In this document: positions 1 to 64,000 of the stretch, piece by piece
How positions within the stretch are numbered: position 1 is the stretch's first letter
How the letters are laid out: every line of letters begins with the position of its first letter
Origin: an uncultured Actinomycetes bacterium
GTDB lineage: Bacteria; Actinomycetota; UBA4738; HRBIN12
Length of the DNA: 64,000 nt
NCBI GenBank assembly: GCA_963751665.1
Contig: CAVVVF010000001.1
Location: forward strand, 18,652 to 82,651
Reading direction: 5' to 3'
The notes under the pieces: model-generated
The model's database searches: none
The model's input: the letters and a program-made list of their open reading frames with translations, nothing else
Told to the model about the DNA's origin: nothing
Translations under genes and position numbers: made by a program

Positions 1-296
1 TCCAGGCGTGGTCGGAGAGGCCGGTCAGGTCGGCATGGGTCACCAGCGAGCCGTCGGGCTCCCTGCGCAGGAGAAGCCCATCGCTCCCGAGACGATCAGC
101 AGGCGCCCATCGGGCAGCCAGTCGATGCAGAATCGGAAACGACTGGCACGCGGACGATGACCTCGCTCTTGCCCTCGAGATCGACGGCGATGACCTCTTG
201 CGCGCCCCAGTCGGAGAACCAGAGACGGCCCTCGTGCCAACGCGGCGACTCGCCGAACGCGAGACCGGTCATCAGGGTTTGCAGCTCAGGCACGAG
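1..296 (-). pseudogene. SMP-30/gluconolactonase/LRE-like protein, N-terminal part, runs off window, apparent frameshift
   Basis: Translation MTGLAFGESPRWHEGRLWFSDWGAQEVIAVDLEGKSEV and, in another frame, WLPDGRLLIVSGAMG are typical SGL beta-propeller motifs; two reading frames needed. Confidence 0.4.
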
Positions 297-893
297 GGGC
301 CTCTCCTGCTGGCTGGTAGGTGAACTGGAATCAGGACGCCCGTGCCTGTCGTCGTGGAGTCGACGAGCCTCAGCGCGGTCGTCGCGCTCCCGTCCCTGAA
401 GAGACGCCGCCCGCTCCCCAGCACGATGGGGTGGACCATGAGCCGATACACGTCGACGAGGTCGTGCTCCATCAGCGTCTGGGCGAGATCGCCGCTGCCG
501 ATCACCTGGAGGTCCTTTCCGGGCTGCGCCTTCAGCTTGGCGATCCCTTCGGCGACATCGCCCTTGATCAGATGCGAGTTGTTCCACTCGAGGGGCTCCT
601 TCAGGGCTCTTCGAAACGACGTACTTGGGGAGGCTGTTGATCGTCTCGGCCAACGGGTCATGGGCCGCTGGAGCGGACGGCCAGAACGCCGCGAAGATCT
701 CGTAGGTCTTTCGCCCCAGAAGGAAACCGTCCGACGCGGCCATCCCCTCGAAGATGGCCTTTCCCGCGGCGTCGTCGAAGTACGGCCCCTGCCACCCACC
801 GTGCTCGAAGCCCCCACTCGGGTCCTCGTCCGCCCCTCCCGGGGCCTGCATGACCCCATCCAGCGTCAGGAACTCACTCACGATCACCCTCAT
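272..893 (-). pseudogene. dihydrofolate reductase-like (RibD C-terminal domain family) protein, frameshifted near 600
   Basis: N-terminal MRVIVSEFLTLDGVMQAPGG...GRKTYEIFAAFWP in one frame and C-terminal LQVIGSGDLAQTLMEHDLVDVYRLMVHPIVLGSGRRLF in another frame; both halves are RibD_C/DHFR-like. Confidence 0.55.
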
Positions 894-1571
894 CGCGACC
901 TCCTTCTCCTCCTGTCTCGGAGCTCTCACCTACCAGACGACGCGCCGCCGCCGAACTCATCGGTCGCTCGATGAGTTTGGCCGGGCCAACCGGTCTGTCT
1001 TGGAAAGAAGGATGGAAGGAGAGGCGCGGTTGGCCGGTCCCGAGGAGCCGCCGACGACATCGGTGCGTGGGGTGCGGACGCCTCCCGAGGCGAACGCCAT
1101 CCATGTGGTCATCAGCGGCCCGATGACCGGCGCAGCCATCGCGGGGCTCTGCGAACGCGTCCGGAGTGGCGCTGGAGGGCAGCGGCGCCGATCTGGTCGT
1201 ATGCGACGTCGGGGCGCTGGGCGACCCGGACGCCGTCACGATCGAGGCGCTGGCCCGGCTCCAGCTGACCGCGCTGAGGCTCGGGTGTCGCATCCGTGCT
1301 GCGCGACACGAGTGGCGAACTCCAGGAACTGCTCGCCCTGGTCGGGCTGGGCGACGTCGTCCCGCTCTGCGCGCCGGTTAGGCGCTCAGGCGTCGAGCCG
1401 GGCGGCAGCCCGAAGAGCGGGAACAGGGCTGCGGTGTCGAGGAAGAAGCTGATGCCGGCGATCCGACCGTCTGAGACCTCGAGCACCTGCAGCGCCCACG
1501 GCTCGTGCCCGCCGTGCGGGCGCTCGGCTTGTACTGCCCGAACGCGGGCGAGCCGTTCGCCACGGTCGGCA

Positions 1572-2380
1572 TCAGGCGCGAGCCGCGGCAGCCGATACCC
1601 GGGCCCGAGGCACCACGCGGCGGATGTCGTCGTGGGTCTGCAGCCACAGCGCGTAGGGCGGCATCGACCACGTGGCGTCCTCGCGCAGCAGCGACGTGAG
1701 CGAGTCCATGTCGTAGCGCTCGAAGGCGTCGACGTAGCGGGCGAGGAGCGCCCGCTGCTCGTCGTCCATCGGATCGCAGCGGCTCGGCGTCGTCGATCGT
1801 CGGCGGCCTCGAGGGTCGCGCGGGCGCGCTGCAGCGCGCTGTTGACCGAGGCGACGGACGTGTCGAGCAGCTCGGCGACCTCGGCGGCCTTCCAGCCGCA
1901 GCACCTCGCGCAGGATCAGCACCGCGCGCTGCCGCGGCGGCAGGTGCTGCAGCGCGGCGACGAAGGCGAGGCGGATCGACTCGCGCGCCCGGCCACCTCG
2001 GCGGGGTCGCCGCCCGGTCGGCACGACCGACCGTCGGGGATCGGCAGGATCCACGTCGCCTCGGGCAAGCGGCTCGCCGAGGCGGCGTCTCGGCCGCTTC
2101 GCGGGCCCGAGATCCATCGGCCGCGCCCGGCGCTCCTTCCCGCTCAGCATGTCGAGGCACACGTTGGTCGCGATGCGGTAGAGCCACGAGCGCAGCGCCG
2201 AGCGGCCCTCGAACGCGCTCGAAGCCCCGCCAGGCCCGCAGCATCGTCTCCTGCACGGCGTCCTCGGCCTCGAACGCCGGAGCCGAGCATCCGGTAGCCG
2301 TAGGCGGTCAGCTCGAGGCGATGCTGCTCCAGCCGGAGCTCCAGCTCCTCGGACCCGCGCGTCTTCGTGCTCTGAGCTAC
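1572..2380 (-). pseudogene. ECF sigma-70 factor with C-terminal SnoaL-like domain (SigJ-type), at least 2 frameshifts
   Basis: Region 2 (YGYRMLGS, QETMLRAWRGFE), region 4 (LPPRQRAVLILREVL) and SnoaL-like tail (LLARYVDAFERYDMDSLTSLLREDATW) found in three different frames of the minus strand. Confidence 0.55.
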
Positions 2381-2565
2381 GTCGTTCTCTCCGCCGCCAG
2401 CTCGGTCAACCCCGGTCGCTCCTCTCCGCCCAACCAGCCAACACTCTACGACGGTCGCCGGACGAGGAACTCATCGGGCACGACCGATGAGTCGTGCGGC
2501 GCTTCACCGTCCAAACAGGAATGATGGGAAGAGCGCCCGCGAGCGATTCGGCGGGAGGAGGAAAC

Positions 2566-3200
2566 GGATGGCTGAGGGACGGGTCCTCGTGGACATCTCG
2601 ATGTCTTTGGGATGGTTTCATCGCCGGGCCGAACGACAGCCCCGAACTGGGCCTGGGCGAAGGGGGGGAGCAGCTCCATCAATGGCTCTACGGCCTGGAG
2701 AGCTGGCGCAAGCCGCACGGCCTCGCCGGGGGCGGAGGTGAACCAGGAGTCCGAGGTGCTGGCGGAAGCCTCGCGCAACATCGGGGCCGCGGTGATGGGC
2801 CGCCGCATGTTCGACAACGCGGTGGACGCGTGGGGAGAGACCCGCCCTTCCACATGCCGGTGTTCGTGCTGACCCATGAAGCCCGCGAGCCACTGGTCAA
2901 GCAGGGGGGCACGACGTTCATCTTTGTCACGGATGGCATCGAGAGCGCGCTCCGGCAGGCGCAGGGCGGCCGCCGGGTGACAAGGATGTCTCGCTCGCCG
3001 GTGGGGCGAACATCATCCAGCAATACCTGAAGGCGGGGCTCGCTCGACGAGGTGCAACTCCACCTGGTCCCCATCCTGCTCGGTGGCGGCATGCGGCTGT
3101 TCGAGAACCTGGGCGCGCAGCCCGATCGAACTGCAAAAGACGAGGGTGATCGAATCCCCCGGTGTCACCCATCTACGGTTCCACGTCGTCAAGTAGATGG
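2566..3200 (+). pseudogene. second dihydrofolate reductase-like (RibD_C family) protein, multiply frameshifted
   Basis: MAEGRVLVDISMSL-DGFIAGPNDSPE..., ...GRRMFDNAVDAWGE..HMPVFVLTHEAREPL..., ...QLHLVPILLGGGMRLFENLG spread over three frames. Confidence 0.45.
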
Positions 3201-3343
3201 CGGCGAGGCGCAGAGTCGAACGGAGGTTCCGATGGGAAACGTGATCGTCTCGATGTTCCTGACGCTGGATTCGAGGATGCCGATCTGACGGGTGCCCGAC
3301 GCGGGACCGATGAGTTTTCCGGGCGATCCGGGGGTCGAAGCAG

Positions 3344-4777
3344 ATGACCACTACCCAAAAGGAGCTCCTCATGAAGTCCTCGCCTTCCCAGCCCACGACC
3401 ATCTCGATCCCGCAGCTCCGCGCCGCCCTCAACGGCCGGGTGATCGCGCCGGACGACGCCGGGTACGACGAGGCGCGCACCGTCTTCTACGGCGGGATCG
3501 ACCGCCGGCCGGCGGTCATCGTCCGGGTCGCGGACGCGGCCGACGTCGCGCGCGTCGTCTCGCTCGCGCGCGAGACCGGGCTGGAGCTCGCCGTCCGCAG
3601 CGGCGGCCACAGCGTCGCCGGCCACAGCGTCACCGACGGCGGGATCGTGCTCGACCTCGCGCGACATGCGGGCGCTGGAGATCGACGCCGAACGGACGCA
3701 CCGCCTGGGCCGAGACGGGCCTGACCGCCGGCGAGTACACGACCGCGGCGGCGGCCCACGGCCTCGCCACCGGCTTCGGCGACACCGGCTCGGTCGGGAT
3801 CGGCGGGCATCACGCTGGGCGGCGGCGTCGGCTACCTCGTCCGCAAGCACGGCCTCACGATCGACGACCTGCTGGCCGCCGACATCGTGACCGCGGACGG
3901 CCAGCTCCTGCGCGTGGACGCCGAGACGCACCCGGACCTCTTCTGGGCGATCCGCGGCGGCGGCGGCAACTTCGGCGTCGCGACCCGCTTCCAGTTCCGG
4001 CTGCACGAGGTCGACACGGTCGTGGGCGGGATGCTGATCCTGCCGGCGACGCCCGACGTCATCGCCGCGCTTCATCGCCGAGGCGGAGGCCGCGCCGGAG
4101 GAGCTGTCGACCATCGCCAACGTCATGCCCGCGCCGCCGATGCCGTTCCTGCCCGCGGAGCATCACGGCCAGCTGGTCGTCATGGCCATGCTGGTCTACG
4201 CCGGCGACGGTCGAGGCCGGCGAGCGCGCCGTCGCGCCGTTCCGGGCGCTCGCCACGCCGATCGCCGACATGGTCCGGCCGATGCGCTACCCGGAGATCT
4301 ACCCGCCGGAGGACGACGCGCTACCACCCGACCGCGGTGGCGCGCACGATGTTCGTCGACACGATCGACCGCGACGTGGCCGAGACGATCGTCGAGCACC
4401 TCGAGGCGTCCGACGCGCCGATGCGCGTGGCGCAGCTCCGGGTGCTCGGCGGGGCGATGGCCCGCGTGCCGGCGAGGCCACCGCGTTCGCCCACCGCGCG
4501 AGCCGGATCATGGTGAACGTCGCCGCGTTCTACGAGCGGCCCGAGGACCGAGGCGGTGCGCGAGGCCTGGGTCGACGACTTCGCGGCGGCGCTGCAGCCA
4601 GGGCGACGCCGGCGCGTACGTCAACTTCCTCGGCGACGAGGGCGAGGCGCGGGTCCGCGAGGCCTACCCGGGGCCGACCTGGGACCGGCTGGCGGCGATC
4701 AAGCCCGCTACGACCCGACCAACCTCTTCCGGCTCAACCAGAACATCCCGCCGCTGAACGAGGGTCCCGGGCCGTGA
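3344..4777 (+). pseudogene. FAD-binding oxidoreductase (FAD_binding_4 / berberine-bridge-enzyme-like), about 8 frameshifts
   Basis: Continuous homology to FAD-linked oxidases ([56 protein letters not shown]-terminal BBE-like YVNFLGDEGEARVREAYPGPTWDRLAAIKARYDPTNLFRLNQNIPP) can only be followed by hopping frames roughly every 150-200 bp. Confidence 0.6.
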
Positions 4778-4904
4778 GGGGGCTCCACCCTTCAGGCGCG
4801 GAATGAACGTGGGGCGAGGTGATCGCCCACGGATGATCGGTGACTCGAGGACGGCATCATCGGATAGTCTCTGGCCCACATCACCGAGCTCGGAGTTCGC
4901 GGGG

Positions 4905-5550
4905 ATGGCGTTTCGTGGCTGGCCGGCGGAGGCCCTCGAGTTCTTCGAGGGACTCGAGGCCGACAACTCAAAGACCTATTGGCAGCGGAACAAGGATGTC
5001 TACGAGTCGTTGGTTCGCGCCCCGATGGAGCAGCTGCTGGAAGAGCTCGCGCCCGAGTTTGGCGAGGGCCGGATCTTTCGACCGTATCGGGACATCCGAT
5101 TCAGCTCCGACAAGTCGCCGTACAAGACCAACATCGCAGCGATGATCGGCGAAGGCTACGTTGAACTCACCGCCGATGGATTGGGGGCTGGGATGCGGCA
5201 TGTGGGATATGGCTCCGGACCAGCTCGAGCGCTATCGAGAGGCGGTGACCGAGGATCGGTCCGGTGGCAAACTGGTTGATCTGGTGGCGAAGGCACGGGA
5301 GGCGGGACTGACGATCACTGGCCACGAGGTCCTGAAGTCCGCACCGAAGGGATACCCAAAGGATCATCCCCGGATCGGGCTCCTTCGGTACAAAGGCCTG
5401 ATCACGTGGTGCGAGTGGCCCGCGGCAGCATGGCTGGGGACCCGGCGAGCAAAGGATCGGGTGGCCGAGTTCTTCCGGCTTTCCAGGCCGCTCAACACGT
5501 GGCTGCGGACTAACGTCGGTCCCTCGACCCTTCCCGAGCGGCGGCGATAG
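4905..5550 (+). pseudogene. DUF2461 (TIGR02453) family protein, one frameshift near 5190
   Basis: MAFRGWPAEALEFFEGLEADNSKTYWQRNKDVYE...IFRPYRDIRFSSDKSPYKTN then, in another frame, ...KLVDLVAKAREAGLTITGHEVLKSAPKGYPKDHPRIGLLRYKGL. Confidence 0.5.
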
Positions 5551-5584
5551 TCTCGGCGACCGGCAACGTATGGAAGGAGGCCGC

Positions 5585-5938
5585 ATGAACCTGAACAGCA
5601 TCATGATCGGGTCCGAGGACCCTCGGCGCTTGACCGACTACTACGCCAAGCTCTTCGGCATGCCCGCCTGGGAAGAAGGGGACTTCAAGGGCTGGCAGAT
5701 CGGCTCGGGCTCCGTCTCCGTTGGGCTGCATGATCAGGTGAAAGGCAAGAACACCCACCCGGGCCGAGTGATGTGGAACATCGAGACCGCCGACGTGAAG
5801 GGCGATTTCGAACGGCTCAAGGCCGCCGGAGCGACTGTGGTCCAAGAGCCGTACCAACCGGAAGGGGCGCCCGAGATGCTGGTCGCCACGTTCTCCGACC
5901 CGGACGACAACTATTTCCAGCTCATGAGCCCGATGTAG
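5585..5938 (+). CDS. VOC family (glyoxalase/bleomycin-resistance-like) protein
   Basis: 118 aa ORF with GGAAGGAGG ribosome-binding site 5 bp upstream of ATG; small VOC-fold-like sequence. Confidence 0.55.
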   Translation: MNLNSIMIGSEDPRRLTDYYAKLFGMPAWEEGDFKGWQIGSGSVSVGLHDQVKGKNTHPGRVMWNIETADVKGDFERLKAAGATVVQEPYQPEGAPEMLVATFSDPDDNYFQLMSPM

Positions 5939-5960
5939 CGACCGGCCGATGACCGCCGGG

Positions 5961-7101
5961 CTATCGCCCCGACGGAGGACCCGTCGACCGTCGGAGGACG
6001 AGCTCTCCGGGCAGGACCGATGATCGCTGCGGAGGCTCGCCTCGGATCGACGAGAGGATGGAAGCCATCGCCATCCGGCCCATCTCGCGGCGGGGCTGCC
6101 GGATCGTCGTGAGCGGCGGCTCGCTGAAGGCTGCCATCTCGATGTCGTCGAATCCGATCACCGACAAGACGCCGGGCACTTCGATCCCGTGCGCGTGCAC
6201 GGCTCGGATCACGCCGATCGCGGTGGCGTCGTCGTACGCCACGATCGCGGTCGGGGCGTCGTCGGGCGGCGAAGCCAGGAGATCCTGCGTGGCCTGGAAC
6301 CCGCCCTCGGGGCTCCGAGGCGAGGACACGATCGCTCCGGGCAGGCAGTCCCGCCTCGAGAAGCGCACTGCGGAACCCGAGGACCCGAAGAAGCGATGGC
6401 CGGATCGGCTCGGCGCCGACGAAGGCGATCCGCTCATGCCCGAGCGAGATCAGATGGCGAACGACCTCCTGAGCCGCGCCATAGTCGTCGAACACGATCT
6501 GCGAGAGGGACGCTTCGGTCTCCGTCGCCGCCCGGACGGCCTCGAGGACCCGCTGCGGTGACCCCGTCCGCACGATCGTGACGAACCGCGCCGGGAACGC
6601 AGCGTCCCAGTTGACGATGACTACCGGGACGTCGGGCTCTTCGCCGTAGAACCAGGAGGCCGACTCACCTGCGGCGCCGGCGATGATGATGCCTGCGACG
6701 CGCTGTGCCAGGAACACCTCGATCATCCGCCGCTCGCGCTCCGGCTCCGAGTGCGAGTTCGCGAACAGCACCGAGTAGTTGGCCTCGGAGGCGGCCTCCT
6801 CGATGCCCGCCGCTACTTCGCCCCAGAACGAGTCGACCGACGAGGGGATCAACATCCCGACGGTGCTCGACGTGCGGGTCACGAGCGCGCGGGCGATGTG
6901 ATCCGGGCGGTAGTCCAGCCGCCGTGCAGCCGCTTCGACCTTGCTGCGGGTCTCGTCGCGGACCGCCGGGTGACCTTGGAGCGCGCGGGTCACCGTGGCC
7001 GTCGAAACCCCCGCTGCCTCGGCTACGTCTCGAACCGTCACGCGCGTCCGCCCGGCGGAAGCGCGACTCCGTCGCCGGCACCCTCCAGAACCGTCGTTCA
7101 T
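5961..7101 (-). pseudogene. LacI family transcriptional regulator, one frameshift near 6400
   Basis: N-terminal HTH VTVRDVAEAAGVSTATVTRALQG and periplasmic-binding-like core in one frame; C-terminal part (IVAYDDATAIGVIRAVHAHGIEVPGVLSVIGFDDIEMAAF) in another. Confidence 0.6.
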
Positions 7102-7240
7102 CGCTATGAAAACCATTACATGCGCCGGTGGCGCGGGTCAAAGGGGCCACGACTCTCCGATGGAGCTCCATTGACCGCGGCGATGTCGGTGGTGTAAACG
7201 CTTGCAGGGAACGCCGGACCGCGAGAGGAGCCACGCGCGC

Positions 7241-8134
7241 ATGAAGATCCGCCTCGGCAACGGCCCGGACTCGTGGGGCGTGTGGTTCCCGCAGGATCCG
7301 GACCAGGTCCAGTGGGATCGGTTCCTGACCGACGTGGCCGGCGCCGGCTATCGGTGGATCGAGCTCGGGCCGTACGGCTACCTGCCGACGGACATCGACC
7401 AACTGAGGGGCGAGCTCGCGTCGCGCGATCTGCGTCCGGTCGCCACCTTCATCGAGGCGCCGCTCGAGGATCCGGACAGTGCCGCCGGGATCGAGGAGCG
7501 AGTGGACAAGCTCGGCGAGTGGCTTGCGTCCTTCGGCGGACGGTTCCTCAACGTGATCGACGACGCATACCGCGATCTGAGGACGGGCAGGGCTGTCGCG
7601 CCCGCTACCCTCACCGAGGAATCGTGGCTCCAGCTGGTCGGAACGCTCGATCGCCTTGGACGGCTCGTGCGGGATCGCCACGGGATCGCGCTCACCGTGC
7701 ACCCCCACGTGGACACGCACATCGAGACGACGGAGCAAACCGAGACGATGCTCGCCGACACCGATCCCGAGGCGGTGTTCGTGTGCTTGGACACCGGCCA
7801 CTTCGCGTATCGGGGCGGCGACCCGGTGGACTTCTACCGCAAGCATCGCGATCGGATCCCGTATCTCCACATCAAGAACGTCGACCCGAAGGTCCTTGAG
7901 GTTGTGAACCGGCAGGACCTTCCGTTGGTCGAGGCGGTGAAGATGGAGGTCTTCTGCGAACCGCAGGCGGGCCTCATCGACTTCGTGGGCCTGCGGAGAG
8001 CGCTCGAGGAAACGGGCTTCGACGGCTACCTGATGGTGGAGCAGGATATGTACCAGCCCGACCACGACGCGCCGCTCCCGATCGCGCGGCGCACCCGTGA
8101 GTTCTTGGAGGGTATCGGGCTCGGCGACTCTTGA
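7241..8134 (+). CDS. sugar phosphate isomerase/epimerase, xylose isomerase-like TIM barrel (IolE/inosose dehydratase-like)
   Basis: MKIRLGNGPDSWGVWF...DTGHFAYRGGDPVDFYRKH pattern typical of the AP-endonuclease-2/xylose-isomerase-like TIM barrel family; intact 297 aa ORF. Confidence 0.6.
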   Translation: MKIRLGNGPDSWGVWFPQDPDQVQWDRFLTDVAGAGYRWIELGPYGYLPTDIDQLRGELASRDLRPVATFIEAPLEDPDSAAGIEERVDKLGEWLASFGGRFLNVIDDAYRDLRTGRAVAPATLTEESWLQLVGTLDRLGRLVRDRHGIALTVHPHVDTHIETTEQTETMLADTDPEAVFVCLDTGHFAYRGGDPVDFYRKHRDRIPYLHIKNVDPKVLEVVNRQDLPLVEAVKMEVFCEPQAGLIDFVGLRRALEETGFDGYLMVEQDMYQPDHDAPLPIARRTREFLEGIGLGDS

Positions 8135-8144
8135 GGGGGGATCG

Positions 8145-9290
8145 ATGGAGCAGGTCCGCGCCGCCGTGATGGTCGGTCCCGGCAAGATCGAGATCGAGGA
8201 GTTCCCGCTCCCCGACCCCGAGCCCGGCGCCGTGGTGATGCGTGTGAGTCTCTCGGGCATCTGCGGCACGGACAAGCACACGTTCCGAGGCGAGATATCG
8301 CAGTACTCCGGGACCGACCACGCCCGCGAGATCTCATACCCGCTGATCTGCGGACACGAGAACGTTGGGGTTGTCGCCTCCGTCGGCGGATCGGTGCTGG
8401 ACAGTGCCGGGCGCCCGGTTCGGGTCGGAGATCGGATCGTCCCCGGCGCCAACATCGCCTGCGGCGAGTGCTACTTCTGTCGGAACGGGTTCCGCTACTA
8501 CCTGTGCGAGCGGCTCGAGGATTACGGCAACAGCCTGAGCTGCGCTCGCGCGCCCCACCTGTTCGGGGGCTGGGCCGAGTACATGTATCTGCTCCCGGGA
8601 ACGCGCATCTTCCCCGTGCCCGATGACGTGCCCGACGAAGTCGCCGTGCTCACGGAAGTCATGGCTGTCACGCACGGTCTGGGCAGCGCCGCCTCGACCC
8701 TCCTCTCGTCGGGCGGTCCGGGGTTCGCGCACTCTGTCGCGGTGATCGGCGTCGGACCGCTCGGCCTCTGCCACCTCATCAAGGCGCGGGTCCTGGGAGC
8801 GAGCGAGCTGATCGCGATCGACCGGCTCCCCGGGCGACTCGGCTTCGCGACCGCCTTCGGTGCCACGCTCACGATCGACGCCGGAACCACGACGTTCGAG
8901 GAGCGGCGGCAGGCGGTCTTCGATCGCACGGCTGGTAGGGGGGCCGACGTGGTGGTCGACTGCACCGGGGTTTCGGCGACCTTCCCGGAGGCCCTTCGCC
9001 TCGTGCGCCCCGGTGGTGTGGTCGTCGAGGCGGGGGCGTTCGTCGATGTCGGGACCGTGAACGTGAACCCTGCGGCCGACCTCTGCACGAGGGACGTCAC
9101 GGTGATCGGGGTCGGTGGCGAGCGCGCCGAGGACTATCCCGCTTCCCTCGCCATGATGTCGGCGCACGCCGGTCGGATCCCGTTCGACCGAGCGGTGACC
9201 CACCGAAGCCGGATCGAGGACGCCGCGGATGCGGTGGAGCTCTCGCAGAAACCGGAGGCGATGAAGGTCGTGATCGACCCCGGGCTATAG
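8145..9290 (+). CDS. zinc-dependent alcohol dehydrogenase family (MDR) oxidoreductase
   Basis: GICGTDKH, GHENVGVV, CGECYFCRNG (structural Zn Cys cluster), GVGPLG Rossmann motif. Confidence 0.7.
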   Translation: MEQVRAAVMVGPGKIEIEEFPLPDPEPGAVVMRVSLSGICGTDKHTFRGEISQYSGTDHAREISYPLICGHENVGVVASVGGSVLDSAGRPVRVGDRIVPGANIACGECYFCRNGFRYYLCERLEDYGNSLSCARAPHLFGGWAEYMYLLPGTRIFPVPDDVPDEVAVLTEVMAVTHGLGSAASTLLSSGGPGFAHSVAVIGVGPLGLCHLIKARVLGASELIAIDRLPGRLGFATAFGATLTIDAGTTTFEERRQAVFDRTAGRGADVVVDCTGVSATFPEALRLVRPGGVVVEAGAFVDVGTVNVNPAADLCTRDVTVIGVGGERAEDYPASLAMMSAHAGRIPFDRAVTHRSRIEDAADAVELSQKPEAMKVVIDPGL

Positions 9291-9294
9291 CTGG

Positions 9295-10432
9295 CTAGAT
9301 CCGCACCGACCCCGGGACCGACGTCGGCGCGTCGATCGCGGCACCCGTCCTGTGCGCCTCGACGATCGATCGGCAAAGCGCGATATCCCGGAGCGCGTCG
9401 TCGCCGTTGGTGAGCGGCGCGCGCCCCTCGACGATGCTGGAGTGGAACTCGAGAAGCTCCCTGCGGAACGCCTCGTCGTAGGAGACCAGCTCCTCGACCC
9501 GGCGCGACCCGGCAGGCTCGACCCCGCCTTCCTCGAGCACGAGCATCGTAGGCATGTTCCGGAGGAAGGGGGAGGGGAACGTCAACGTGGCCCGCGCGCT
9601 CGGCGCGAGGAACGTCCAGTCCTGCTCGTAACGCGGCAGCCCGGGCAGGTCGACCCACATCGCGATGCACTCGGTGTCGCCGAATCGAAGGACCGCGCTC
9701 ACGCCCTGTTTTCTGACCGATGCGAACGCGAGTTCGTCCGGCTCGCCGAGCAGCCCCCGCATGGCGTTGAGCTCGTGGATCATGCTGTCCAGCAGGATGT
9801 TGCGGTAGACCGCGCGGACGATGGGGTCGACATCTCCGCCCAGGGCGGACTCGGTCCGCTGGCGGTCGTCCTCGACCAACGCCTCGGTCGTCTCCGTAGG
9901 CACGTCGTCGACCCGGATCAACGGGACATGCGCGACGTACGGCTGCTGCGGGGCCTCGAAGGTGGTGAACCGCACGAGCGGCAGCGGCTGGAGCTGTGGG
10001 AGGATCTCGGCCACCCGTTCGTACGCCGGGTCGAACCGCTTCATGTACCCGACCATCAGCGACACGCTGGCCTTGCTCGCTGCGGCGATCATCTCGAGCC
10101 CCTCAGCGATCGAGAGGCCCATCGGCTTCTCGACGAACACGTGCAGGCCGGCGCGGGCCGCGGCGATCGCGGCGGGCGCATGGCTCCCCGGCGTCAACAC
10201 CATCACGGCGTCCAACGGCTCCGCGAGCAGATCCTCCCATCGGGTGTGCCGCCGCTCGACCCCGTAGGCGTCGGCAACGCCGGTGAGGGTGCCCGGCGAG
10301 ATGTCGCACAGGGCGGTGATCTCGAACTCCTCGGCGAGGTCCCGGAGGTGTGGAAGGTGTTTCAGCCTGGGCGATCAGGCCGCAGCCGATCAGCCCGACG
10401 CGGATACGTTGGGTGGCCACGGCGCGAAGCAT
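9295..10432 (-). pseudogene. Gfo/Idh/MocA family oxidoreductase (inositol 2-dehydrogenase-like), one frameshift near 10340
   Basis: N-terminus MLRAVATQRIRVGLIGCGLIAQ in one frame; remainder (VMVLTPGSHAPAAIAAARAGLHVFVEKPM...) in the long 306 aa ORF. Confidence 0.6.
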
Positions 10433-10604
10433 AGCGGGACGTCCTTCGTGCCACGGTCGTGGCCATCGCTTGATACATGCAGCCACGTCACGTTGCCTTG
10501 ACACCTTCGTGCACGACGGCTAGCGTCGCTCCCCGGGACTCCATGAAAGCGCTTACACCCGCCGGTGCGGTGGCACGGCCATCCCGCTCGCCGAGGCTCG
10601 ACCG

Positions 10605-11741
10605 TTGAGGGAACCGAGCGCCAGCAGCGTCGAGTTCCGATCCGTGGAGAAGCGGTTTGGCACCGTGCAGGTGCTGAACGACTTCTCGCTGGAGATCCCC
10701 GAGGGTGCGTTCCTGGTCGTCCTGGGTCCGTCCGGGTGTGGCAAGACGACCGCGCTGCGCATCCTGGCCGGCCTCGAGCCGCCGAGCGGAGGCCGTGTGC
10801 TGATCGGCGGCGACGACGTGACCGACCTCCCGCCGCGCCGCCGGAACGTGGCGATGGTGTTCCAGAGCTACGCGCTGTATCCGCACATGAACATCGAGGA
10901 GAACATCGGGTACCCGCTCAAGATCCGCAACGTCCCCAAGCCCGAGCGCCACGCTGCCGTCATGCAGGTGGCGGAGCTCGTGGGGATCCCCCACCTGCTC
11001 GACCGGCGGCCGCGACAGCTCTCGGGCGGCCAGCGGCAGCGGGTCGCGCTCGCGCGGGCGATGGTGCGCAATCCGTCGTGCTTCCTGATGGACGAGCCGC
11101 TCTCCAATCTCGACGCGAAGCTGCGGACATCGATGCGGGGCGAGCTGAAGCGGCTCCAGAAAGAGCTGGGCACGACGACGCTCTATGTGACGCACGACCA
11201 GGCCGAAGCCACGACCATGGCCGATCTGATCGCGGTCATCGACAACGGCGACCTGCAGCAGATCGCGACGCCCAACGAGATCTACGACCGCCCCGCGAAC
11301 CGGTTCGTCGCGACCTTCGTGGGCAATCCGGCGCTCTCGCTCGTGCCGGGACGGATGGACCGCGTCGCCGGACGGTTCGTGAGCGATCTCGGCGCGGTTC
11401 GGCTATCGGAACGGACGCTGTCCGCCTCGGCGGACGCGGCCGTCGAGCAGATGGGGGTGAGGCCCGAGGACCTACGGTTGACATCGCCCGAAGAAGAGGG
11501 CGTGCTGCGGGGACAGGTATACGTCGTGGAGCCGATGGGCCACGAGACGATCGTCGAGGTCCAGGCGGGGGACGTGCATCTGGTCGTGCTGGCCCCTCGC
11601 GATTGGCGGGGCGCATTCGGCCAATCCGTGGGCATCCGCGTCGACGACCGGACGGCGTGCTTCTTCGACGCGGAGGGCAGAACGACGATCCAACGCAGTG
11701 ACCGCGGCGGACGGGCCGATCAGGAGGAGGTCGCGATATGA
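10605..11741 (+). CDS. ABC transporter ATP-binding protein, sugar-import MalK/UgpC/MsmK type
   Basis: Walker A GPSGCGKTT, signature LSGGQRQRVALARA, Walker B FLMDEPLSNLD, C-terminal TOBE-like regulatory domain. Confidence 0.8.
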   Translation: MREPSASSVEFRSVEKRFGTVQVLNDFSLEIPEGAFLVVLGPSGCGKTTALRILAGLEPPSGGRVLIGGDDVTDLPPRRRNVAMVFQSYALYPHMNIEENIGYPLKIRNVPKPERHAAVMQVAELVGIPHLLDRRPRQLSGGQRQRVALARAMVRNPSCFLMDEPLSNLDAKLRTSMRGELKRLQKELGTTTLYVTHDQAEATTMADLIAVIDNGDLQQIATPNEIYDRPANRFVATFVGNPALSLVPGRMDRVAGRFVSDLGAVRLSERTLSASADAAVEQMGVRPEDLRLTSPEEEGVLRGQVYVVEPMGHETIVEVQAGDVHLVVLAPRDWRGAFGQSVGIRVDDRTACFFDAEGRTTIQRSDRGGRADQEEVAI

Positions 11742-13091
11742 AGAGTGTGTTCGATGCGCGTCTCACGCGGCGAGAGCTGCTGCGCAACTCCGCGGTGTTC
11801 GGCGCCGCGACGTTCGCGGCGACGACCCTGTCGGCGTGCGGGCTGGGCAAGAGCAGCTCCGAAGAGAGCTCGGGCAAGATCGTGATCGGGGCCTTCCAGG
11901 ACAACGCGCTGGCGCCACTCCGGGACACGTTCTTCAAGCGGTTCACGGACGAGACCGGCATCAAGGTCCAGTACAACGAGACCAACTACGACAGCTGGTA
12001 CCAGAACGCGAAGAACGACGGGCTGAACAAGACCGGCGCCTACGATATCTACATCATGGACGACAACTGGGTGCCGGAGTTCGCGGCCGCGGGGATCCTG
12101 ATCGATCTCGAGGCCGCCGGACTGAAGCCGAACCCCGACCTGCTCGAGAACGGTCTGAACCAGGGGTATTGGCCGCCCAAGGTCGGCCCCCGTCTCAAGG
12201 ACGTCGCGAACGACGAACCCGAAGTTGTACGCGCTCCCGATCGACGACGACGTCCAGATGCTCTACTACAACTCGGACCAGTTCTCCTCCCCGCCGGCGA
12301 CGTGGGACGAGATCTTCGCCGCGATGAAGGACAAGGCGAATCCGCCGAATATGTACGGGTGGACGATCCGCGGGGTGAAGGGCAATCCGATCATGCAGAC
12401 CTTCCTCCCGGTCCTGAACTCCTACGGCGGGGCCTTCGCGAACGATGACTGGACGCCCGGGTTCGACGGGCCTGAGGGCGTCGGCGCGCTCGAGCGGATC
12501 TTCAGCTTCATCCCGTATATGCCATCGGGGATCGTGGAGTTCGACACGGACCAGGAGATCCAGGTCCTGCTGCAGGGCCAGAGCCTCGCACTCACCGAGT
12601 ACACCGGCCTCACGCAGCGCATCGACGACCCCGAGTCCTCGACGGTGGTCGGCAAGATCGACTGCGCGGCGACGCCCGCGGAGGAAAAGAGCGGTCCGGC
12701 GATCGGCATCTTCAACGCCGGCGTCCCGCCCTCGGCGCCGAACACCGACGGGGCGATCCGGTTCCTCGACTGGTTCACGAGCGATGACGTCCAGTTGGAC
12801 TTCGCGAAGACGGGAAGTGCCGCGGTGACCCGCAAGGCGCTGACGGACCCGTCGGCGATCTCCGAGGCGCGATGGCTGCCGGCGATGGCGGACGCCGTGG
12901 ACAACTCGACCCCGAAGCCTCGGACCCCGGATGAGCCCAAGATGGAGGACATCCTGGGGACGGAGCTCAACAAGGCGCTCGTAGAGGCGATCGCGGCGAA
13001 CGGAGACTACGGCGGCATCGCGCAGAAGCACCTGAGCGCCGCCGCCGACCAGATGACGTCCTACCTGGAACAGCAGGGGGGCTACTACTAG
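11738..13091 (+). CDS. ABC transporter substrate-binding protein (SBP_bac_1-like), lipoprotein/Tat-like signal; apparent frameshift near 12215
   Basis: Start overlaps ATPase stop; signal RRELLRNSAVFGAATFAATTLSAC; two frames needed (…KDVANDEPEV / KLYALPIDDDVQMLYYNSDQF…). Confidence 0.6.
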
Positions 13092-13113
13092 ACCGGGCGG
13101 GGACGGCGGAGCG

Positions 13114-14037
13114 GTGGCCGGCGACGCGATCGCGGTTCGGCGGCCGACTGCGGGCCTCGGGCGGGCCGTCGCCGCCGGCTCGCCCTACCTGCTGATCGCG
13201 CCCGCCCTGCTCTTCATGGCCGCCGTGTCGGTCTACCCGCTGTTCTACGGCGTGCGCGCGAGCCTGGCCGCGTACAAGTACGGGCGCGAACTGGGCTTCC
13301 ACGGGCTGGACAGTTACCGGACGGTGCTCGCCGACGACGTCTTCTGGCAGGCGATGTACGTGACGCTGCGGTTCGTCTTCCTGGCGGTGACGATCGAGAC
13401 GATCCTTGGCGTCGCCCTCGCCGTCCTGCTCTCGCGCGACCTGCGGTTCGCCGGAGCGATCCGCACCGGGTTGATCATCCCGATGACCGTGGCGCCGGTT
13501 GTGGTCGGCATCGTGTGGCGGCTGCTCTATGCGTCCGACGTCGGCATCGTGAACCCGCTCTTCCGGATGGTCGGGCTGCACGCGCCCGACGTGCTCTCCC
13601 ACGGCACGAGCGCGTTCATGGGTCTCGTAGCCGTCGACGTGTGGGAGTGGACGCCGCTCATCATGTTGATCGTGCTGGCCGGGCTGAACGGCCTGCCTCG
13701 CGACCCGATCGAGGGGGCGCGCGTCGACGGGGCGAGCGAGCTGCGCGTCTTCTTCGACCACACGCTGCCGCTCGTGCGTCCGGTGCTGCTCGTGGCGATC
13801 ATCCTTCGGACGATCGACGCGATCGGGACGTTCGACCAGGTGTTCGTGCTGACGAAGGGCGGACCCGGCACGTCCACCCAGCTGATCGCGATCTACGGCT
13901 ACAACACGGCGTTCCGCTTCAGCCAGTACGGGCAGGCTTCGGCGATGATGCTGCTGGTGCTCGTCGGGATGTCCGTGCTGCTGGTTGCGGCGATCCGTAC
14001 CATTCGCGGCGCGGCGAAGAAAGCGACGGGCGCGTAG
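13114..14037 (+). CDS. carbohydrate ABC transporter permease (MalF/UgpA-like)
   Basis: Six-helix TM profile with EAA-like loop ...VDGASELRVFFDHTLPLVRPVL. Confidence 0.75.
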   Translation: MAGDAIAVRRPTAGLGRAVAAGSPYLLIAPALLFMAAVSVYPLFYGVRASLAAYKYGRELGFHGLDSYRTVLADDVFWQAMYVTLRFVFLAVTIETILGVALAVLLSRDLRFAGAIRTGLIIPMTVAPVVVGIVWRLLYASDVGIVNPLFRMVGLHAPDVLSHGTSAFMGLVAVDVWEWTPLIMLIVLAGLNGLPRDPIEGARVDGASELRVFFDHTLPLVRPVLLVAIILRTIDAIGTFDQVFVLTKGGPGTSTQLIAIYGYNTAFRFSQYGQASAMMLLVLVGMSVLLVAAIRTIRGAAKKATGA

Positions 14038-14864
14038 TGCGCAGCCGAACCCGGACGGTGACGATGTACGTGGCCATCGCGTTCGCGCTGGTGATCGGGC
14101 TATTCCCCATCTGGTGGATGATCGTCACGTCGTTCAAGCAGCCAGTCGACATCTACTCGGGCGTCTCAATGATCCCTCAGCACTTCACGATGGACAACTA
14201 CGTCGAGCTGTTCCGAGACCGGCACTTCGGCAGCTATCTCGGTAACAGCCTGGTGGTCGTCGCGCTCTCGGTGGCCATCAGCCTGGCCGTCGGGACGCTC
14301 GCCGCGTACGCGCTGACGCGATCGACGATCGGCGAGCGCATCGGCCGTCTCTCGCTCGTCGGGGCGCTCGTCGTGCGCATGGTGCCGCCGATCCTGCTCG
14401 CGATCCCGTTGTACATCGTGCTCGGGAAGTTCGGACTGCTCGACACGAAGCTCGGCCTGATCTTCGTCTACGCCGGGCTCAACGTGAGCCTTGTGGTCTG
14501 GATGATGGAGAGCTACCTGGGCGAGATCCCGCCCGAGATCGAGGAAGCGGCGCTCGTCGACGGGGACACGCCGCTGTCCGCGCTTCGCCGGATCATCCTG
14601 CCGCTCGCGGCCCCTGGCATGGTGGCGACGGCGATCTTCAGCGTGATCGTCACGTACAACGAGTTCCTGTTGGCCCTGTCGTTCACGTCGACGCCGAACT
14701 CGCAGACGATCACGGTGGGCGTGAGCACGCTGATCGGCAAGATCCAGATCGAGTGGGGGCCCATGGCGGCCGCCGGCGTGATCGGCGCCGTTCCGATCAT
14801 CGTCTTCGCGCTCCTCGTGCAACGTCACTTCGTCCGGGGTCTCACGCTCGGGGCGATCAAGTAG
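14038..14864 (+). CDS. carbohydrate ABC transporter permease (MalG/UgpE-like)
   Basis: GTG start abutting upstream stop; EAA motif EEAALVDGDTPLSALRRIILPLAAPG. Confidence 0.75.
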
Positions 14865-15047
14865 CGAGGTTGAAGTCCCGGCTGTCCCGCCGGAAACCCA
14901 GTGTTCCACGGGTCACTCGGATACCTGCGGCGATGCGCGAATCTGGTCGCGACCTGCGCATCTAGTTGATCGGCCCTTCGCATCGCTGGGCGTGGAGGAG
15001 GTTGTCGGCGAGACGCAGGTCCTTGGGGCCCGGGCTATGGTTGGTCG

Positions 15048-18000
15048 ATGGTCTGCCCCGAGTGCGCGACGCCGAACCCGGATGGAGCTCGGTTCTGTCT
15101 GAACTGCGGGGTTCCTCTCGAGCGGTCCTCGTCGACCGGGCGTGCGACGCGACTCGAGTCCTACCTCCCGAGCGGGATGCTTGCCAAGCTCGAGGCGGCG
15201 CGGGCGGGTCGATCGATGCAGGGCGAGCGCCGGATCGTGACGATGCTCTTCTGCGACGTTGTGGGCTCGACGGCGATGGCCGAGCGGCTCGATCCCGAGG
15301 AGTGGACCGAGATCATGAACGGGGCATTCGAGAACCTCATCGCCCCGGTCTATCGCTACGAGGGCACGTTGGCCCGGCTGATGGGCGATGCGATCTTCGC
15401 GTTCTTCGGCGCGCCGATCGCCCATGAGGACGACCCGCAGCGGGCGGTCGCCGCCGGCCTGGAGATCGTCGAGGGGATCCGCGCCTACCGCGAGAGGATG
15501 AAGGGCGATCGCGATCTGGACTTGAACGTCCGCGTGGGCATCAACACGGGCCCCGTCGTGGTCGGCGAGGTCGGCTCGGATCTTCGACTCGAGTACACGG
15601 CCATGGGCGACGCGGTGAACGTCGCGGCTCGAATGGAGCAGACGGCCGAGCCCGGCACGGTGCAGATCACGGCAGAGACGCACCGCCTCGTCGCTCCGCT
15701 CTTCGACGTCGAGTCCCGAGGCGCCGTCCAGGTCAAGGGGAAGGCCGAGCCGGTTGCGGCCTATCGGGTCGTCCGAAGGAAGAAGCAGCCTGGACCCACG
15801 CGCGGGTTCCGTGCCGGCGGGGCGCCGCTGGTGGGGCGGGGGCGCGAGATGGCACTGCTCCAGCGTGCCGTCGACGAGGTGATCGACGGACGAGGCCAGA
15901 TCGTCTCGCTGATCGGAGAGGCCGGTCTGGGGAAGAGCCGGTTGATCGAGGAGACCCGTGAGGTCTGGGCGACACGTCGGGCAGAGGGGGACTACGAGGT
16001 CGGGGACATCCGACGGATCTGGGAAGTCTGGCAGTGCGTGTCCTACGACACGACACGCCCCTACGCGCAATACCGGCGCATGCTGGCCAAGATCGCTGGG
16101 ATCGACGACACCGACCCACCGGACGTCGTCCGGGAGAAGCTGGCACGGACCATCGATTTTTCTGCGGATTGGGTGGAACCCCACATGCGGGTCTGGCGCT
16201 CGCTCTTCGGTATTCCGGAGCCCGGAGAAGTACCACTGGAAGGCGAGGCATTCAGGCGCGCGATCACGGAGCTGGTCGTTTCATCCACCCGCCACGTCGG
16301 CTCCGAACCCCGGCTACTGGTGTTCGAGGACTTGCACTGGTGCGACGAAGCTTCCATGGACCTGTTGATCGAGACGGCCAAGGTCGTCGATGACCTACCG
16401 AGCCTGTTCCTGTTCGCCTTCCGTCCCGACCGGCAGGCGCCGTCCTGGCGTCTGAAACAGTGGCTCGAGGTCGAGTATCCGCACCGCTCCACGGAGATCG
16501 TGCTCACTCCTCTCTCGGATCAGGAGAGCAGCGATTTGATCGACGAACTGCTGCCGGAAGAGGGCAGATCAGACACCATCCGAACCCAGATCCTCGAAAG
16601 GACGGAGGGCAACCCGCTGTTCGTGGAGGAAGTGGCTGCCGCCGTCCTCGAGCAGGGATCCACGGATGAGGGCATCGCGGTTCCGACCACCCTGCAGGCG
16701 CTGATTACCGCGCGCCTCGACACGCTCGACGACGAGGCCAGACGTACGCTGCAGCTCGCCTCGGTCATAGGGCGCTCGTTCCTCGAACCCGTCCTTGCCG
16801 CCGTCGCAGGCGACGGCACCGACCTCCGAGCGCGACTGAGCACGCTGGAGCGGGTGAGTCTCATCAGCGAGACCGCCCGGATGCCCGAGCGCGAGTACGC
16901 GTTCCACCACAGCCTGACCCAGGAGGCCACGTACGGCACGATCCTGCGGCGAGAGCGGCGCAAGCTCCATCTGCGGGTCGGAGAAGCCTTGGAGCGGCTG
17001 TACGTGAACCGGATCGAGGATTTCGCGCCCCTGCTCGCTCGCCACTTCCAGGAGGCCGGCGACGACGACCGCACGCTCCGCTACGCCACCGTCGCGGGCG
17101 ATCACGCGGCCAAGCTCTACGCCAATGCCGATGCGGTGACCCACTACACGAATGCGATCGACGCCGCTCGGCGGCTCGAGCGTTCGGAGGAGCAGCTCCG
17201 GCTGTTCCCGAGCCGCGGCAGGGCGTTCGAGCTCGCGGCGCGCTACGACGACGCGGTTGCCAACGACGAGTCGTGGCGCGCGCTCGCGGAGGAGGGGGGC
17301 GATCGGTCAGCCGTGCTCGGCGCCGAAATGGCGCTCGCCACCCTGTTCTCGACGCCGACCCCGAAGTTCGATGCCGAGCGCGGTCGAGCGCTCTCGGAAC
17401 GCACGCTGGACCTGGCGCGCGAGCTCGGCGATCGCGTGGCCGAGTCCAAGGCTCTGTGGAACTTGATGATCCTGAACGTGTACGGCGGCGGGGACCTCCG
17501 CGAGGCCGTGGACGCGGGAGAGCGGTCGCTGGCCATCGCGCGTGAGCTGGATGCGCGGGAGCAGATGGCCTTCACGCTGAACGACCTGTGGCGTCCGAAC
17601 GTCGCGATCGGTGGGTTGGGAGCATCACGCGCGAGCCTGGAGGAGGCGCGGACGCTCTGGCGCGAGCTCGGCAACCTCCCGATGCTGAGTGAGAACCTTG
17701 CCAGCTCTGCCTCGGTTGCCCGCCTCGTCGGGAACGACCGGGATGCGCTCGCCCTCGCCGAGGAGGCCCACGGGATCGCCAAGGACATCGGCAACCTGTG
17801 GGGCCAGGCGTACAGCCTGATGAACATCTACGGCATCTACCTGGATCGCGGCGAGCTAGGAAGGGCCATGGAAACGATGCGGGAATGCATCGCGATCGCC
17901 GAGCCCGCCGGGTTCATCCCTCCACAGGCGACCACCCGCGCCGACCTCGCGTCCGTCCACGCGTACCTCGGCGATCTCGAGGGGGCCCAGGAGCTCGTGC

Positions 18001-18590
18001 GGGTCGCCCTCGACGTGGCGAGGCAGAAGCAGCCGATCGCGCTCCCGTGGGTTATGGGCGCGAAGTCGGAGCTCCACCTTCTGGCAGGCGAGCTCGACGA
18101 GGCCGAGGCCGCCGTCGGTGGGAGCCAGGTCGAGCTGCTCCCGGAGCCGCTCCAGTCCACAGCGTCCATCCACGTGGCGCTCGTCCGCGGCCGCATCGCC
18201 TTGGCGAGAGGCGACCAGGCCCGAGCCGTCGAGATCGCCGACACGATCCTCGAGCGTTTGCGCCGGCTCGAGGTCCGGCAGTTCGCCGCAGACGTCCTCT
18301 TGCTCAAGGGAAGCTCACTCGCCTCGGCTGGAAAGACCGATGAGGCCGAGCGCGTGCTCGGGGAGGCGCGGGCGGAGGCGGAGAGGCTCGAGTGCCGGCG
18401 AATCTTGTGGGAGGTGCTTTGGGCGCTGAGCGAGATCTTGGACGTACAGGGGAACGCGGAGGACGCCAAAGAGCTCCGGGCCGAAGCTCGGCGCCTCGTT
18501 GAGCGGATAGCGGAAAGTGTCGATGAGGAGGAGCTCCGGTTGGGCTTCCTGGAACGGCCCGACGTGATGGTCGTGCTTACCGACCATTGA
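15048..18590 (+). CDS. class III adenylate/guanylate cyclase with N-terminal zinc ribbon, AAA/STAND NTPase and C-terminal TPR repeats
   Basis: CPECATPNPDGARFCLNCG; cyclase core FCDVVGSTAMAERL...GDAIFAFFGAP...RVGINTGPVVVGEVGS...AMGDAVNVAARME; Walker A GEAGLGKSRL; long TPR-like C-terminus; intact 1180 aa. Confidence 0.8.
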   Translation: MVCPECATPNPDGARFCLNCGVPLERSSSTGRATRLESYLPSGMLAKLEAARAGRSMQGERRIVTMLFCDVVGSTAMAERLDPEEWTEIMNGAFENLIAPVYRYEGTLARLMGDAIFAFFGAPIAHEDDPQRAVAAGLEIVEGIRAYRERMKGDRDLDLNVRVGINTGPVVVGEVGSDLRLEYTAMGDAVNVAARMEQTAEPGTVQITAETHRLVAPLFDVESRGAVQVKGKAEPVAAYRVVRRKKQPGPTRGFRAGGAPLVGRGREMALLQRAVDEVIDGRGQIVSLIGEAGLGKSRLIEETREVWATRRAEGDYEVGDIRRIWEVWQCVSYDTTRPYAQYRRMLAKIAGIDDTDPPDVVREKLARTIDFSADWVEPHMRVWRSLFGIPEPGEVPLEGEAFRRAITELVVSSTRHVGSEPRLLVFEDLHWCDEASMDLLIETAKVVDDLPSLFLFAFRPDRQAPSWRLKQWLEVEYPHRSTEIVLTPLSDQESSDLIDELLPEEGRSDTIRTQILERTEGNPLFVEEVAAAVLEQGSTDEGIAVPTTLQALITARLDTLDDEARRTLQLASVIGRSFLEPVLAAVAGDGTDLRARLSTLERVSLISETARMPEREYAFHHSLTQEATYGTILRRERRKLHLRVGEALERLYVNRIEDFAPLLARHFQEAGDDDRTLRYATVAGDHAAKLYANADAVTHYTNAIDAARRLERSEEQLRLFPSRGRAFELAARYDDAVANDESWRALAEEGGDRSAVLGAEMALATLFSTPTPKFDAERGRALSERTLDLARELGDRVAESKALWNLMILNVYGGGDLREAVDAGERSLAIARELDAREQMAFTLNDLWRPNVAIGGLGASRASLEEARTLWRELGNLPMLSENLASSASVARLVGNDRDALALAEEAHGIAKDIGNLWGQAYSLMNIYGIYLDRGELGRAMETMRECIAIAEPAGFIPPQATTRADLASVHAYLGDLEGAQELVRVALDVARQKQPIALPWVMGAKSELHLLAGELDEAEAAVGGSQVELLPEPLQSTASIHVALVRGRIALARGDQARAVEIADTILERLRRLEVRQFAADVLLLKGSSLASAGKTDEAERVLGEARAEAERLECRRILWEVLWALSEILDVQGNAEDAKELRAEARRLVERIAESVDEEELRLGFLERPDVMVVLTDH

Positions 18591-18670
18591 CATCGGCTGG
18601 TCTCTTTCTCTTCCGCGCAGAGCGCGCGGGACGACTATGTTTGGTCCGACTGACGGGTGGGAGCCGCGGC

Positions 18671-21532
18671 ATGGGGATCGCTTCACGAACGCTGCGCATC
18701 AGGACAGGCGAGGGTCGCATTGCGGCGCTGCTTGTCAGTCTGACGTTCGCGTCTATGGCCGCCCTTACGGTGGGCGAGAGCGGGATCGACGCGTTGTTCT
18801 TCGACCGCGTCGGCACGGACGCGCTTCCGCTCATGTACCTCCTGCAGGGAGGCGCGACGTTCGTTGCGATGCTGGTGCTCACAGGCATCCTCGGTAGGTT
18901 TGGCCCGCGACGGGCGTACGTCTTGGCACCCCTCGCACTTGGCGTGCTCGTGGTGGCCGAGCGCAGCGTGCTCGTCACCGACGTCCGGTGGATCTACCCG
19001 GTCCTGTGGGTAACGGTCGCTCTCGCTTGGCTCATCCAGGGCATCTTCCTGTGGGGAACGGCTGGGGCCGTCGTCGACACTCGGCAGGCCAAGCGCCTGT
19101 TCCCGATCTTCGCTGCCGGGGGAATCCTCGGCTCAGTCGTCGGCGGCTTGATCACGCGGCCCATTGCCTCGACGATCGGAGCGGAGAACCTCCTTCTCGT
19201 CTGGGCGGGTGTGCTCGGCGGCGTATTCGTCTTGTGTCGAGCGGCGCTCGGTCCTGCCTCGGGCGGCGTACGCCGACGGGTCGCGCGGAAGCGCGTGTCG
19301 GCGCTGAAAGACATTGCCCAAGGCCTCGCGTACGTTCGTCGATCGAGGCTGCTCATGTGGATGACGGCCGCAGCGGTCCTTTTCTCCGTCCTCTACTACT
19401 CGCTGTACCTGCCCTACGCGCGGGCCGCGAGTGATCGCTTCCCGGACGCAGACAAGCTCGCCGGCTTCTTCGGGCTGTTCTGGGCGGGCGTGACCGGTGT
19501 CGCGTTCCTGGTCTCCATGCTGCTCACGAACCGCCTGTTCGCATGGTTCGGCTTGGCGGCGATGGTCATCGTGCTCCCGATGCTGTACACGGGGGCGTTC
19601 GGCATCCTCCTCCTGGGATCGGGGTTCCTGACACTGGTCGCGGTACGGTTCGCGATCGGTGTGTGGCTCCAGGGTGTCGCATCGCCGGGTTGGGAGACGC
19701 TCGTCAACGTCGTCCCGGAGACCAGACGCGACCAGACGCGGGCGTTCCTCAACGGCGGGCCGGCGCAGATAGGGACGGCGATCGCAGGCGTCGTGGCGCT
19801 CGTCGGTCAGGACGTCTTGACGCAGCGCCAGCTCGCTGCTATCGGTCTTGTGGCGGCAGCGTTGACGGTCGTCGCGGCGTTCGGCATCCGCCGATCCTAC
19901 GCGGACGCGCTTGCAGACGCCCTCCGCGCCGGCTGGCCGCAGGTGTTTGACCGCGCCTTCGTCCGCGGGATCCCGATCCCGGTCGCCGTCGATGCAGAAG
20001 CGGCACGGGTACTCGCCGACTTGGTGCGATCGCCGGACGTGCGCGTCCGTCGGCTCGCGTTCCAGATGGTCGCTGACCTGCCGCCGGACACACGACCGAT
20101 CGAGTTTGCGGAGGGGCTCGACGACGCCGACCCGATCGTTCGGCTCGCCGCCGTCCGGGCCCTCGACGTTGCGACCATCTCTTGGCGCGATGCGCTGTTG
20201 GCGAGGATCGACGACCCTGACACTGCGGTCGCCGCAGCGGCAGCCGCGCGCGCGATCGGCCTCGTCGCGGACCCAAGACCGGCGGCTCGACTGCGCGAGC
20301 TCCTCGCCGCCGCCGACACCGAGACTCGTCGCGCGGCGCTCGAGCAGCTCGCGCTCGCGCCGCGCGATCAAGCGGCGGCGTTCGCCTCGGAGCTGGTCGC
20401 CGATGCGTCCGGCGACGTCCGTGCCCTGGCGCTCGAGAGACTGGCCGATGCCGCCCCCGCCGAAGCCGTAGAGCCTGCGCTCGCCGGGATGGGGGACCCG
20501 GACCCCGCGGTCCGGATGGCGGCGGGGCGGGCCCTCGGCATGGCGGACGGCCGAGCTCTTGACCACGTCTTGGCAGCACTCGACGATCCACAAACGGCCG
20601 GTGCCGCAATCGAGGCGGTTCGCCGTTTGGAACTCGACGGCAGGGGAGATCGGGTCCGAGAATTCGTCCGTTCGACGGCCGCGCGCGCCATGCGAGATCG
20701 GGAACTGGTCGCCGCGATCCCTCCCGACGGGGAAGAGGTCTCGCTCCTGCGCGATGCGATCCTCGATCGGGGACGACGCGTAGCCCTCTCCGCCCTCTGG
20801 GCGGCGACGATGGTCGCCCACCGGCGCGGCCTGATGGTGGAGGCGATCGAGAACCTTGACAGCAAGTCCGGTCAACTCGCGAACGCGCTCGAGACGCTCG
20901 AGGCCGCGGGGGACCCACTCGTACATCCACTCCTCGGCCTGTGGGAGCCCGCTGGAGCAATGACCCACGGCGCCGGCGAGGACTGGCTGGCCCGGGCCCT
21001 CGCGGACGGTGACGGATTCATCGGTCAATGCGCGGAGCTCGTGCGCGCTCGAAGAGAAGGAGAATCGATGACTGGGTCGACGATGACGCTCTCGGTGATC
21101 GAACGGGTGCTCTTCCTCCGGCAGGTTTCGCTGTTTGTCGATCTCCCTCCGGCCGATCTTGAGCGCGTGGCCTCGATCGCCGATGAGCTCAGCTATTCCG
21201 ACGGGGACGTGATCGCAGCGGAGGGCGAGTTCGGCCAGGAGCTCCACATCGTGGTCGATGGGACATTGCTGGTGACCCAGGACCGCGACGGATCGGAACA
21301 GGAGCTGGCGCGCCGAACCACCGGAGACGTTGTGGGTGAGATGTCCCTCATCACCCAGACGCCGCGGATCGCCTCGCTCGTGGCCGACGGCGATGTACGC
21401 ACGATCCGGATCGGCCATCGAGAGTTCGAGAGCATGCTTCGCGAGCGCCCTGGGGTCGGCCTCGCCGTGATGCGTGTGCTCGCCAATCGCCTCGCAGAGG
21501 TGTCGCCCCGTCCGGAACCGGGCAGGGTATGA
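18671..21532 (+). CDS. TLC (ATP/ADP translocase-like nucleotide transporter family) membrane domain fused to HEAT/PBS-lyase repeats and a C-terminal cyclic-nucleotide-binding domain
   Basis: About 12 TM helices with NTT-like motif QAKRLFPIFAAGGILGSVVGG; repeated DPD/DPDPAVRMAAGRALG HEAT-like units; cNMP fold LFLRQVSLFVDLPPADLERVA...GEMSLIT...RTIRIGHREFESMLRE. Frame is open from a TTG at 18587 overlapping the upstream stop; first ATG at 18671. Confidence 0.7.
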   Translation: MGIASRTLRIRTGEGRIAALLVSLTFASMAALTVGESGIDALFFDRVGTDALPLMYLLQGGATFVAMLVLTGILGRFGPRRAYVLAPLALGVLVVAERSVLVTDVRWIYPVLWVTVALAWLIQGIFLWGTAGAVVDTRQAKRLFPIFAAGGILGSVVGGLITRPIASTIGAENLLLVWAGVLGGVFVLCRAALGPASGGVRRRVARKRVSALKDIAQGLAYVRRSRLLMWMTAAAVLFSVLYYSLYLPYARAASDRFPDADKLAGFFGLFWAGVTGVAFLVSMLLTNRLFAWFGLAAMVIVLPMLYTGAFGILLLGSGFLTLVAVRFAIGVWLQGVASPGWETLVNVVPETRRDQTRAFLNGGPAQIGTAIAGVVALVGQDVLTQRQLAAIGLVAAALTVVAAFGIRRSYADALADALRAGWPQVFDRAFVRGIPIPVAVDAEAARVLADLVRSPDVRVRRLAFQMVADLPPDTRPIEFAEGLDDADPIVRLAAVRALDVATISWRDALLARIDDPDTAVAAAAAARAIGLVADPRPAARLRELLAAADTETRRAALEQLALAPRDQAAAFASELVADASGDVRALALERLADAAPAEAVEPALAGMGDPDPAVRMAAGRALGMADGRALDHVLAALDDPQTAGAAIEAVRRLELDGRGDRVREFVRSTAARAMRDRELVAAIPPDGEEVSLLRDAILDRGRRVALSALWAATMVAHRRGLMVEAIENLDSKSGQLANALETLEAAGDPLVHPLLGLWEPAGAMTHGAGEDWLARALADGDGFIGQCAELVRARREGESMTGSTMTLSVIERVLFLRQVSLFVDLPPADLERVASIADELSYSDGDVIAAEGEFGQELHIVVDGTLLVTQDRDGSEQELARRTTGDVVGEMSLITQTPRIASLVADGDVRTIRIGHREFESMLRERPGVGLAVMRVLANRLAEVSPRPEPGRV

Positions 21533-21617
21533 GCGGATGGTGCGCGTCGCATCTGGACTCATCGGGCGTTCCGGGCGAGCCGCGTGTCCAGCACTCCTCT
21601 GGCCTGCGGGGCTCTTC

Positions 21618-21659
21618 GTAGTCCCAACGGGATTTGAACCCGTGTCTCCACCTTGAGAG
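21618..21659 (-). repeat. direct repeat copy 1 of the 42-bp 3' half of tRNA-Glu (putative distal att site of island 1)
   Basis: gtagtcccaacgggatttgaacccgtgtctccaccttgagag identical to 47606-47647 and to the 3' half of the intact tRNA at 54851-54892. Confidence 0.75.
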
Positions 21660-21754
21660 TGTTCTAGGGGCCACTCTCGCTACCCGGGGCGATTCGCGAA
21701 TCTGCCTCCTGAACTGCGCATTTTGTTGCTCAGCCCTTCTCGTTGTTTCTTCCC

Positions 21755-21788
21755 GTCTCCCGGTCGTTCGCGGGACGAATGCGGGACG
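21755..21788. repeat. arm-type repeat gtctcccggtcgttcgcgggacgaatgcgggacg next to att copy 1 (second copy at 47742-47780)
   Basis: Exact 33-34 bp match between the two island left ends, embedded in about 130 bp of roughly 65% similar flanks; contains internal direct repeat gcgggacgaa. Confidence 0.6.
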
Positions 21789-22248
21789 GGAACGACCTCT
21801 TTCGGCGGAGCCCGGCGAAGCTGCCTTGGGACTCGCCAGATCGGTGGCCGTCAGGTCTTGGTGTCACGGGGGCGAGGGCCGGGTCTGCAGAAAACGCGGA
21901 AGATACCCTCCTGACCAGCAGCATCCAGCACACGAGTGCAGCTAGTGGGTGTCCCGGGCGCCGGATCGGCGTGGCCGGGGACGTTCGACCGTGTTCGGGC
22001 CAGGTTTCGGCCGGCCCTCGTCGTTGCGTGGGGTCAGGCGGCAGTCGCGACGCCTGCGCGCTTGCGGTGACGGTGCCATCTGAGGCTTGAAGTTCGCCCC
22101 GGTTCCGGGAACCGATCTCCAGAACGCGGCCCTCGGCGTGGGCGACCGGTTCCCCGCGGCGCTCACCGAAACCGATCCGCTGCTCGAACCAGACCCCCAC
22201 CGGATGGAAGAAGGCGAAGATGGGATGACTCTCCGTCACGAACGCAGC

Positions 22249-24387
22249 TCAGTAGTCCACCCCCTGGACGTAGGTCCGATCCGCGTCGTTCGCCTGTACG
22301 CTGGTCGGGCGCATCATTTCGTTGTCCTCGTGGTCGATGATGTGGCAGTGCCAGACGTAGCCGTGCCCGCCGTCGGGATCGAACGGGTATGACGCATCGG
22401 CGGGATCCGTGTTCGCCGGCAAGTTGGTCGGAGCCCAGCGAACCGCGATCCGCGTCACCTGACCCGGATACATGACTACCGTGTCCTTCCATCCCGCCTC
22501 GTTCGGCTCTGGAGGCTTGGCCGGACCCTTGAGGAACGGCACCACGTCCGGGTTGCCACCCAGCGCCCGAGCGTTCCCCGTGTAGTAGTCGAGGGGCGGC
22601 CCGAACCCGGGCCGGTAGACCCCTCCTTGGAAGGCGGCCGCGTACGTCGTGTCGTACTTCCCGACGTCGAAAGCCTGCCGGTTCATCAGCTGGAACTGCA
22701 CGAGGTGGAGGTGGATCGGGTGAGCGTCGGCGGTGAGGTTGACCACCTCCCAGACCTCGGTCTCGCCCTCTTGCGGCAGCTCCGAGTAGTAAGTGGTGAG
22801 CCCGTCGACCGTGATGGGTGTGAAGTCCGATCGATCGGTGCCCGGCAAGTCGGTGTTATTTACGAGTATCTCGAGCGGTCCACCTTCGTACGTGACGCCG
22901 CCGACCTCCGACGGCTCGCCGATGACTTCGTTCAGCGTCAGCTGACGCGTCTTCTGGACGGCCACGTCCGAGGCCAGCGTCCCCGCGGCCGGGTCGACCA
23001 GCCGCACCATCGGCGTTCGCAAAGGCGTGTGAGTGGCCGGGTCGTAGCTCGTGTCGGGACCGGTCGAGGGAACGACCCGGAACTGCATCACACGACCGGT
23101 GGTGCTCCCTTGGGGAGCCTCGCCCCCGGGGTACGGCGCCTTGGCGATGTTACGAAGGAGCAGCCTGGTCCCCGGTGCCAGTCCGGCGAAGTCGACGATC
23201 ACATCGGCGCGCTCGCCGGGCAGGATCAGCAATCGCTGGAGTGCACCCTTGGGCGCGTTCGGATCGATCTTCACGGGCCGGTCGAGGTAGCCGCCGTCGG
23301 TTCCGATCTGCCATATCGACGGCCCCATCGTCTTGGAAGCAGGGTTCGTCAAGAAGAGCTCGTACCCCCGGGCGTTGGAGCCATCGAGGAATAGGAATCG
23401 GTATCGCTTCGGCTCGACCTCCAGGTACGGCCAGACCTTGCCGTTCACCGCGATCGTGTCGCCGATGAACTCCGGGACCCAGAAAGGGTGCTCCGGGTTG
23501 GGTGTGAACGGTATCCCCGCCGGGAAGAACAGCTGGCCGTCCGTGTCGAACATGCGATCTTGGATGATCAGTGGTATCGGCAGCGGAAGGTTGGCGGGGG
23601 GCGGGTCATCCGGATCGGTGATCAGGTAGCCGCCCGCGAGGCCCGCGTAAACGCTCAGCCGCGTCACGCCCAGCGTGTGGTCGTGGAACCAGATTGGAGC
23701 CGCTTCCTGGACGTTCGGGTAGCGGTAGATGGCGTAGTTCTTGGGCGACGTGCCATCCTCGCTGTAGTAGGCGGGCCCAACGTAGCTCCCGTCGCTCGTG
23801 AACCAGGAGTCCGGTCCTCCGTCGATGCCGGCAGGCACCTCTCCGCCGTGAAGGTGTGGGGTCCCAGGGATGGGCCCTGCGTAGTGGAGAGCGCACGCGC
23901 CCGTCGGCGGGTTCCGCGGCTCAACGCTTTCCGCGCAGGCATTCGCCTCGCCGTTGAGCGGATCGGCCCAGTGCACGGTTTGGTCCGTCGAATCGACCCA
24001 CGCCTTGAGGTGCGTGTGGCTCGTGTCACCGAGATTGTTGACCCACTTGATCTCGGTCGGCGTGCCGCGCTCGGCGACGATCACCGGGCCCAGGTAGGTG
24101 GATCTGGCCGACTGGCCGGGCTGCAGGTACCCCCAGACCCAGGTCTTGGGGGATCCTTTCGGCAGCACCTGCGCCTTGAACTCGGTCATCCGCAACTCGA
24201 TCGGGCTCGCGCCCGCGAGGATGACGTCCAGGCTGGGCAGCGAGTCGACGAACTGTGGGATGGAACTGCCTGCGAGCGGAGTCTGCGCCGCAGCGACAAA
24301 CGACCTCGACCATCCGAGGCGGGGCAGAACCACCAAGCCGGCACCCGCGGCGAGGCCTCCGTTCAGGAACTGTCTCCGAGTAATCAT
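22249..24387 (-). CDS. Tat-secreted multicopper oxidase (bilirubin oxidase/CotA-like)
   Basis: Twin-arginine signal MITRRQFLNGGLAAGAGL; copper ligand motifs incl. C-terminal HCHIIDHEDNEMM; intact 712 aa. Confidence 0.8.
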   Translation of the reverse strand: MITRRQFLNGGLAAGAGLVVLPRLGWSRSFVAAAQTPLAGSSIPQFVDSLPSLDVILAGASPIELRMTEFKAQVLPKGSPKTWVWGYLQPGQSARSTYLGPVIVAERGTPTEIKWVNNLGDTSHTHLKAWVDSTDQTVHWADPLNGEANACAESVEPRNPPTGACALHYAGPIPGTPHLHGGEVPAGIDGGPDSWFTSDGSYVGPAYYSEDGTSPKNYAIYRYPNVQEAAPIWFHDHTLGVTRLSVYAGLAGGYLITDPDDPPPANLPLPIPLIIQDRMFDTDGQLFFPAGIPFTPNPEHPFWVPEFIGDTIAVNGKVWPYLEVEPKRYRFLFLDGSNARGYELFLTNPASKTMGPSIWQIGTDGGYLDRPVKIDPNAPKGALQRLLILPGERADVIVDFAGLAPGTRLLLRNIAKAPYPGGEAPQGSTTGRVMQFRVVPSTGPDTSYDPATHTPLRTPMVRLVDPAAGTLASDVAVQKTRQLTLNEVIGEPSEVGGVTYEGGPLEILVNNTDLPGTDRSDFTPITVDGLTTYYSELPQEGETEVWEVVNLTADAHPIHLHLVQFQLMNRQAFDVGKYDTTYAAAFQGGVYRPGFGPPLDYYTGNARALGGNPDVVPFLKGPAKPPEPNEAGWKDTVVMYPGQVTRIAVRWAPTNLPANTDPADASYPFDPDGGHGYVWHCHIIDHEDNEMMRPTSVQANDADRTYVQGVDY

Positions 24388-25369
24388 GGCGTCCTCCCTC
24401 CCGGCAACCCGAGCCTCGGGCCGGGCCGGAGTCGCCTTCGCGCTATCCCTATCTCCTGTTCACCTCGATTCATACCGGTGCACGGGTGGCTTATCAGGGC
24501 CAGAGGACCTGGAGTCGATGTGCCCATCGGGACCCGGCACGGGGCATCCCGGCCGCCCGCGCTGGCTTCGGCGCCTAGCTCAGCGGCTGGTTTCGCGCGA
24601 CGTCGGCGGGCGTTCTCTTGCGCCAGGGCAGCGCGCCACGACGTCGATGTCGATCGCGGAGCTGAGCAGAACTCTCACGAGGACAATCACACCGAGGGTG
24701 GTGGCACTCTCTAGCGTCGGCGCCACGCCTGTCGTGCGGACGATGTCGACGCCTGACGCCTGGAAACGCCGCGAAGCACCGACAGGACGTGGGTGCCGAA
24801 ACGAGGTCGCTCCCGCCGATCACCAGCACGAGGACGCCCTTGCGCTCTTCGCCATCGCTTTGGCCTTCAGATCGGATCTCTAGGGCCTGTGACGAACCCT
24901 TTATCATGCCCTCGATTCGATCCGCGTCTCGATGGATCCGGGGAAGCTCGGGCCAGCAAGACCCAGAAAGACCCAGCAATGACAAGGCGACCATCTCAAG
25001 GTGGAGTTTTCGGGGAACCCCGCCAACGCGGCGGCGGGCCTTAGCGTGGCTCCGGTGCTCGTCGGTATGACGGCTGCTGTGGGCGTCGCGATGCTGGTGC
25101 GAGCGGAGCGTCCCCAGGAGTGGCTGCATCTCCTGCCCGGGGTCGTCAAGTCGTCCACTCGCCCCGTTGGTTGGTCCGCAGACGAGAAGGGGTACCAACA
25201 TGCGCGGGCTGCTCGCGTCCTCGTGCCAACGGTGCCAGTCAAAGATTCGTGGACCCCGCAGGCCATGACAAGGCCGGGCAAGCACGCCGGCCACGACCTC
25301 CAACACCGTGGACAGGATCATGGGCAAGGTGCTCACTCCGGCGCGGCGGCAGATGAATACACTCCCGAC

Positions 25370-26578
25370 ATGGGCGGCGATGAGGGGCTGCGTGCCGTTG
25401 AGGCGGAGAACCGGCTGCTCCGCCGGGTGATCGAGACGATCACATCGAATCTCGACCTGGACACCTTGCTCGCCTCCTTGATCGACCTGGTTACCGAGGC
25501 GACCCGGGGCGACGCGTGCTTCCTATTCCTCTGGGACCCCGACGAGGAGCAGCTCGTGCTGCGCGCCGCCTCCCCCGAGTTCGAGGGAGCGGTGGGCTCT
25601 GTCCGCTTGCGTCTGGGCGAAGGCGTTTCCGGCTGGGTCGCCGAGAACCGGGAGGTCGTCGCGATCCCCGAGGACAAGTGGTCCGACCACCGGTACAAGT
25701 ACAACCCGGAGCTTGAGGGCGAACGGTTCACGTCGATGCTGTCGGTGCCGGTGGTCTCGAAGACGGGCGTGCTCCTCGGCGTCTTCAACGTCCACACGCA
25801 TGCCCGCCGGGACTTCAGCGAGCGGGACATCCGGTTCCTCCGGCTTACCGCCTCCCTTGTGGCTGAGTCCATCGAACACGCCCACCTGTTCGGAGCGCTC
25901 GCTGACAAAGAGTCGGCGCTCGAGGCGCTCGTGCGAACCACGATCGAGGCTCAGGAGGAGGAGCGTCGCCGCGTGGCCACCGAGATCCACGACGGCGTGA
26001 CGCAGCAGCTGGTTTCGATCTGGTACCGGCTCCAGGCGTGCGGGAGAACGCTCCGCGTGGATCCGGGCCGCGCCGAGCACGAGCTGGCGACGGCCCGTGA
26101 CCTGGTGGACGGTGCGCTCGAGGAGGCGCGATCCGCGATCTACGACCTGCGGCCCTCGCTCCTGGACGACTTGGGACTCTCCCCCAGCCTGCGAGCCCTC
26201 GCGCTCAGCCAGCTCGAAGGGGAGGCAAAGGTGGATCTGCAGATCGACGACGTGGTGCAGCTCCCGCCTCACCTTGAGGTGGCCCTGTATCGGATCGCCC
26301 AGGAGGCGTTGACCAACGTCCGCAAACACGCCCGGGCATCGCGCGTGAAGATTACCCTCCGAGAAGCCGACGGCTATCTTGAGCTCGAGATCGAGGACGA
26401 CGGCTGTGGGTTCGCGAGCCAGCCCTCGCAGTCGCAGCGCCCACCGACTTCGTTCGGTCTCACCGGTATGGCCGAGCGGGCGTCGCTGATCGGGGGCGAA
26501 CTCAGCCTGCGGAGCGCCCCCCGCCGCGGCACGGTCGTCACTGTTCGCGTCCCGACCCAGGCCGAGGCGCGCACGTGA
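25370..26578 (+). CDS. GAF-domain sensor histidine kinase (HisKA_3 + HATPase_c, NarL-partner type)
   Basis: GAF region then phospho-acceptor ATEIHDGVTQQLVS and ATPase motifs ALTNVRKHARA, DDGCGF, GLTGMAERA. Confidence 0.75.
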   Translation: MGGDEGLRAVEAENRLLRRVIETITSNLDLDTLLASLIDLVTEATRGDACFLFLWDPDEEQLVLRAASPEFEGAVGSVRLRLGEGVSGWVAENREVVAIPEDKWSDHRYKYNPELEGERFTSMLSVPVVSKTGVLLGVFNVHTHARRDFSERDIRFLRLTASLVAESIEHAHLFGALADKESALEALVRTTIEAQEEERRRVATEIHDGVTQQLVSIWYRLQACGRTLRVDPGRAEHELATARDLVDGALEEARSAIYDLRPSLLDDLGLSPSLRALALSQLEGEAKVDLQIDDVVQLPPHLEVALYRIAQEALTNVRKHARASRVKITLREADGYLELEIEDDGCGFASQPSQSQRPPTSFGLTGMAERASLIGGELSLRSAPRRGTVVTVRVPTQAEART

Positions 26579-27228
26579 ACGAGCCGATGCGCGTGGTGTT
26601 GGTGGATGACCACCGCGTGGTGCGCGAAGGCTTGAAGGCCATGCTCGAGGACGTCTCGGAGCTGGAAATCGTGGGGGAGGCGGAGGACGTCGCCGGTGCG
26701 CTCGTCGCCATCGAGAACGGCCGGCCCCACGTTGTACTTCTCGACGTTCGGCTCCAGCGATCGAGCGGCCTCGATGCGTGCCGAACCATCCGGGAACGCC
26801 ATCCCGAGGTGAACGTGGTCTTCCTCACTGTTTACGAGGACGAGCAGTACGTCTTCGAGGCCCTCCGCGCCGGCGGCCGCGGCTACATGTTGAAAAAGGC
26901 GCTCCCCGAGGACATCGTTCGGGTCCTGCAGGCGGTGCAGGGAGGCGATATCGTCATCGACCCGGCGCTCGGGGGCCAGATCGCCCTGCGAGCCGCGGCG
27001 CTCCGCGAGGGCAACGAATGGCCGGGCGCTCACCTCGGCCTCACGCAGCGCGAGGGGGAGGTCCTCGGCCATCTCGCCAAGGGACTGGACAACCGGGCAA
27101 TCGCCCACGCCCTGTACATCAGCGAGGGGACCGTGAAGTCCCACGTGAAGGGCATCTTTCGAAAGCTCGGCGCCAAGGACCGAGCTCAGGTCGTCTCGAT
27201 TGCGCTTCGCGAGGGCTTGGTTCGCTGA
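26575..27228 (+). CDS. response regulator, NarL/FixJ (LuxR-type HTH) family
   Basis: Receiver VVLVDDH...LLDVRL and C-terminal LTQREGEVLGHLAKGLDNRAIAHALYISEGTVKSHV; start overlaps kinase stop. Confidence 0.8.
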   Translation: MNEPMRVVLVDDHRVVREGLKAMLEDVSELEIVGEAEDVAGALVAIENGRPHVVLLDVRLQRSSGLDACRTIRERHPEVNVVFLTVYEDEQYVFEALRAGGRGYMLKKALPEDIVRVLQAVQGGDIVIDPALGGQIALRAAALREGNEWPGAHLGLTQREGEVLGHLAKGLDNRAIAHALYISEGTVKSHVKGIFRKLGAKDRAQVVSIALREGLVR

Positions 27229-27270
27229 GCGACTCGTGACTCTTGGGCGGGTCACGGGTACAGACCGACG

Positions 27271-28194
27271 CTAGCGCCCGATCGCGGGGGGCCGCGCGGC
27301 CAGCACCGCGCGCCTCGCGGCCGCGCCGGAGGCAAAGCGCAGGAACGCCTGGGCCGGAGCCGGCAAGAACCCGTCCTCCAGGTATTGCAGGAACCATCGT
27401 CGCCGAAGCGGCGTTCCCCGCGCCCGCAGGCGTGCCAGGGTCCCGGCTGCGATCTCCAAGGCCACCGCCTGAGCCGAGATGAGGGTCACGCCGAGCCCGA
27501 CTGCAGCTGCTTGTTTCACGGCTCCATTGCTGCCCAGGTTCAGCACACGCCGGGGCTCGATCTCGTGCCGGGCAAGGAACTCCTCCGTCGTAGAGCGCGT
27601 CCCAGAGCCGGGCTCGCGAAGGAGCCATGTGTCGTTGAGCCGTCGCGGGTCGATGCCCGAGCGACCGGCTAGCGGATGGTCTGGAGCCGACACGATGACC
27701 AGGTCGTTCGCGAGGAACCCCCGGCCGTCGACGGGCCCGTCTGCCGGCGGACGTCCGCCGACGGCCAGGTCCGCCTCCCGGGCCAGCAAGCGCTCCAGAA
27801 CCAAAGCCCGGTTCCCCACCTCCAGCACCGGGTCCACCTCCGGGTACTGTTCCTGAAAGGCCTTGAGGATGGGGGGGACAACGTACTCGCCGGCGGTCGT
27901 GACCGCGGCGAGCCGCAGTCGGCCCCGGCCAGGGTGCGCGGCCGCGACGGCGGAGTCCCTACCCTGTTCCAGCAACGCCAGGCACTGCGCCGCGAAGACG
28001 GCCAGGGCCTCGCCCGAAGGGGTCGGGCGCACGCCCTGCCGGTCCCGGACCACTAATCGGACGCCCACGTCGCGCTCGAGCGCGGCCAGGCTCGCCGAGA
28101 CCGCCGGCTGCGTCACATACAGCTCGGCTGCGGCGCCAGTCACCGAGCGGTGTCGCACCACCGCGAGGAATGCACGCAACTGAGCGAGGGTCAT
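27271..28194 (-). CDS. cbbR: LysR-family transcriptional regulator, divergent from RuBisCO genes (CbbR-like)
   Basis: [43 protein letters not shown]; position divergent to cbbL is the canonical CbbR arrangement. Confidence 0.7.
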
Positions 28195-28285
28195 AAAGAA
28201 AGCTTATATGGGAACACGAAAGATTCAATTGTATCTGATCTCGCAAGGCCCTAGGGTGGAATGTGATCCAGAAGGGGAGGAACCG
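28195..28285. promoter_or_regulatory. cbbR-cbbL divergent intergenic control region (locally AT-rich, putative LysR T-N11-A boxes, RBS GAAGGGGAGGA)
   Basis: aaagaaagcttatatgggaacacgaaagattcaattgtatctgatctcgcaa is markedly AT-rich for this genome and lies between divergent regulator and operon. Confidence 0.3.
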
Positions 28286-29728
28286 ATGGCCCTCACCAAC
28301 CACACGAAGTTGTTCGACGCGGGAGTGAAGCTCTACAAGGACATGGGCTACTTCGAGCCCGGCTACGCGCCGAAGGAGACTGACGTCCTCGCGGCGTTCC
28401 GTGTCACGCCTCAGGAGGACGTCCCCCCCGAGGAGGCCGCTGCGGCCGTCGCCGCCGAGTCCTCGACCGGCACCTGGACCTCGGTCTGGACCGACCGCCT
28501 CACCGACCTGGAGCGCTACCGGGGCCGGTGCTACCGGATCGACCCGGTCCCGGGCGAGCCGAGCCAGTACATCGCCTACGTCGCCTATGACCTCGACCTG
28601 TTCGAGGAGGGTTCGATCGCGAACATGGCCTCATCGATCGTCGGGAACGTGTTCGGGTTCAAGGCCCTCCGGGCCCTCCGCCTGGAGGACCTTCGGGTAC
28701 CGATCGCCTACCTGAAGACGTTCCAGGGACCGCCCCACGGGATCCGGGTGGAGCGCGACAAACTGAATAAGTACGGCCGGCCCCTGCTTGGCTGCACGAT
28801 CAAGCCGAAGCTCGGGCTCTCCGCTCGCACCTATGGGCTCGCGGTATACGAATGCCTGCGCGGAGGTCTCGACTTCACGAAGGACGACGAGAACATCAAC
28901 TCCCAGCCGTTCATGCGCTGGCGGGACCGGTACGAGTTCGTCATGGAGGCGGTTCGCAAAGCCGAGGACGAGACCGGGGAGCGCAAGGGCCACTACCTGA
29001 ACGTCACCGCCCCAGGATTCGAAGAGATGATCGAGAGGGCCGAGCTCGCGAAGGAGCTCGGCGCGCCGATCATCATGGTCGATTACCTCACCGTCGGGTT
29101 CACCGCGTTCACGTCGCTGTCGCGGTGGTGCCGACGGAACGGGGTGCTGCTGCATTGCCACCGTGCCATGCATGCGGTAATCGACCGCCAGCGCAACCAC
29201 GGCATCCACTGGCGGGTGCTCGCGAAGTGGTGCAGGATGATCGGGGCAGATCACCTGCACAACGGGACCGTCGTCGGGAAGCTCGAGGGCGACCGGGCCG
29301 CGACGATGGCCATCAACGACCTCTTGCGGGAAGACTTCGTCGCGCGGGATCGGTCGCGCGGGATCTACTTCGACCAGCCCTGGGCGTCGTTGCCGGGCCT
29401 GTTCCCGGTGGCTTCGGGCGGGATCCACGTCGGTCACATGCCGGACCTCGTTGCCATCTTCGGCGACGACGCAGTGTTCCAGTTCGGGGGTGGGACGCTT
29501 GGCCACCCTTGGGGCAGCGCAGCCGGAGCCACCGCGAATCGGGTCGCGCTCGAGGCCGTGATCCAGGCCCGAAACGAAGGCCGGGAGATCGCTGCGGAGG
29601 GCGCGGACGTCCTACGGAAGGCGGCGGCGCACTCTCCCGAGCTGCGCGCGGCCCTCGAGACGTGGCAGGATGTCACCTTCGAGTTCGATGCGGTCGACGC
29701 CCTCGACCAAGCACAGGTGACGTCGTGA
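28286..29728 (+). CDS. cbbL: ribulose-1,5-bisphosphate carboxylase/oxygenase large subunit, form I
   Basis: Signature [42 protein letters not shown], followed by small subunit gene. Confidence 0.9.
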
Positions 29729-30042
29729 CGACGAGCACTCGCCGCCTGGAAACCTTCTCCTACCTGCCGCCTCTCACCGACGAGCAGATCACCGCGCAGA
29801 CCGGCTCGATCCTGGAGCGCGGGTTGATCCCCGCGATCGAGCACACGACCGACCCTGGACCGCGAAACACCTACTGGAGCCTGTGGAAGCTCCCGCTGTT
29901 CGACGCGCGAACGCCGGAGGCGGTTCTGGCCGAGGTCGAGGCCTGCGCGCGAGCCAACCCCGACGCATACGTCCGGCTGAGTGGCTACGACCCGAAGCGC
30001 CAGGGGCAGGTCGCGAGCTTCCTGCTCCGCCGCCCCAGTTGA
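29725..30042 (+). CDS. cbbS: RuBisCO small subunit
   Basis: [14 protein letters not shown]...[11 protein letters not shown]; GTG start overlaps cbbL stop. Confidence 0.85.
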
Positions 30043-30353
30043 GAGCCCACAGGGCGTTCTAGGTTCGGAACGCTGGATCGCTGGCGAGTCCGGGCCCAGG
30101 CTTTCCCCATCGTGCTCCCGCAGCTCGCTGGGAACCTTCCCTCCCTGGGGGGAGGCCGGTCTCCCCCTCCCTCCCCCCACTCCGGGTGATAACGGGCGCG
30201 GGGACCTCGCCTACGGTAATGATCGAGCAGCGGCTATGGATCTCCCTCGGGGAGGCTCGGGCTTCCGAACGAACCACCCGACACCCACGCGACGACGTGT
30301 GGGGACGATCCATGGCGACAGCATGCGGGACAGAGAGAAGAGGTGAGGCGGCC

Positions 30354-31268
30354 GTGAGACCGGTCATGCTGGCGATCGTCGGAGACAGCGCCGCCGGCAA
30401 GACGACCTTCACTCAAGGGGTCGTGGGGCTGCTCGGGGAGGGGCGCGTCGCCGTGATGTGTACCGACGACTATCACCGCTACGATCGTGTCCAGCGCCGC
30501 GAGCTGAACATCACACCCCTCGACCCTGACGGCAACTACATGGACATCATGGCCCAGCATCTTCGGTTGCTCGCCGCCGGGGAGCCGATCTTGAAGCCCG
30601 TCTACGACCACAGCCATGGCAACTTCGCGCCTCCCGAGTACGTGGTCGCCCGGCAGTTCATGGTCGTTGAAGGCCTTCTCGGCCTGACGACCAAGCCCAT
30701 GCGTGACTGCTACGCGGTGAGGGTCTACCTCGATCCGCCCGAGGACATGCGGCATCGGTGGAAGATCCAGCGCGACTGCGCGAAGCGCGGCTACACCCCA
30801 GATCAGGTGCTCGAGGAGCTGGAAAGGCGCGAGCCGGACTCGGCCGTCTTCATCCGGCCCCAGCGCGGGAGCGCGGACATCGTCGTGCGCTTCGAGCCTC
30901 CGAACGGCTTCGTCGACAGCGCGCGCCTGTCGATGCGCATGGTGTTGCGCCCGACGATCTCTCATCGAGATCTCACCGAACTCGCCGAGAAGGCCGTTTC
31001 GGACGGATGCGAGTCGATCCGGCTGGAGCTCGGGCGCGACGAGGGACACCCGGCCGACCTCCTCTACGTATCCGCGGACATCTCCGCCGAGGAGACCGCG
31101 CACCTGGAATCGCTGCTCTGGGAGCGCATGGATTTCGATCATCATCTCGAGCGCGAGGATATCGGCACCTTCGTCGAGGGCAACCGCCGCCGCCACTCGG
31201 ACTGCCTCGCTATCGCGCAGCTGTTCATCACCTACCACCTCCTGAACGCCGCGGCAGGCGGGCAGTGA
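30354..31268 (+). CDS. prk: phosphoribulokinase
   Basis: P-loop IVGDSAAGKTT and PRK-specific DDYHRYDR motif. Confidence 0.8.
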   Translation: MRPVMLAIVGDSAAGKTTFTQGVVGLLGEGRVAVMCTDDYHRYDRVQRRELNITPLDPDGNYMDIMAQHLRLLAAGEPILKPVYDHSHGNFAPPEYVVARQFMVVEGLLGLTTKPMRDCYAVRVYLDPPEDMRHRWKIQRDCAKRGYTPDQVLEELERREPDSAVFIRPQRGSADIVVRFEPPNGFVDSARLSMRMVLRPTISHRDLTELAEKAVSDGCESIRLELGRDEGHPADLLYVSADISAEETAHLESLLWERMDFDHHLEREDIGTFVEGNRRRHSDCLAIAQLFITYHLLNAAAGGQ

Positions 31269-31293
31269 TGGCCCGGGTGCGGGTGGCTGCTCG

Positions 31294-32688
31294 GTGACGA
31301 CCCCGGCCGGGTCGATCCTCCTCGCCGGCGGGGCGATGTCGAGCCTCGACGACTACATCGCCGCGGGCGGAGGGAGGGCGCTCGTCGCGGCGCTCGAACG
31401 CTCGCCGCAGGCGGTGATCGATGAGGTGAAACGCTCGGGCCTTCGGGGCCGCGGGGGAGGGGGGTTCGCTACAGGCGTGAAGTGGGAGTCCGTCCGGTCC
31501 GACCCATGCCCCACCAAGTTCGTGATCTGCAACGCGGCCGAAGGGGAGCCCGGCACGTTCAAGGACCGCTGGCTCCTGCGGCACAACCCCTACCAGGTGC
31601 TGGAAGGCATCGCCATCGCCACCCGCGCGGTGGGGGCCGACCGCGCGTTCATCGCGGTCAAGCGCGCGTTCGAGCGGGAGATCCGCACGCTTCGTCGAGC
31701 CATCGCCGAGATGAGAGGGAGCGACATGCTCGGCCCCGTTCCCATCGAGATCATCCTTGGGCCCGACGAGTACCTCTTCGGAGAAGAGAAGGCGCTCCTC
31801 GAGGTGATCGAGGGGAACGACCCCCTCCCGCGGATCCTCCCTCCCTACCAGGTTGGGCTGTTCGCCAGACGGGGATCTAGCAACCCCACAGCCGTCAACA
31901 ACGTCGAGACCCTTGCCAACGTGCCTCACATCATCACCAAGGGCTCGGAGTGGTTCCGGTCGTTCGGAACCGAGACCTCGCCTGGGACCGGGGTGTTCAC
32001 CCTGTGCGGGGACGTGCGCCGGCCCGGCATCTATGAGCTCCCCCTCGGCCTGCCCCTACGGACCCTCCTGTACGACATCGGCGGAGGCTCGCCCGAGGGC
32101 AGAGCGCTAAAGGCCGTCTTCCCCGGTGCATCCAACGCAGTCCTCTCGGCCGAGCAGTTCGACACCCCGATGGACTTCGACTCGATGAGGGCGGTGGGGT
32201 CCGGGCTGGGATCGGCGGGATTCGTGGCGTACGACGAGTCGGCGTGCATCGTGAGGGCCACCCTCGCGTACTCTCGGTTCCTCTACGTCGAGTCGTGCGC
32301 GCAGTGCCCGGCCTGCAAGCAGGGCTCCGAGGAGATCACCGACTGCCTGGAGAGGATGGAGCGAGGCGAGGGCTCGGAGTCAGACGTAGAGTCCGCACTC
32401 GCCAGGTGCCTCGCGGTGACGGGTGGCCGGCGGTGCGCCCTTCCCACGGGTGAGTCGCTTCTCGTCCAGAGCGCCATCCACGCGTTCGAGGTCGAGTTCC
32501 GGGAGCACCTCGGCCGGCCCTGCCCCAGGCCGCGCGACCTTCCTCTCCCCAAGCTCGTGGACTTCGACGAGGAGGGCGGGCGGTTCGTTTACGACGACCG
32601 GTATCGGCTGAAGCGGCCGGACTGGACGTTCGAATCCGGGCGGAAAGGTGCTCGGTCGATGCCGGCGCGAGAGGAAGCACCAGCGTGA
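31294..32688 (+). CDS. NuoF-like NAD(H)-binding FMN/Fe-S flavoprotein (Complex I 51 kDa family), stand-alone
   Basis: GLRGRGGGGFATGVKW FMN/NADH motif, C-terminal 4Fe-4S cysteine cluster ESCAQCPACKQG. Confidence 0.75.
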   Translation: MTTPAGSILLAGGAMSSLDDYIAAGGGRALVAALERSPQAVIDEVKRSGLRGRGGGGFATGVKWESVRSDPCPTKFVICNAAEGEPGTFKDRWLLRHNPYQVLEGIAIATRAVGADRAFIAVKRAFEREIRTLRRAIAEMRGSDMLGPVPIEIILGPDEYLFGEEKALLEVIEGNDPLPRILPPYQVGLFARRGSSNPTAVNNVETLANVPHIITKGSEWFRSFGTETSPGTGVFTLCGDVRRPGIYELPLGLPLRTLLYDIGGGSPEGRALKAVFPGASNAVLSAEQFDTPMDFDSMRAVGSGLGSAGFVAYDESACIVRATLAYSRFLYVESCAQCPACKQGSEEITDCLERMERGEGSESDVESALARCLAVTGGRRCALPTGESLLVQSAIHAFEVEFREHLGRPCPRPRDLPLPKLVDFDEEGGRFVYDDRYRLKRPDWTFESGRKGARSMPAREEAPA

Positions 32689-33356
32689 AGGTGGGAGACC
32701 TCGCCACAGCCCCGGTCGTTTCCGTCCGCCCGGAGCAGTCCGTGCGCCAAGCCGCGCGAGTGATGATGGAACACGGAACCGGCTCGACGGTCGTCCTCGA
32801 TGGGGGAGCGCTGGTCGGGATCCTGACCGAGCGAGATCTCCTGCGGGCCGCTGCGACGGGAACGGATCTGGACGGGACGAGGGTCGAGCAGTTCATGTCC
32901 CCGCACGTGAAGACGATCGGTCCCGACTGGGAGGTCTACGAGGCAACGGCGGAGATGGCGGCCCAGCACATCCGCCACCTGGTCGTATGTGAGAACGCGC
33001 AGGTGGTCGGCGTCTTGTCGGTACGGGACGTGCTCCTGGCGGGCCAGCGAGTGGAGCTCACGGCCGGGAGCTGGGCCGTGCTGCGGGACCCGTTGACCTT
33101 GACCATCAGGGAACGCCGACGCCTCCAGCGGTGCCTACTCATGCTCCGCGGGACCGACCCCGCCGAGTTCGAGCTCGCGGGCTTGATCGGCCTCCTGGTG
33201 GGGAGCTGGTCGTTTGAGGTGGCCCTTCCGGCAGAGTCCGAGAGCCTACGGTCGATACCCGCCGCAGACTATGAGTTGCTCAGGGCGGCGGTGTTGGCCG
33301 AGCTCCCCGACCTTCAGCGCTCCGTGCACCCCTCACCCGGGTGGCGGCGGAGGTAA
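32685..33356 (+). CDS. CBS domain pair protein
   Basis: Two CBS-like units (…VVLDGGALVGILTERDLL… / …HLVVCENAQVVGVLSVRDVL…); overlaps upstream stop. Confidence 0.65.
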   Translation: MKVGDLATAPVVSVRPEQSVRQAARVMMEHGTGSTVVLDGGALVGILTERDLLRAAATGTDLDGTRVEQFMSPHVKTIGPDWEVYEATAEMAAQHIRHLVVCENAQVVGVLSVRDVLLAGQRVELTAGSWAVLRDPLTLTIRERRRLQRCLLMLRGTDPAEFELAGLIGLLVGSWSFEVALPAESESLRSIPAADYELLRAAVLAELPDLQRSVHPSPGWRRR

Positions 33357-33394
33357 GAGACAGCGTGAAAGATCGACGAGCCCTGGAAGTGCAC

Positions 33395-34105
33395 GTGAGA
33401 GAGCCCGCGATCGTCGCGTCGGTCCTTGGCGCCGATTACGCCAACCTGGGGCGGGAGGTGGCGGAGCTCGAGGCCGCCGGGGTCGACCGCATCCAGTGGG
33501 ACGTGATGGACGGGCGCTTCGTCCCGAACCTGACGTTCGGTTCCGACGTCGTGGCCGCTTGCCGCCGCCTCTCGGAGCTTCCGTTCGAGGCCCACCTCAT
33601 GGTTGAGGAGCCCGATCGATGGCTCGAACCCTTCGCCGCCGCCGGCTGTGACACGTTGATCGTCCACCAGGAGGCGTGCCGGCACCTGCACCGGACGCTC
33701 ACGCAGATTCGGGCGCTAGACGTGCTCGCGGGCGTCGCGCTCAACCCGGCGACCCCGATCGAGTGCGTGCGTCACGTGCTCGACCAGGTCGACGTCTTGC
33801 TCGTTATGACCGTCAACCCCGGCTTCGGAGGGCAGTCGTACATCGCGGCGATGGAGGAAAAGGTGGCCGAGGCCCGGCACCTGATCGACCGGTCGCGGTT
33901 CGCTACGACGATCGAGGTCGACGGGGGGATCTCCGCTGCGACCGTTGCGGGGGCGTGGAAGGCCGGGGCGGAGCTCCTCGTAGCCGGATCGGCCATCCTC
34001 GGCCATGCCGAGGGGAAGCAGGCCGCGGTGGCCGAGCTCCGGCGATGCCTGGAGCTCTCACAGAGACCGGTCCCAACCCGCGGACCGTTGGAGTCCCAAC
34101 GATGA
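33395..34105 (+). CDS. rpe: ribulose-phosphate 3-epimerase
   Basis: [35 protein letters not shown] motifs; start codon choice (GTG 33389/33395) uncertain. Confidence 0.8.
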
Positions 34106-36163
34106 CCCTCTCTGGCGCCGCCCGCCCAACGGCTCACGCCGGCGACCTCGATGACCTCTGCATCAACACGATCCGTGCCACAGCCGTGGACGCGATCGAG
34201 AGGGCGAACTCCGGTCACCCAGGGACTCCCATGGGGGCCGCCCCCATGGCGTATGTGTTGTGGACCCGCTTCCTGCGGCACAACCCTCGAAACCCTCGTT
34301 GGTCTGACCGCGACCGGTTCGTGCTTTCGGCCGGGCACGCCTCCATGCTCTTGTACGCGCTGCTGCACCTGACCGGCTACGACGTTGCGCTCGAGGAACT
34401 CCAGCGGTTCCGCCAGTGGGGATCGAGGACCCCGGGCCATCCCGAGTACGGACTCACACCGGGAGTGGAGACGACGACCGGGCCCCTCGGCCAGGGGTTC
34501 GGGAACGCCGTGGGGATGACGATCGGCGAGCGCATGCTCGCCGATCGCTTCAACCGGCCCGGCCTCGACATAGTCGACCATTACACCTACGCCATCTGCT
34601 CCGACGGGGACATGATGGAGGGGGTGGCCTCGGAAGCCGCATCGTTGGCCGGCCACCTGGGCCTTGGCAAGCTGATCTGCCTCTACGACGACAACGACAT
34701 CTCGATCGACGGCCACACCGACCTATCGTTCAGCGAGGACGTGGGGAGCAGGTTCGATGCTTACCGCTGGCACGTCCGGCACGTGTTAGACGGCAACGAC
34801 CTTGCAGTCCTGGAGGCGGCGCTCGCCGAAGCGCGGGAGGAAACTGAACGTCCCTCCCTGATCGTGGTGAGGACCCACATCGGATTTGGTGCTCCCACGA
34901 AGCAGGACACGGCGGAGGCGCATGGGGCTCCCCTCGGAGCCGACGAGGTGAGGGCGTGGAAGGAGCGGATCGGCTGGCCCGACGGCGAATTCTTCATCCC
35001 CGAGATGGCCCAGTGCCGGTTCCGCGAGGCCCTGGAGCGCGGCGCCGAGCTGGAGCGGGGCTGGCGTCGGCTGTTCGAGCGCTGGGCGGCGGCGGAGCCC
35101 GACCTCGCTGCGGAGTGGGACCGAGTGATGGCAGGCCGCTTGCCTCTCGGTTGGGAGCAAGGGTTTCCGGATTTCCGAGATCAGACCGCGTTGTCCACCC
35201 GGAAGGCTTCCGGGAAGGTCCTGGGGGCCTTGGCCACGAGACTCCCCGAGCTGGTCGGGGGCTCGGCCGACCTGACCGAGTCGACCAACGTCGCGTTGCC
35301 GGGCGAGACGTCGTTCTGCCGTGAGCGCACCGGTCGCTACATCCACTTCGGGGTGCGAGAGCACGGCATGGGAGCCATCCTGAACGGACTGTCGCTCCAT
35401 GGTGGGCTTCGACCGTTCGGGGGGACCTTCCTGATCTTCTCGGACTACATGCGCCCGTCGATGCGCCTGGCCGCACTGATGGAGCAGCCGGTCGTCTACG
35501 TCCTCACCCATGACTCGATCGGTCTGGGGGAGGACGGCCCCACCCACGAACCTGTGGAGCACCTCCCGTCGCTGCGGGCCATGCCCGGGCTCGTCGTGAT
35601 TCGGCCGGCAGATGCGGCCGAGACCGCCGAGGCCTGGAAGGTGGCACTCGAGCGTCGGGACGGTCCGACCGCGCTGATCCTCTCGAGGCAGGACCTTCCC
35701 GTGCTCGATCGAGATCGGCTCGCTCCCGCCGGTCTCCTGGCTCGCGGAGCGTACGTGCTAGCCGACGCTCACGGCCAGCCGGAGGACCTCATCCTATTAG
35801 CCTCCGGGTCGGAGGTGCCCGTCGCCCTGGCCACGGCAGACCTCTTGCAGTCCGAACACGGGCTGTCCGTGCGGGTGGTGAGTATGCCCTCGTGGGAGCT
35901 GTTCGAGCAACAGGACGAAGCGTACCGTGGGAAGGTCCTCCCCCCCGACATCCCCGTCCGGTCTGGCTGTGGAGGCCGCAACTCCCCTCGGATGGACCCG
36001 GTGGGTGGGCAACGCGGGAGCGGTGGTGGGGGTCGATCGCTTCGGGGCCTCCGCCCCCGGTTCGGTCGTCCTGGAGCAGTACGGCTTCACCGCAGAGAAC
36101 GTGGCGGCCCGCGCCTTGGAGCTCCTGCTCACGAGCGGGTTGTCCTCGACCTTGGGGAGGTGA
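34102..36163 (+). CDS. tkt: transketolase (apparent frameshift near 35950 before last about 70 aa)
   Basis: SGHPGTPMG thiamine-PP motif, full TK domains; C-terminal [16 protein letters not shown]...[16 protein letters not shown] only in a second frame. Confidence 0.75.
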
Positions 36164-36165
36164 GG

Positions 36166-37440
36166 GTGGTCCCTTCCATCCGTCCCTACCGACCGGACGA
36201 CCTCGGCCGGATCGTCGAACTGTGGTCCGGGGCGGGCGAGCCTCCGGGCTTGGTTCACCAGCTCCACGAGGTCCTGAGCCTCGTCAACCACGAGAGCGCC
36301 ATCGTCCTCGTGGTTGAGAGGGAGGGCGAGATCGTCGGGGCGGGCTTCGGTACCGTGTCTGGTGCTCTCGGTTGGATCCATGATCTCGCCGTTACCGAGC
36401 GGCCCGAGGCCGATGTCGCCCTTGACCGCCTCATCGACCAGATGGAATCTGGGATGGCCGATCGGGGCGCGCACGTGATCGATGCCCTCGTCGGAATCGA
36501 AGGACGCCTGCACCGAGGCCTTCGGCAGCGGGGCTACGAGATGGTCCGCGACGCCGTCTGCGTTCGGCGGGATATCTCCAGCACCGTCTCTGCCCCCTCG
36601 GTCCTGGCGGAGCTCGGAGGCGTCACGATCGACCCCGGCCTGTGGGATCGCCTCAAAGGGATGGAAGGGCCCAAGGACATCATCGAACGGCGGGTCATCC
36701 TTCCCCTTTCCGAGCCGGAACTCGCCGAGCGTCACAGCGTCGAACGACCGAAGGCGATCGTCCTGTTCGGGCCACCTGGGACCGGCAAGACGACGTTCGC
36801 CAAGGGGATCGCGTCCCGGCTCGGGTGGCCCTTCGTAGAGATCGAGCCGAGCGGGCTCGTCGACGAGGGTATCGAGCACGAGGGGAGGCTCCTCGCCCGA
36901 GCCTTCGAGCGGCTCCTGGAGCTGCCCTCGGCGGTGGTGTTCGTCGACGAGGTGGAGGACCTCGCCTCGATCCGTCACAACGAGCGCAGGGTGAGCCCCA
37001 GCGTGACGAACGAGTTCCTGAAGCAGATCCCCAGATTCCGGACGGTCCCGCATCACCTATTGGTGTGCGCTACGAACTGGGTCGGAACGCTGGATCCAGC
37101 GTTCCTCCGCCCGGGCCGGTTCGACTACGTCTTGCCCGTCGGGCCGCCGGACGCGGTCGCCCGGGCCGCCATCTGGCGTCGTTACGTAGCGGAGATCAGC
37201 GATCAGGACATTGACGTCGACGTTCTGGTCGAGGCCACCAGGTACTTCACGCCTGCAGACATCGAGTTCGCTGCCCGCAAGGCGGCCCAATCGGCGTTCG
37301 AGCGGGAGGTCTTCCGAGGGTCCGGGGCCAAGGCCGGCACCGATGACTTCCTGAATGCGATCGGGCAGATGAAGCCCACCCTCTCGCAGGAGATGATCGA
37401 GGTCTTCGAGGGGGACGTCGAGCGGTTCGCCCGGTACTGA
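36166..37440 (+). CDS. GNAT acetyltransferase domain fused to AAA+ ATPase (FtsH/CDC48-like core), within cbb operon
   Basis: N-terminal GNAT fold ([19 protein letters not shown]...WIHDLAVTE), then Walker [10 protein letters not shown], Walker [10 protein letters not shown], second region of homology [19 protein letters not shown]. Confidence 0.65.
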
Positions 37441-37500
37441 ACGTCATCCGCGATCGGCGACGCCGACCGAAACCTGACGCCAGAAAGAGGGAGGAAGGCG

Positions 37501-38523
37501 ATGGGCGTGGAGGAACTGGAGCGAACGGCCCGGGCCCTGGTTGCCCCGGGCAAGGGCATCCTGGCAGCGGACGAGAGCAGCGGCACGATCAAGAAGCGGT
37601 TCGACTCGATCGGCGTGGAGTCCACCGAGGAGAACCGCCGCGCCTACCGAGAGATGTTGTTCACCACGCCGGGGATGGAGGAGTTCATCAGCGGGGTGAT
37701 CATGTTCGACGAGACGCTCCGCCAATCGACGAGCGGCGGGATCGCCTTCGCCAATGTCCTTGAGGCCGTCGGTGTCATCCCGGGCATCAAGGTCGATACA
37801 GGAGCGAGGCCTCTGGCCGGGTTCCCGGGTGAGACGGTGACCGAGGGACTCGATGGCTTGCGGGAACGCCTGGCCGAGTACCGCGAGATGGGCGCAGGGT
37901 TCACGAAGTGGCGAGCCGTCATGACCATCGGAGACGGCATCCCGACCCAGTCCTGCGTCGACGCGAACGCCGAAGCCCTCGCGCGGTTCGCCGCCCTGTC
38001 CCAGGAGGCGGGGCTGGTCCCGATCGTGGAGCCGGAAACCTTGATGGACGGCGACCACACGATCGACCGTCACTACGACGCCACACGCCGGACACTCGAA
38101 GCACTGTTCGACCGGCTGTTCGCGCACCGGGTCGAACTGGCCGGGACCCTGCTCAAGACCAACATGGTCCTGTCGGGGAAATCCGCGCCTGAACAGGCGG
38201 GGGTCGAAGAGGTTGCGGGGTGGACGCTCCGCCTCCTCCGTGGATGCGTCCCACCGGCCATTCCCGGGATCGTCTTCCTCTCCGGAGGGCAGACCGACGA
38301 GGCCTCCACCGCGCACCTCTCCGAGATGAACAGGATCGGTGGAGTGCCGTGGGAGCTGTCGTTCTCGTATGGGCGTGCGCTGCAGGCGCCGGCCCTAAAG
38401 GCCTGGGGCGGAAAGGCGGAGAACCTGGAGACAGGACAGCGCGCCCTCTACCAGCGGGCGCGGCTCAACGGCGTGGCGAGGAGCGGGAACTACAGGCCGG
38501 ACATGGAACACGCTCCAGCCTGA
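37501..38523 (+). CDS. fba: fructose-bisphosphate aldolase, class I
   Basis: GKGILAADESSGTIKKRF and Schiff-base lysine context typical of class I FBA. Confidence 0.85.
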   Translation: MGVEELERTARALVAPGKGILAADESSGTIKKRFDSIGVESTEENRRAYREMLFTTPGMEEFISGVIMFDETLRQSTSGGIAFANVLEAVGVIPGIKVDTGARPLAGFPGETVTEGLDGLRERLAEYREMGAGFTKWRAVMTIGDGIPTQSCVDANAEALARFAALSQEAGLVPIVEPETLMDGDHTIDRHYDATRRTLEALFDRLFAHRVELAGTLLKTNMVLSGKSAPEQAGVEEVAGWTLRLLRGCVPPAIPGIVFLSGGQTDEASTAHLSEMNRIGGVPWELSFSYGRALQAPALKAWGGKAENLETGQRALYQRARLNGVARSGNYRPDMEHAPA

Positions 38524-38593
38524 CCCGTAAACCATGCGCCGTGTTGGCGCCGCTGGCGGCCAAGCGATGGGACCGTCGGGTACGAAAACTCGA

Positions 38594-39783
38594 TCATGCC
38601 GCCCTCATGTACTCGTGGACGAGCCCACCGAGGAGATCTCGCCGTTCGATGTCGGGCACGCCGTCGGCCTCTTCGACGGGAGCGAGACTCTCGGGTACCT
38701 GCAGCTCCAGTCCTCGATGCGGGCGTCGCCGGTTGTAGTGCTGCGCATAGATCCGAATGATGCGATCGAGATGCCGGGGGCCGAGGATCAGCAGCCAGTC
38801 CAGGCACTCTGCGCGAAGCGTCTCTATCCAGCGCTCGGCGAAGGCATTGGCGTTCGGCGCCCTGATCGGCGTGCAGGTCACCCGGATCCCTTCTGATACG
38901 AAGACATCATCGAAGGAGCGGGAGAACTTGGCGTCTCGGTCGCGGATGAGAAAGCCGATCTGCGTGCCCTCCTCGGCGGGCCCATCGCAAGGTTCCTCGC
39001 CTGCTGGGTGACGAAGGAAGAGTCCGGGTTGGTCGTTGAGACCGTGACGTGCACGCGCCGTGTCCCGATCTCGATGAAGAACAGGACATAGAGCGTCTTG
39101 AGAAACGCCGTCTCGACCGTGAAGAAATCGCAAGCCTGGACGCCCGATGCCTGAGCCTTCAGGAACTGGCGCCACGTCGGGCCCCGGCGGGGGGCCGGAC
39201 CGACGCCGGAGCGGCGAAGAAGCATCGCGACGCTCGTCGCGGACACGCGGATCCCCAGCTTTCGCAGCTCGCCTTTGATCCTCATGCATCCCCACCGGGG
39301 GTTCTCTCTTGCCATCTGAAGGATCAGCATGCAGACCTCTGGATCGATCGCGGGGCGCCCGGGCGGGCGATGCGGCCTCGTCCACTTTGCCGCGACGAGT
39401 GACCGGTGCCAGCGCAGAAGCGTCTCGGGACGAACGAGGAACGCACCCCAGCGCTCTTTGGGAAGGATCCGGCTTGCTGCAGCGAGCAGCGCACGGTCCC
39501 CGTGCCGGTAGACCGGGCGCTTGACCTGTCGGCGTAGGACCTGGAGTTGGTGGCGAAGGACAAAGATCTCAATTGCGGCATCGTCGGAGCGATGTTTCGG
39601 CGCGACAAGGGTGAGGAGCCGACGAAGCATCATATAGAGGAGTGAAGCAAGCATGGCGGCGATACTGTCATGCCGGGCGATGCTCAACCACCGACCACTC
39701 CGGCGGGGCTGCCTGATCGAGTTCTTGTACCCCACGGGTTCGTAACGGAACCGACATCGGCCTCCAGGAGGCAGCTGCGCCAC
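38594..39783 (-). mobile_element. rve/DDE-type IS transposase (IS481-like), single frameshift near 38980
   Basis: N-terminal HTH and start of integrase core (CDFFTVETAFLKTLYVLFFIEIGTRRVHV) in one frame; rest of core (IRDRDAKF...HYNRRRPHRGL) in another. Confidence 0.6.
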
Positions 39784-39952
39784 GACCTACCCGAGCAGCG
39801 GCAGCGAAGGAAGGCGGGATGTCGCCGCTTAGGGACCGTGCTCCCCATCTCAGCAGCTCTCGTGATTCTCGCGGCGGTAGTCGCCGTCATGCGCGGCTGG
39901 GTTCCTAAAGGTCGAGACGGCGCAGGCAGACAGATTATCGGGACACGAGGGC

Positions 39953-40939
39953 TCAGCGGCAGGGAGTCCAGGGGGTGTCGAACAGGTCGAAGGTCTTTCG
40001 AATGGCGTTGCGGTTCGCCGAGTTGGCCTGAGGGCAGAACTTGGATGTCGAGAGCTTGTATTCCACTTGGAACACGGCCTTGCCTGCGGTGGCGAAGTAG
40101 GTCGTGTAGTTCCCGCACTCGTTGTACTGCTCGCACTGCTCGTTGATCGCGTAGTCGAAATACGGCGCCAGGTCGGGGACCTGCTCCACGTCGTTCTTCA
40201 GGGCGACCGTCAGTCCATTGCTGTGGGCGAGGTTCGCGAGCGCTGTATTGAACAGCAGCTGCGTGTCTGCGCTGATCGTGAGCCCTGTTCGGTTCGACCA
40301 CGCGTCGACCACGTCCATCTCGACGCCGTCAAAACGGTTCGCCGCGCAGCGGTCGAGGCGGTTCGCGATCTGGCCGAGAATGAAGTCCCGCTGCCCCTGG
40401 TCGTTGTTGATGTTCAGCCAGAACTCGTTTCGGAACCCGGAGACTGGCCTGCCAAACAGGCACCCGTCGCAGTTGGTGTTGAACGCCACGTACTGGGGAT
40501 AGTCGGGCCGAAAGCTCTCGGCCGTGCCCGCGTCGATGTAGCAGATCGCCTTGGCTCCATTCGCATGGATCGCACTCACCGCGGCGCCGTTCTCCTGCGT
40601 GATCGTTCCGCCCGTGCACGCGCCGTCGATCTGGAAGTCGATGTCGAAGACCGCGGGGCTCACCGCCGCCGCACCCGTGAACGGCGTACCAGTGATGTTC
40701 ACATTGATCCCGCCGGTCGAGGTGTACAGACAGTTGCCGGACTTGTCCCGGGCAGCCTGCAGCTGGTACTGCCACCGGGAGTTCGTGGCCGGAGTCCAGC
40801 AGGCGGCGGTGGCCGTGTTGCAGGCCACCGGTGCCGCGCACCCAGCCGTCGGGCAGCTCGCCTGCGCGGGCGGCGCCAGGACCGCGAGCCCTCCGACGCC
40901 CATGAACGTGGTGAGAAACAAGAAGGTTGCGACCGGCAT
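39953..40939 (-). CDS. secreted TIM-barrel glycoside hydrolase, GH114-like (endo-alpha-1,4-polygalactosaminidase-like)
   Basis: Signal peptide, Cys-rich N-terminal segment, then AICYIDAGTAE...FDGVEMDVVDAW... pattern resembling PF03537; assignment tentative. Confidence 0.45.
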   Translation of the reverse strand: MPVATFLFLTTFMGVGGLAVLAPPAQASCPTAGCAAPVACNTATAACWTPATNSRWQYQLQAARDKSGNCLYTSTGGINVNITGTPFTGAAAVSPAVFDIDFQIDGACTGGTITQENGAAVSAIHANGAKAICYIDAGTAESFRPDYPQYVAFNTNCDGCLFGRPVSGFRNEFWLNINNDQGQRDFILGQIANRLDRCAANRFDGVEMDVVDAWSNRTGLTISADTQLLFNTALANLAHSNGLTVALKNDVEQVPDLAPYFDYAINEQCEQYNECGNYTTYFATAGKAVFQVEYKLSTSKFCPQANSANRNAIRKTFDLFDTPWTPCR

Positions 40940-41336
40940 GGCCTATTCTCTGGTTTGCTTCGGTGCATCCACTCGACAGTAATCGAAGGATGGCCCGTGT
41001 TGGAGGGCCATGTCCTGCGCCCCATGTAACTCACGCCATTCCGGAGGGCTCCACGATTCTCAACGACTCGTTCCCTTCCAGTCCTCCGAACCCGTCGAGG
41101 AAGACGGCCGCCCGCCGCATCCGCGCACCCAGGCCTCCGGTCGACATCGAGGCTGCGTTCAAGGATCAAAGCCCCTTCTAAGGCATCGCCTGACCAGCTG
41201 CTCGGCCTGGCGTCGGGGTTGGAACGCTGGGGGTGCTTATTGATCAACGTCCGCGTCTCCTGCCCGCGATCCGTTGATACCCTCAGGGCCCGCCTGGGGG
41301 AGGGGCGGCTTCGGTCGCCCTGAGCGGGCGTCGGTC

Positions 41337-41912
41337 TCATCTGGCTCCGACATTGGCGGGAGCGTCCGGCTCCTCCGCGCGCTCGTGATCCGGCTCCGCC
41401 TTCGGTCCAAAGAGCCTCGACCTGTACCACTCGGTGGCCCGGCGCGCCGCATCCTCATAGGCCATCCGCAGTTCGTCTTCTGGATACGCAGACCCGTCTG
41501 TCTCGCCAGGGGCGTCCTCGAGGTCCATGTTCGACTGGCCAGAGAACAGGGCCCCCTCTCTCACCACCAAGACCTTGGATCGGATTTTGCCCTCCACCCG
41601 GCAACCCTGGGCCAGCTCGGCCTTCGTCCGTGCGGTGATGTTGCCCTTGAGCGTCCCCCCCATTACCACGTTTTGGGCCTGGATGTCGGCCTCCACGTGG
41701 CTGTGGGACGAGAGGATCACGTCGCCTCGGGCGGCGATCTTCCCCTTGGCCTGGCCGTCTATGCGAATTGATTCGGCCGATACCAGCGTCCCCTCCAGCT
41801 GAGCCCCACGACCCACCACGGTCATCTCGGGACCGAGGGCCTCTTTGATTCCAAGTTCTCTCGGCTGGACCGCACCACGGCCGCCCTCCCGATGTCGTCG
41901 CCTCAACATCAT
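41337..41912 (-). CDS. bactofilin family cytoskeletal protein
   Basis: Repetitive beta-helical DUF583 core GRGAQLEGTLVSAESIRIDGQAKGKIAARGDVILSSHSHVEADIQAQNVVMGGTLKGNITA. Confidence 0.65.
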   Translation of the reverse strand: MMLRRRHREGGRGAVQPRELGIKEALGPEMTVVGRGAQLEGTLVSAESIRIDGQAKGKIAARGDVILSSHSHVEADIQAQNVVMGGTLKGNITARTKAELAQGCRVEGKIRSKVLVVREGALFSGQSNMDLEDAPGETDGSAYPEDELRMAYEDAARRATEWYRSRLFGPKAEPDHERAEEPDAPANVGAR

Positions 41913-42202
41913 GCCTCCTCACCGGTCTGCGGTTCGCCCGGGCGGCGACCCGACCGCGACCGCTCACGGGTAGGAGATAGAGCCGGATTAACCGTTCCGG
42001 GTCTCCTTAACTACCTTCTTGGGTCGCTTGCCGCATTGGCATTGCTCCCTCGTCGATTGGCGACCTCACTGGCATCGTCAACCGGGCCCGCAGGCTTTAG
42101 CGGGATGCGCTCCGCACAAAGCGCCTGAGGGGTGCATAGATCGCCACACCGGGCTTGAGCAGGAGCATCACGTAGCGTCGCCGGCTCCGTCTCTTCCCAA
42201 GG

Positions 42203-42375
42203 AGGAGCCCGATGCTGCTCTCGCTCGTCTACTTTGCGGCGTGTCGTCTGCTCGGCGCGCTGCTGCTGCCGTCGGACCGTGACGATGCCGCTCGGGACGT
42301 CGAGCTCTGGTCCTCCGCCACCAGCGGTCAGATGTCGGTGGACGCACTTCCGATCTCCCCACAACCGCCGTGGGG
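42203..42375 (+). mobile_element. N-terminal remnant of a second copy of the rve-type IS transposase
   Basis: AAGGAGGA RBS then MLLSLVYFAACRLLGALLLPSDRDDAARDVEL..., similar to start of the 39783 transposase (MLASLLYMMLRRLLTLVAPKHRSDDAAIEIFVL); truncated after about 57 codons. Confidence 0.35.
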
Positions 42376-42701
42376 ATCGTGAAAAGTGCTAACGGTCAGT
42401 TCCGGCTTGCGCGCGGAGAGGCCCAGATCGAGTCCCGAGCCGACGGGACGACGCTGATCACGTTCCACCTGGTCGGCTAGCGACCCTCGGGTGGGGCGGG
42501 CGGCGCCCTCCTGGTAGGAGGAGGTCGGCTCGACGTTTGTGACGGCGTCTGGCAAGAGGTCGAGGTACAGCCGTACCGAGCTGCGGTCGGTGCATGGCTC
42601 CCTACCGACTAGGTGCTTTCAGGGGCCGTGGGGGGTCGCGATGAGCGCTCGAGCCTTCGCGCGATCTCAGTGGACGGTGTCGCCGGTGGGTTTGTCGGCG
42701 G

Positions 42702-43496
42702 TCACGCCTCCCTCCCTCCGGGACCGCGACCTTTCAGCCCGCCCGCTCGCTTGTGTGCTCGTACCAGCAGCGTCAATCCGGTATCCGGCCGCCGCGCCAC
42801 GCGCTCCGCCAGATCCGAGATCGGCTTTCCCATCACCCTCAGCAGGACGTAGCCGAGGATCTTCGCCGGCAGTAGCCGCGGAGGCAGATCGTCGAGGCGC
42901 CAAGAGAGACGTACGAGCCGGAGCGCGAGCGGGGTCGTGAGGATGTAGCGGGTCCGCTCCACCTCGAAGCCGGCGCGGCCGAGCTTGTCTCGGACCACCT
43001 CGGGCGTGTACAGCGTGTAGGCCGCGTACCGGGTTCGGTGGGCGGCTCGCTCGGAATCGGTGATCTCCGGGTTCGAGAGGCTGTCCGCAGAGATCGCGAT
43101 GACTCCCCCCGGACGCAGCACTCGGTGCAGCTCGGCGAGGACCACTTCGTCGTTAGGGAAGTGTTCGATCGCACAGAAGGACACAACCTTGTCGAAGGAC
43201 TGGTCGTCGAACCCGAGATCCGCTGCGTCCATCCGGTGGAACACCGGGAGCGATGAACCCTTCCTCGCGGTCGCGATCGCCAGGCGTTCGAGGTTCACAT
43301 CAATTCCCACGACGCTCGCGCCGACCCTGGCGATCGCGGCGGCATTGGACCCATCGCCGCAGCCCACGTCGAGGATCCGCTCCCCAGGCGCGGCCTCCAG
43401 CCACCGGATGAGGGTCGCGCACTCCTCGACCCGCCGAAGGTTGAGCCGATTGAGGAGGGAATAGCTGGACGCCAAGAGCCCGCGATTTCGCCTCAC
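42702..43496 (-). CDS. class I SAM-dependent methyltransferase
   Basis: Motif I ILDVGCGDG, post-I and motif II (Methyltransf_11/25-like); intact 264 aa. Confidence 0.75.
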   Translation of the reverse strand: MRRNRGLLASSYSLLNRLNLRRVEECATLIRWLEAAPGERILDVGCGDGSNAAAIARVGASVVGIDVNLERLAIATARKGSSLPVFHRMDAADLGFDDQSFDKVVSFCAIEHFPNDEVVLAELHRVLRPGGVIAISADSLSNPEITDSERAAHRTRYAAYTLYTPEVVRDKLGRAGFEVERTRYILTTPLALRLVRLSWRLDDLPPRLLPAKILGYVLLRVMGKPISDLAERVARRPDTGLTLLVRAHKRAGGLKGRGPGGREA

Positions 43497-44308
43497 CCCT
43501 GATTCCTAGTCCGCCGGCGAAAGCCGGGCAAATCCGACCTGCGCGGGACTCACCCGCCGACGCGGGCGAGACATTCTCAGGTCGCGAGGGCATGATCCCA
43601 ATAGTTTGCCCAGTCTCTGAGGGGCTTGCGATAATGCTTGAGCATTGACGGGCCTGCGTCTCCGGGTGCACGTGCTGTCTCCCGTCGGAGACTGTTGCCT
43701 CCGCGCCGAAGGAGCACGCATGAGGCGGTGCCTTCTGCTCGAACACTTCGAGCCCAGGACGGGGAGATTCGAGGGTCGGGGCACGCGAGACTGTGGCCGG
43801 AGGAGCGAGCGCGGATAGGAGCGGGGCCGCTCAATCCCGCGAGCGAAGCCTCGCCTGGCCTTCCAGGACCACAACTCAGCGTTGGGAGGTCGTCGGCTCG
43901 GCGCGTTCGCCCGGCCCTCTCCATGCGCCGCAGTTGCACTCGCTGTAGAGGCAACGACGGAAGCCGTCGTCGCTGTGAATGAATTCGGAGTGCGCGCAGC
44001 CGGCGCAGAAGACGCGACGCGAATCAACGGCGTGCCGGAAGATCGAATCCGCATCGGCCGGAAATCTCATGCCTCGCCCTCGAAACCGGGTTCCTGCCTT
44101 CACTGTAGGGATATCGGGCGAATCTCGACATCGGCCAAAAGTCCGCATTTCGGTTTCCTATTCGCCACCGTTTGCAGGCCCGCCGCGACGTCATGCCGTC
44201 AGCCCAGGAGGTCCCTGTGTTGTACCAGTCTCCGTTCGCGGTTCTAGAGTTCTTCGAAGAGGTCACGGACCTCCTCGGACGAGCAGACGCAGGGAAGGAG
44301 CAGGGGAC

Positions 44309-45367
44309 ATGAGATTCGGAATCAAGACCGTCGCGCTGGTCACGATCCTGACTCTGCATGCCATCACTCCGGTCCAGGCTATGCCGAACCTCACCGGGTA
44401 CCCGAATTCGATGGCCGCGACCGGGGATTCCATCACCCGCGCCTACAACACGGGCACGTTGCCGTTCTCCGACGCCGCCGGCAACTCCTGGTCGACAGGC
44501 ACGCGGGCCTCCGTGGAGAGCCACTACACCCGGATCCTTGTTGCCCAACCCGCCATCCTCGGCCGGAACTACAACCATGCGGTGACGGGGGCGAAGATGG
44601 CCGGACTTGAGTCGCAGATGCAACAGGTCAACGACCAGGCCGTGGCGTACGTGACGATCCTGATGGGCGCGAACGACCTATGCACACGAGGGGTCGCTGA
44701 GATGACGTCGGTGGCCGACTTCCGTTCCCAGTTCGAACGTGCCATGGCTACGCTCTCCGCCGGCTCCCCCCGAGCTCGCATCTATGTCGTGAGCATCCCA
44801 GACGTCTTCCAGCTGTGGGTCATCTTGAAGGACAATCTCCTGGCTCGTTTGGCCTGGCGGACCTTGGACATATGCCAGTCGCTGCTGCAGCACCCGCGCT
44901 CCACCGATGCCTCCGACGTGATGCGGCGACTGACCGTGCGGCAGCGCAATATCGACTTCAACGTCCAGCTGGCGGAGGTGTGCGCGATGTACATCCACTG
45001 CCGCCTCGATCAGAACGCCATCTTCTCCGACCCATTCCAGCCCGAGGACGTCTCGAGGCGCGACTACTTCCATCCCTCGCTCCAGGGCCAACAGCGCCTG
45101 GCCCAGGTGGCGTGGAGCGCGACCTTCGACTTTTCGGACCAGATACCTCCTTTGACCACGGCGAGCACGGCGGTGGTCGAGGGCGGCATCTTGGTCTCGC
45201 TGGAGGCCACCGATGACGTCGGCGTGGCCGGCATCGAGTACCGGCTCAACCTCGGGGCCTTTCAGCGCTATGTAGGCCCGTTCGTTCTAACCACAGGCAG
45301 CAACATCCGCTTCCGAGCGGTAGACGTGAACGGCAACATCGAGACCACACAGTCGCTCGCCGCGTGA
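44309..45367 (+). CDS. secreted SGNH/GDSL hydrolase with C-terminal chitobiase/hexosaminidase-C-like (CHB_HEX_C) domain
   Basis: GGAAGGAG RBS; signal peptide; GDSIT block, GANDLC block, DYFHPS (catalytic D-x-x-H); C-terminal GIEYRLNLGAF...IRFRAVDVNGNIET. Confidence 0.65.
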   Translation: MRFGIKTVALVTILTLHAITPVQAMPNLTGYPNSMAATGDSITRAYNTGTLPFSDAAGNSWSTGTRASVESHYTRILVAQPAILGRNYNHAVTGAKMAGLESQMQQVNDQAVAYVTILMGANDLCTRGVAEMTSVADFRSQFERAMATLSAGSPRARIYVVSIPDVFQLWVILKDNLLARLAWRTLDICQSLLQHPRSTDASDVMRRLTVRQRNIDFNVQLAEVCAMYIHCRLDQNAIFSDPFQPEDVSRRDYFHPSLQGQQRLAQVAWSATFDFSDQIPPLTTASTAVVEGGILVSLEATDDVGVAGIEYRLNLGAFQRYVGPFVLTTGSNIRFRAVDVNGNIETTQSLAA

Positions 45368-45589
45368 AAGCGACATCGATCAAGGACTTCCTTCTTCCGT
45401 GTGTGCAGTGCTGCTCGGGCACGGGGGGCTGGCGTCGACAGGACGAGGCGTGCCACCGAATCGAACGAGAGTCGGGCGCCGCCGAAGGCAACAGGGAAGA
45501 TCCATCTCAGCCAGGCGGCGGGCGCGCAGGGGTGGATCGGCGCGGCCAGCTCGTTTGCTAGATGCCGAGGGTGGCGAACCGAAGACCAA

Positions 45590-46046
45590 GCGCTCCCGCC
45601 GCTGGGTGACCGTGCCGGAATTCGTCTCCGCTTCTTTGGCCGAGCACGTCCGGAAGTACCCGCCGGGTCCCGACGGACTCGTGTTCACCGCACCGAAGGG
45701 AGGGCCGATCCGGCGCCCCGCCTTCTACAGGCTCGTCTGGTCCAAGGCAACACGAGCGGCTGGCCTCGAAGGCTTCCCGTTTCGCAACCTGCGGCACACG
45801 GGAGCAACATTGGCGCTTCAGGAGGGCACGAGTCCCGTCCTGGTGGCCTTTCGTTTAGGACATGCATCGACAGCCATGATCGAGCGACACTACGGCGAAC
45901 TCGTTGAGGGCTTCGACCGGGAGATCGCCGATCGCCTCGCGGAAGCCCGGAGAAGAGAGCGCCGAAGTCCTGACCTTGCCCCTGTGTCGTCCCTGGCCGC
46001 CGCCCGGCGGTCTCGCAGGAGGAATCCTCGCAAGAGGACTCGCTGA
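45590..46046 (+). pseudogene. C-terminal catalytic-domain fragment of a tyrosine recombinase/phage-type integrase
   Basis: LRHTGATLALQEG ... LGHASTAMIERHYGEL (H-x-x-R, second H, catalytic Y) without N-terminal SAM-like/core-binding domains. Confidence 0.55.
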
Positions 46047-46096
46047 TTCCTGTTGGAGGACGGACCTCCAGGCTATTGAGCACTGGGGCGCAGTGC

Positions 46097-47130
46097 TCAC
46101 TCCGGAGCGGGTCGGATCCAGTCCGGGAAGAGGCCGCCGCGCGGCATCCCCTGGATGTCGAGCGAGGCGCGACCCGTGCCGTCGGGCCGGATGACGTAGA
46201 GGTCGTAGCCGGACACGAGCAGGTACCTCCCGTCCGGGGACCAGGTCACGAACTGGCCGAACTCCGGCGTGACGCGTGTGAGCCCGGTCCCATCCGCGTT
46301 CACGACCCAGATGTCGTGGTGGGGCCCGATGTCGCCCGTGGTCCGGCAATCGGGCGCGTCCGAGTAGGCGCAGTCGTCGCGGACCGACGCGAACGCGATG
46401 CGCGTGCCGTCCGGCGACCAGGCCGGCCACCCGTCCGGGCCTGGTGAGTCCGTGAGCTGCACCGGGTTCGACCCGTCGGCGTTCATGACCCAGATGTCGT
46501 ACTCGGCCGGCCCGTCGGGGCCGCCCATGAACGCGATGCGCGTGCCGTCGGGCGACCAGGCGGGGTACTCGACCCACATGTCCGTGGGGATCCTGCGCAG
46601 TTTCGATCCGTCCGGGTTCACGAGGTACCCGCTCATCGTCGAGCCGTGGCGGGTCGAGTTGAACACGATCGTGCGGCCGTCCGGCGACCAGTCCGGTCCC
46701 TAGTCGTTGTCGGGATCGTTCGTGATGTCCCTGCGTTCCGAGCCGTCGGCGTTCATCACGTAGATCTCGTCGTCGTGGTTGATGCCGCGGCGCGAGTCCC
46801 GGTACACGATCCGACTCCCGTCGGGCGACCAGGACGGGTCGAACTCGGCGCCGCGCCTGCTCGTCACTTGCACCAGGCCGGTGCCGTCGACGTTCGCCGT
46901 GTAAACGTCGTCCTCGGTGGACAGGACGATCCTGCCTCGGAGCGTGCTCCTGTCGATCGGCGTCCCAAGGATCACGGGCACCCTCGAGTCGACCGGCGAC
47001 GCCTGCAGGCTGGGCGCGGCCGTCGAGGATGAGGATGCGGAACGGTTCGTCGGAGCCTGCGTGCACGACGCGGGGAGGACGACGAGGACAAGGATCCAGG
47101 CCGATCCGGCTCGACGAGCGCGCGGACTCA
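46097..47130 (-). pseudogene. TolB-like PD40 beta-propeller lipoprotein, one frameshift near 46690
   Basis: Lipobox-like LVLVVLPASC; repeated WSPDGSRIVY / WSPDGTRIAF / DIWVMNADGS PD40 units split over two frames. Confidence 0.5.
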
Positions 47131-47605
47131 CGACGGCCTCCTCGCTGGTCGGGGGCATCGAAGATACGCCGATGAGGCCCCCGAGGTTCCGCCCCGCGTG
47201 CGCGAGCTCCACGCCCAGCGCGGCGACCGAGTCCTTCCCCGCGATGAGTTTGCCGGGTTCCGGCAGTCTGGATCGGGCAGAGGAGTGGCACCGGCATGGC
47301 TCGTGCCCGGACACCCCAGCACCTTGTCGACGGAGGGCACGCCCTCGGCCGGCAGACCTTGCTCGCGGCCGACGGAGACCTCCGTCGGGCGGTGTCGTAG
47401 TCGGACTCGAGCTGGGGGCGGCCCTGTGATCCGGATCTGCGCGGCGCAAGGGTGGCGAGTGCATCCACCCTCGACACCCGCACTACTTTCGCGCACTCGC
47501 TACGCTTGATCCGGCGCGGGATATTTGCGGGATATCCGGCGTTTGATCTTGGTTCAACCAGCCGATCGATTCAGGACTAGCGCCCTGACCTGGCGCTTTG
47601 CTCTA

Positions 47606-47647
47606 GTAGTCCCAACGGGATTTGAACCCGTGTCTCCACCTTGAGAG
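47606..47647 (-). repeat. direct repeat copy 2 of the 42-bp tRNA-Glu 3' half (att site between island 1 and island 2)
   Basis: Identical 42-mer; following about 6 bp (tgttct) also identical to copy 1 but not to the tRNA. Confidence 0.75.
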
Positions 47648-47741
47648 TGTTCTCGGGGGACGATTCCGCTACCTGCGGCGATGCCCGAATCCAGTACCTG
47701 ACCCGCGGATTCGATGCTCCAGCCGTTCCCGTCATTTCTTG

Positions 47742-47780
47742 ACGTCTCCCGGTCGTTCGCGGGACGAATGCGGGACGAAC
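47742..47780. repeat. second copy of arm-type repeat (see 21755-21788)
   Basis: cgtctcccggtcgttcgcgggacgaatgcgggacgaacg. Confidence 0.6.
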
Positions 47781-47870
47781 GCGAGATTGGCCAGTGTTGG
47801 ATCGACGGCTCCGGGGGTCCTATCGACCGATCGAGAGCGTTGCACCGTAGCCACATCGATCCTGTTTGGG

Positions 47871-50800
47871 CTACCACGCGGAAGCGCAAGATATGAGCCA
47901 AGCACTCCTGCTCTGTGCGCACCGATCCACGTGAAGGTACTGGCGGCATTCCTCGTCGGTGAGCGATCTCGTGACCTCCCGGGGCGATCTCGAGGAGGTC
48001 GTCGATGTCGAGGGCCCAGATCCGAACACCATCGCACGCGCTCGTGGAGGCGAGCTTCGTACCGTCCGGGCTGAAGGCCACGCTCTGGATACGGCGCATC
48101 CGATGCCCCCGCAGGACCAGCTGCTGCGCGCCGGTGTCCGCCTCGAACAGCCGAACCGTGCCGTCGAGCCCGCGGTGGCGACGCGCGATCCGTCGGGGCT
48201 GAAGGCGACATCGTTGACGCCCCCGAGTTCCCGGCGAGCACCGCCAAGCGCGTTCCGCTCTCCACGTCCCAGATCTCCGCGTGTCCGGCCTGACCGGCCG
48301 TGGCGATACGGGAACCGCTGGGATCGAAGTCCATGCGACGCGTCGCGCTGATCGTGCGGACGATCACGCCCCGCTCCCAGTCCCAGATCTTCAAGCGGTA
48401 TCGGCCTTCGGCGATGCGGGCCGCCGTGGCGACCAGGCGGCCGTCGGGGCTGAACGTGCCGCGAACAGAGACGACCCCTCGTCTGCGCAGGACCCGGATC
48501 ACGCGGCCGGAGCGATCGACGATCTTCGCCTCCCGTCCCAGCTCGCGGTGACCAGATACTCCCCATCCGGACTGAATGCGACCTCGTTGACGTCGAGGCG
48601 GTGCCCGATCTGGAAGAGCTCCTCCCCGGTCGACAAATCCCATACCCTCACCGCTACGTCGCCGCCGCAGCACTCGGGCCGCTCCAGCCGCCGAGCGGCG
48701 ATCGACGCGCCGTCCGGGCTGACGTCGAATGAACCGAAGAACCCAGAAGAAAGTCGAAGTGGCAGGGGTCCGATCGTTCGAAGGACCCGCCCCGTCTGCA
48801 GGTCCCAGATCGGCACCGCATGGTCCGTCCACGCTGGTCGCCACGACGCGCCGTCCGTCCGGCATGAACTCCGCGGGATGCGCCGGCGGCGGGAAGGTTC
48901 GCCCACTCGGCGTCGCCGTTCGGCCCCAGGTCCCAGATCTTCACGGCGGTGATCCCCGCGTCACCGGCCATCACCCGGGTCCCATCGGGCGAGAACGCCA
49001 CTCCCACGATCCCGCTCCTCGTCTCTTGTGCCGACAGCGACCAGAGCTCCCGGACACCTCCGTCCCGATCCCCACACCTTCGCGGTGCCGTCGATACCGC
49101 CCGTGACCAGGCGAGAGGAATCCGGACTCCAGGCGGCGCTCAGGACGAACCCGCTGTGGCCGAAGGTGAGCCGGAGCCTTCCCGTCCCCGCATCCCAGAC
49201 TCCCGTGCCGTCCTCGCTCTCGCGGCGATGTATCGGCCATCCGGGCTCCAGGACACGCCCCCGTGAAGCACGACGACGCTGCAACAATTGGGTTCCGCTC
49301 AGTTGAACGCTTCCTCGCCGGTCCTCGACGATCGAACACGGCGCCGTCTTCGCCACGAGAGGACGACCACGGCGAGGCGCTTCCCGTCAGGACTGAGGGC
49401 GGTGTCGATCGGGCCGTCGCAAGCAAGAGTCCAGACCACCCGGCCCGTGGACAGGTCCAGGACCCGGACGACGCCCCCGAAGTCGTCGTGCCAGGCAGCG
49501 GCGACGAGCGAACCGTCGGCGCTGAACGAAGGGCCGAAGCACCGCGCCCTCCCCCGACAGCGCTCGCAGAGGAGTCGCCGGTCGAGGGATCCCACACCTT
49601 CAACGTCCCGTCGTCGCCGGTGGAGGCGAGCATGGAGCCGTCCGGAGCTGAACGCGACGTCGTTGACATCGCCATCGTGTCCCTCGGAACGAGAGGACGC
49701 TCTCCCCCGTCTCGCCGTCCCTGATGTCGATGATCCCCGAGTCCTCGCCCCTCGGTCACGAAGACGCCCGTCGGGCTCCAGGCGAGGAGCCCGCCCACCC
49801 CGGGCACCTCCATCACGAGCCGGGATGCCACGACGGCCCGGTGCAGCGCCTCCTCGGCCTCCGGCAGCACGGATCCGTCGACCGATCGGGTGAGCTCGAC
49901 GGCCTCGATCGCGAGCAGGACGCTGAGCTCGGGGTCGGCCTCGAGGTTCGCGACCGCGGCGGCGGCAAGCTCCCTCGCCGTCGCGACCCTCGCCTCGCGC
50001 CCGCTCGCTCGCTCTGGTTGGTCGCGACGATGGTGAGCGATCCGGCGACCAGAGCCGCGACCGCGAAGACGGCAACGAGGCCGCGCAGCCGGCGTGCGGA
50101 TCGCCGCTCGATCCGCGCCTCGTGCTCGCGCCGCCGCTCCTCCTCCTCCCGCTCCCGGTCGCGCTGATCGACGCTCGCCTTCAGGTACGCGCGCTCGGGC
50201 CGCCCGATCGCGAGGTCCGTGGTCGCGGCCCAGGCCTCGAGCTGCTCGAGTCGGGCACCCCGCAGGAGGAAGCTCGGATCGCCGTCGGAGCCCCGCCACT
50301 CGGCGGCCGCCTGGGCCAGCCCCCGTTCCTGACGGAGGTCCTCGCGCGCGTCGTCGATCCAGGTGCGCAGCCGCCCCCACGCGCCGAGCAGCGCCTCGTG
50401 GGCGATCTCGACCGTCGGCTCCCGGGTGGAGGGCTCCCGATCGAAGGTCAGGAGCCGGTGGCGTCCGAAGGTGTCCAGGACGCGTCGATCGCTTCCGGTT
50501 CCACGTCGATGTCGTCCAGCTCGCTCCTCGCGACGCGCCGCCGCGTGTCCTGCCTGCCCTCCCCGAGGGTGACCAACCGCAGGAACACCTGCTTGATCGC
50601 CCGTCGCCCCTGCGGTCGGTCGCCTCGTAGATGCGCTCGGCTCGCGCGGACAGGGCCCCGGCGACCCCGCCGATCTCCCGGTAGGCGGCGAGGGTCAGCC
50701 GATCCTCGTCCCGCCGTTCGAAGAGCTCCGTGAGCGCGTACTGCAGGAGCGGGAGCGCGCCGGGCTGATGGGCGACGTCGGCGATCATCTCCGCCACCAG

Positions 50801-53595
50801 CCCGGGCTCGGGCCGGACGCCGACCCGTTCGGCCGGGCCTCGGATCGCCTGCTCGAGCTCGTCGGGCATGAGCGGGGGAACCGCCTCGGTCCGTTCGGCG
50901 AGCAGCTCGCCGAACCGGGGGTAGAGGAGCGGGCGGTCGTAGAAGTCGGCCCGGAGCGTCACGATCACCGGAGCCGGCTCTCGGGGTCGGCGGTCGCGAC
51001 GCGAAGCGACTCCAGGAACAGCTCGCGCTCGCGTTCGTCGGTGGTGAGCGTGAAGACCTCCTCGAACTGGTCGACAACGAGCACGACCTCCGACTCGCCG
51101 GCCGCGACGAGATCCACGGCCTCGAGCAGCCCCCGGGATCCTGAATCGAGCAGGTCGTGCAGCCGGGGCACCGGACGCACCGCGATCCGAAGCAGCGCCG
51201 CCTCGAGCTCCTCGATGGGGTGCGACCCGGGGAACATCTCGGCGATGAAGGCGATCCTCCGGCCTCCCCAGGGCCCCGTCCCGGATCGCCGGGACCAGGC
51301 CCGCGCGGACCACCGAGGACTTCCGCCCCCGCTCGGGCCGACGACGGCGAGGAACCTCGACCCGGGCCCGCGCCTCCTCAGCCTGGCGACGAGGCGCTGG
51401 GTGAGCTCCCCCCGCCCGAAGAAGTCGCGGGCGTCGGCCTCGGTGAACGGCCGGAGGCCCTTGTACGGGTTCCGTTCGTCGGTCCGTCGGGGGCGGCGAT
51501 CGCGTAGGTTCGAGGGCCGTGCGGGCGGCCACGGCGAACGCGTCCGCCTCCGGGTGCATCCGTCCCGACTCGACCCGCTCGACGAGCTCCGCGAAGGACG
51601 GCTTCGTCCGGCAGCAGGCCCGTGGCGAGCCGGCGAGCTCCCGGACGTCCTCCGGGGGTCCGGCGCCGCGCCGACCCCGATCTGGAAGTCCCCGAGGTAG
51701 GCGTTCCCCTCGGCGTCGAACAAGACGTTGGACGATCCATGCTCCCGTGCGCCATCCCCTGCCGGTGCGCGAACGCGAGCGCGGAGGAGATCTGCTCGAC
51801 GAGGCGGATGGCTCGGTCCCGCTGGAGCGACTCCCCGCGCTCCTCGAGGGCCCGCAGGCTGCCCCCGCGCAGGTACCGGGAGACGATGTAGGCGCGGCCG
51901 GGCTCTCGCCAGTAGTCGTAGATCGGGACGATGTGCGGATGCTCCAGGGCCGCGACGGCCTGGGCCTCCGCCTCGAAACGCCCCACGAAGGCCGGGTCGG
52001 TGGCGACGTGCTCGTGGAACACCTTGACGGCCACGTCGCGCTCGACGTGGGGTTGGATGGCCCGGAAGACGGCGCCGTCGGCCCGTCGTCGATCTTCTCC
52101 AGGAGCCGGTAGCCGCGGAGGGGCTCTCCCCGCAGATCGAGTCCGGGGTCTTGCTTCAGGACCCGCTCGTGGAGCCTCACGAGCTCGGGCGAGGGGTCGA
52201 TCCCGAGCTCGTCGGCCAGGATCTCCCTCGCCCGCTGGTAGGCGCCCAGCGCCTCGGCCTGACGCCCCTCGCGGTAGAGGGCCAGCATCGAGCAGGCCCC
52301 ACAGGCTCTCCCGCCAGGGGTGGCGCGCGAGCAGGGTCTCCAGCTCCCCGATCGCCCGGGCCTGGGCACCGCTCGCCAGGAGCCCCTCGATCCTGGCTTC
52401 CTGCGCCTCGAGCCGAAGCTCGTCGAGCCGGGCGGCCTCGGCGACCAGCGAGGGCTGGTCGGCGAGGTCGGCGAGCGCCGGGCCGCGCCACAGCGCCAAG
52501 GCATCCTCGAGCGTGGCGACCGCGATGTTCGGATCGACGGGGAGGGCCTTCTTCGCGTCCCTCATGAGCGCGTCGAACCGTGCCGCGTCCAACTCGGAGG
52601 GGTCGAGCCAGGCGGTAGCCGGGTGCGTGGCTCTGGATCCGGTCGTGGCCGAGGGCCTTCCGGAGGTGCGAGACGTAGGTCTGGATGATGTTCCGGGCTT
52701 TCTCGGGCGGTTCTTCGCCCCAGACCTCGTCGATCAGCGTCTCGGCGGGCACGAGCTCGTTCGCGCGGATGAGCAGGTGGGCGAGGACCGCGCGCTGCTT
52801 CGGCCCGCCGAGGGGGATCGGCCCGCTCCCCGCGTCGACCTCGAGCGGTCCGAGGACGCGGAACTGCAGCCTCCCCCCGTACACGCGCCGCGCCGGCTGC
52901 CTGGGCAGGAGCGCTCGCATCTGCTCGGCGACGTCGCTCCCCTCCGAAGCGATCGCCAGGACGTGGACGGGATCGGAGAGCCCCTTGAGATGCAGCTCCC
53001 CGCGATCGACGTAGGTGATGCCATCGAGCGCGCGAGCGAGGTGAACGACGCTCTGACTGCACAGGATCTCGCCGGGGCCGGCCTGCCCGCACAACCGCGC
53101 CGCGAGGTTCAGGGCCCCACCCCGGTATCCGCCCTCGACCTGAACCGCCTCGCCCGCATCCAGCCCGATCCCCACGGGGAGCGGGAGATCCGGAGTCGCC
53201 AGCGTCTCCTGCAGGAGGCGCGCCTGCAGCTCGACCGCCGTCCTGATCGCCTGACGGGGCGAACCAAAGACGGCGAGGGCCTCATCACCCCGCAGCTCGA
53301 TCACCGAGCCGTCACGAGCCTCTACCTGCTCGCGAACGATGTCGGCGAACCGAGCTGCGAGCTTGGCAGCCGCTTCGTCACCGCGCTCATGGGTGAAGTG
53401 GGTGTATCCGCGAACGTCCGCGATCAGGAACGTCCTGACCTCCTCGGTGCCGGCAGGCGGCGTGTTTCGGCTTTCCTCTCGGACATCGATGGGGCCCGAT
53501 CCCTGGGGAGCGTGCTCCATCCCCCTCATGCGGCCGAGTATCGAGCCTTGGATTCTCGAGCGCCAGGCCGCCGTCTCGTCCTGTGTGTCGCTCAC
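47871..53595 (-). pseudogene. giant multidomain signalling gene: class III adenylate cyclase - SARP (OmpR-type winged helix + BTAD) - protein-kinase-like segment - NB-ARC/AAA - WD40 repeats; many frameshifts
   Basis: Cyclase core (FLIADVRGYTHFTH...GDEALAVFGSP...GIGLDAGEAV) and SARP DNA-binding (LQFRVLGPLEVD...PKQRAVLAHLLIRANELVPAETLIDEVWGE) in 52177-53595 ORF; BTAD + kinase-like (VAVKVF...HPHIVPIYDYW...YIVSRYLRGGSL) in 51378-52592; Walker/NB-ARC-like LAVVGPSGGGS in 50965-51723; at least 12 WD40 units (VAFSPDG..., ...WD...) scattered over five minus-strand frames between 47871 and 50075; C-terminal LTDEECRQYLHVD. Confidence 0.6.
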
Positions 53596-53720
53596 GCTCT
53601 CTCGAGCATCGGGTGAGTCCCTTGAGAACGGCTTGAAAGAGGCGTCCAGCCGTTCTCAGGGCTCCTCCGCCAACCTCGAGCGTGGTCCTCATAGGAGCGA
53701 CCAGAGGAAGGGAGGAAGGT

Positions 53721-54482
53721 ATGACACACACCGATCGAACCGGCAGCGGTGCGGAACGCTCGAGCAGCGCGATGCGATGGCCTGCGGCCTCGCTCCTGCT
53801 CGCCTTCGCGCTGATGGCGGGGGCGTGCGGAGGCGCAACGCAAGAGGGTCCCGAGGCGACGGGTGGATCTAACGCGCCATCGAGTTCGACCACGACCCCT
53901 GCGCACCTCCCGAGCGGCGGCGCGTTGGAGCCCGGGACGTATGTCGTCACCGCGATCGATCCCGACTTTGATGCGGCGCACCGGATCACGATCAGCGTTC
54001 CAGAGGGCTACCAGGCCCTCTTCGGATGGGGCATCCTGAAGAACGAGGGGCGCCAATGGGTGAGCGCTTCGGTCGTTGGCAACGTCTACGCCGATGCGTG
54101 CCAGTGGGAAGGCACGCTCCTCGACCCACCGGTGGGCTCGAACTTCGATGCTCTCGTCGCCGCGCTTGCAAATCAGCTCGGGCCTCGCACGTCGACGCCG
54201 ACGGACGTCACGCTGGCTGGGTTCGCCGGGAAGCGGATGGTGTTGTTGGTGCCCGCCAGCATCAACGTGCGCCTCTGCGACAACGGCCAGTTCCGATTCT
54301 GGCTCGACACCGGCGGGGGAGAGCGGTACTCGCCGTTTTCCGGTGAGCGCGACCGGCTGTGGATCTTGGATGTCGACGGCGTTCCGCTCGTGATCGAGGC
54401 AGCGTGGCCAGCCGGGGCATCGGCGCAGGTTCAAGCCGAGCTTGTCCAGATGGTGGAGTCGGTCCGCATCGACCCTTCGTAA
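53721..54482 (+). CDS. hypothetical secreted lipoprotein
   Basis: GGGAGGAAGG RBS; lipobox LLLAFALMAGAC after N-terminal extension; no recognisable domain. Confidence 0.5.
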   Translation: MTHTDRTGSGAERSSSAMRWPAASLLLAFALMAGACGGATQEGPEATGGSNAPSSSTTTPAHLPSGGALEPGTYVVTAIDPDFDAAHRITISVPEGYQALFGWGILKNEGRQWVSASVVGNVYADACQWEGTLLDPPVGSNFDALVAALANQLGPRTSTPTDVTLAGFAGKRMVLLVPASINVRLCDNGQFRFWLDTGGGERYSPFSGERDRLWILDVDGVPLVIEAAWPAGASAQVQAELVQMVESVRIDPS

Positions 54483-54848
54483 CAGGCCAACGAAGGAGTG
54501 CGCCGAGAAAGCCCGGTCCCGCCCTGAGGGACCGGGCTTCTCGGCCTGAACCGATCTCGACGCAGCACTCCCGCGCCGTCACCCGGCGGCATTGGATCGC
54601 GTTCGAACTCGCGGTCCAGACCGCAGGGTCTATCGGTGGCGCATGCGCCTCAGGTGTCTTACCGGATTGCGAGGTCCAGGGGTGATCTGCCCGTGACGCC
54701 TCGCGGTCGGCTGCGGGGACAGATGCGGGACGAGAAGAGGGGCGGCCCAGCCTGTTCAGCGCGCTTGATCGGCGCTTCGGTGCGACTGAAAGGCCGTGTC
54801 TGCACCTTGACCAGGGTGGAGACGGGAACTCCGACGATGCGTTTCCCC

Positions 54849-54924
54849 TGGTAGTCCCAACGGGATTTGAACCCGTGTCTCCACCTTGAGAGGGTGGTGT
54901 CCTCGGCCACTAGACGATGGGACC
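54849..54924 (-). tRNA. tRNA-Glu, anticodon CUC, 3' CCA encoded
   Basis: Reverse complement GGTCCCATCGTCTAGTGGCCGAGGACACCACCCTCTCAAGGTGGAGACACGGGTTCAAATCCCGTTGGGACTACCA folds as cloverleaf (7-bp acceptor with G1-U72, 5-bp anticodon stem CCACC/GGTGG, loop CUCUCAA, T-arm ACGGG-TTCAAAT-CCCGT); same length and architecture as canonical bacterial tRNA-Glu. Confidence 0.8.
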
Positions 54925-54961
54925 TCGCGACGCCGACGGACGAGTCTAGCAAGCGGTTTCC

Positions 54962-55496
54962 GGTGATCTTCACCGTGGGGCACGGCACGCGGCCGATCGA
55001 GGAGTTCCTGGCCATCCTGGACGCGGCAGGGGTCCGGCGACTGGTCGACGTCCGTACCGCGCCCGGCTCCCGGCGCCATCCGCAGTTCGGTCAGGATGCC
55101 CTGGCGGCCTCGCTCCAGGCACAGGCCATCGAGTACGTCTGGCGGAAGGACCTCGGCGGGTTCCGGAAGCCCCGGCCCGACTCACCCCACATCGCGCTTC
55201 GAAACGATGCCTTCCGTGGCTACGCCGACCACATGGAGACCGAGGAGTTCCGCTCCGCCCTGGACTGGCTGATCGACACGTCGCGCGACACGCCTACCGC
55301 GATCATGTGCGCCGAGTCGCTGTGGTGGCGGTGCCACCGCCGGATGATCTCGGATGCCCTTACGGTGGCCGGCTGCGAGGTGATCCATCTCCTCGACGGG
55401 GGGCGGCGCGAGCCCCACCGGCTGAATCCGAGCGCCAGGGTCGAGGGCTCTCGGCTGATCTACGACGTCGGCGCGCAGCAGGCCCTCGCGCCCTGA
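54962..55496 (+). CDS. DUF488 family protein
   Basis: IFTVGHGTRPIEEFLAILDAAGVRRLVDVRTAPGSRRHPQF...CAESLWWRCHRRMI; GTG start; the upstream MNPCLHLE ORF extension is just antisense tRNA. Confidence 0.65.
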
Positions 55497-55556
55497 TCCG
55501 GGTCCCGTCGACCCGTGCCCGGAACCGGGGTCGGCTTGATATCGTTCCTCGTTCCC

Positions 55557-57027
55557 ATGACCGACCGGATCCCATCGCGCCCGCTCCGCTCCGCGTTGCC
55601 GGCCGTGCTGCTGGTCCTGGCACTCCTGGCCGCGGCCTGCACGCGCTCGGACGCGGCGACGGAGGTCTCAGCCTCACCGTCGGCGAGCAGGTCGGCGCCC
55701 CTCCAGGGGTTCGACAACATCCAGCACGTCATCTTCGTGGTGCAGGAGAACCGGTCCTTCGATCACTACTTCGGGACGTTCCCCGGAGCGAACGGCATCC
55801 CGATGAAGGACGGGAAGCCGACCGTGTGCATCCCGGACCCGGTGCTCGGCACATGCGTCCGGCCGTTCCACGAGGCCGCCCTGATCAACCAGGGCGGGCC
55901 CCACGACCTGTCGCACTCGAAGATCGACGTGAACGGCGGAAAGATGGACGGCTTCGTCCGCTCGGTGGCCCAGTACTCGCCGAACCCGTGTGCCCGCACT
56001 CGACTGGCCCAGTACTGCGAGGGCACGCTCGGCCCCCAGGGCCAGCCCGACGTGATGGGGTGGCACGACGCGCGGGAGATCCCGAACTACTGGGCGTACG
56101 CGGAGAACTTCGTGCTCCAGGACCGGATGTTCGCCCCGACCGACTCGTGGACGCTCCCCGCGCACCTGTTCCTGGTCTCCGGATGGTCGGCCCGATGCCA
56201 GAGCCCGTGGAAGCCGATGAGCTGCGACGACCGACCTCCTCCAGAAGGGCGTCGTGGACCTCCAGCGCCACGGCGAGCACCCGCCGATCTACGCGTGGAC
56301 GGACATCACCTGGCTCCTGCACCGGGAGGGGATCAGCTGGGCCTACTACGCGGGGAAGAACCTGTGCGGGCCCGAGGTCCCGGTCAAGGAGTGCGCCTCG
56401 GGCGGCGCGACGCCCGCGCAGAACCCGCTGCCGTCGTTCACCGACGTGCACCAGACCAAGCAGCTCGGCAAGGTGCAGACCCACGATGACTTCTTCAACG
56501 CGGTCTCGAGCGGCACACTGCCGCAGGTCTCGTGGGTGGTGCCGGGACGGGGCGGCATCAGCGAACACCCGGGGACCGGCGCGCCGCTCACGGGCGGCCA
56601 GACCTGGGTCACCAGGGTGGTGAACGCCGTGATGCAGAGCCAGCTGTGGAACACCAGCGCGATCTTCGTCACGTGGGACGACTGGGGCGGGTTCTACGAT
56701 CACGTGGTGCCGCCGAGGGTGGACGGAAGCGGCTACGGCATGAGGGTCCCGGGCCTGCTGATCAGCCCGTGGGCCAAGGCCGGCACGATCGATCACCAGA
56801 CGCTGTCATTCGACGCGTACCTGAAGTTCATCGAGGACCTGTTCCTGGGGAGCCAGCGCCTGGACCCCAAGACCGACGGGCGGCCGGACTCCCGGCCCAC
56901 CGTGCGGGAGAACATGAAGCAGCTGGGCGACCTGCGGAACGAGTTCGACTTCACGCAGGACCCGCTGCCGCCGCTGATCCTCGACCCTCATCCGTCGCCG
57001 GGCCCGGCGTCGATCCCGGGGACGTGA
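55557..57027 (+). pseudogene. phosphoesterase family protein (phospholipase C / acid phosphatase AcpA family), copy 1, frameshift near 56230
   Basis: Lipoprotein-like signal; IQHVIFVVQENRSFDHYFGTFPGANG; C-terminal half ([18 protein letters not shown]...[17 protein letters not shown]) in a second frame. Confidence 0.65.
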
Positions 57028-57029
57028 CG

Positions 57030-58489
57030 ATGAAACCGTCCAGGCGGTCGCTCGCGTCGCTCCTCGCCTGCTTCGCGCTCGCGGCTGCCTGCGCGCACTC
57101 GGCCGGCGACTCCACCGGAGGGGACGGCCCAAGGGCCGGGGCCGCGAGCCCGGCCTCGCCCGCGACGACGGCACCACCGTCGCAGCTCGACCTGGCGAGG
57201 CAGCACATCGACCACGTCATCGTCATCGTCCAGGAGAACCGGTCGTTCGATCACTACTTCGGGACCTACCCGGGCGCCGACGGCATCCCCATGGCGAACG
57301 GCTCGCCCACCGTGTGCGTGCCCGACCCCGTCCTGCAGAAGTGCGTGCCCCCGTTCCACTCGACGAGCCAGCTCCAGAAGGGCGGACCCCACACCCACCG
57401 CCACTCGGTCGCCGACGTGGACGGGGGGAAGATGGACGGCTTCATCCGCACGGCCATCTCCGGAAAGATCGATTGCGCGACCAGCCGGAGTGATCCGGGG
57501 TGCGAGAGCTACCTGGGACCGCAGGGCCAGCCCGACGTGATGAGCTATCACACGCCGGGACGAGATCCCGAACTACTGGGCCTACGCCGATCACTTCGTG
57601 CTCCAGGACCGGATGTTCGCGCCGGCGGACTCCTGGACCTTGCCCGCGCACCTGTACCTGGTCTCGGCGTGGTCGGCCTCGTGCACGAGCCCGTACGACC
57701 CCATGAGCTGCTCGTCGGACCTCGGCCTCGGGGACCAGGCCGAAGATCCAGCGGGGTGGCCAGGTGCCGATGTGGGCGTGGACCGACGTCACCTGGCTCC
57801 TTGACCGGGCCGGCGTGAGCTGGGCCTACTACGTGGGCGAGGACACCTGCTTCATCGACCCCTGTCCCCATGCCAGCGGCAAGTACACGCCGGCGTTCCA
57901 GAACCCGCTCCCAGGGTTCACCACGGTCCGGCAGAACCACCAGCTCCGGAACATCCGCTCTCACAGCGACTACTTCGCGAGGGCTGCGGCCGGGACGCTC
58001 CCGTCGGTGTCCTGGGTCATGCCGTACAACGGCGCCGCCGAGCACCCGAGCAGCGGCCAGCCCATCTGGAAGGGCATGGCCCACGTGACGAAGGTGATAA
58101 ACGCGGCGATGAACGGGCCCGACTGGAACAGCACGGCGATCTTCCTCACCTGGGACGACTGGGGCGGGTTCTACGACCACGTCGTGCCCCCACGCGTTGA
58201 CGCGAACGGCTTCGGCATCAGGGTCCCGGCCCTGATGATCAGCCCGTGGGCCAAGGCCGGCACGATCGATCACCAGACGCTGTCGTTCGACGCCTATCTG
58301 AAATTCATCGAGGACCTGTTCCTGGGACGTCAGCGCCTGAACCCCAAGACCGACGGGCGGCCGGATTCCCGGCCCACCGTGCGGGAGAAGCTCCCGATCC
58401 TGGGCGACCTGCTGAACGAGTTCGACTTCGCGCAGGACCCGTTGCCGCCGCTGGCCCTGAACCCCACCCCGCTTCCCGGCACGCCGTAG
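57030..58489 (+). pseudogene. phosphoesterase family protein (PLC/AcpA family), tandem paralogue copy 2, two frameshifts (about 57545 and 57770)
   Basis: IDHVIVIVQENRSFDHYFGTYPGADG ... then three frames to reach ...[59 protein letters not shown], nearly identical to copy 1 C-terminus. Confidence 0.65.
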
Positions 58490-58609
58490 CCTTCCTGGCG
58501 GCAGCTATCATCCCGTGTTGAACGGAGGTGGAATCCCACGGAGCTTCAACGTGAGCTCGCCGGCGACCCGGCGCTCGAGGGAACCATCGAACGGTTCCGG
58601 AGCTCTGGC

Positions 58610-60027
58610 GTGGTCCTTCCGACCTTCGCCGAGCTGGCCGATCCGAGCAAGATCTCCGAACGGATCCGCCCGGCACTTGCCTCCGTGGATCCCGATGCGG
58701 CCCACCCACTGAACCTGTTCCGGGTCCACTGGTACAACGGCGCCCGATCGGAGGCAGCAGGTGACCGTGCCGGAGCACGTGGTGCTGTCCGCGCGAGCTC
58801 ACCGGGGTGGATGCGAGGATCGTGGTCGCGCTGGGGGACCGGTTCCCCATGATCGGCGCGCACAAGGTGCTGGCGGCCTACGGGTGCCTGGCTCCCCGCA
58901 TCGTGACCGGCAGCTTCGACCCGGGCCGCCACCGGGCGGTGTGGCCGTCCACCGGCAACTACTGCCGGGGCGGGGTGGCCATCTCCCGGATCATGGGCTG
59001 TCGAGGCGTGGCCGTCCTGCCCGAGGGCATGAGCCGAGAGCGGTTCGACTGGCTGGAGCGGTGGGTGGCCGAGCCCGAGGACATCGTGCGGACGCCCGGG
59101 ACCGAGAGCAACGTCAGGGAGATCTACGACGCGTGCAAGGAGCTGGCACGGGATCCCGAGAACGTGATCCTGAACCAGTTCTCCGAGTTCGGGAACCACC
59201 TCGCGCATTACGCGTGCACCGGCGCGGCGTTGGAGCGGGTGTACGAGTCCATGCGCGAGCGCGACGGCTCGCTTCAGCTGCGGGCTTTCGTGTCGGCGAG
59301 CGGCTCGGCCGGGACGCTCGGCGCCGGCGACTACCTGAAGGAGCGGCACGGGTCGAAGATCGTGGCCGTCGAGGCCCTGGAGTGCCCGACCATGCTGTAC
59401 AACGGGTTCGGCGAGCACAACATCCAGGGCATCGGGGACAAACACATCCCGTTCATCCACAACGTCATGAACACCGACGCCGTGACGGCGATCTCGGACC
59501 GGGACACCGACAGGCTGAACGTCCTGTTCAACACCGACGTCGGCCGAAGCCTGCTGGCCCGGCGGGGAGTGGAGGCCGGCGTGATCGAGGCGCTCTCCTC
59601 GTTCGGCCTGTCCAGCATCTGCAACGTGCTGGCGGCGATCAAGGCGGCGCGGTCCTTCGCCATGGGGCCGGACGATGTGATCGTCACGGTGGCCACCGAC
59701 GGCGCCGCCATGTACGGGACGGAGAAGGACAAGGTGCTGGGGCGCGACTTCCCGGACGGCTTCGACGAGACCGCCGCGGCCGAGACGTTCGGCGGCTCGC
59801 TCGAGGGCCTGAGCACCGATCACTTCCTGGAGCTCGGGGAGCGGGACCGCGAACGCGTGTTCAACCTGGGGTACTTCACGTGGGTCGAGCAGCAAGGGGT
59901 CTCGGTGGAGGACTTCACGGCGCGGCGGTCCCAAGGGTTCTGGCGGGACCTGCGCGACCAGCTACCCCTGTGGGACTCGATGATCGAGGAGCTCAACGCC
60001 CGCACCGGCCTGGCGGAGGAAGCGTGA
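58610..60027 (+). CDS. pyridoxal-phosphate-dependent enzyme, tryptophan-synthase-beta (PALP) fold, with N-terminal extension; apparent frameshift near 58800
   Basis: PALP-like core in 406 aa ORF (…[14 protein letters not shown]…[13 protein letters not shown]…); conserved-looking N-terminal peptide ([41 protein letters not shown]) lies upstream in another frame; start uncertain. Confidence 0.5.
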
Positions 60028-60031
60028 GGCC

Positions 60032-61378
60032 GTGACCGGGAACGCCACCTCCATCGTGTGCGCGGGGTGCGGCTTCGCCGTGCCGCCCGAGGAGCCTTAT
60101 CCCTTCCGATGCCCGAACGCCAGGCCCGGCGATGACATCGATCACGTGCTCGTCCGGGAGCTCGACCCCACCCACGTGGGGTTCCCCCAGGGCGACGAGG
60201 CCAACCCGTACGTTCGCTATCGCGAACTGTTCCACGCCTACCACCTGTGCCTCCGGCACGGGATGACCGACGGCGGCTTCGTCGACCTGGTGGAGTCGCT
60301 GGACAAGGCCGTGGCCGAGGTGGACGGCCGAAGCTTCCTGATCACCCCGTTCTTTCGTGCCGACGAGCTCTCGGATCGGCTTCGGTTCTCCTCGGAGGGT
60401 GGGGTGTGGGTGAAGGACGAGACCGGCAACGTCTCGGGCTCGCACAAGGCCCGGCATCTGATGGGGGTCATGCTGCTCCTTCTTGTCGCGGAACAGGCCG
60501 GCCTTGCCCCGGACGGGGAGCGACCCCTGGCCATCGCCTCCTGCGGGAACGCGGCCCTGGCCGCCGCGGTGGTGGCCCGGGCCGCGGACCGGACCCTGAA
60601 GGTGTTCGTCCCCACGTGGGCCGACCCGGACATCCGCTCGCGCCTTGAAGCCCTGGGGGCCGAGGTGGTGGTGTGCCGCCGGAAGGAAGGAGTGTCCGGC
60701 GACCCGGCGTACCTCGCCATGCGCGAGGCGCTGGATGAGGGGGCGCTGCCCTTCACCGTGCAGGGCCCGGACAACGGGATGGCCATCGAGGGCGGGGAGA
60801 CCATCGGCTACGAGATGATCTCGGAGCTCGCCCGGACCGACGTCGGCCTGGACCGACTCGTGGTGCAGGTGGGTGGCGGGGCGTTGGCCAGCTCGTCCAT
60901 CCGGGCCTTCGAGGACGCGGCTCTGCTCGAAGCCCGGGTCAAGCTGCCGAAGATCCACGCGGTCCAGACGCTCGGCGGCTACCCGCTCAGGCGGGCCTAC
61001 GGGCTGCTCGTCGCAAGGATGGAGGATCCCACTTCACCGGTCGACATCGTGGAGGCGCTGCGGTACGCGCGCACCCACCGCTCGAAGTTCATGTGGCCGT
61101 GGGAGGAGGAGCCGAAGAGCATCGCCACCGGCATCATCGACGACGAGACCTACGATTGGGCGGCGGTGGTCGCCGGGATGCTGGCCACCGGCGGCTCGCC
61201 GGTGCTCGTCTCGGACGAGACCGTCGTGGAGGCCGAGGCCATAGCCCACGTCACCACGGAGATCCCGGTCGATCCCACGGGGGCGGCCGGCCTGGCCGGC
61301 CTCCTGGAGCTGGTGCGGGGCGGCGAGGTCGAACCCGACGAGCGGGTGGCGGTGCTGTTCACCGGGAGCAAGCGCTGA
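60032..61378 (+). CDS. pyridoxal-phosphate-dependent enzyme (threonine-synthase-like PALP fold) with N-terminal zinc-ribbon
   Basis: CAGCGF...FRCPNARPGD Cys cluster; PLP-lysine region KDETGNVSGSHKARHL; glycine-rich loop VQVGGGALASS. Confidence 0.6.
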   Translation: MTGNATSIVCAGCGFAVPPEEPYPFRCPNARPGDDIDHVLVRELDPTHVGFPQGDEANPYVRYRELFHAYHLCLRHGMTDGGFVDLVESLDKAVAEVDGRSFLITPFFRADELSDRLRFSSEGGVWVKDETGNVSGSHKARHLMGVMLLLLVAEQAGLAPDGERPLAIASCGNAALAAAVVARAADRTLKVFVPTWADPDIRSRLEALGAEVVVCRRKEGVSGDPAYLAMREALDEGALPFTVQGPDNGMAIEGGETIGYEMISELARTDVGLDRLVVQVGGGALASSSIRAFEDAALLEARVKLPKIHAVQTLGGYPLRRAYGLLVARMEDPTSPVDIVEALRYARTHRSKFMWPWEEEPKSIATGIIDDETYDWAAVVAGMLATGGSPVLVSDETVVEAEAIAHVTTEIPVDPTGAAGLAGLLELVRGGEVEPDERVAVLFTGSKR

Positions 61379-61401
61379 ACGAACGAGGAGGAACGCAGAC
61401 G

Positions 61402-62391
61402 ATGAGGAGCTTCCTGGGCCGGGACATCCTGTCGCTCAAGGACTTCGAGCGGGAGGAGTACTTCCACGTCTTCGAGGTGGCCGATCATCTCGCGCCCCAC
61501 GCCCGGGACCGGCGGAACGGGGACCTGCTCCGGGAGAAGACCCTGGTCACCGCGTTCTACCAGCCGAGTACGCGGACCCGCCTGGCCACCGAGGGCGCCA
61601 TGCACCGCCTCGGCGGCCACGTATGCGGGTTCTCCGACGCCAAGATGACCAGGGCCGGGGACTTCTATCAGGAGTCCATCAAGGACACGGTCCACATGCT
61701 GGAGTTCTACGGCGACGTCATCGCCATGCGGCACTTCCAGCAGGGGGCACCGGCCGAGGCGGCGCGGTGGGCGTCGGTGCCGGTGATCAACTGTGGCGAC
61801 GGCTGGGGCGAGCACCCCACGCAGGTCCTGACCGACCTGTACACCATGTGGCACGAGAAGGGGACGCTCGACGGGCTCACGGTGCTCTGCGTCGGCGACA
61901 TGCGGATGCGGACCATGCACTCCATCCTGTACGCGATGTCGCAGTTCGACATGGAGGCGTTGATCGTGTGCCCGCCCGAGATGACGCTCCTCCCGGAGTT
62001 CAAGTCCGAGCTCGACGATCGGAGCGTGTCCTATCGCGAGGTCGAGTCGGTGGACAAGTGCATCGGCGAGGCCGACGTGATCTACATGGAGCCGGTGGTC
62101 CAGGCCGACTACACGAAGGGACGGGACGAGCGCGGGGGGGAGCTGCCGACGACGCCCGAGGCCTACCGGGTGACCCGGCAGCTGCTCCGGGACAAGGGCA
62201 AGAGCGACTCCATCGTGCTCCACTCGCTGCCCCGGATGGACGAGCTGCCGGTCGACGTGGACGATACGCACCATGCGCGATACTGGATCGAGGCCTACAA
62301 CGGCGTCGTGATGCGGATGGCCCTGCTGGCGCTGGTGCTGGGCGGCGGTGGAGTGACGCGAAAGGGGTGCCGGCCGTGCGGTTCACGTTGA
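61402..62391 (+). CDS. aspartate/ornithine carbamoyltransferase family protein (YgeW-like possibility)
   Basis: STRTR carbamoyl-phosphate motif, HPTQ motif, HSLP (HCLP variant); GAGGAGGAACG RBS. Confidence 0.7.
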   Translation: MRSFLGRDILSLKDFEREEYFHVFEVADHLAPHARDRRNGDLLREKTLVTAFYQPSTRTRLATEGAMHRLGGHVCGFSDAKMTRAGDFYQESIKDTVHMLEFYGDVIAMRHFQQGAPAEAARWASVPVINCGDGWGEHPTQVLTDLYTMWHEKGTLDGLTVLCVGDMRMRTMHSILYAMSQFDMEALIVCPPEMTLLPEFKSELDDRSVSYREVESVDKCIGEADVIYMEPVVQADYTKGRDERGGELPTTPEAYRVTRQLLRDKGKSDSIVLHSLPRMDELPVDVDDTHHARYWIEAYNGVVMRMALLALVLGGGGVTRKGCRPCGSR

Positions 62392-64000
62392 ACGGGGAGC
62401 CAGTCGAGGCCGAGGTCCGCCCGGGGATGAGCCTGCTCGAGCTGCTCCGCGAGGAGTGCGGCGTCACCTCGGTGAAGGACGGCTGTGCTCCCGAAGGCTC
62501 CTGCGGAGCGTGCACCGTGCTGGTCGACGGCAAGGCGGTCGTGTCGTGCGCCCAGAAGGCCGGACACGCGGATGGGCGGAGCGTGGTGACCCAGGAGGGG
62601 CTGTCGGCCGCCGAGCGCGACATGTGGGCGGACTGCTTCGTTGCCTCCGGCGCCTCGCAGTGCGGGTTCTGCTCGCCGGGCATCGTGATGAAGGCCGAGG
62701 GGCTCCTGGCCAAGAACCCCGAGCCGTCGCGCAACGAGATCGCTCGCGCGCTGGCCGGCAACCTGTGCCGGTGCACCGGCTACGTGAAGATCGTGGACGC
62801 CATCGAGTTCGCCGCGGGAGCCAAGCGCGGCGAGCCGGTGCCGGAGCCCGACTGGAGCGGGAAGGTCGGCTCCCGAACCGGCCGGTACCAGGGCCGGGAG
62901 CTGGCCCTCGGGCGACAAGCCGTACGTGAACGATCTGAAGGCCGAGGGGATGCTGCACGCGGCCATCCGGTTCTCCGATCATCCCCGGGCCAGGGTGCTT
63001 CGCATCGACGCGTCGACGGCGGTCGCGCACCCCGGCGTCGTTGCCGTCGCGACGGCTGCCGGACGTGCCCGGCGAGCGGACGCAGGGGTTGATCACCAGG
63101 GACTGGCGCCAGCTCGTCGCCGAAGGCGAGGTCACGAGCTACGTCGGCGACGTGCTGGCGGTCGTGGCCGCGGACACTCGCCAGGCGGCGCGCGAGGCCG
63201 CCGCGATGGTCGAGGTGGAGTACGAGGTCCTGGAGCCGGTGACCGACCCGTTTCGCGCGCTGGAGCCGGATGCGCCGAGGCTGCACGACGGCGGGAACCT
63301 GCTGTCGACCTCGATCGTGAGGCGAGGCGACGTCGACGCGGCCCTGGCGGGCTCGGCCCACGTGCTGACCGAGACGTTCCAGACCCAAGCCGTGGAGCAC
63401 GCCTTCCTGGAGCCGGAGTCGTCCTTCGCCGTGCCGCAGGACGGCGGCTTCCACGTGTCCTCGCAGGGCCAGGGGGTGTGGGAGGACCGGCGGCAGGTCG
63501 CCTCGTTCCTCGGCCTGCCCGAGGAGAAGGTGCGGGTGACGCTGGTGTCGAACGGCGGCGCATTCGGGGCCAAGGAGGACCTGAACGTCCAGTGCCACGC
63601 CGCGCTGATGGCACACCTCACCGGGCGGCCCGTGCTGCTCACGCTGACCCGCGAGGAGAGCCTGAAGTTCCACCCCAAGCGCCACCCGCTCACGATGGAG
63701 TACACGATCGGGGCCGACGCCGACGGCCGCCTCACGGGCATCCGCGCACGCATCGTGGGCGACACCGGCGCGTACGCGAGCGTCGGCGACAAGGTCCTGG
63801 AGCGGGCGGCGGGCCACGCGTGCGGGCCGTACCGGTTCGAGGCCGTCGACGTCGAGGCGAAGGCCGTGTACACGAACAACCCGCCGAACGGCGCGATGCG
63901 CGGCTTCGGCGTGAACCAGGTGGCGTTCGCCGTGGACGGCATGCTCGACCGGCTGGCCGAGAAGGTCGGCGTGGACGGCTGGGAGATCCGGTGGCGGAAC
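62376..64000 (+). CDS. xanthine dehydrogenase/aldehyde oxidase family protein: (2Fe-2S) small-subunit domain fused to molybdopterin-binding large-subunit domain; runs off window; at least 2 apparent frameshifts (about 62905, 63070)
   Basis: GCAPEGSCGACTV, SQCGFCSPGIVM, NLCRCTGY Fe-S motifs; then MLHAAIRFSDHPRARVLRIDAS...GVNQVAFAVDGMLDRLAEKVG (Mo-binding domain) in shifted frames. Confidence 0.65.

Follow-up and report, generated by a model that had tools for sequence, protein, structure and literature searches.

Clustered single-base frame breaks in a soil Actinomycetota contig are very probably assembly consensus errors

Many genes in a 64-kb stretch of DNA (hereafter the window), part of a 1.05-Mb contig from the metagenome-assembled genome (MAG) of an uncultured soil Actinomycetota, are interrupted by changes of reading frame, which raises the question of whether the organism is losing these genes or the deposited sequence misreports them. 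The preliminary description of the window offered long-read indel errors and clustered pseudogenisation as options without choosing between them. Our analyses retain the first: with a probability of about 0.87, the breaks are errors in the assembly consensus and not mutations of the organism. Clustered pseudogenisation fits poorly with breaks that are private to the contig, 1 nt in size and accompanied neither by nonsense substitutions nor by relaxed selection.

Distribution of frame breaks

A GC3 frame plot and a codon-usage Viterbi path placed same-strand frame switches densely at 1-4762 and 47965-53601 and sparsely elsewhere. Around 70 single-base frame breaks disrupt ~18 of the ~50 genes in the window (Table 1), with ~26 breaks at 1-4762 and none between 15 and 35.9 kb. 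Under a strict junction test, in which the next stop in the upstream frame lies >45 nt away, the window held 39 junctions in 64 kb, whereas 240 kb of short-read contigs from related organisms held 10 (6.1 versus 0.42 per 10 kb); the presence of the breaks in the deposited sequence, well above chance, is confirmed. Break rates run from ≤1 per 20 kb at 15-36 kb, through ~1 per 1-2 kb at 5-12 kb and 55-64 kb, to ~1 per 150-180 bp in the two dense segments, a ~100-fold contrast between neighbouring segments. The pervasive, uneven frameshifting described at the outset, dense at 0-4.8 kb and 47.9-53.6 kb, is upheld.

Table 1 Genes examined in the window, with their frame breaks and the basis for each placement
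Feature	Coordinates	Strand	Frame breaks and basis
SMP-30/gluconolactonase-like gene fragment at window edge	1..330	-	~3 frame switches near 72, 138, 312; Viterbi path
RibD_C (dihydrofolate-reductase-like) gene	331..914	-	One frame break near 607; RibD_C split between frames -1 and -2
ECF sigma factor with SnoaL-like C-terminal domain	1284..2389	-	~7 frame switches; both Sigma70_r2 and Sigma70_r4_2 straddle two frames
Second RibD_C-like gene	2540..3120	+	At least 4 frame switches: 2731, 2839, 2978, 3041; Viterbi path and junction test
Truncated 17-codon N-terminal stub of a RibD_C-type gene (MGNVIVSMFLTLD...)	~3212-3265	+	Frame +0 translation
FAD-binding/BBE oxidase	3371..4774	+	10 single-base breaks; frameshift-aware alignment to intact homologues P0153, P0154, P0156, P0160
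DUF2461 gene	4905..5553	+	1-nt insertion (A) at 5193
LacI-family regulator	5911..7116	-	1-nt insertion (G) at 6339; blastn against L003, 98.6% identity
Gfo/Idh/MocA oxidoreductase	9295..10434	-	1-nt insertion (C) at 10366 severs the N-terminus; blastn against L003
Sugar ABC-transporter solute-binding protein	11738..13091	+	Frame break near 12214, next stop 232 nt off; junction test
Two long intact genes: cyclase-AAA_16-TPR (1180 aa) and HEAT/cNMP-binding (~950-980 aa)	15048..21532	+	Single ORFs
Transketolase, cbb operon	34101..36165	+	1-nt insertion (G) at 35960; comparison with L005, L006
Transposase (rve_3/HTH_32) fragment	38732..39351	-	Frame switch near 38977; Viterbi path and junction test
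Giant gene, ~1,900 aa (class III cyclase, SARP/BTAD, Ser/Thr kinase, nSTAND1 NTPase, WD40)	47910..53595	-	
Phosphoesterase (phospholipase C family) gene 1	55557..57027	+	1-nt insertion ~56228 relative to L089, L092
Phosphoesterase paralogue 2	57182..58489	+	1-nt insertions 57554, 57742 relative to L089, L092
PLP-dependent (PALP) enzyme	58553..60035	+	N-terminal 1-nt insertions ~58745, 58788 relative to L089, L090, L091, L092
Fused 2Fe-2S/xanthine-dehydrogenase-family molybdopterin gene, running off the window	62367..64000	+	1-nt insertions ~62910, 63057 relative to L089, L092

In the first dense block, Pfam searches of six-frame translations of 1-4950 found Sigma70_r2, Sigma70_r4_2 and RibD_C each divided between two frames, and searches of the stitched proteins regained full-length domains across the junctions: RibD_C profile positions 3-195 of 197 in the first RibD_C gene, and r2 3-70/71, r4_2 2-54/54 and SnoaL_2 2-100/102 in the sigma factor. 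The second RibD_C-like protein matched RibD_C once stitched, and the stitched peptide from the window edge gave a weak SGL match under the Pfam cut-off. The FAD/BBE oxidase carries eight insertions (~3662, 3699, 3805, 4070, 4212, 4321, 4552 and 4598) and two deletions (~4473 and 4705), and its frame-corrected protein is full length, 88% identical to intact homologues and without an in-frame stop. In another sample's contig, 97-99% identical, nothing corresponds to positions 1-4861. The relative's locus compared for the truncated stub (L169) was not syntenic; this one stub is the evidence behind the deletions that the preliminary description also suggested.

The second dense block had been read as several genes, a view corrected here to one gene of ~5.7 kb, interrupted by 32 frame breaks and one compensating deletion/insertion pair, hence ~34 single-base indels (~16 insertions and ~16 deletions). 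Its lone in-frame TGA (~49290) arises from this pair, whose members lie 11 nt apart. Amino acids 1-1904 of the corrected protein are 84.5% identical to P0002 and P0004 with no stop in the matched codons, and the same aligner applied to the same gene in four JGI short-read contigs (L010, L012, L047 and L014) found 0 breaks.

Outside these blocks the breaks are isolated. The DUF2461 gene is intact (214 aa) on four other contigs, and the frameshifted 124-aa ORF occurs only on the 1,049,990-bp source contig; two independent contigs, L003 (JGI) and L004 (Logan), lack both its insertion and the private indels just outside it at 4872, 4900 and 5552. For the LacI-family regulator, the Viterbi path and junction test placed the frame switch at 6312. 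The Gfo/Idh/MocA oxidoreductase gene is intact (378 aa) in L003, and an SBP_bac_1 domain crosses the 12214 junction in the stitched solute-binding protein. At 55-64 kb, where the comparators were short-read MAG contigs of other, related species (2-4 per site, 88-90% nucleotide identity) and real lineage-specific mutations are therefore conceivable, stitching regained Phosphoesterase profile positions 1-353/356 in both paralogues, and in the molybdopterin gene Ald_Xan_dh_C (2-109/110) spans the 63057 break, with 62910 just upstream of the match. Pfam matches of the transposase fragment were weak and under cut-offs.

The two long genes at 15-21.5 kb provide an internal contrast to the broken genes, and their reported integrity holds: the cyclase-AAA_16-TPR gene has no frame switch on the Viterbi path, and comparison with L007, which covers 18277 onward, found no coding indel there except a compensating deletion/insertion pair at 18453/18456. 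For the cbb operon, the description of full integrity was slightly wrong, as the insertion at 35960 shifts the last ~57 codons of transketolase and fuses its ORF to the downstream AAA/CbbX gene; L005 (JGI) and L006 (Logan) lack this G and encode transketolase (686 aa) and the AAA protein (424-426 aa) separately.

Signature of the breaks and selection on frame-corrected genes

Nucleotide comparison with other contigs pinned 1-nt insertions at 5193, 6339, 10366, 35960, 56228, 57554, 57742, 58745, 58788, 62910 and 63057, the first four of which are missing from JGI and Logan contigs 96.8-98.6% identical to the window. All breaks with an independent-assembly comparator, available for these sites outside the two dense blocks, were private to the window contig. 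The preliminary description had called for such a comparison with orthologous loci of a close relative. All events are 1 nt, and insertions make up 12/12 isolated breaks, 8/10 of those in the FAD oxidase and about half of those in the giant gene. Bacterial mutation is deletion-biased, the opposite of this pattern. The homopolymer context of the indels, also proposed as a check, showed no enrichment, with a mean longest run within 6 nt of breaks of 2.55 versus 2.51 in the background.

The main alternative is that two strain-specific islands, the accessory block at 0-4.8 kb and the giant STAND/WD40 signalling gene, are recent true pseudogenes decaying by indels, with a few other genes also inactivated. 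We consider this highly improbable. The dense blocks are indeed accessory or strain-variable DNA, in which pseudogenes are plausible, and the truncated stub at ~3212-3265 and the transposase fragment at 38.7-39.4 kb hint at some genuine rearrangement. Against this, the 34 + 10 indels of the giant gene and FAD oxidase are accompanied by no nonsense substitution in 1,874 + 464 matched codons (~2,340); if the 34 indels were real, 4-10 nonsense changes would be expected at a substitution:indel ratio of at least 5, the usual range (P(0) ≤ 0.012). Selection on the frame-corrected genes, the third check put forward at the outset, also argues for functional sequence. Of the lineage-private substitutions in the giant gene, 54, 36 and 120 affect codon positions 1, 2 and 3, and 88 synonymous versus 30 non-synonymous changes (75% synonymous, against a neutral expectation of 27-32%) indicate that selection has not been relaxed. 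Corrected proteins resemble intact homologues as closely as these homologues resemble each other. The fragments between breaks retain high-quality peptide sequence, the key argument that the damage consists of indels and not substitutional decay, as the preliminary description had maintained; full-length corrected proteins free of nonsense changes uphold it. Decay would likewise have to account for insertions at least as frequent as deletions, events that are all 1 nt and breaks with no homopolymer preference.

Reductive pseudogenes of the Mycobacterium leprae type resemble the window in that many genes carry multiple frameshifts while their peptide similarity is still recognizable, but they also show nonsense changes, non-synonymous changes, multi-base deletions and deletion bias, none of which is seen here. 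More generally, none of the hallmarks of genuine pseudogenes (nonsense changes, excess non-synonymous changes, deletion bias and variable indel length) was found.

A mixed origin, with artefactual dense clusters and some isolated breaks that are real strain-specific inactivations, is unlikely, although it deserves more weight than island-wide decay; candidates would be the breaks in the LacI regulator (6339), transposase (near 38977), transketolase (35960) and phosphoesterase paralogues. Redundant paralogues, such as the two phosphoesterases, and mobile-element genes are often inactivated, and window-private indels at 18-38 kb are mostly intergenic, with only one in a coding region, which fits selection-filtered real variation better than random error. 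However, each of the 12 isolated breaks adds one base at a non-repetitive site, a uniform technical signature that reverses the expected deletion bias, and several strike single-copy metabolic genes with conserved neighbours, among them one in the transketolase of the Calvin cycle and two each in the xanthine-dehydrogenase-family enzyme and the PLP enzyme.

Recoding or hypermutation, whether by programmed ribosomal frameshifting, transcriptional slippage or targeted diversification, is effectively refuted by the intact orthologues and random contexts. The sole hint in its favour is the hypervariability of the giant gene between strains, whereas the breaks number 10-34 per gene, go in both directions, share no slippery motif or homopolymer and affect unrelated genes on both strands, and the orthologues are uninterrupted in short-read assemblies.

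Probable long-read consensus and strain-variable DNA

How consensus errors would come to be so unevenly distributed is suggested by comparison with other assemblies. Its size, the databases in which it occurs and the naming style of contig L001 make it very probable that the contig is a long-read assembly that received no short-read polishing, in a nanopore-only Flye + Medaka style, and we infer that the window belongs to the MFD catalogue. The MFD-LR catalogue was assembled with Flye --meta and one Medaka round without short-read polishing (PMC12313526), and nanopore MAG bins below ~40x need polishing (PMC9262707). Frame-switch junctions occurred at 2.1 per 10 kb in 15 nanopore MFD MAG loci compared with 0.42 in 15 short-read loci, and patchy clusters, checked by eye, were present in nanopore-only MFD loci in an ABC-transporter operon (L147) and an MMPL gene (L165); that similar clusters strike core transporter genes in other nanopore MAGs also counts against pseudogenisation. 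A protein-guided test of 24 MFD loci, pre-selected for intact matches, turned up 0 breaks in the one gene examined.

The window resembles unpolished or low-coverage nanopore assemblies in that single-base indels split conserved genes whose corrected proteins are full length, relatives' short-read assemblies are clean, and break frequency varies between and within MAGs. Classical nanopore errors are mostly deletions in homopolymer runs, and that error type does not describe breaks in which insertions dominate and homopolymers are not enriched. The ~100-fold clustering, which tracks strain-variable DNA, also departs from ordinary nanopore error and points to strain mixing or depth steps over sequence context. 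A consensus with a low background of single-base insertions and deletions would rise in error rate in two segments where it was backed by only one strain's reads, or where reads of diverged co-occurring strains were mixed, and where polishing would fail, probably through read depth or strain mixing. The two dense blocks lie in strain-variable DNA, a hint that read depth was low or mixed at these places.

At 47.5-53.5 kb the window carries a whole-gene divergent allele; the flanks are 99-100% identical to a second contig whose allele is 14% diverged, and a Logan short-read contig begins exactly at the boundary, 53506. As expected of strain-heterogeneity (microdiversity) artefacts, the segment with the diverged allele is exactly the one riddled with breaks, and the second contig has many breaks as well. 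The window allele differs from such artefacts in being no mosaic of two alleles: mismatches are spread evenly along the gene, which makes low allele-specific depth a likelier cause than a chimeric consensus.

A second Flye-style contig (L001; ENA ERZ25039513 contig_57945), whose flanks are also error-prone, shows 25-29 breaks in the giant gene, mostly at other positions. Of ~30 breaks, 3-4 coincide (aa 507, 668, 1350 and 1426), though flanking synonymous sites differ. The shared breaks are probably context-dependent or cross-mapped-read errors, although they could be taken for real ancestral frameshifts, a reading that would favour pseudogenisation. Divergence between the two alleles is biased to the third codon position, so the gene was constrained while the alleles diverged; this divergence under purifying selection argues that the shared breaks are not ancestral and tells against decay. 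It is very doubtful that the strain-specific accessory DNA of the dense blocks has truly begun to decay very recently, with the shared breaks as true shared lesions; were this so, one strain would be discarding a giant STAND-NTPase/WD40 gene while intact, highly diverged alleles persist at that site in sister strains. Largely apart from the frameshift question, the locus looks like a whole-gene hypervariable allele flanked by identical sequence, possibly a candidate NLR-like sensor under diversifying exchange.

Since the breaks are in all likelihood single-base consensus errors, the finding is a data-quality warning and not biology. Gene annotation would wrongly show about one-third of the window's genes as fragments or pseudogenes and would join separate ORFs, as with transketolase and cbbX. 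For MAGs of this kind, such errors would bias counts of pseudogenes, presence/absence calls in pangenomes and selection analyses. As the pattern is rich in insertions and homopolymer-independent, a correction restricted to homopolymers would not fix these errors, and repair requires frame-aware, homologue-guided correction or read-level re-polishing. Because errors concentrate in strain-variable DNA, accessory, defence-like and hypervariable genes would be the worst damaged, and these are the genes that draw interest.

Extent and position of the frame breaks

The window has a GC content of 68%, and its gene content and nearest relatives are those of uncultured soil Actinomycetota; the nearest loci in genome collections, for example in 'Actinobacteria bacterium AC_69', share 88–89% protein identity with it. 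Megablast searches of a plasmid database with 1–25 kb and 40–64 kb of the window found no close relatives, and a 253-aa lipoprotein had no match in the genome-contig collection. Most of the window consists of long single-frame runs, both in a GC3 frame plot and along a Viterbi path computed from codon usage with six coding states; in 1–4762 and 47965–53601 this path changes frame on the same strand every 50–350 nt. Counting only junctions with flanking segments of at least 60 nt on both sides and the next stop of the upstream frame more than 45 nt off, the path has 39 junctions in the 64 kb of the window versus 10 in 240 kb of short-read contigs from related organisms under identical analysis. 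Pfam searches of six-frame translations of 1–4950 found Sigma70_r2, Sigma70_r4_2 and RibD_C each divided over two frames, and proteins stitched along the path regained essentially complete domains over the junctions (see table). The split domains, the excess of frame switches and the restored stitched domains therefore confirm the preliminary description of pervasive, uneven frame breaks: about 70 sites affect roughly 18 of the ~50 genes of the deposited sequence, and the density peaks that it placed at ~0–4.8 kb and 47.9–53.6 kb are reproduced by the Viterbi path and the GC3 plot.

Domains restored across frame junctions and single-base insertions private to the window
Feature	Gene or domain	Position in window	Extent in domain model	Basis
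Restored domain, stitched protein	RibD_C		3-195/197	Pfam
Restored domain, stitched protein	Sigma70_r2		3-70/71	Pfam
Restored domain, stitched protein	Sigma70_r4_2		2-54/54	Pfam
Restored domain, stitched protein	SnoaL_2		2-100/102	Pfam
Restored domain, stitched protein	SBP_bac_1			Pfam
Restored domain, stitched protein	Phosphoesterase (twice)		1-353/356	Pfam
Restored domain, stitched protein	Ald_Xan_dh_C		2-109/110	Pfam
Window-private 1-nt insertion	DUF2461	5193		Nucleotide alignment
Window-private 1-nt insertion	LacI	6339		Nucleotide alignment
Window-private 1-nt insertion	Gfo/Idh/MocA	10366		Nucleotide alignment
Window-private 1-nt insertion	Transketolase	35960		Nucleotide alignment

Breaks within the two dense blocks were counted with a purpose-written protein-to-DNA aligner that permits 1- and 2-nt skips. 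The FAD/BBE oxidase gene (3371–4774) aligned over its whole length to intact homologues at 88% identity; its frame is broken at 10 sites, 8 by insertion and 2 by deletion, and no stop falls in frame. Its neighbourhood showed no synteny with the FAD-oxidase locus of a relative (L169), so this comparison gives no reading of the RibD_C stub. The region at 47.9–53.6 kb is one giant gene, 47910–53595(-), whose intact homologues of ~1,900 aa are common among Actinomycetota MAGs and carry class III cyclase, SARP/BTAD, protein kinase, nSTAND1 NTPase and WD40 domains. Alignment to one of these (P0002) spanned residues 1–1904 (84.5% identity) and showed 32 breaks, of which about half are insertions, and matched codons free of stops. 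The sole in-frame TGA, near 49290, is explained by a deletion and an insertion, each of 1 nt and separated by 11 nt, which throw four codons including the TGA out of register; this pair brings the total to ~34 indels. Run as a control on four JGI short-read contigs with the full giant gene, this aligner gave 0 breaks. Near-identical clean copies were sought, with best amino-acid identities of 83–88% for the giant gene (protein database and JGI contigs) and best matches of 86–88% for the FAD oxidase; no nucleotide-level truth sequence was found for either dense block.

Comparison with independent assemblies

Parts of the window recur in other assemblies: the lipoprotein gene (53721–54482) is identically encoded on an ENA contig, L001 (ERZ25039513:contig_57945), and on a 1-kb Logan contig, the VOC protein (5585–5938) has identical coding on JGI and Logan contigs, and the RuBisCO large subunit is present on several of both. 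Nucleotide alignments with JGI and Logan contigs placed single-base insertions in four genes (see table), and a few further indels are intergenic. Four other contigs carry DUF2461 intact, at 214 aa, and within a 15-billion-protein collection its frameshifted 124-aa ORF occurs on the source contig alone. Relative to short-read MAG contigs of related species, which are other species at 88–90% nucleotide identity, 1-nt insertions lie at 56228, 57554, 57742, 58745, 58788, 62910 and 63057, and Viterbi frame switches coincide exactly with these. Tandem phosphoesterase (phospholipase C family) paralogues at 55557–58489 share ~71% nucleotide identity, an arrangement kept in two of these contigs (L089 and L092).

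The claim that the cbb operon is wholly intact fails at transketolase, where a G at 35960 shifts the last ~57 codons and merges the ORF with the downstream AAA/CbbX gene, and otherwise stands, this G being the only coding indel in the ~20 kb at 18.3–38.6 kb that include the operon. Two long genes taken to be intact are so: the 3.5-kb gene at 15–18.6 kb forms one ORF and keeps its frame throughout (the comparator covers its last ~300 nt only), and the HEAT/cNMP-binding gene at 18.6–21.5 kb has no coding indel relative to comparator contig L007. Over ~250 nt of the latter gene (20549–20797), both GC3 phase and codon usage point to a different frame or strand; a hidden double frameshift there was rejected, as L007 shows no indel, and the flip is a compositional oddity.

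The cbb operon (28286–38523) is unusual in make-up, with Complex1_51K (NuoF-like) and CBS-domain genes between prk and rpe, an AAA (CbbX-like) gene with an extra N-terminal domain and then a class I aldolase gene 3' of transketolase, and a divergent LysR regulator upstream; the gene order is the same on JGI and Logan contigs. Synteny with L005 (JGI) and L006 (Logan) stops at 38577, right after the aldolase gene, beyond which the window has an rve_3/HTH_32 transposase fragment, 38732–39351(-), and L005 a dienelactone-hydrolase gene.

Consensus error versus mutation

We interpret the frame breaks as assembly consensus errors concentrated within strain-variable segments (probability roughly 0.87). 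Every break open to comparison is private to this contig and all are single-base, with insertion:deletion ratios of 8:2 in the FAD oxidase and ~1:1 in the giant gene; spontaneous bacterial indels are deletion-biased and variable in length. All 12 isolated breaks, outside the dense blocks, are insertions, and it is possible that some of them, few in number, are real. Genuine frameshift mutations gather in runs, and the mean longest homopolymer within 6 nt is 2.55 at breaks versus 2.51 at random positions. No nonsense substitutions occur in the ~2,340 matched codons of the giant gene and the FAD oxidase; 2.6–3.1% of random substitutions in this sequence make stops, and 34 real indels at a substitution:indel ratio of 5–10 would be accompanied by 4–10 stops (P(0) from 0.012 to 0.00003). 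Substitutions confined to the window lineage, counted on its codon alignments with L001 and JGI outgroups, fall 54/36/120 at codon positions 1/2/3, with 88 synonymous versus 30 non-synonymous changes compared with a neutral expectation of 27–32% synonymous; the window lineage shows no relaxation of selection. Corrected proteins are 84–88% identical to intact homologues, like the homologues to each other.

An alternative interpretation is genuine clustered pseudogenisation of these loci, on whose side stand the breaks, three to four in number (residues 507, 668, 1350 and 1426), that fall in the same codon of the giant gene in the window and L001. We consider it unlikely. Synonymous sites near the shared breaks differ between the two contigs. 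If real, the breaks would have to be ancestral, and an ancestrally dead gene could not have diverged under purifying selection. At residue 507, where intact orthologues have ACG GGC or ACC GGG, both contigs lack one base of a short G/C run, which fits a context-dependent error. We regard the shared breaks as systematic or cross-mapping errors, and as the weakest point of the consensus-error argument.

Strain-variable segments and assembly pipeline

Alignment to L001 is nearly perfect at 44.2–47.5 kb (23 mismatches) and perfect at 53.5–54.8 kb, and in the intervening 47.5–53.5 kb mismatches reach 8–12% (blastn) or 14% (aligned codons) with a third-position bias (117/53/31 and 109/51/26); they therefore reflect a real diverged whole-gene allele between shared flanks and not noise. 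The window allele is nearer JGI contig L010 (87% nucleotide identity) than L001 (86%). The divergence boundary coincides exactly with the start, at 53506, of a 1-kb Logan contig from run ERR10755943 that is 100% identical to window 53506–54506. A chimeric consensus of two alleles was rejected, since mismatches to L001 stay at an even 8–12% from one end of the gene to the other and no stretch is identical. With flanks 99–100% identical to L001 and sharp boundaries, 47500–53600 looks as if one allele had replaced another at a hypervariable STAND-NTPase locus. The L001 giant gene itself has 25–29 breaks, at positions mostly unlike those of the window.

JGI contig L003 is 96.8–98.6% identical to the window from 4862 onward but has nothing that corresponds to the other dense block, 1–4861, so that both dense blocks lie in strain-variable DNA. 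L003 also carries a 3.07-kb insertion (2329–5402; ArsP_1 permease, PAP2 phosphatase and a small ORF) absent at window 5944–5948, and the two sequences are unrelated upstream of 4862; this strain-variable junction adjoins the first error-dense block. Shared segments would be covered by reads from several co-occurring strains, and a strain-specific segment by one strain's reads only, or by mis-mapped reads from diverged alleles, so that its consensus may remain near raw quality.

L001:69–3224 (window 44309–47464) contains compensating deletion/insertion pairs, 98–137 nt apart, in a GDSL-lipase gene. That these pairs (44.7–45.1 kb) are window errors was rejected, frame +1 of the window being best throughout; the window keeps one good lipase frame, and the quality of L001 is therefore below that of the window outside the giant gene. 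An in-frame stop at 46700–46702(-) divides a PD40/Tricorn-like repeat protein (47464–46703 and 46699–46100, same frame), near which L001 has an indel at 46727 and other ORFs called; either contig may be in error here.

L001 has a Flye-style contig name and originates from an ENA metagenome assembly, and the same contig naming is used in 'MFDxxxxx.bin' MAGs, which account for many of the related genomes in the collection. For that catalogue, Microflora Danica long-read, nanopore reads were assembled with Flye --meta --nano-hq and given one Medaka round and no short-read polishing, and its authors describe sequencing-error effects in lower-coverage MAGs (PMC12313526); the same group found polishing to be needed for nanopore bins below ~40x (PMC9262707). 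In the Viterbi test, the rate of frame-switch junctions was 2.1 per 10 kb across 15 MFD loci, ranging from 0 to 15 per locus, versus 0.42 across 15 short-read loci. MFD clusters strike ordinary genes, such as those for a BMP-family binding protein, an ABC ATPase and a permease (L147:3480–7290) or an MMPL transporter (L165:525–2700); L136 also has a local cluster, and other MFD loci have none. One PLP enzyme had 0 breaks in 24 MFD loci and 2 in 56 others, a count that is uninformative since loci were preselected for intact protein matches. We assign the window to a nanopore-type pipeline tentatively, because its insertion-rich, non-homopolymer spectrum is unlike the textbook nanopore pattern. 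The frame breaks are a quality caveat on this sequence rather than biology.

Follow-up and report, generated by a model that had tools for sequence, protein, structure and literature searches.

The locus comprises two genes on the forward strand of the analysed window, which is the whole stretch of DNA under study (64,000 nucleotides, from a soil actinobacterium). Gene A encodes a putative producer of cyclic nucleotides and gene B a putative receptor and transporter. The features are as follows.

15048..18590, forward strand: gene A, 1180-aa protein with Zn ribbon, class III cyclase, AAA_16 STAND NTPase and TPR region, putative cNMP producer (ORF and Pfam domains)
15054..15119, forward strand: N-terminal Zn ribbon of A, residues 3-24 (Zn_Ribbon_1, residues 3-21, 28.1 bits versus a cut-off of 25)
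15234..15749, forward strand: cyclase homology domain of A, residues 63-234 (Guanylate_cyc, 2e-28)
15825..16397, forward strand: AAA_16 STAND NTPase domain of A, residues 260-450 (AAA_16, 8e-19)
17373..18470, forward strand: TPR/MalT-like sensor region of A, residues 776-1141 (TPR_12, 3.7e-14; TPR_MalT, 1.6e-12)
18587..18590, forward strand: TTG/TGA overlap, stop of A and not start of B (overlap absent in the related loci L081 and L083)
18591..18670, forward strand: spacer between A and B, 80 nt, with a Shine-Dalgarno-like GGGAG at 18659-18663 (GGGAG and ATG kept in four related contigs)
18671..21532, forward strand: gene B, 953-aa NTT-HEAT-cNBD membrane protein, putative cNMP receptor and transporter (homologue coverage, Pfam, AF2)
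18713..19927, forward strand: NTT/TLC-like 12-helix membrane domain of B, residues 15-419 (TLC, structure-profile matches, Foldseek)
19994..21070, forward strand: HEAT-repeat solenoid of B, residues 442-800, approximately ten helix pairs (HEAT_2 in four stretches)
21113..21499, forward strand: cNBD of B, residues 815-943 (cNMP_binding, residues 840-925, 6e-18)
approximately 21335-21376, forward strand: phosphate-binding cassette GEMSLITQTPRIAS of the cNBD (alignment to PKA regulatory-subunit cassettes)

The ORF list contains two frames on the forward strand, 15048-18590 (1180 aa, starting with ATG) and 18587-21532 (starting with TTG). The ATG at 15048 is taken as the start of A, because the four Zn-ribbon cysteines of the resulting protein (C3, C6, C17 and C20) are invariant in 13 orthologues. 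For gene B, an earlier reading made from the sequence only (the sequence-only reading) had proposed a start at TTG 18587, overlapping the stop of A, and with it translational coupling of the two genes. The overlap is indeed present: inspection of the sequence showed that in CCATTGACA the TTG (18587-18589) overlies the TGA (18588-18590). Several observations rule out that B starts at this TTG. Over 100 homologues of B have lengths of 945-955 aa, with the alignment beginning at residue 1 of the protein that starts at ATG 18671, and the N-terminus MG[IFL]ASRxLRI is conserved. The relatives L081 and L083 (88% identical) have an in-frame stop 24 codons upstream of the ATG of B and no start codon in between; their A stop is located at a different site, 103 nt 5′ of B. 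In addition, the GGGAG motif followed by the ATG of B is conserved across four related contigs. Since B starts at ATG 18671, 80 nt downstream, these comparisons identify the overlap as coincidental and the real spacer between A and B as 80 nt long, and the proposed coupling does not hold.

A and B are probably co-transcribed, because they are located on the same strand only 80 nt apart and no terminator-like site was found between them; translation of B starts at a ribosome-binding site of its own. We also considered whether the spacer contains a regulatory RNA or an attenuator and rejected this, since the predicted fold is no better than that of shuffled sequence (z = -0.6) and a terminator-like site is missing between the genes. 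Within the window, no small cyclase gene was found between A and B or near them, and a single further cyclase-like region is located at a distance of 31 kb. In the lineage of the window, the STAND cyclase is the only cyclase adjoining B. Further genes in the neighbourhood of B encode a sugar ABC transporter, a multicopper oxidase and a two-component system; no defence genes are located nearby.

Domains and conserved residues of the two proteins

Pfam searches confirmed all domains that had been proposed for A from the sequence. The best solved relatives of its cyclase domain are CyaB (3r5g) and Cya2 (2w01). All 13 orthologues compared retain the metal-binding aspartates D70 and D114 and the transition-state residues N191 and R195, which also align with CyaB; with this class III residue set the domain is predicted to be catalytically competent. 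The canonical adenine-specifying Lys is absent; its position is occupied by R110, which is likewise invariant in the 13 orthologues (ARLMGD in A versus DKFVGD in CyaB and DEFMGD in Cya2), and Thr184 is mostly kept among orthologues. An invariant Arg at the purine-specifying position of this large Zn-ribbon cyclase-STAND family raises the question of which nucleotide is made. The NTPase domain carries the STAND motifs GEAGLGKS and VFEDLHWCD, both invariant in the orthologue alignment (Walker A residues G293, G295 and K296, Walker B residues E427 and D428), and AAA_16 as well as TPR_MalT match the protein. No HTH family was found in A with Pfam at E <= 0.01, and A therefore has no LuxR/GerE domain of the kind present in Rv0386-type regulators.

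The mycobacterial proteins Rv0386, Rv1358 and Rv2488c begin with a class III cyclase domain, to which a STAND-type ATPase, helical repeats and a LuxR domain are joined. A resembles them in its N-terminal cyclase and the subsequent ATPase and helical repeats; unlike these multidomain cyclases, it has an N-terminal Zn ribbon, has no C-terminal LuxR HTH and is linked to a membrane protein with a cNBD. In Rv0386, the substrate pair is not the canonical Lys/Asp (PMC3466318, citing Castro et al., 2005). The pair is non-canonical in A as well, with Arg and Thr in A compared to Gln/Asn in Rv0386.

For the membrane domain of B, the TLC model (PF03219) scored 19.2 bits with the full-length protein, which is below the gathering score of 21, and 22.2 bits with the membrane domain alone, a marginal match. 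TLC matches were obtained for all 16 of 16 B homologues (best 6e-10), whereas matches to MFS_1 were weaker than those to TLC and below the cut-off of that model. In a search of the membrane-domain profile against solved structures, only two matches were significant, and both are NTTs (9j3j, 3e-6; 9j3n, 1.4e-4). Foldseek likewise placed the NTT structures 9j3n and 9j3l on top (TM-score 0.67-0.69), narrowly above generic MFS transporters. The motif QAKRLFPIFAAGGILG of B aligns with EAKKFYPLFGLGANV of Arabidopsis NTT1, and the AF2 model of B contains 12 membrane helices. B thus shares the 12-helix MFS-type fold and the motif WG.A....AK..FP.FG with Arabidopsis NTT1 (9j3j/9j3l) and Chlamydia pneumoniae NTT1 (9j3n). 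It differs from the canonical NTT/Tlc ATP/ADP translocases by its low identity (13-14%, with sequence similarity restricted to the central helices) and by its HEAT and cNBD extensions, both of which are missing in canonical NTTs.

Among the homologues, approximately 100 positions of the membrane domain are invariant and the NTT signature motif is retained. According to the AF2 model, the invariant charged residues are mostly located at helix ends or in loops. The charged residues that contact the substrate in AtNTT1 are reportedly K155, E245, E385 and K527. A nucleotide is the most likely guess for the putative cargo of B, because the only homologues whose substrates we are aware of are nucleotide transporters.

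The HEAT region of B matches the alphaRep HEAT proteins in a profile comparison (1e-44), and the 21 helices that the AF2 model shows at residues 442-796 are consistent with approximately ten HEAT pairs (pLDDT mostly 80-94). In the cNBD, the cassette GEMSLITQTPRIAS aligns with PKA regulatory-subunit cassettes such as GELALINEEPRAAN and conforms to the pattern G-E-x-[AS]-L ... R-x-A (PF00027), with G889, E890, R899 and A901 invariant in 15 homologues. The cassette Arg is followed by Ile, a residue that does not discriminate between cAMP and cGMP. Because the pLDDT of the cNBD region is 36-66, neither docking geometry nor contacts between cNBD and transporter can be read from the AF2 model. The sequence-only reading had described B as an NTT-type membrane domain with approximately ten HEAT repeats and a C-terminal cNBD, and Pfam and AF2 bear this out in every part. 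It had also named two findings that would speak against it, a membrane domain of the generic MFS type and a degenerate cassette; the TLC and structure matches point to an NTT, and the cassette is intact.

Cytosolic C-terminal cNBDs are found on the membrane transport domains of the K+ channel MloK1 and of the MFS-cNBD proteins Rv3239c and Rv3728 of M. tuberculosis, which implies ligand gating. B is built according to the same principle; it differs from these proteins in the NTT fold of its membrane part, the long HEAT spacer and the dedicated adjacent cyclase.

Cyclase genes next to gene B in related genomes

We determined how often cyclase genes accompany B in 71 species-level loci of its Actinomycetota clade for which enough upstream DNA was available. 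A class III cyclase gene is located within 500 nt of B in 67 of these loci, and in 56 of the 67 it directly precedes B on the same strand. The background in the same loci, more than 3 kb away from B, is 0.35 cyclase genes per 10 kb. Co-occurrence in other genomes, which had been set as a test for the pair, is thus favourable within the clade of B. The distance between the cyclase stop and the start of B has a median of approximately 10 nt, and in three loci the genes overlap by 4 nt. An unbiased clustering of flanking ORFs, with antisense shadow ORFs set aside when neighbour families were ranked, found cyclases near B in 72 of 79 loci and identified them as the sole widely conserved neighbour. 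The next real gene family was present in at most 13 of the 79 loci; no further conserved neighbour emerged in this set, neither a phosphodiesterase nor a gene of nucleotide metabolism.

In most loci, the adjacent cyclase belongs to one of two small types, both of which are commoner than A: S1 (Zn-ribbon-like and cyclase, approximately 275 aa), which has no evident sensor domain, and S2 (MerR, Ad_Cy_reg and cyclase, approximately 400 aa). Since cyclases with different input domains serve B in the wider clade, several cyclase inputs seem to converge on B as their shared output.

A cyclase also adjoins B in distant high-GC members of the family (31-33% identity). In L001 and L080, the loci of the closest genome relatives (77% identity), no cyclase gene was found within 500 nt of B; these loci contain only a weak cyclase-like match approximately 1.5 kb downstream of B on the opposite strand. 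A general linkage across phyla was ruled out, since no cyclase was found within 6 kb of B in all four Anaerolineales loci and in the P0150 locus, which belong to other clades. The Chloroflexota members are 28-31% identical to those of the Actinomycetota over the full length.

In 17 of 79 loci, an orthologue of A (48-93% identity) is located no more than 10 kb from B, mostly directly adjacent. These orthologues are found upstream, downstream, divergent and convergent relative to B, so that the proximity survives rearrangement. The arrangement of the window recurs in contigs in which B is 88% and 99% identical. Furthermore, natural fusions of B and A exist as single ORFs with the order TLC-HEAT-cNBD-cyclase-AAA_16-TPR (P0145, 2129 aa, and P0163, 2154 aa). 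Altogether, such fusions of approximately 2,100 aa form five distinct 90% clusters (from JGI, ENA and Logan assemblies), and the Zn ribbon of A is missing from them.

A search starting from A revealed that only approximately 9 of 80 metagenomic relatives have B nearby, and a large group of relatives (59-70% identity) has no B even when 10-kb flanks are included. This reciprocal scan argues against the cyclase-STAND protein as the dedicated partner of B, a role that the sequence-only reading might be taken to imply; the usual partners are the small cyclases.

Possible functions of the gene pair

On balance, we favour the reading that A and B constitute a two-gene cyclic-nucleotide signalling module. 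The underlying proposal, that a cNMP synthase and an NTT-like protein with a cNBD work as a functional pair, is well supported by the cyclase adjacency and the fusions. A would be a cytosolic STAND-type sensor that oligomerises once its TPR region has bound a ligand and its AAA_16 domain an NTP. Oligomerisation would join two cyclase domains and thereby switch on the synthesis of a 3′,5′-cyclic nucleotide; we infer this activation step from the mechanisms of MalT-type STAND proteins and of dimeric class III cyclases. The cyclic nucleotide would bind to the C-terminal cNBD of B, and the resulting conformational change might reach the 12-helix NTT-like domain through the HEAT solenoid and alter its transport activity.

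A more far-reaching proposal, which we put forward only tentatively, is that the module acts as a membrane 'signalosome' with one or more cyclases docked on or fused to the HEAT scaffold, and that the local cNMP gates the nucleotide flux. B would then be the first ligand-gated member of the NTT family. In a bolder version of this proposal, the NTT domain might export the cyclic nucleotide itself, with the cNBD serving as product sensor.

The proximity of A and B could also be due to local history. According to this explanation, which we regard as unlikely, S1 and S2 are the dedicated partners of B, S2 was lost in the lineage of the window, which brought A next to B, and A supplies a general pool of cNMP that has other targets. 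The order A-S2-B is indeed found in L002, L003, L077, L084-L087 and L093 and the order A-S1-B in L017 and L054, which would fit such a loss; the predominance of S1 and S2 next to B and the majority of A relatives that have no B nearby also speak for this explanation. The B-A fusions, however, join exactly the architectures of A and B in one polypeptide that does not contain a small cyclase, and A-type genes abut B without S1 or S2 in between in downstream, divergent and convergent order, with gaps of 48-109 nt. Even if local history were the cause, A would still be a source of cNMP for B.

A second alternative, somewhat less probable, reverses the flow of the signal or makes B a scaffold: the NTT-like domain would act as receptor or transceptor, the HEAT solenoid would dock and control the cyclase, the cNBD would provide product feedback, and B might transport nothing. 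HEAT repeats are protein-interaction scaffolds, the cyclase directly follows the cNBD in the fusions, and the Zn ribbon of A is lost exactly where A is covalently joined to B. The lack of an evident sensor domain in S1 and the position of the invariant charged membrane-domain residues are in line with this explanation too. It fits less well with a complete 12-helix transporter fold that retains the NTT signature motif and has approximately 100 invariant positions, or with the observation that Zn-ribbon cyclase-STAND proteins are common without B.

Abortive infection of the Pycsar type, in which the STAND/TPR cyclase would sense a phage component and the cNMP would direct the cNBD membrane effector to kill or starve the cell, for example by a nucleotide leak, is highly improbable: although Pycsar likewise pairs an adjacent class III-like cyclase with an often membrane-spanning cNBD effector in a two-gene system, STAND-TPR proteins are common phage sensors, and PADLOC matched the cyclase domain of A with PycC models (up to 4e-24) and the cNBD of B with the cNBD part of PycTIR models, these matches are explained by generic domain homology (the general cyclase model of Pfam scores higher), the B-cyclase linkage is conserved in 67 of 71 species-level loci of the clade and not scattered, housekeeping genes surround B in place of a defence island, and a large 12-helix transporter with a HEAT solenoid is unlike the small TM/TIR effectors.

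Published NTT-HEAT-cNBD proteins and significance

It is chiefly as 'energy parasitism' proteins that NTT transporters have become known, from Chlamydia, Rickettsia, microsporidia and plastids. Thousands of free-living bacteria contain NTT-HEAT-cNBD versions, and the question why has been posed since 2017. Fusion proteins of this type from free-living bacteria were described as uncharacterised by Major et al. (2017, Genome Biol Evol, PMC5381601), who speculated that an adenylate cyclase might supply cAMP to tune transport; a single NTT sequence in that survey is from Actinobacteria. B has the identical domain order in one polypeptide. What distinguishes its Actinomycetota clade from the proteins of PMC5381601 is the near-universal adjacency of a cyclase and the presence of B-cyclase-STAND fusions, whereas the Chloroflexota homologues checked have neither. 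A term search of PMC5381601 found no mention of a cyclase neighbourhood or fusion, and no earlier report of the cyclase linkage or of B-A fusions was found in the literature searched. The statement in the sequence-only reading that the module has no described function is correct, but overstated insofar as both the architecture and the cAMP-tuning idea had been published in 2017.

The conserved cyclase partner and the natural fusions make the suggested control by cAMP amenable to experiment in a concrete and inexpensive two-gene system, which offers a defined ligand-binding domain and the point mutants R899 (cNBD) and R110 (cyclase). If cNMP-gated transport is true, it would represent a new regulatory mode for the NTT family and a new output class of bacterial cNMP signalling. 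To our knowledge, cyclases are numerous in Actinomycetota and few effectors are known. Should the signalosome or export version apply, free-living Actinomycetota of the soil would gain dedicated control of nucleotide uptake or of cNMP release as an extracellular signal.

In other lineages, A-like cyclases are located near a cNBD-histidine kinase, which shows that the pairing with a cNBD effector recurs.

Start codons and domains of genes A and B

The region 15048-21532 (67-68% G+C) holds two long ORFs on the same strand, gene A for a putative cNMP producer and gene B for a putative cNMP receptor and transporter:

15048-18590, + strand: gene A, 1180 aa, start ATG 15048
A, residues 3-21: zinc ribbon
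A, residues 63-234: class III cyclase domain (2e-28)
A, residues 260-450: AAA_16 STAND NTPase
A, C-terminal to AAA_16 in the domain order: TPR/MalT-like repeats
18671-21532, + strand: gene B, 953 aa
B, residues 815-943: cyclic-nucleotide-binding domain (cNBD)

The start of A was placed at ATG 15048 because the four ribbon cysteines are kept in 13 orthologues. A public gene call on a contig with a 99% identical B (L082:4184-7597) begins A at Met44 (1137 aa); the source annotation is wrong here, as it cuts off the conserved zinc ribbon.

The longest ORF of B opens at TTG 18587, which overlaps the TGA of A. The sequence-only reading had taken this TTG, which is indeed present, as the start of B and proposed coupling via the overlapping codons. 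This start is ruled out by the homologue lengths, the N-terminus and the stop codons of relatives; B starts at ATG 18671. More than 100 homologues (945-955 aa) align from residue 1 of the ATG 18671 protein, the N-terminus is conserved as MG[IFL]ASRxLRI, and gene callers picked the equivalent ATG in contigs with B 99% and 88% identical. At two related loci (L081, L083) an in-frame stop lies 24 codons 5′ of the ATG with no start codon in between; A stops elsewhere there, 103 nt ahead of B, and GGGAG and the ATG are still conserved. The true A-B spacer is therefore 80 nt long. Neither a terminator-like site nor an unusual RNA fold was found in this spacer, and co-transcription of A and B is plausible, unlike a coupling by way of the TTG/TGA overlap.

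CyaB of P. aeruginosa and Cya2 of Synechocystis give the best alignments to the cyclase domain of A. The aspartates for metal binding (D70, D114), the transition-state pair N191 and R195 and the Walker motifs A (GEAGLGKS) and B (VFEDLHWCD) are all invariant, and at the level of sequence A is a catalytically equipped cyclase-STAND protein. An invariant arginine, R110, occupies the Lys position of adenylyl cyclases (Glu in Cya2), so the sequence does not tell which product A makes. In architecture A is like the mycobacterial Rv0386 group, except that A has an extra zinc ribbon and lacks the LuxR domain.

Membrane domain, HEAT solenoid and cNBD of B

B consists of a membrane domain, a HEAT solenoid and the cNBD. 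Its AF2 model has a mean pLDDT of 72.7, which is high across the first six helices and lower at residues 285-340, and shows 12 helices in the membrane domain. Scanned alone, this domain matches TLC with 22.2 bits (gathering score 21), and TLC is matched by 16 of 16 homologues. Against solved structures, a profile of the domain scored significantly just twice, with Arabidopsis NTT1 and with Chlamydia NTT1; both have the motif WG.A....AK..FP.FG in common with B. The same two proteins lead the Foldseek ranking, with generic MFS transporters narrowly behind. TLC score, profile matches and ranking together identify the domain as a distant NTT and not as an unrelated MFS transporter, in line with the NTT type that the sequence-only reading had proposed; NTTs too have the MFS fold. 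The HEAT solenoid (residues 442-796, 21 helices, about 10 HEAT pairs) is the most confident part of the model. The phosphate-binding cassette of the cNBD, GEMSLITQTPRIAS, is conserved: it aligns with PKA regulatory subunits, and G889, E890, R899 and A901 are invariant in the homologues. Judged by these alignments, an NTT-like 12-helix protein carries a cNBD with an intact cassette.

This receptor architecture is already published. Major et al. 2017 (PMC5381601) describe NTT-HEAT and NTT-HEAT-cNBD fusions as widespread in bacteria and present in oomycetes, give their function as unknown and speculate that cAMP from adenylate cyclase might tune ATP uptake; the data set includes a single NTT sequence from Actinobacteria. 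A term search of this paper found no mention of a cyclase neighbourhood. Later papers using the term NTT-HEAT-cNBD add no functional data. The earlier statement that the module has no described function thus holds for function, but the architecture and the cAMP idea are not new. No mention of the Actinomycetota cyclase partnership, the three partner architectures or the B-A fusions was found in the literature searched.

Cyclase partners of B in related genomes

A scan from B with one genome per species yielded 79 loci, almost all of them in metagenome-assembled genomes of Actinomycetota, with B proteins 43-77% identical to that of the window. Where upstream sequence of 900 nt or more was present (71 loci), a class III cyclase gene lies no further than 500 nt from B in 67, so that the pairing of B with a cyclase, which the sequence-only reading had proposed for A and B, is conserved in B's clade. 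In 56 of them the cyclase gene directly precedes B in the same orientation. At distances above 3 kb from B, cyclase density in these loci is 0.35 genes per 10 kb. Prior-free clustering of flanking ORFs returned cyclases as the sole widely conserved neighbour (72/79 loci); the next real gene family reaches at most 13/79, antisense shadow ORFs set aside. The partners have three architectures:

S1: about 275 aa, four-cysteine N-terminus and cyclase domain
S2: about 400 aa, MerR, weak Ad_Cy_reg match and cyclase domain
A type: as in the window

S1 and S2 typically stop very close to the start of B (median gap about 10 nt), and in three loci there is a 4-nt overlap; genuine tight coupling is thus seen in relatives, but not in the window.

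S1, the most frequent partner, is absent from the window. It lies directly 5′ of B homologues in L004, L012, L018-L020, L029 and about 40 further loci (e.g., L019:9163-9996). Its conserved N-terminus reads CKLC...CGRC; S1 retains Lys, Thr and Asn as well as the Asp residues for metal binding, and His replaces the transition-state Arg (NIAAHLASQA). Three metagenome-assembled genomes have two B paralogues on separate contigs (L010/L026, L053/L063, L016/L064), and the module is thus present in multiple copies in some genomes. Five close B homologues (L009, L050, L068, L072, L074; 60-66% identical) are on contigs assigned to Thermoanaerobaculia, Planctomycetaceae, Dormiibacterota and Velamenicoccus bins; recent horizontal transfer may explain this, or the contigs may be actinobacterial and mis-binned.

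Orthologues of A (48-93% identity) were located within 10 kb of B in 17/79 loci, mostly directly adjoining, in the following positions relative to B:

upstream, with S1 or S2 between
directly downstream, gap about 66 nt
divergent, gap about 107 nt
convergent, gap 48-73 nt

The order of the window, A straight before B without a small cyclase, recurs in L081 (B 88% identical), L082 (99%) and L083 (A 84% identical). The strongest evidence for the A-B association is provided by B-A fusions. When 1.84 billion representative proteins were searched, two single ORFs came up in which TLC, HEAT, cNBD, cyclase, AAA_16 and TPR follow one another in this order: P0145 (2129 aa) and P0163 (2154 aa). Both were confirmed on their contigs, and there are three further fusion clusters. 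The zinc ribbon of A is missing from the fusions. Identity of their halves to B and A is just 36-41%, and the association thus bridges a deep divergence. Taken together, the comparative sequence data show a strong linkage of a cyclase-STAND with an NTT-like cNBD protein, fusions included.

From the side of A the picture is different: scanning in the reverse direction, from an A profile, gave 80 relatives, with B nearby in just about nine, and in the large group of A relatives with 59-70% identity no B was found even with 10-kb flanks. A might accordingly be an incidental neighbour, left beside B following S2 loss; with the fusions on the other side, we consider this unlikely. In the genomes nearest by B (L001, L080; 77% identity) no cyclase gene was found within 500 nt of B; the sole cyclase-like signal is a weak match on the other strand, about 1.5 kb 3′ of B. 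Outside the high-G+C clade, no cyclase was found within 6 kb of the B homologue in 4/4 Anaerolineales loci and one other locus, and the cNBD cassette is intact in these homologues. In two remote high-G+C family members (31-33% identity) a cyclase adjoins.

The Anaerolineales loci (L165-L168) have a divergent YwiC-family gene and cytochrome b genes nearby in 4/4, a Rieske gene in 3/4 and a peptidyl-prolyl isomerase gene directly downstream in 3/4. Several A-like cyclase-STAND genes (40-47% identity) are followed 1.5-2.3 kb downstream by a histidine kinase with a cNBD, about 464 aa long (L132:19359-20756, L137:9043-10437, L144:12560-13951, L150:15245-16639, L158:11305-12303); the cNBD-effector pairing thus recurs with a different effector.

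Proposed signalling and surrounding genes

In the module that we propose, ligand and NTP would drive oligomerisation of A and thereby activate its cyclase domain; the cNMP would bind the cNBD of B, and the HEAT solenoid would relay the change to the transporter domain. The core of the sequence-only reading, a producer paired with a receptor, is kept, and its observations are real save the start codon and the coupling built on it. B could instead be a scaffold or receptor in control of the cyclase; the fusions fit this as well, but with an NTT-like domain in B we regard it as rather improbable. A defence system like Pycsar, which also combines a cyclase with a cNBD effector, is very improbable, given the clade-wide conservation of the pair and the housekeeping gene context. 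Through the cyclase partnership, the question of NTT proteins in free-living bacteria can be put to a direct test.

A sugar-type ABC transporter operon lies upstream of A. The other genes are:

22249-24387, - strand: multicopper oxidase, divergent, downstream of B
24983-26578, + strand: GAF-HisKA_3 sensor kinase, downstream of B
52177-53595, - strand: ORF with weak Guanylate_cyc match and Trans_reg_C
48971-52504, - strand: ORF with BTAD, nSTAND1 and WD40

In L082 a GerE response regulator comes after the GAF-HisKA_3 kinase, and L080 has a GAF-HisKA_3-receiver-GerE hybrid near B. The last two ORFs form a second cyclase-type signalling locus (48971-53595, - strand), 31 kb from A-B. They share about 330 nt, read in different frames, and may be one frameshifted gene for a cyclase-SARP-STAND-WD40 protein.

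Follow-up and report, generated by a model that had tools for sequence, protein, structure and literature searches.

Organization of the tRNA-Glu(CUC) locus

The window analyzed here, a 64,000-nucleotide stretch of one contig from an uncultured Actinomycetes bacterium, was found by ARAGORN and Rfam to contain a single tRNA gene, tRNA-Glu(CUC). A 42-mer, antisense to the part of this tRNA that reaches from its anticodon loop up to and including the first C of the encoded CCA, occurs in exactly three exact copies in the whole window (DR1, DR2, and DR3), all of them on the plus strand. No further copy was present in the whole window at up to 3 mismatches, and none is expected by chance, as judged from 100 dinucleotide-preserving shuffles. 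The three direct copies, the third inside an intact tRNA-Glu(CUC), had been described in an initial annotation, and exact matching, ARAGORN, and Rfam bore this out. The features of the locus are listed in Table 1, where E0, E1, and E2 denote the elements discussed below.

Table 1. Features in and around the array at tRNA-Glu(CUC), in window positions
Feature	Position	Strand	Basis or remark
Sugar ABC transporter permease, last chromosomal gene of the left flank, true 'B' side of the integration site	14055-14864	+	100% identical to P0121
E0	14.9-21.6 kb
Decayed left attachment remnant of E0 (oldest)	14890-14989	+	P' arm (about 14897-14989) kept; 42-bp core lost or unrecognisable
E0 cargo: zinc-ribbon/class III nucleotide cyclase/AAA_16 STAND/TPR protein	15048-18590	+	Pfam; PADLOC PycC-like cyclase domain
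E0 cargo: TLC-like membrane domain, HEAT repeats, C-terminal cNMP-binding domain	18587-21532	+	Pfam
Short P-arm-like remnant directly left of DR1	21589-21617	+	Aligns with P-arm-proximal L028 sequence (L028 9734-9935 = window 21589-21788, 84%)
DR1, displaced tRNA-Glu 3' part (core O), left end of E1	21618-21659	+	Exact copy; L036-L039 homology (98.5% nt) stops exactly at 21618
E1	21.66-47.6 kb
P1' arm of E1, tandem repeat GCGGGACGAATGCGGGACGG (about 21770-21789)	21660-21790	+	75% identical to P2' arm; 84% to L028 over a 203-nt alignment that takes in the P1' arm
E1 cargo: TAT-exported multicopper oxidase	22249-24387	-	Pfam; near-identical copies in L036-L039; 90% nt copy in unrelated context in L040
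E1 cargo: GAF histidine kinase and LuxR-type response regulator	25001-27228	+	Pfam
E1 cargo: Calvin-cycle cluster	27271-38523	mixed (cbbR minus)	Pfam; RbcL compared with PDB
Frameshifted IS transposase, HTH and rve-type core in two frames	38560-39800	-	Pfam HTH_32/HTH_21; integrase-core motifs in another frame
E1 miscellaneous cargo: GH114, bactofilin, SAM methyltransferase, GDSL lipase	39953-45367		Pfam
5'-truncated tyrosine integrase pseudogene, pointing towards DR2	45573-45986	+	Pfam PF00589, profile positions 67-165 of 172 only
PD40 beta-propeller gene, in-frame stop at 46700-46702	46100-47158	-	Pfam; intact 353-aa L041 homologue aligns at 97% across the stop
P1 arm of E1, tandem repeat GCGGGATATTTGCGGGATAT (47516-47535)	47459-47605	+	Conserved in arm-core-arm alignments of L028 (80%) and L022 (70%), ~320 nt
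DR2, core O between E1 and E2	47606-47647	+	Exact copy; L030-L032 homology picks up at 47605
E2	47.65-54.85 kb
P2' arm of E2, GCGGGACGAATGCGGGACGA (47759-47778)	47648-47781	+	Homology to P1' arm and L028
E2 cargo: giant cyclase/winged-helix/BTAD/nSTAND/WD40 regulator, pseudogenised	47910-53595	-	Pfam: partial domain matches only, three overlapping ORFs
E2 lipoprotein-like ORF	53682-54482	+	Sequence
P'-arm-like segment near the tRNA, GCGGGGACAGATGCGGGACGA (54713-54733)	54630-54757	+	Alignment to P2' arm: score 55; shuffles 24.3 +/- 3.5, maximum 43
DR3, tRNA-Glu anticodon loop to 3' end	54851-54892	inside tRNA gene (-)	Exact copy; runs on into tRNA 5' half
Intact tRNA-Glu(CUC)	54849-54924	-	ARAGORN; Rfam 65.4 bits; synteny with L034 and L025 picks up again here

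Cargo of the elements

The Calvin-cycle cluster of E1 comprises cbbR, cbbL, cbbS, prk, a NuoF-like gene, a CBS gene, rpe, tkt, an AAA+ ATPase gene, and a class I FBP aldolase gene (fba). Judged from its sequence, the operon cbbR-cbbLS-prk-rpe-tkt-fba in this 26-kb element is complete and apparently intact. When RbcL was compared with the PDB, the E1 RuBisCO was nearer to the green-type than to the red-type solved structures. The gene order of the cluster up to window 34388 was the same in L036-L039, at 98.5% nucleotide identity. Pseudogenes in the array were the integrase, the IS transposase, the PD40 gene, and the giant STAND gene of E2, to which the intact L030 homologue aligned in at least seven alternating frames. 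The lipoprotein-like ORF of E2 gave no match in Pfam, NCBIfam, or PADLOC, and a strong hairpin (54500-54545) lies 3' of it.

Attachment-site arms and the integrase remnant

DR1 and DR2 are bordered by homologous P' arms of ~130 nt with tandem GCGGGAY repeats, the putative arm-type binding sites of the integrase. The two regions were 81% identical over 172 nt (the 42 bp plus the ~130-nt arm at ~75%), and DR3 continues as the tRNA 5' half; the copies are thus not simple duplications. DR2 with its flanks (47459-47781) forms a complete P-O-P' module, which showed 80% identity over 324 nt to L028 9618-9939 and weaker matches to L022 and L023. A full-length tyrosine integrase gene is located beside the arm-core-arm module in L023, and a near full-length one in L028. 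The arrangement of the P'-arm-like segment near the tRNA is the same in L022 (10672-10857); this segment would be a relic of a further element or else the tRNA-side arm of E2. To the left of DR3, the arm does not resemble the P arm of E1, suggesting that the tRNA-proximal end of E2 was remodelled or came from another variant.

The integrase fragment of E1 matches P0006, an integrase of 359 aa, over residues 204-341 at 88% identity and lacks the N-terminal 203 residues; nothing of the rest was found in any frame upstream of 45573. When seven integrases of the family were used as tblastn queries, only 45570-45986 was matched in the window; furthermore, Pfam detected no other recombinase domain in all called ORFs and the six-frame translations of the gaps. 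In L025, a relative at the same locus whose right flank was 82-83% identical to that of the window, an intact integrase of the family ends 16 nt from tRNA-Glu(CUC), in the orientation of the window fragment. Intact relatives encode an excisionase-like HTH protein and a primase-helicase, and L027, a tRNA-Gly relative, has terminase pieces as well. No element of the window has a working integrase, and E0, E1, and E2 are decayed relics resembling cis-mobilizable elements (CIMEs), not active elements.

The integrase-mediated insertion into the tRNA gene that had been proposed from the repeats is supported by the arms shared with the integrase-adjoining modules of L023 and L028, by the L025 integrase, by the E1 fragment, and by the synteny breaks at the repeats. 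The repeats could also stem from a tRNA-containing region that was duplicated as a segment or recombined homologously, without any integrase; this would suit a window with no working integrase and an array similar in composition to its flanks. However, the repeat is limited to 42 bp plus the arm and has its end exactly in the anticodon loop, the arms recur in conserved form beside integrases in other genomes, and an integrase remnant is present. Already contradicted by these observations, such an origin is extremely improbable. A compositional contrast between array and flanks, which the initial annotation had proposed to look for, did not clearly emerge: tetranucleotide usage did not separate the two, and the sole difference was a lower GC3 of the array (0.80-0.83 vs 0.88-0.93).

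The left boundary and a third element

The left-flank synteny with L030-L034 (90-98% nucleotide identity) extends as far as window 14889 and ends there. The adjoining 14890-14989 segment aligned locally to DR1 plus P1' with a score of 89, while shuffles scored against the DR2 region gave 24.4 +/- 3.5 (maximum 38); moreover, blastn matched it to the DR2 arm (E = 2.6e-4). Since this decayed arm remnant bounds it on the left, the cyclase-TLC pair lies inside an older third element, E0, and not in the chromosomal flank. In the closest relative, L012, the homology ends ~10 nt past the TLC gene stop codon.

The initial annotation had placed the cyclase-TLC pair next to tRNA-Glu in the ancestral junction, with an empty site of that form to be sought in related genomes. 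In L034, the permease flank (90-95% nucleotide identity) and the tRNA with the right flank (90-92%) are only 2.57 kb apart, compared with 40 kb in the window, and neither a cyclase nor a TLC gene is present between the permease and tRNA-Glu. Therefore, the TLC-tRNA junction was wrong, as the E0 arm remnant also indicates; the related locus links the permease, not the TLC gene, to the tRNA.

Comparison with relatives

The synteny of close relatives breaks exactly at the repeat copies: at DR1 in L036-L039, at DR2 in L030-L032, and at the tRNA 3' end in L034. The left flanks of L030-L032 were 95-98.4% identical to that of the window, and these contigs hold a different first element followed by the core, P', and an E2 homologue (E2'). 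In L036-L039, which come from other metagenomes, the identity to E1 ends at DR1 and a different neighbour lies beyond. Some modules were also seen alone in different contexts: L041 has the integrase fragment with the PD40 gene, L040 the multicopper oxidase, and L012 the cyclase-TLC pair. Therefore, ordinary recombination has reshuffled the element contents as well.

From these results, window 14890-54850 (40 kb) is very probably an array of at least three decayed integrase-type elements, E0, E1, and E2, which entered tRNA-Glu(CUC) successively by site-specific recombination; a further small remnant may lie beside the tRNA. The two tandem elements originally delimited (21660-47605 and 47648-54850) were accurate in their intervals and tandem accretion fits them, but the array is larger, E0 being added by the 14890-14989 remnant.

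Two other histories were weighed against this one. The array, or a part of it such as E1 plus E2, could have been acquired or rearranged as a ready-made composite, formed through accretion in a different genome together with recombination that joined core copies from different arrays, with no three separate insertions in this lineage. Close relatives do show exchange of elements at core copies: the left neighbour of E1 differs in L036/L037, and in L030-L032 E2' comes after another element. In other bacteria, CIME-ICE composites are known to be transferred (PMC5704250). However, the window E2 and E2' shared only 86% identity, against 95-98% for the flanks of the contigs with E2', and the identity between the E1 and E2 P' arms is only ~75%, so that the array members have separate histories; we consider the composite origin unlikely. 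The data give no ordering of the events in the array.

The tandem order would be unreal if unrelated loci with the tRNA-derived core had been joined at the 42-53-nt identical repeat during metagenome assembly. The contigs of L038 and L039 terminate inside the core repeat, close relatives have other neighbours across the same repeat copies, and no independent contig spans DR1 or DR2 with the window neighbours on both sides or shows the order E0-E1-E2. Nevertheless, an identical stretch of just 42-53 nt is below common assembly k-mers and read lengths, junctions with this arm-core-arm architecture are also seen in L022, L023, and L028, and the outer boundaries (permease and tRNA) agree with L034. 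A chimera is thus quite improbable, and even with a false order every element would keep attachment sites at its boundaries. Successive accretion at tRNA-Glu(CUC) remains the preferred reading.

Relation to known systems

Actinomycete integrative and conjugative elements (AICEs) combine an integrase/excisionase with genes for replication and FtsK/SpoIIIE-type transfer. Pfam detected no FtsK/SpoIIIE-like, Rep, or Nudix domain in any window ORF, and the intact relatives L025 and L027 have primase-helicase and terminase-like genes in place of the AICE genes. Pfam also revealed no virion structural or packaging genes of a prophage in the window; terminase fragments were found in L027 only.

Tandem accretion of integrative elements and CIMEs is known, as cited in PMC5704250, for ICESt1-related elements of Streptococcus thermophilus (Pavlovic 2004; Bellanger 2011) and for Streptomyces pathogenicity islands (Zhang & Loria 2017). 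As in those systems, the window has head-to-tail elements at one target gene with direct copies of the target 3' end between them, its older members lack integration genes but have attL and attR, and close strains differ in members. The window differs from them in its host, an uncultured soil actinobacterium, and in its target, tRNA-Glu(CUC); moreover, intact relatives look phage-like (primase-helicase, excisionase-like HTH, terminase pieces), not conjugative. E1 and E2 keep attL and attR (exact cores, conserved arms) and have no functional integration or transfer genes; E0, the oldest member, has lost its outer core copy and falls outside the CIME definition. As for an origin by deletion from an autonomous element, the integrase remnant speaks for it in E1, and no integration-gene remnant was found in E0 and E2.

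Islander (PMC4383910) reports 125 tandem arrays with at least two members and 4 with at least three. As in its islands, the window has an intact tRNA gene at one end and displaced 3' fragments in direct orientation, which were found for E1 (DR1/DR2) and E2 (DR2/DR3), the outer side of E0 showing an arm remnant only. The core, spanning the anticodon loop to the 3' end, is of the anticodon-centred type, the commoner of the two in Islander (2083/3919). Presence/absence polymorphism with breakpoints at the repeat copies was also observed (L034, L030-L032, L036-L039). However, Islander requires an integrase gene in every member; no intact one was found in the window, the sole match being 45570-45986, and therefore this pipeline would not call the array.

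A cbb cluster is also carried by CMGI-3, a Tn4371-family island of Cupriavidus metallidurans CH34 (PMC2864759), where, as in E1, a full cluster is cargo of an integrated element with an IS element alongside. CMGI-3 is a 97-kb conjugative-type betaproteobacterial island whose cbb cassette is bounded by IS1071 (PMC2864759), whereas E1 is a 26-kb integrase-less element at a tRNA gene in Actinomycetota.

Model of the array and its significance

We propose that the elements entered the 3' part of tRNA-Glu(CUC) one by one by site-specific recombination. The enzyme would be a tyrosine integrase of one family (~360-375 aa), borne by phage-like elements with excisionase-like HTH and primase-helicase genes. 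Each element would have, in its attachment site, a copy of 42-45 bp of the tRNA that reaches from the anticodon loop as far as the 3' end, and this core is flanked by arms of ~130-150 nt with tandem GCGGGAY repeats. Since the site carries this copy, integration would rebuild the tRNA and leave the displaced copy at the far end. The integration genes were probably lost after insertion: E1 keeps only the integrase 3' fragment, and E0 and E2 keep none. The elements would now be non-autonomous relics, E1 and E2 apparently matching the CIME definition through both boundary sites, and these two could move only if a related integrase were supplied from elsewhere. For such mobilisation, the sole indirect hint is the occurrence of E1, at 98.5% identity, next to another neighbour in L036-L039. 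Together with the intact integrases (P0006, L028, L025), the conserved arm-core-arm module makes up a candidate integrase/att pair specific for tRNA-Glu(CUC) that lends itself to testing.

Tandem accretion at a tRNA gene is a well-known route of bacterial genome growth, and the structure itself is of an already known kind. The window shows at base resolution how 40 kb of accessory DNA built up at one tRNA gene of an uncultured soil actinobacterium, and strains 98% identical in the flanks differ in what stacks at this gene. Exact repeats alone led to a wrong 'ancestral' junction, and integrase-dependent island finders would miss arrays like this one.

In the array, the cargo alone is of moderate interest; the Calvin-cycle operon would have come with E1 or been picked up later. 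It is possible, though doubtful, that E1 is a still-mobilisable 26-kb 'autotrophy island', a complete Calvin operon plus regulator between intact attachment sites, which integrases of the family, acting in trans, would move from site to site or from genome to genome in soil Actinomycetota. Horizontal transfer of RuBisCO in soil Actinomycetota is reported to be unusually frequent (PMC13554262), and if the above were true, E1 would be a concrete vehicle for it. A complete CO2-fixation operon inside an element bounded by attachment sites suggests one route by which autotrophy genes may spread among soil Actinomycetota.

Core repeats and their tRNA target

The three copies of the 42-bp core reported in the initial annotation were recovered, all exact and on the plus strand (DR1, DR2, and DR3, starting at 21618, 47606, and 54851), with zero near matches; the chance expectation for such copies was none. 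DR3 lies inside the sole tRNA gene in the window, a tRNA-Glu(CUC) on the minus strand at 54849-54924 (Rfam, 65.4 bits). On the tRNA strand, the core begins with the anticodon loop, at its first base, and ends on the first C of the encoded CCA. Identity from the anticodon loop to the 3' end is classical for integrases with their crossover in that loop. Rightward of DR1 and DR2, approximately 130 nt more could be aligned, about 75% identical (81% overall across 172 nt), and 29 nt directly to the left of DR1 resembled the P arm, which precedes the core of DR2. Since DR1 and DR2 share the extended arm and DR3, unlike them, runs on into the 5' half of the tRNA, the copies are more than plain duplications. 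The cores of DR1 and DR2 were still perfect, although the adjoining arms of elements E1 (21.66-47.6 kb) and E2 (47.65-54.85 kb) differed by approximately 25%.

A segment to the left of the tRNA (54630-54757) aligned to the P' arm, which follows the core, with a score of 55 compared with 24.3 +/- 3.5 in shuffles, and the same arrangement was found again in the relative contig L022. This segment could represent the arm of E2 nearest the tRNA, or else what is left of one more element. A decayed core to its left was rejected, since the sequence at about 54565-54608 was unlike the core. An anticodon-arm-like sequence, CCGTGTCTGCACCTTGACCAGGGTGGAGACGG, was also observed at 54794-54826, approximately 25 nt beyond the 3' end of the tRNA, and was kept in L022 (about 10812-10840); a special structure for this hairpin was dropped, the folding energy being ordinary (z = 0.68).

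Integrase family and attachment module

A database search with the integrase fragment of E1 returned relatives that were full-length, at 360-375 aa, along with many that were truncated. In contig L023, the start of a 370-aa integrase is 110 nt away from a 42-mer copy with one mismatch, and the flanks of this copy resemble both sides of DR2. In contigs L028 and L029, a 324-nt module with 80% identity to window 47459-47781 is preceded, 3.7 kb upstream, by a near full-length integrase; this enzyme is 87% identical to the 359-aa family tyrosine integrase P0006 over residues 17-341. In L022, a truncated integrase of the same type is followed by the same arm-core-arm module. These genomic contexts link the family to this exact tRNA sequence, and the repeats are attachment sites of one integrase family. 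We infer that the tandem GCGGGAY repeats are putative arm-type integrase binding sites.

In L025/L026, tRNA-Glu(CUC) has an intact 363-aa integrase beside it, which ends 16 nt from the tRNA 3' end and is oriented like the window fragment. Past this tRNA, the L025 sequence was 82-83% identical to the right flank of the window (55522-63984), indicating that the same chromosomal locus is occupied there by a different, intact element. A second core copy of the L025 element was not found within 10 kb, L028 had no terminal overlap as a sign of circularity, and the exact pattern of the core and P' junction gave 0 matches in viral contigs. The intact relatives carry an excisionase-like HTH gene and a primase-helicase gene, and terminase pieces occur in L027, a tRNA-Gly variant; because of this content, the family looks phage-related, unlike actinomycete conjugative elements. 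Between the integrase and the attachment module, L028 (6263-7427) and L029 hold genes for ThsB-like TIR, 8xMP, and DUF7701 proteins, which are probably anti-phage cargo in the slot holding the PD40 gene in the window.

Gene content and decay of the elements

Genes were called by third-position G+C and then scanned against Pfam, as listed in the table.

Attachment arms and genes of the stacked elements (window positions)
Feature	Element	Position	Strand	Remark
P arm		47459-47605		contains GCGGGATATTTGCGGGATAT
P' arm		47648-47781 and 21660-21790		contains GCGGGACGAATGCGGGACGA
Cyclase-STAND gene	E0	15048-18590		
TLC/HEAT/cNMP gene	E0	18587-21532		
TAT-exported multicopper oxidase	E1 (21660-47605)			
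GAF histidine kinase, LuxR-type regulator	E1			
Calvin-cycle cluster	E1			full cluster: cbbR, cbbL, cbbS, prk, NuoF-like, CBS, rpe, tkt, AAA+ ATPase, class I aldolase
IS transposase	E1	after Calvin-cycle cluster		frameshifted
GH114, bactofilin, methyltransferase, GDSL lipase	E1	after IS transposase		
Integrase fragment	E1	45573-45986	+	
PD40 propeller gene	E1			in-frame stop at 46700-46702
Giant cyclase/winged-helix/BTAD/nSTAND/WD40 gene	E2 (47648-54850)			essentially its one gene
Lipoprotein-like ORF	E2			

The Pfam scan of the window ORFs found no intact integrase, excisionase, replication, conjugation, or virion genes. The integrase fragment was the only recombinase signal in the window; it covered positions 67-165 of 172 of PF00589 and corresponded to residues 204-341 of P0006 at 88% identity, and no upstream part was found in any frame before 45573. 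The fragment cannot be active, since it lacks the N-terminal DNA-binding part as well as the first catalytic box. Integrase remnants in the window (45573), L022 (2580), and L041 (6134) start near one residue of the 359, namely 204, 200, and 186; this near-coincident truncation occurs in three different genomic contexts, and many database relatives are also short.

The PD40 homologue in contig L041 is intact where the window copy carries its stop, and aligning the giant E2 gene with its uninterrupted homologue in L030 took at least 7 changes of frame. The outer core of E0, the element at 14.9-21.6 kb, was no longer recognisable. The Calvin-cycle part was undisrupted, and its first 12.8 kb were nearly identical in four other contigs.

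The suggested k-mer and GC check did not separate the array from its flanks (tetranucleotide correlations of 0.79-0.94 among all segments), and the G+C content of the window was about 68%, staying at 0.66-0.70 throughout. GC3 was 0.80-0.83 in the array genes compared with 0.88-0.93 in the syntenic core. Composition was a weak signal only. In the right flank (55500-58500), two tandem paralogous phosphoesterase (PF04185) genes were observed, with repeat blocks approximately 80% identical and spaced 1.48 kb apart; the window ORF calls were C-terminal halves only, the genes of relatives encoding 450-500 aa.

Left end of the array

When the module was used for a sensitive search, a fourth arm remnant emerged at 14890-14989, shortly past the stop codon of the gene for a sugar ABC permease (14055-14864). 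Against the DR1 region, this remnant scored 89; shuffles, scored against the DR2 region, gave 24.4 +/- 3.5 with a maximum of 38. Because of this remnant and the P-arm-like sequence at DR1, the cyclase-STAND and TLC/HEAT/cNMP genes were assigned to the older element E0, and the array is larger than first reported. The ancestral junction proposed in the initial annotation, with the cyclase-TLC pair beside tRNA-Glu, was wrong, since the pair sits in E0; relatives found by way of the permease confirm this placement. The corresponding empty site, with TLC beside the tRNA, was not found in GTDB genomes or JGI metagenomes in the stretches obtained downstream of the TLC relatives probed (10 kb at most; 44-88% aa identity). 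The TLC protein was the wrong probe for an empty site, because it is itself cargo. The closest relative of the TLC gene (L012, 87% nt identity) loses similarity to the window approximately 10 nt past the stop of that gene, and this contig contains neither a tRNA nor a core copy.

The relative L034 matched the window at 90-95% identity up to 14889, and again at about 90-92% from 54850 on. Between these flanks it carries 2.57 kb of unrelated DNA, which ends in a P-arm-like repeat adjoining the tRNA, and its single core copy is inside its tRNA-Glu(CUC). The locus is evidently an old hotspot. A 1.5-kb contig, L033, was 98% identical to the permease flank and had, approximately 100 nt past the permease stop (1352-1400), a one-mismatch copy of the initial 24 nt of the core, beyond which the sequence was unrelated; ARAGORN called no tRNA in it. 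This contig seems to be a further left-junction variant.

The cyclase and TLC/HEAT/cNMP genes overlap by 4 nt (15048-21532). A cyclase-domain gene was directly upstream of the TLC homologue in 14 of 21 loci (L001-L021), that is, in most of the loci extending upstream. A cyclase paired with a membrane protein that binds cNMP follows the logic of Pycsar anti-phage systems; PADLOC matched the cyclase to PycC at 83 bits, and the partner matched the cNMP-binding part of Pycsar effectors. Compared with the known Pycsar components, the window proteins are far larger.

Strain polymorphism and breakpoints

Alignment to relatives, the check suggested in the initial annotation, bore out the element boundaries, every one of which (14889, 21618, 47605/6, and 54850) was a synteny breakpoint in some close relative. 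The left flank of L030-L032 was 95-98.4% identical to the window and diverged at 14889; a different 3.7-kb first element follows, then the core and P' arm (85% to 47605-47778) and an E2 homologue at 86% identity, E0 and E1 being missing from these contigs at this locus. In four contigs from different samples (L036-L039), identity to the window was 98.5% over the stretch leftward of 34388, and their homology ends precisely at 21618, where DR1 begins. Beyond DR1, L036 and L037 enter different genes, and L038 and L039 stop inside the core. Two of nine E1 proteins were identical in L037. Breakpoints at core copies support site-specific modularity.

A chimeric assembly path through the 42-53-nt repeat could also have joined these segments; among the contigs compared, none spans DR1 or DR2 with the window neighbours on both sides, and the assemblies of L038 and L039 broke at the core. 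Such a chimera is possible, but unlikely. General recombination has reshuffled modules too: the integrase fragment with PD40 (97.7% identical in L041), the multicopper oxidase (90% in L040), and the cyclase-TLC pair (in L012) were each found alone in other contexts.

Formation of the array

The mechanism is most likely successive integration followed by decay. Integrases of the family would have inserted repeatedly into tRNA-Glu(CUC), one after another, to yield the array; deletion and mutation would then have stripped the integration functions, leaving E1 and E2 as CIME-like relics and E0 as a more decayed one. What the data show directly are the attachment-site architecture, its tie to the integrase family, an intact element at this locus in a relative, and breakpoints at the cores; the order of these events, and any present-day mobility, we infer. 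The feature is real and the observation is confirmed: integrase-mediated insertion into the tRNA gene and the tandem elements of the first interpretation stood, and its ancestral junction and the extent of the array were revised.

The structure is of a well-known kind. Tandem accretion with decay to cis-mobilizable elements has been reviewed (PMC5704250), and the window array is the same. Islander holds 3919 islands and 125 tandems, only 4 of them with three or more members (PMC4383910). Islander members each keep an integrase, unlike those of the window array; therefore, Islander-type pipelines would miss it.

Calvin-cycle cargo

Among solved structures, those of the green type are closer to the window RbcL than those of the red type, with 874 bits to 7qsw and about 808 to cyanobacterial enzymes, compared with 656 to 1bxn. 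The AAA+ gene after tkt was rejected as CbbX, since CDC48/FtsH-type models matched and no CbbX model (NCBIfam) did; the RuBisCO was therefore not called red-type. The transketolase and the AAA+ ATPase share a single open frame, uninterrupted by a stop (33676-37440), and the transketolase is 686 aa in the gene calls of 98.5%-identical JGI contigs; the window may have lost a stop codon or carry a fusion. Between prk and rpe (31294-33356) lie a gene for a NuoF-like flavoprotein (TIGR01959, scoring below cut-off) and one with tandem CBS domains, an unusual insertion in a Calvin-cycle operon.

Elevated horizontal transfer of type IE RuBisCO has been reported in Antarctic soil bacteria, with rbcL in six phyla and no transfer vehicle named (PMC13554262). 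The cbb genes are cargo of an integrated element in Cupriavidus metallidurans CMGI-3 (PMC2864759), a feature common to CMGI-3 and the window. The main value of the locus is a precisely mapped, polymorphic island array in an uncultured Actinomycetota, with a Calvin-cycle operon as cargo.

Follow-up and report, generated by a model that had tools for sequence, protein, structure and literature searches.

In the attachment site attP of phage lambda, the arm-type sites P1, P2 and P'1-P'3 are the counterpart of a heterobivalent integrase, Int. Closer to the organisms considered here, pairs of 11-bp repeats that flank the core of mycobacteriophage attachment sites have been predicted as arm-type sites, and related integrases acting on the same attB were found to use different arm motifs (PMC3203893). 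In Actinobacteria, the AICEs pSAM2, SLP1 and pMEA300 integrate into the 3' part of tRNA genes by means of tyrosine integrases, with int adjoining attP (PMC2440964). Finally, a definition of CIMEs and a three-step model of their accretion have been described (PMC5704250). A locus with three copies of a tRNA-Glu fragment is contained in a 64-kb stretch of DNA, here referred to as the window. Its features are:

14898..15030 (approximate), + strand: decayed third copy of the P' arm, 63% identical to the consensus
21618..21659, + strand: distal att core, a 42-bp tRNA-Glu 3' fragment at the left end of the 25.9-kb island
21660..21790, + strand: distal (P'-type) arm of the 25.9-kb island, 83% identical to the family consensus
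21755..21788, + strand: exact 34-nt block, copy 1, with tandem 11-bp repeats GCGGGACGAAT + GCGGGACGGGA starting at 21770, about 111 nt from the core
45573..46046, + strand: C-terminal remnant of a tyrosine integrase, covering only positions 67-165 of 172 of PF00589 (tblastn; alignment to full-length relatives)
47516..47537, + strand: tandem pair GCGGGATATTT GCGGGATATCC of the family B motif class, situated about 70 nt to the left of the middle core in the tRNA-proximal arm of the 25.9-kb island
47606..47647, + strand: middle att core, a 42-bp tRNA-Glu 3' fragment at the junction of the 25.9-kb and 7.2-kb islands
47648..47779, + strand: distal (P'-type) arm of the 7.2-kb island, 94% identical to the family consensus
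47744..47790, + strand: exact 34-nt block, copy 2 (47744-47777), with repeats GCGGGACGAAT + GCGGGACGAAC and then a degenerate third unit GCGAGATTGG
54692..54850, + strand: tRNA-proximal (P-type) arm of the 7.2-kb island, 73% identical to the P-type consensus
54849..54924, - strand: intact tRNA-Glu (anticodon CTC), the integration target (ARAGORN; Rfam tRNA, 65.4 bits; pattern match)
54851-54892: 42-bp identity segment within the intact tRNA, from the anticodon loop to the 3' end

The tRNA-Glu(CTC) is the only tRNA gene of the window. Its 42-bp 3' segment is present in three identical copies, one of them inside the intact gene, and the cores stop at the 5' edge of the anticodon loop; the core common to attP and attB is the 3' segment of the tRNA from the anticodon loop onwards. 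In the two distal copies the identity extends over 47 nt and includes the junction AGTGTTCT. Zero matches were obtained in 100 shuffles. The 25.9-kb island (21660-47606) and the 7.2-kb island (47648-54851) are arranged in tandem to the left of the tRNA gene, which remains intact at the right end. This pattern is the classic mark of tyrosine-integrase elements that insert at the anticodon loop and supply a replacement 3' half. The region 47648-54851 is bounded by cores and arms at both ends, equivalent to the attL and attR flanks of a CIME, and the region 21660-47606 contains a core at each end, with arm motifs that differ. A search for a lost att site inside the 25.9-kb island, allowing for up to 10 mismatches, found none, and no relatives with the same chromosomal flanks, suitable for a presence/absence comparison, were present among the fetched loci.

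Both islands carry cargo. The larger one encodes a multicopper oxidase, a GAF histidine kinase with a LuxR-type regulator and a complete RuBisCO/Calvin-cycle cluster, together with a transposase-like HTH ORF, a GH114 hydrolase, a bactofilin, a methyltransferase, a GDSL lipase, the integrase remnant and PD40-repeat genes. The smaller one consists chiefly of a single large cyclase/BTAD/kinase/STAND/WD40 gene that is split over several reading frames, and of a lipoprotein-like ORF. Pfam scans of the islands did not reveal any transfer genes. An earlier note on this DNA had described a C-terminal fragment as its lone recombinase and had stated that the second island has none, and both statements hold: besides the remnant at 45573-46046, no other tyrosine recombinase was found in the window, and the 7.2-kb island is devoid of an integrase in the Pfam scan. 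The remnant, whose open reading frame begins past the catalytic arginine of box I, contains neither this residue nor the N-terminal arm-binding and core-binding domains, and it cannot be active because these two domains are missing. Functional genes for integration and transfer, which are lacking in CIMEs, are thus equally lacking here; the 25.9-kb island has a truncated integrase and the 7.2-kb island none. The remnant is located 1.56 kb from an att copy, and the arm that adjoins it contains the motif GCGGGATAT, which differs from the GCGGGACGAA block; for both reasons it is probably not the partner of the latter. Full-length relatives of the remnant share 54-67% identity with it. The impression that its family would be known as fragments only, which had come from 85 of 85 matches to a 121-aa query being at most 207 aa long, was an artefact of the word search and was discarded.

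On the island side of the two distal cores, the flanks at 21667-21788 and 47656-47777 can be aligned without gaps at 75% identity, and the segment between the end of the core and the block, which comprises about 95 nt in each copy and 98 columns in a gapped alignment, shows 71% identity when gaps are introduced. Both flanks lead into the 34-nt block GTCTCCCGGTCGTTCGCGGGACGAATGCGGGACG, which is found in exact form at 21755-21788 and 47744-47777, with a chance expectation of none. In simulations, a run of at least 34 matches on a background of 71% identity occurs with P ~3e-4. Past the block, the two copies are unrelated (49% in a forced global alignment). Of the similarity of about 65% that the earlier note had assigned to 21660-21800 and 47648-47790, the homology stands while the value has to be raised to the measured 71-75%; the block is shared exactly, as claimed, at a length of 34 nt instead of 33; and the direct repeat that was thought to be present twice in the block is so in the 47.7-kb copy only (with GCGGGACGAA at 47759 and 47770), whereas the 21.7-kb copy contains GCGGGACGAA followed by GCGGGACGGG. 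The repeat 10-mer alone is not over-represented in the window, with 15 one-mismatch matches compared to 13 expected. The tandem pair GCGGGA-N5-GCGGGA is found three times in exact form within the 64 kb, where 0.08 would be expected, always on the + strand and no more than 160 bp away from an att core.

The third of these exact pairs resides at 47516-47537. A homologous arm is found at the locus L001, and the same motif class is present on the P' arms of L001 and L079. At the proximal end of the 7.2-kb island, the arm at 54692-54850 contains a degenerate pair GCGGGGACAGAT GCGGGACGAG at 54713-54734, which is located 117 nt to the left of the intact tRNA; a core-like inverted repeat follows at 54794-54824. 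A decayed arm at approximately 14898-15030, directly preceded by a nearly erased tRNA fragment (around 14866-14897), marks an older island spanning 14.9-21.6 kb. The exact pair at 47516, the degenerate pair and the decayed arm were all absent from the initial description of the locus.

The distribution of the arm was surveyed with the 25-mer TCGTTCGCGGGACRAATGCGGGACG as family probe. At least 120 soil metagenome contigs contain this probe, as do 25 stretches from about 23 MAGs that are nearly all labelled Actinomycetota or Actinomycetes. Each genome has one to two copies, and a complete chromosome of 3.13 Mb has a single one. Among the matches listed, the end of a tRNA-Glu core is located 102-107 nt upstream, mostly at 104 nt, in 72 of the 115 instances with enough upstream sequence, and the junction between tRNA-Glu fragment and arm identifies 109 of 153 instances as P'-type arms. 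The alignment of 88 unique arms from the matches listed defines the consensus AGTGTTCTCGGGGCCGATTTCGCTACCTGCGGCGATGCCCGAATCTGGCTCCTGACCTGCGGATTCGATGCTCCAGCCGTTCCCGTCATTTCTTGACGTCTCCCGGTCGTTCGCGGGACGAATGCGGGACGAA, with a column conservation of 80-99% throughout the arm and of 30-50% right past GGGACGA, where at least eight unrelated classes of cargo start. Since conservation collapses directly past the block, the repeats constitute the outer edge of a conserved recombination site. As the metagenome arms were picked by the exact block, its own conservation in this sample is circular, and unbiased information is provided by the flanking columns and the window pair only. Three perfect repeat units are present in the arms of L034 and L036. 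In summary, the two similar flanks of the window are the conserved outer arm of the attachment site in a widespread island family at tRNA-Glu in uncultured soil Actinomycetota. In viral contigs, a search for arms by means of the junction sequence gave no matches. The repeat motif itself matched nine times in such contigs, a number that fits chance, and these matches were set aside as evidence, although some are suggestive, with the motif of L165 located in the 3' end of int and those of L166 and L164 accompanied by repeat clusters.

The same module recurs on the tRNA-proximal arm, where the block is located 117-121 nt ahead of the tRNA 3' end and where CGTGACGTTTCCCGT-TCGTTCGCGGGACAAATGCGGGACGAG is followed by about 85 nt, a core-like inverted repeat, about 28 nt and the tRNA 3' end. 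This arm adjoins an intact tRNA-Glu in L018, L057, L063, L136 and the window (54692-54850), and a core with a P' arm in L071, L107, L128 and others, in which the order is block, 119 nt, core, 104 nt, block. A shorter variant (L117, L042) has the pair at a distance of about 60 nt to the tRNA. Both arm types were present in three complete islands, namely 47648-54851 of the window and islands of 7.8 kb in L018 and 9.8 kb in L063. All three contain cargo alone and no integrase, and an integrase is likewise absent in most complete islands of the GCGGGAC-armed family seen elsewhere. Repeats resembling arm-type sites, and distinct from the core, are thus found on both sides within about 150 bp, as 11-bp pairs or triplets that lie at about +107 to +111 relative to the core on one side and at -60 to -140 on the other; family A and L152 each have one motif on both arms.

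Arms that are not homologous to family A also occur at tRNA-Glu cores, and at least five classes of them possess their own 11-bp tandem pairs at +95 to +110. These include:

ATGCGGGAT / ATACGGGAT: family B pair of L001 and L079, the class of the window pair at 47516
CCTTGGCCC / TCTTGGCCC: pair of L088 and L102
TGCTTGGCC / TTCTTGGCC: pair of L005
GGACCATCGAC twice: pair of L151

A further example is provided by L152, a complete element of 11.5 kb that encodes, besides a Prim-Pol/AAA_25 protein and an HTH_17 protein, an intact integrase of 369 aa with 64% identity to the window remnant. In this element, a GCTGCTGG pair is present on both arms in the same orientation, with TGCTGCTGGTT CGCTGCTGGCC at +108 on the distal side and TTGCTGCTGGT TTGCTGCTGGC at -94 on the proximal side. 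The preservation of position and period, combined with a sequence that changes by element, is what would be expected for protein-binding arm sites that co-evolve with their integrase, and it agrees with the description of mycobacteriophages (PMC3203893).

Repeats of the GCGGGAC type are also found in the 3' coding ends of intact integrases, with two to three tandem units each in L156, L157 and L158. In L156 (P0176, 418 aa), the gene ends 17 nt ahead of an intact tRNA-Glu and its 3' end contains CGCGGGACCAA TGCGGGACCAG; in L157 (P0206, 416 aa), GCGGGACAGAT GCGGGACAGAG ACGGGACGGGG are located in the 3' end ahead of tRNA-Glu; and in L158 (P0122), the 3' end with GCGGGACGGAT GCGGGACGGCG adjoins a putative tRNA-Gly(GCC), which was read from the sequence by eye. 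A sister motif, TGCGGCACG, is found twice in L155 and L002. Because the block reads AG(R/Q)MRD in the tails of these integrases, the proximal arm sites are embedded in the end of the integrase gene itself, and the proximal arm of family A may be what was left after the rest of such a gene was lost. We infer from these similarities that the likely partner of the block is an integrase of the L156/L157 type, with GCGGGAC repeats in its own 3' end and adjoining tRNA-Glu. A GCGGGAC-type integrase and a family-A distal arm at opposite ends of a single element were not encountered in any contig, with L156 and L157 being too short. In the AlphaFold model of P0206 (mean pLDDT 86), the N-terminus folds into a three-strand sheet with a helix, and the Foldseek alignment of this model covers nearly all of lambda Int (1z1b, 341 columns; also 1z1g and 5j0n), so the predicted fold is consistent with a heterobivalent enzyme. 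An N-terminal arm-binding domain, absent from the window remnant, is predicted for related intact integrases at the level of the fold. The N-terminal Pfam family PF26003 is listed for P0182 in precomputed annotation, and our own hmmscan gave no match to it. Two candidates were rejected in the course of this analysis. The intact integrase of L004/L148, located directly left of a core with a family-A arm, had appeared as potential partner of the block, but it has a motif of its own, G(G/C)ACCATCGAC, of which one copy is found past its stop codon and a pair at +98 in the distal arm of the related L151; since this motif differs, the arrangement is a tandem junction and the integrase belongs to the neighbouring element. 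A coding explanation of the arms was also dismissed, in view of 1-nt indels between copies and no common reading frame across them, the block alone echoing the integrase tail peptide.

On the basis of these observations, we consider it likely that 21660-21790 and 47648-47779 are the P' arms of two successive islands at tRNA-Glu(CTC) and that their repeats are arm-type sites of an integrase, a reading that sequence comparison supports well, through their fixed position, the 11-bp period, their presence on both arms, the sharp outer boundary and the shift of the motif between integrase lineages. The same features favour the view of the earlier note, which had taken these sequences for arm-type integrase sites of two related elements. 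The reconstructed attP would comprise about 330 bp, with a TGACGT-N-(GCGGGACRAAT)x2 module on the left, followed by a spacer of about 60-120 nt, the 42-bp tRNA identity segment, a spacer of about 104 nt and a TTGACGT-N-(GCGGGACGAAT)x2-3 module on the right. We infer binding of a protein from the observed repeats, their placement, conservation and distribution: the tandem 11-bp units, which are spaced by one helical turn and point in the same direction on the two arms, would offer docking sites for the N-terminal domain of a heterobivalent tyrosine integrase, which would bridge arm and core sites to assemble a recombination complex as in lambda and mycobacteriophage L5. The islands are non-autonomous, resembling cis-mobilizable elements that have accreted in tandem. 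With a matching integrase and an excisionase provided in trans, excision or transfer could still take place, for each island alone or for both together.

Xis proteins such as those of lambda and L5 typically bind tandem direct repeats at helical spacing, and intact relatives encode HTH_17 proteins beside int. The repeats might in this case bind an excisionase or recombination directionality factor of the HTH_17 Xis-like type, or another accessory protein, instead of the N-terminal domain of the integrase. Sites of Xis are normally found on one arm only, between the core and the arm-type sites, whereas the repeats described here occupy the outer edges of the conserved region on either arm, and their motif follows the integrase lineage and sits inside the 3' end of int. 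We thus regard such an assignment as unlikely.

The embedding of the repeats in integrase genes raises the question of whether the block could be a passive relic, such as the 3' coding end of an integrase (peptide AGRMRD), that was kept by recent descent or gene conversion and has no function. Consistent with such an origin, the block reads ...FAGRMRDE..., matching the tails AGQMRD, AGRMRD and AGPMRD of P0206, P0122 and P0176. A functionless sequence is however difficult to reconcile with an exact run of 34 nt within arms of 71% identity (P ~3e-4, as simulated above), with the cliff in conservation past the block and the high conservation of the flanking TTTCTTGACGTCTCCCGG, on which the sample was not selected, with the 11-bp pair that is kept at the same offset in non-homologous arm classes and with a unit count of two or three in which each unit is kept (L034, L036). 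Together, these properties render a relic quite improbable.

The conserved TTGACG hexamer upstream of the repeats and a possible 8-bp hairpin GGTCGTTC...GAACGACC, which was read from the sequence of copy 1, would be compatible with a regulatory or RNA element at the island edge, such as a promoter or operator of the cargo, a terminator or a small RNA. The hairpin is absent in copy 2 and the downstream cargo varies in gene and strand. Neither a sigma-70-like promoter nor an intrinsic terminator was found in either arm, the only Rfam family detected is tRNA, and RNAalifold on 59 diverse arms did not predict a conserved structure on either strand (-9.6 and -4.0). We therefore consider a role of this kind very unlikely.

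It is hardly credible that the block would be a dispersed REP/MITE-like repeat that came to lie near att by chance, a genome-wide repeat being what the earlier note had named as speaking against its interpretation: although about 30% of the block instances show no recognisable tRNA fragment upstream, 11 of the 44 junction-less instances are proximal arms with a tRNA-Glu core 117-121 nt downstream and many others are truncated visibly or by the end of the contig, and instead of many copies at unrelated loci there are one to two per MAG, most of them about 104 nt from a tRNA-Glu fragment, one in the complete chromosome and two full copies in the 64 kb of the window, both at att junctions.

With the repeats understood as probable integrase arm-type sites, the locus also carries information on its own history. 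The identity of the arms to the consensus drops away from the tRNA, from 94% at 47648 to 83% at 21660 and 63% at 14898-15030. This gradient in age fits a stepwise insertion at the intact tRNA by which older islands were pushed outward, in line with the accretion model described for CIMEs without an integrase (PMC5704250). The 25.9-kb island may be a composite, with a distal arm of family A (GCGGGACGAA) and a proximal arm of family B (GCGGGATAT), which a single integrase could not operate on. Although the islands have lost their autonomy, their previously proposed status as fixed or immobilised does not follow, since the three cores are identical, the distal arms are 94% and 83% identical to the consensus and the repeats are intact except for one degenerate proximal pair. 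Integrases with GCGGGAC tails exist in related organisms, and with arms close to the consensus the islands may be open to mobilization in trans.

That most of these islands have near-perfect arms although they are non-autonomous points to routine mobilization in trans rather than decay. Carrying this thought further, we tentatively raise the possibility, which we regard as speculative, of a routine cassette-like exchange, in which multi-kb cargo without an integrase, framed by a strongly conserved att site of about 330 bp, would be captured, stacked and redistributed at tRNA-Glu by integrases acting in trans from small primase/helicase elements of satellite-like character. The cargo of GCGGGAC-armed islands includes metal-efflux and catabolic genes, signalling ATPases and the whole Calvin-cycle operon of the window. 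If such exchange were to take place, the tRNA-Glu locus of soil Actinomycetota would act like an integron for large cassettes, by way of which autotrophy could spread. For an abundant and hitherto undescribed family of tRNA-Glu islands, the full architecture of the attachment site and a probable arm-site motif could be defined from sequence alone, and the 25-mer TCGTTCGCGGGACRAATGCGGGACG offers a practical metagenome probe for island boundaries and their cargo, such as the RuBisCO/Calvin-cycle cluster of the 25.9-kb island. For specialists the surprise is modest, since the mechanism corresponds to the textbook design of heterobivalent integrases.

Compared to described systems, there is a resemblance to the attP of the mycobacteriophages L5, Giles and the Cluster K phages CrimD and Pixie, which share hosts within the Actinobacteria, an attB that overlaps a tRNA gene and 11-bp pairs, or a pair and a triplet, around the core, often in direct orientation (PMC3203893). 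The family described here differs in its target, tRNA-Glu(CTC), in the motif GCGGGAC(G/A)AA of its predicted sites, in proximal sites that often lie inside the 3' coding end of the integrase and in its carriers, most of which are cargo islands without integrase instead of phages. With lambda, it has in common candidate arm sites on either side of the core, at distances of tens to about 150 bp, the contiguous tandem arrangement of the P' sites at approximately helical spacing and, as judged from the model of P0206, an integrase with an N-terminal domain of three strands plus a helix. There is no sequence relationship to lambda, whose attB is not a tRNA and whose attP includes sites for host bending factors and Xis, whereas the site described here is known as core and repeats alone. 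CIMEs, including those related to ICESt1/ICESt3 of Streptococcus thermophilus and the pathogenicity islands of Streptomyces, similarly keep attL and attR, lack genes for integration and transfer and are found in tandem at one att site. In contrast to these, no co-resident intact element was seen in the window, mobilization is putative and the integrase-bearing relatives resemble small primase/helicase elements instead of conjugative ICEs. AICEs share the tyrosine integrase, the 3' part of a tRNA as target and the position of int next to attP; AICE-type genes for conjugation (FtsK/Tra-like) or Rep were not seen in the window islands or in the relatives examined. The system thus combines a known architecture, consisting of an attP of the lambda/L5 type and a CIME-like tandem accretion of islands without integrase, in a new and abundant family.

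The att-bounded 25.9-kb island (window 21660-47606) carries a complete Calvin-cycle cluster at 27271-38523, with the constituents listed below. Because this complete cluster resides on an island flanked by att sites, the arrangement suggests site-specific integration as the route by which the autotrophy genes were acquired or moved.

Features of the two islands to the left of tRNA-Glu (window positions)
28208-29728, RuBisCO large subunit, Calvin-cycle cluster
29740-30042, RuBisCO small subunit, Calvin-cycle cluster
within 27271-38523, LysR/CbbR-like regulator
within 27271-38523, phosphoribulokinase
within 27271-38523, Nuo51-like protein
within 27271-38523, CBS protein
within 27271-38523, ribulose-phosphate epimerase
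within 27271-38523, transketolase, then CbbX-like AAA ATPase
within 27271-38523, class I FBP aldolase
38878-39783, minus strand, ORF with transposase-type HTH matches, inside the 25.9-kb island
47732-53595, minus strand, very large signalling gene
47671-47680 and 47700-47712, example copies of the ACCTGCGG repeat, P' arm

The only transposase-type matches of the ORF at 38878-39783 (HTH_32, HTH_21 and HTH_Tnp_Tc3_2) are weak, each scoring under its Pfam threshold, and the ORF lacks a catalytic domain; it may be a transposase remnant. The single signalling gene, combining adenylate/guanylate cyclase, Trans_reg_C, BTAD, protein kinase, nSTAND1 and WD40 domains, is distributed over at least three reading frames; it is either a pseudogene or broken by frameshift errors of the assembly.

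A third arm copy, which has decayed to 63% identity to the family consensus, adjoins a nearly erased tRNA fragment, both together spanning 14866-15030 directly after an ABC permease gene. This juxtaposition implies an older island, whose genes at 15048-21532 are one of cyclase-AAA_16-TPR type and one of HEAT/cNMP-binding type. Among the arm copies of the window, those farther from the tRNA are more decayed.

Both arm types contain further repeats. The consensus of the P' (distal) arm holds a second internal direct repeat, ACCTGCGG, with copies about 34 nt apart, and several truncated arms (loci L075, L098, L115 and L146) break exactly at CCTGCGG; the repeat may serve as a binding site of another protein or as a hotspot of recombination. 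The tRNA-proximal (P-type) arm contains at 54794-54824 a core-like inverted repeat, GTCTGCACC-N8-GGTGGAGAC, which resembles the anticodon stem-loop region of the tRNA and recurs in the P-type arms of L018, L057, L063, L071, L107, L128 and L136. Among these contigs the stems are kept while the 8-nt spacer differs, and the repeat could be an additional core-type site or a tRNA relic.

The motif GCGGGACRRATGCGGGAC is also found in a few viral contigs of IMG/VR: two instances (L164 and L166) lie inside GCGGGAC repeat clusters, and one (L165) sits at the 3' terminus of a distantly related integrase gene. The motif may be used more widely, but a total of nine viral matches is compatible with chance.

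Elements carrying intact integrases of the clade (L148-L152, L155-L158) measure about 8-12 kb and encode an excisionase-like HTH_17 protein, HTH_3 regulators and a primase/helicase (Prim-Pol/AAA_25, D5_N/DUF5906 or DUF3631), with L150 additionally containing small and large terminase subunits. Close relatives in L149 and L150 (assigned by ARAGORN) and in L158 (read from the sequence by eye) target tRNA-Gly(GCC) instead of tRNA-Glu. The integrase-bearing elements look more like satellites or small prophages than like conjugative elements.
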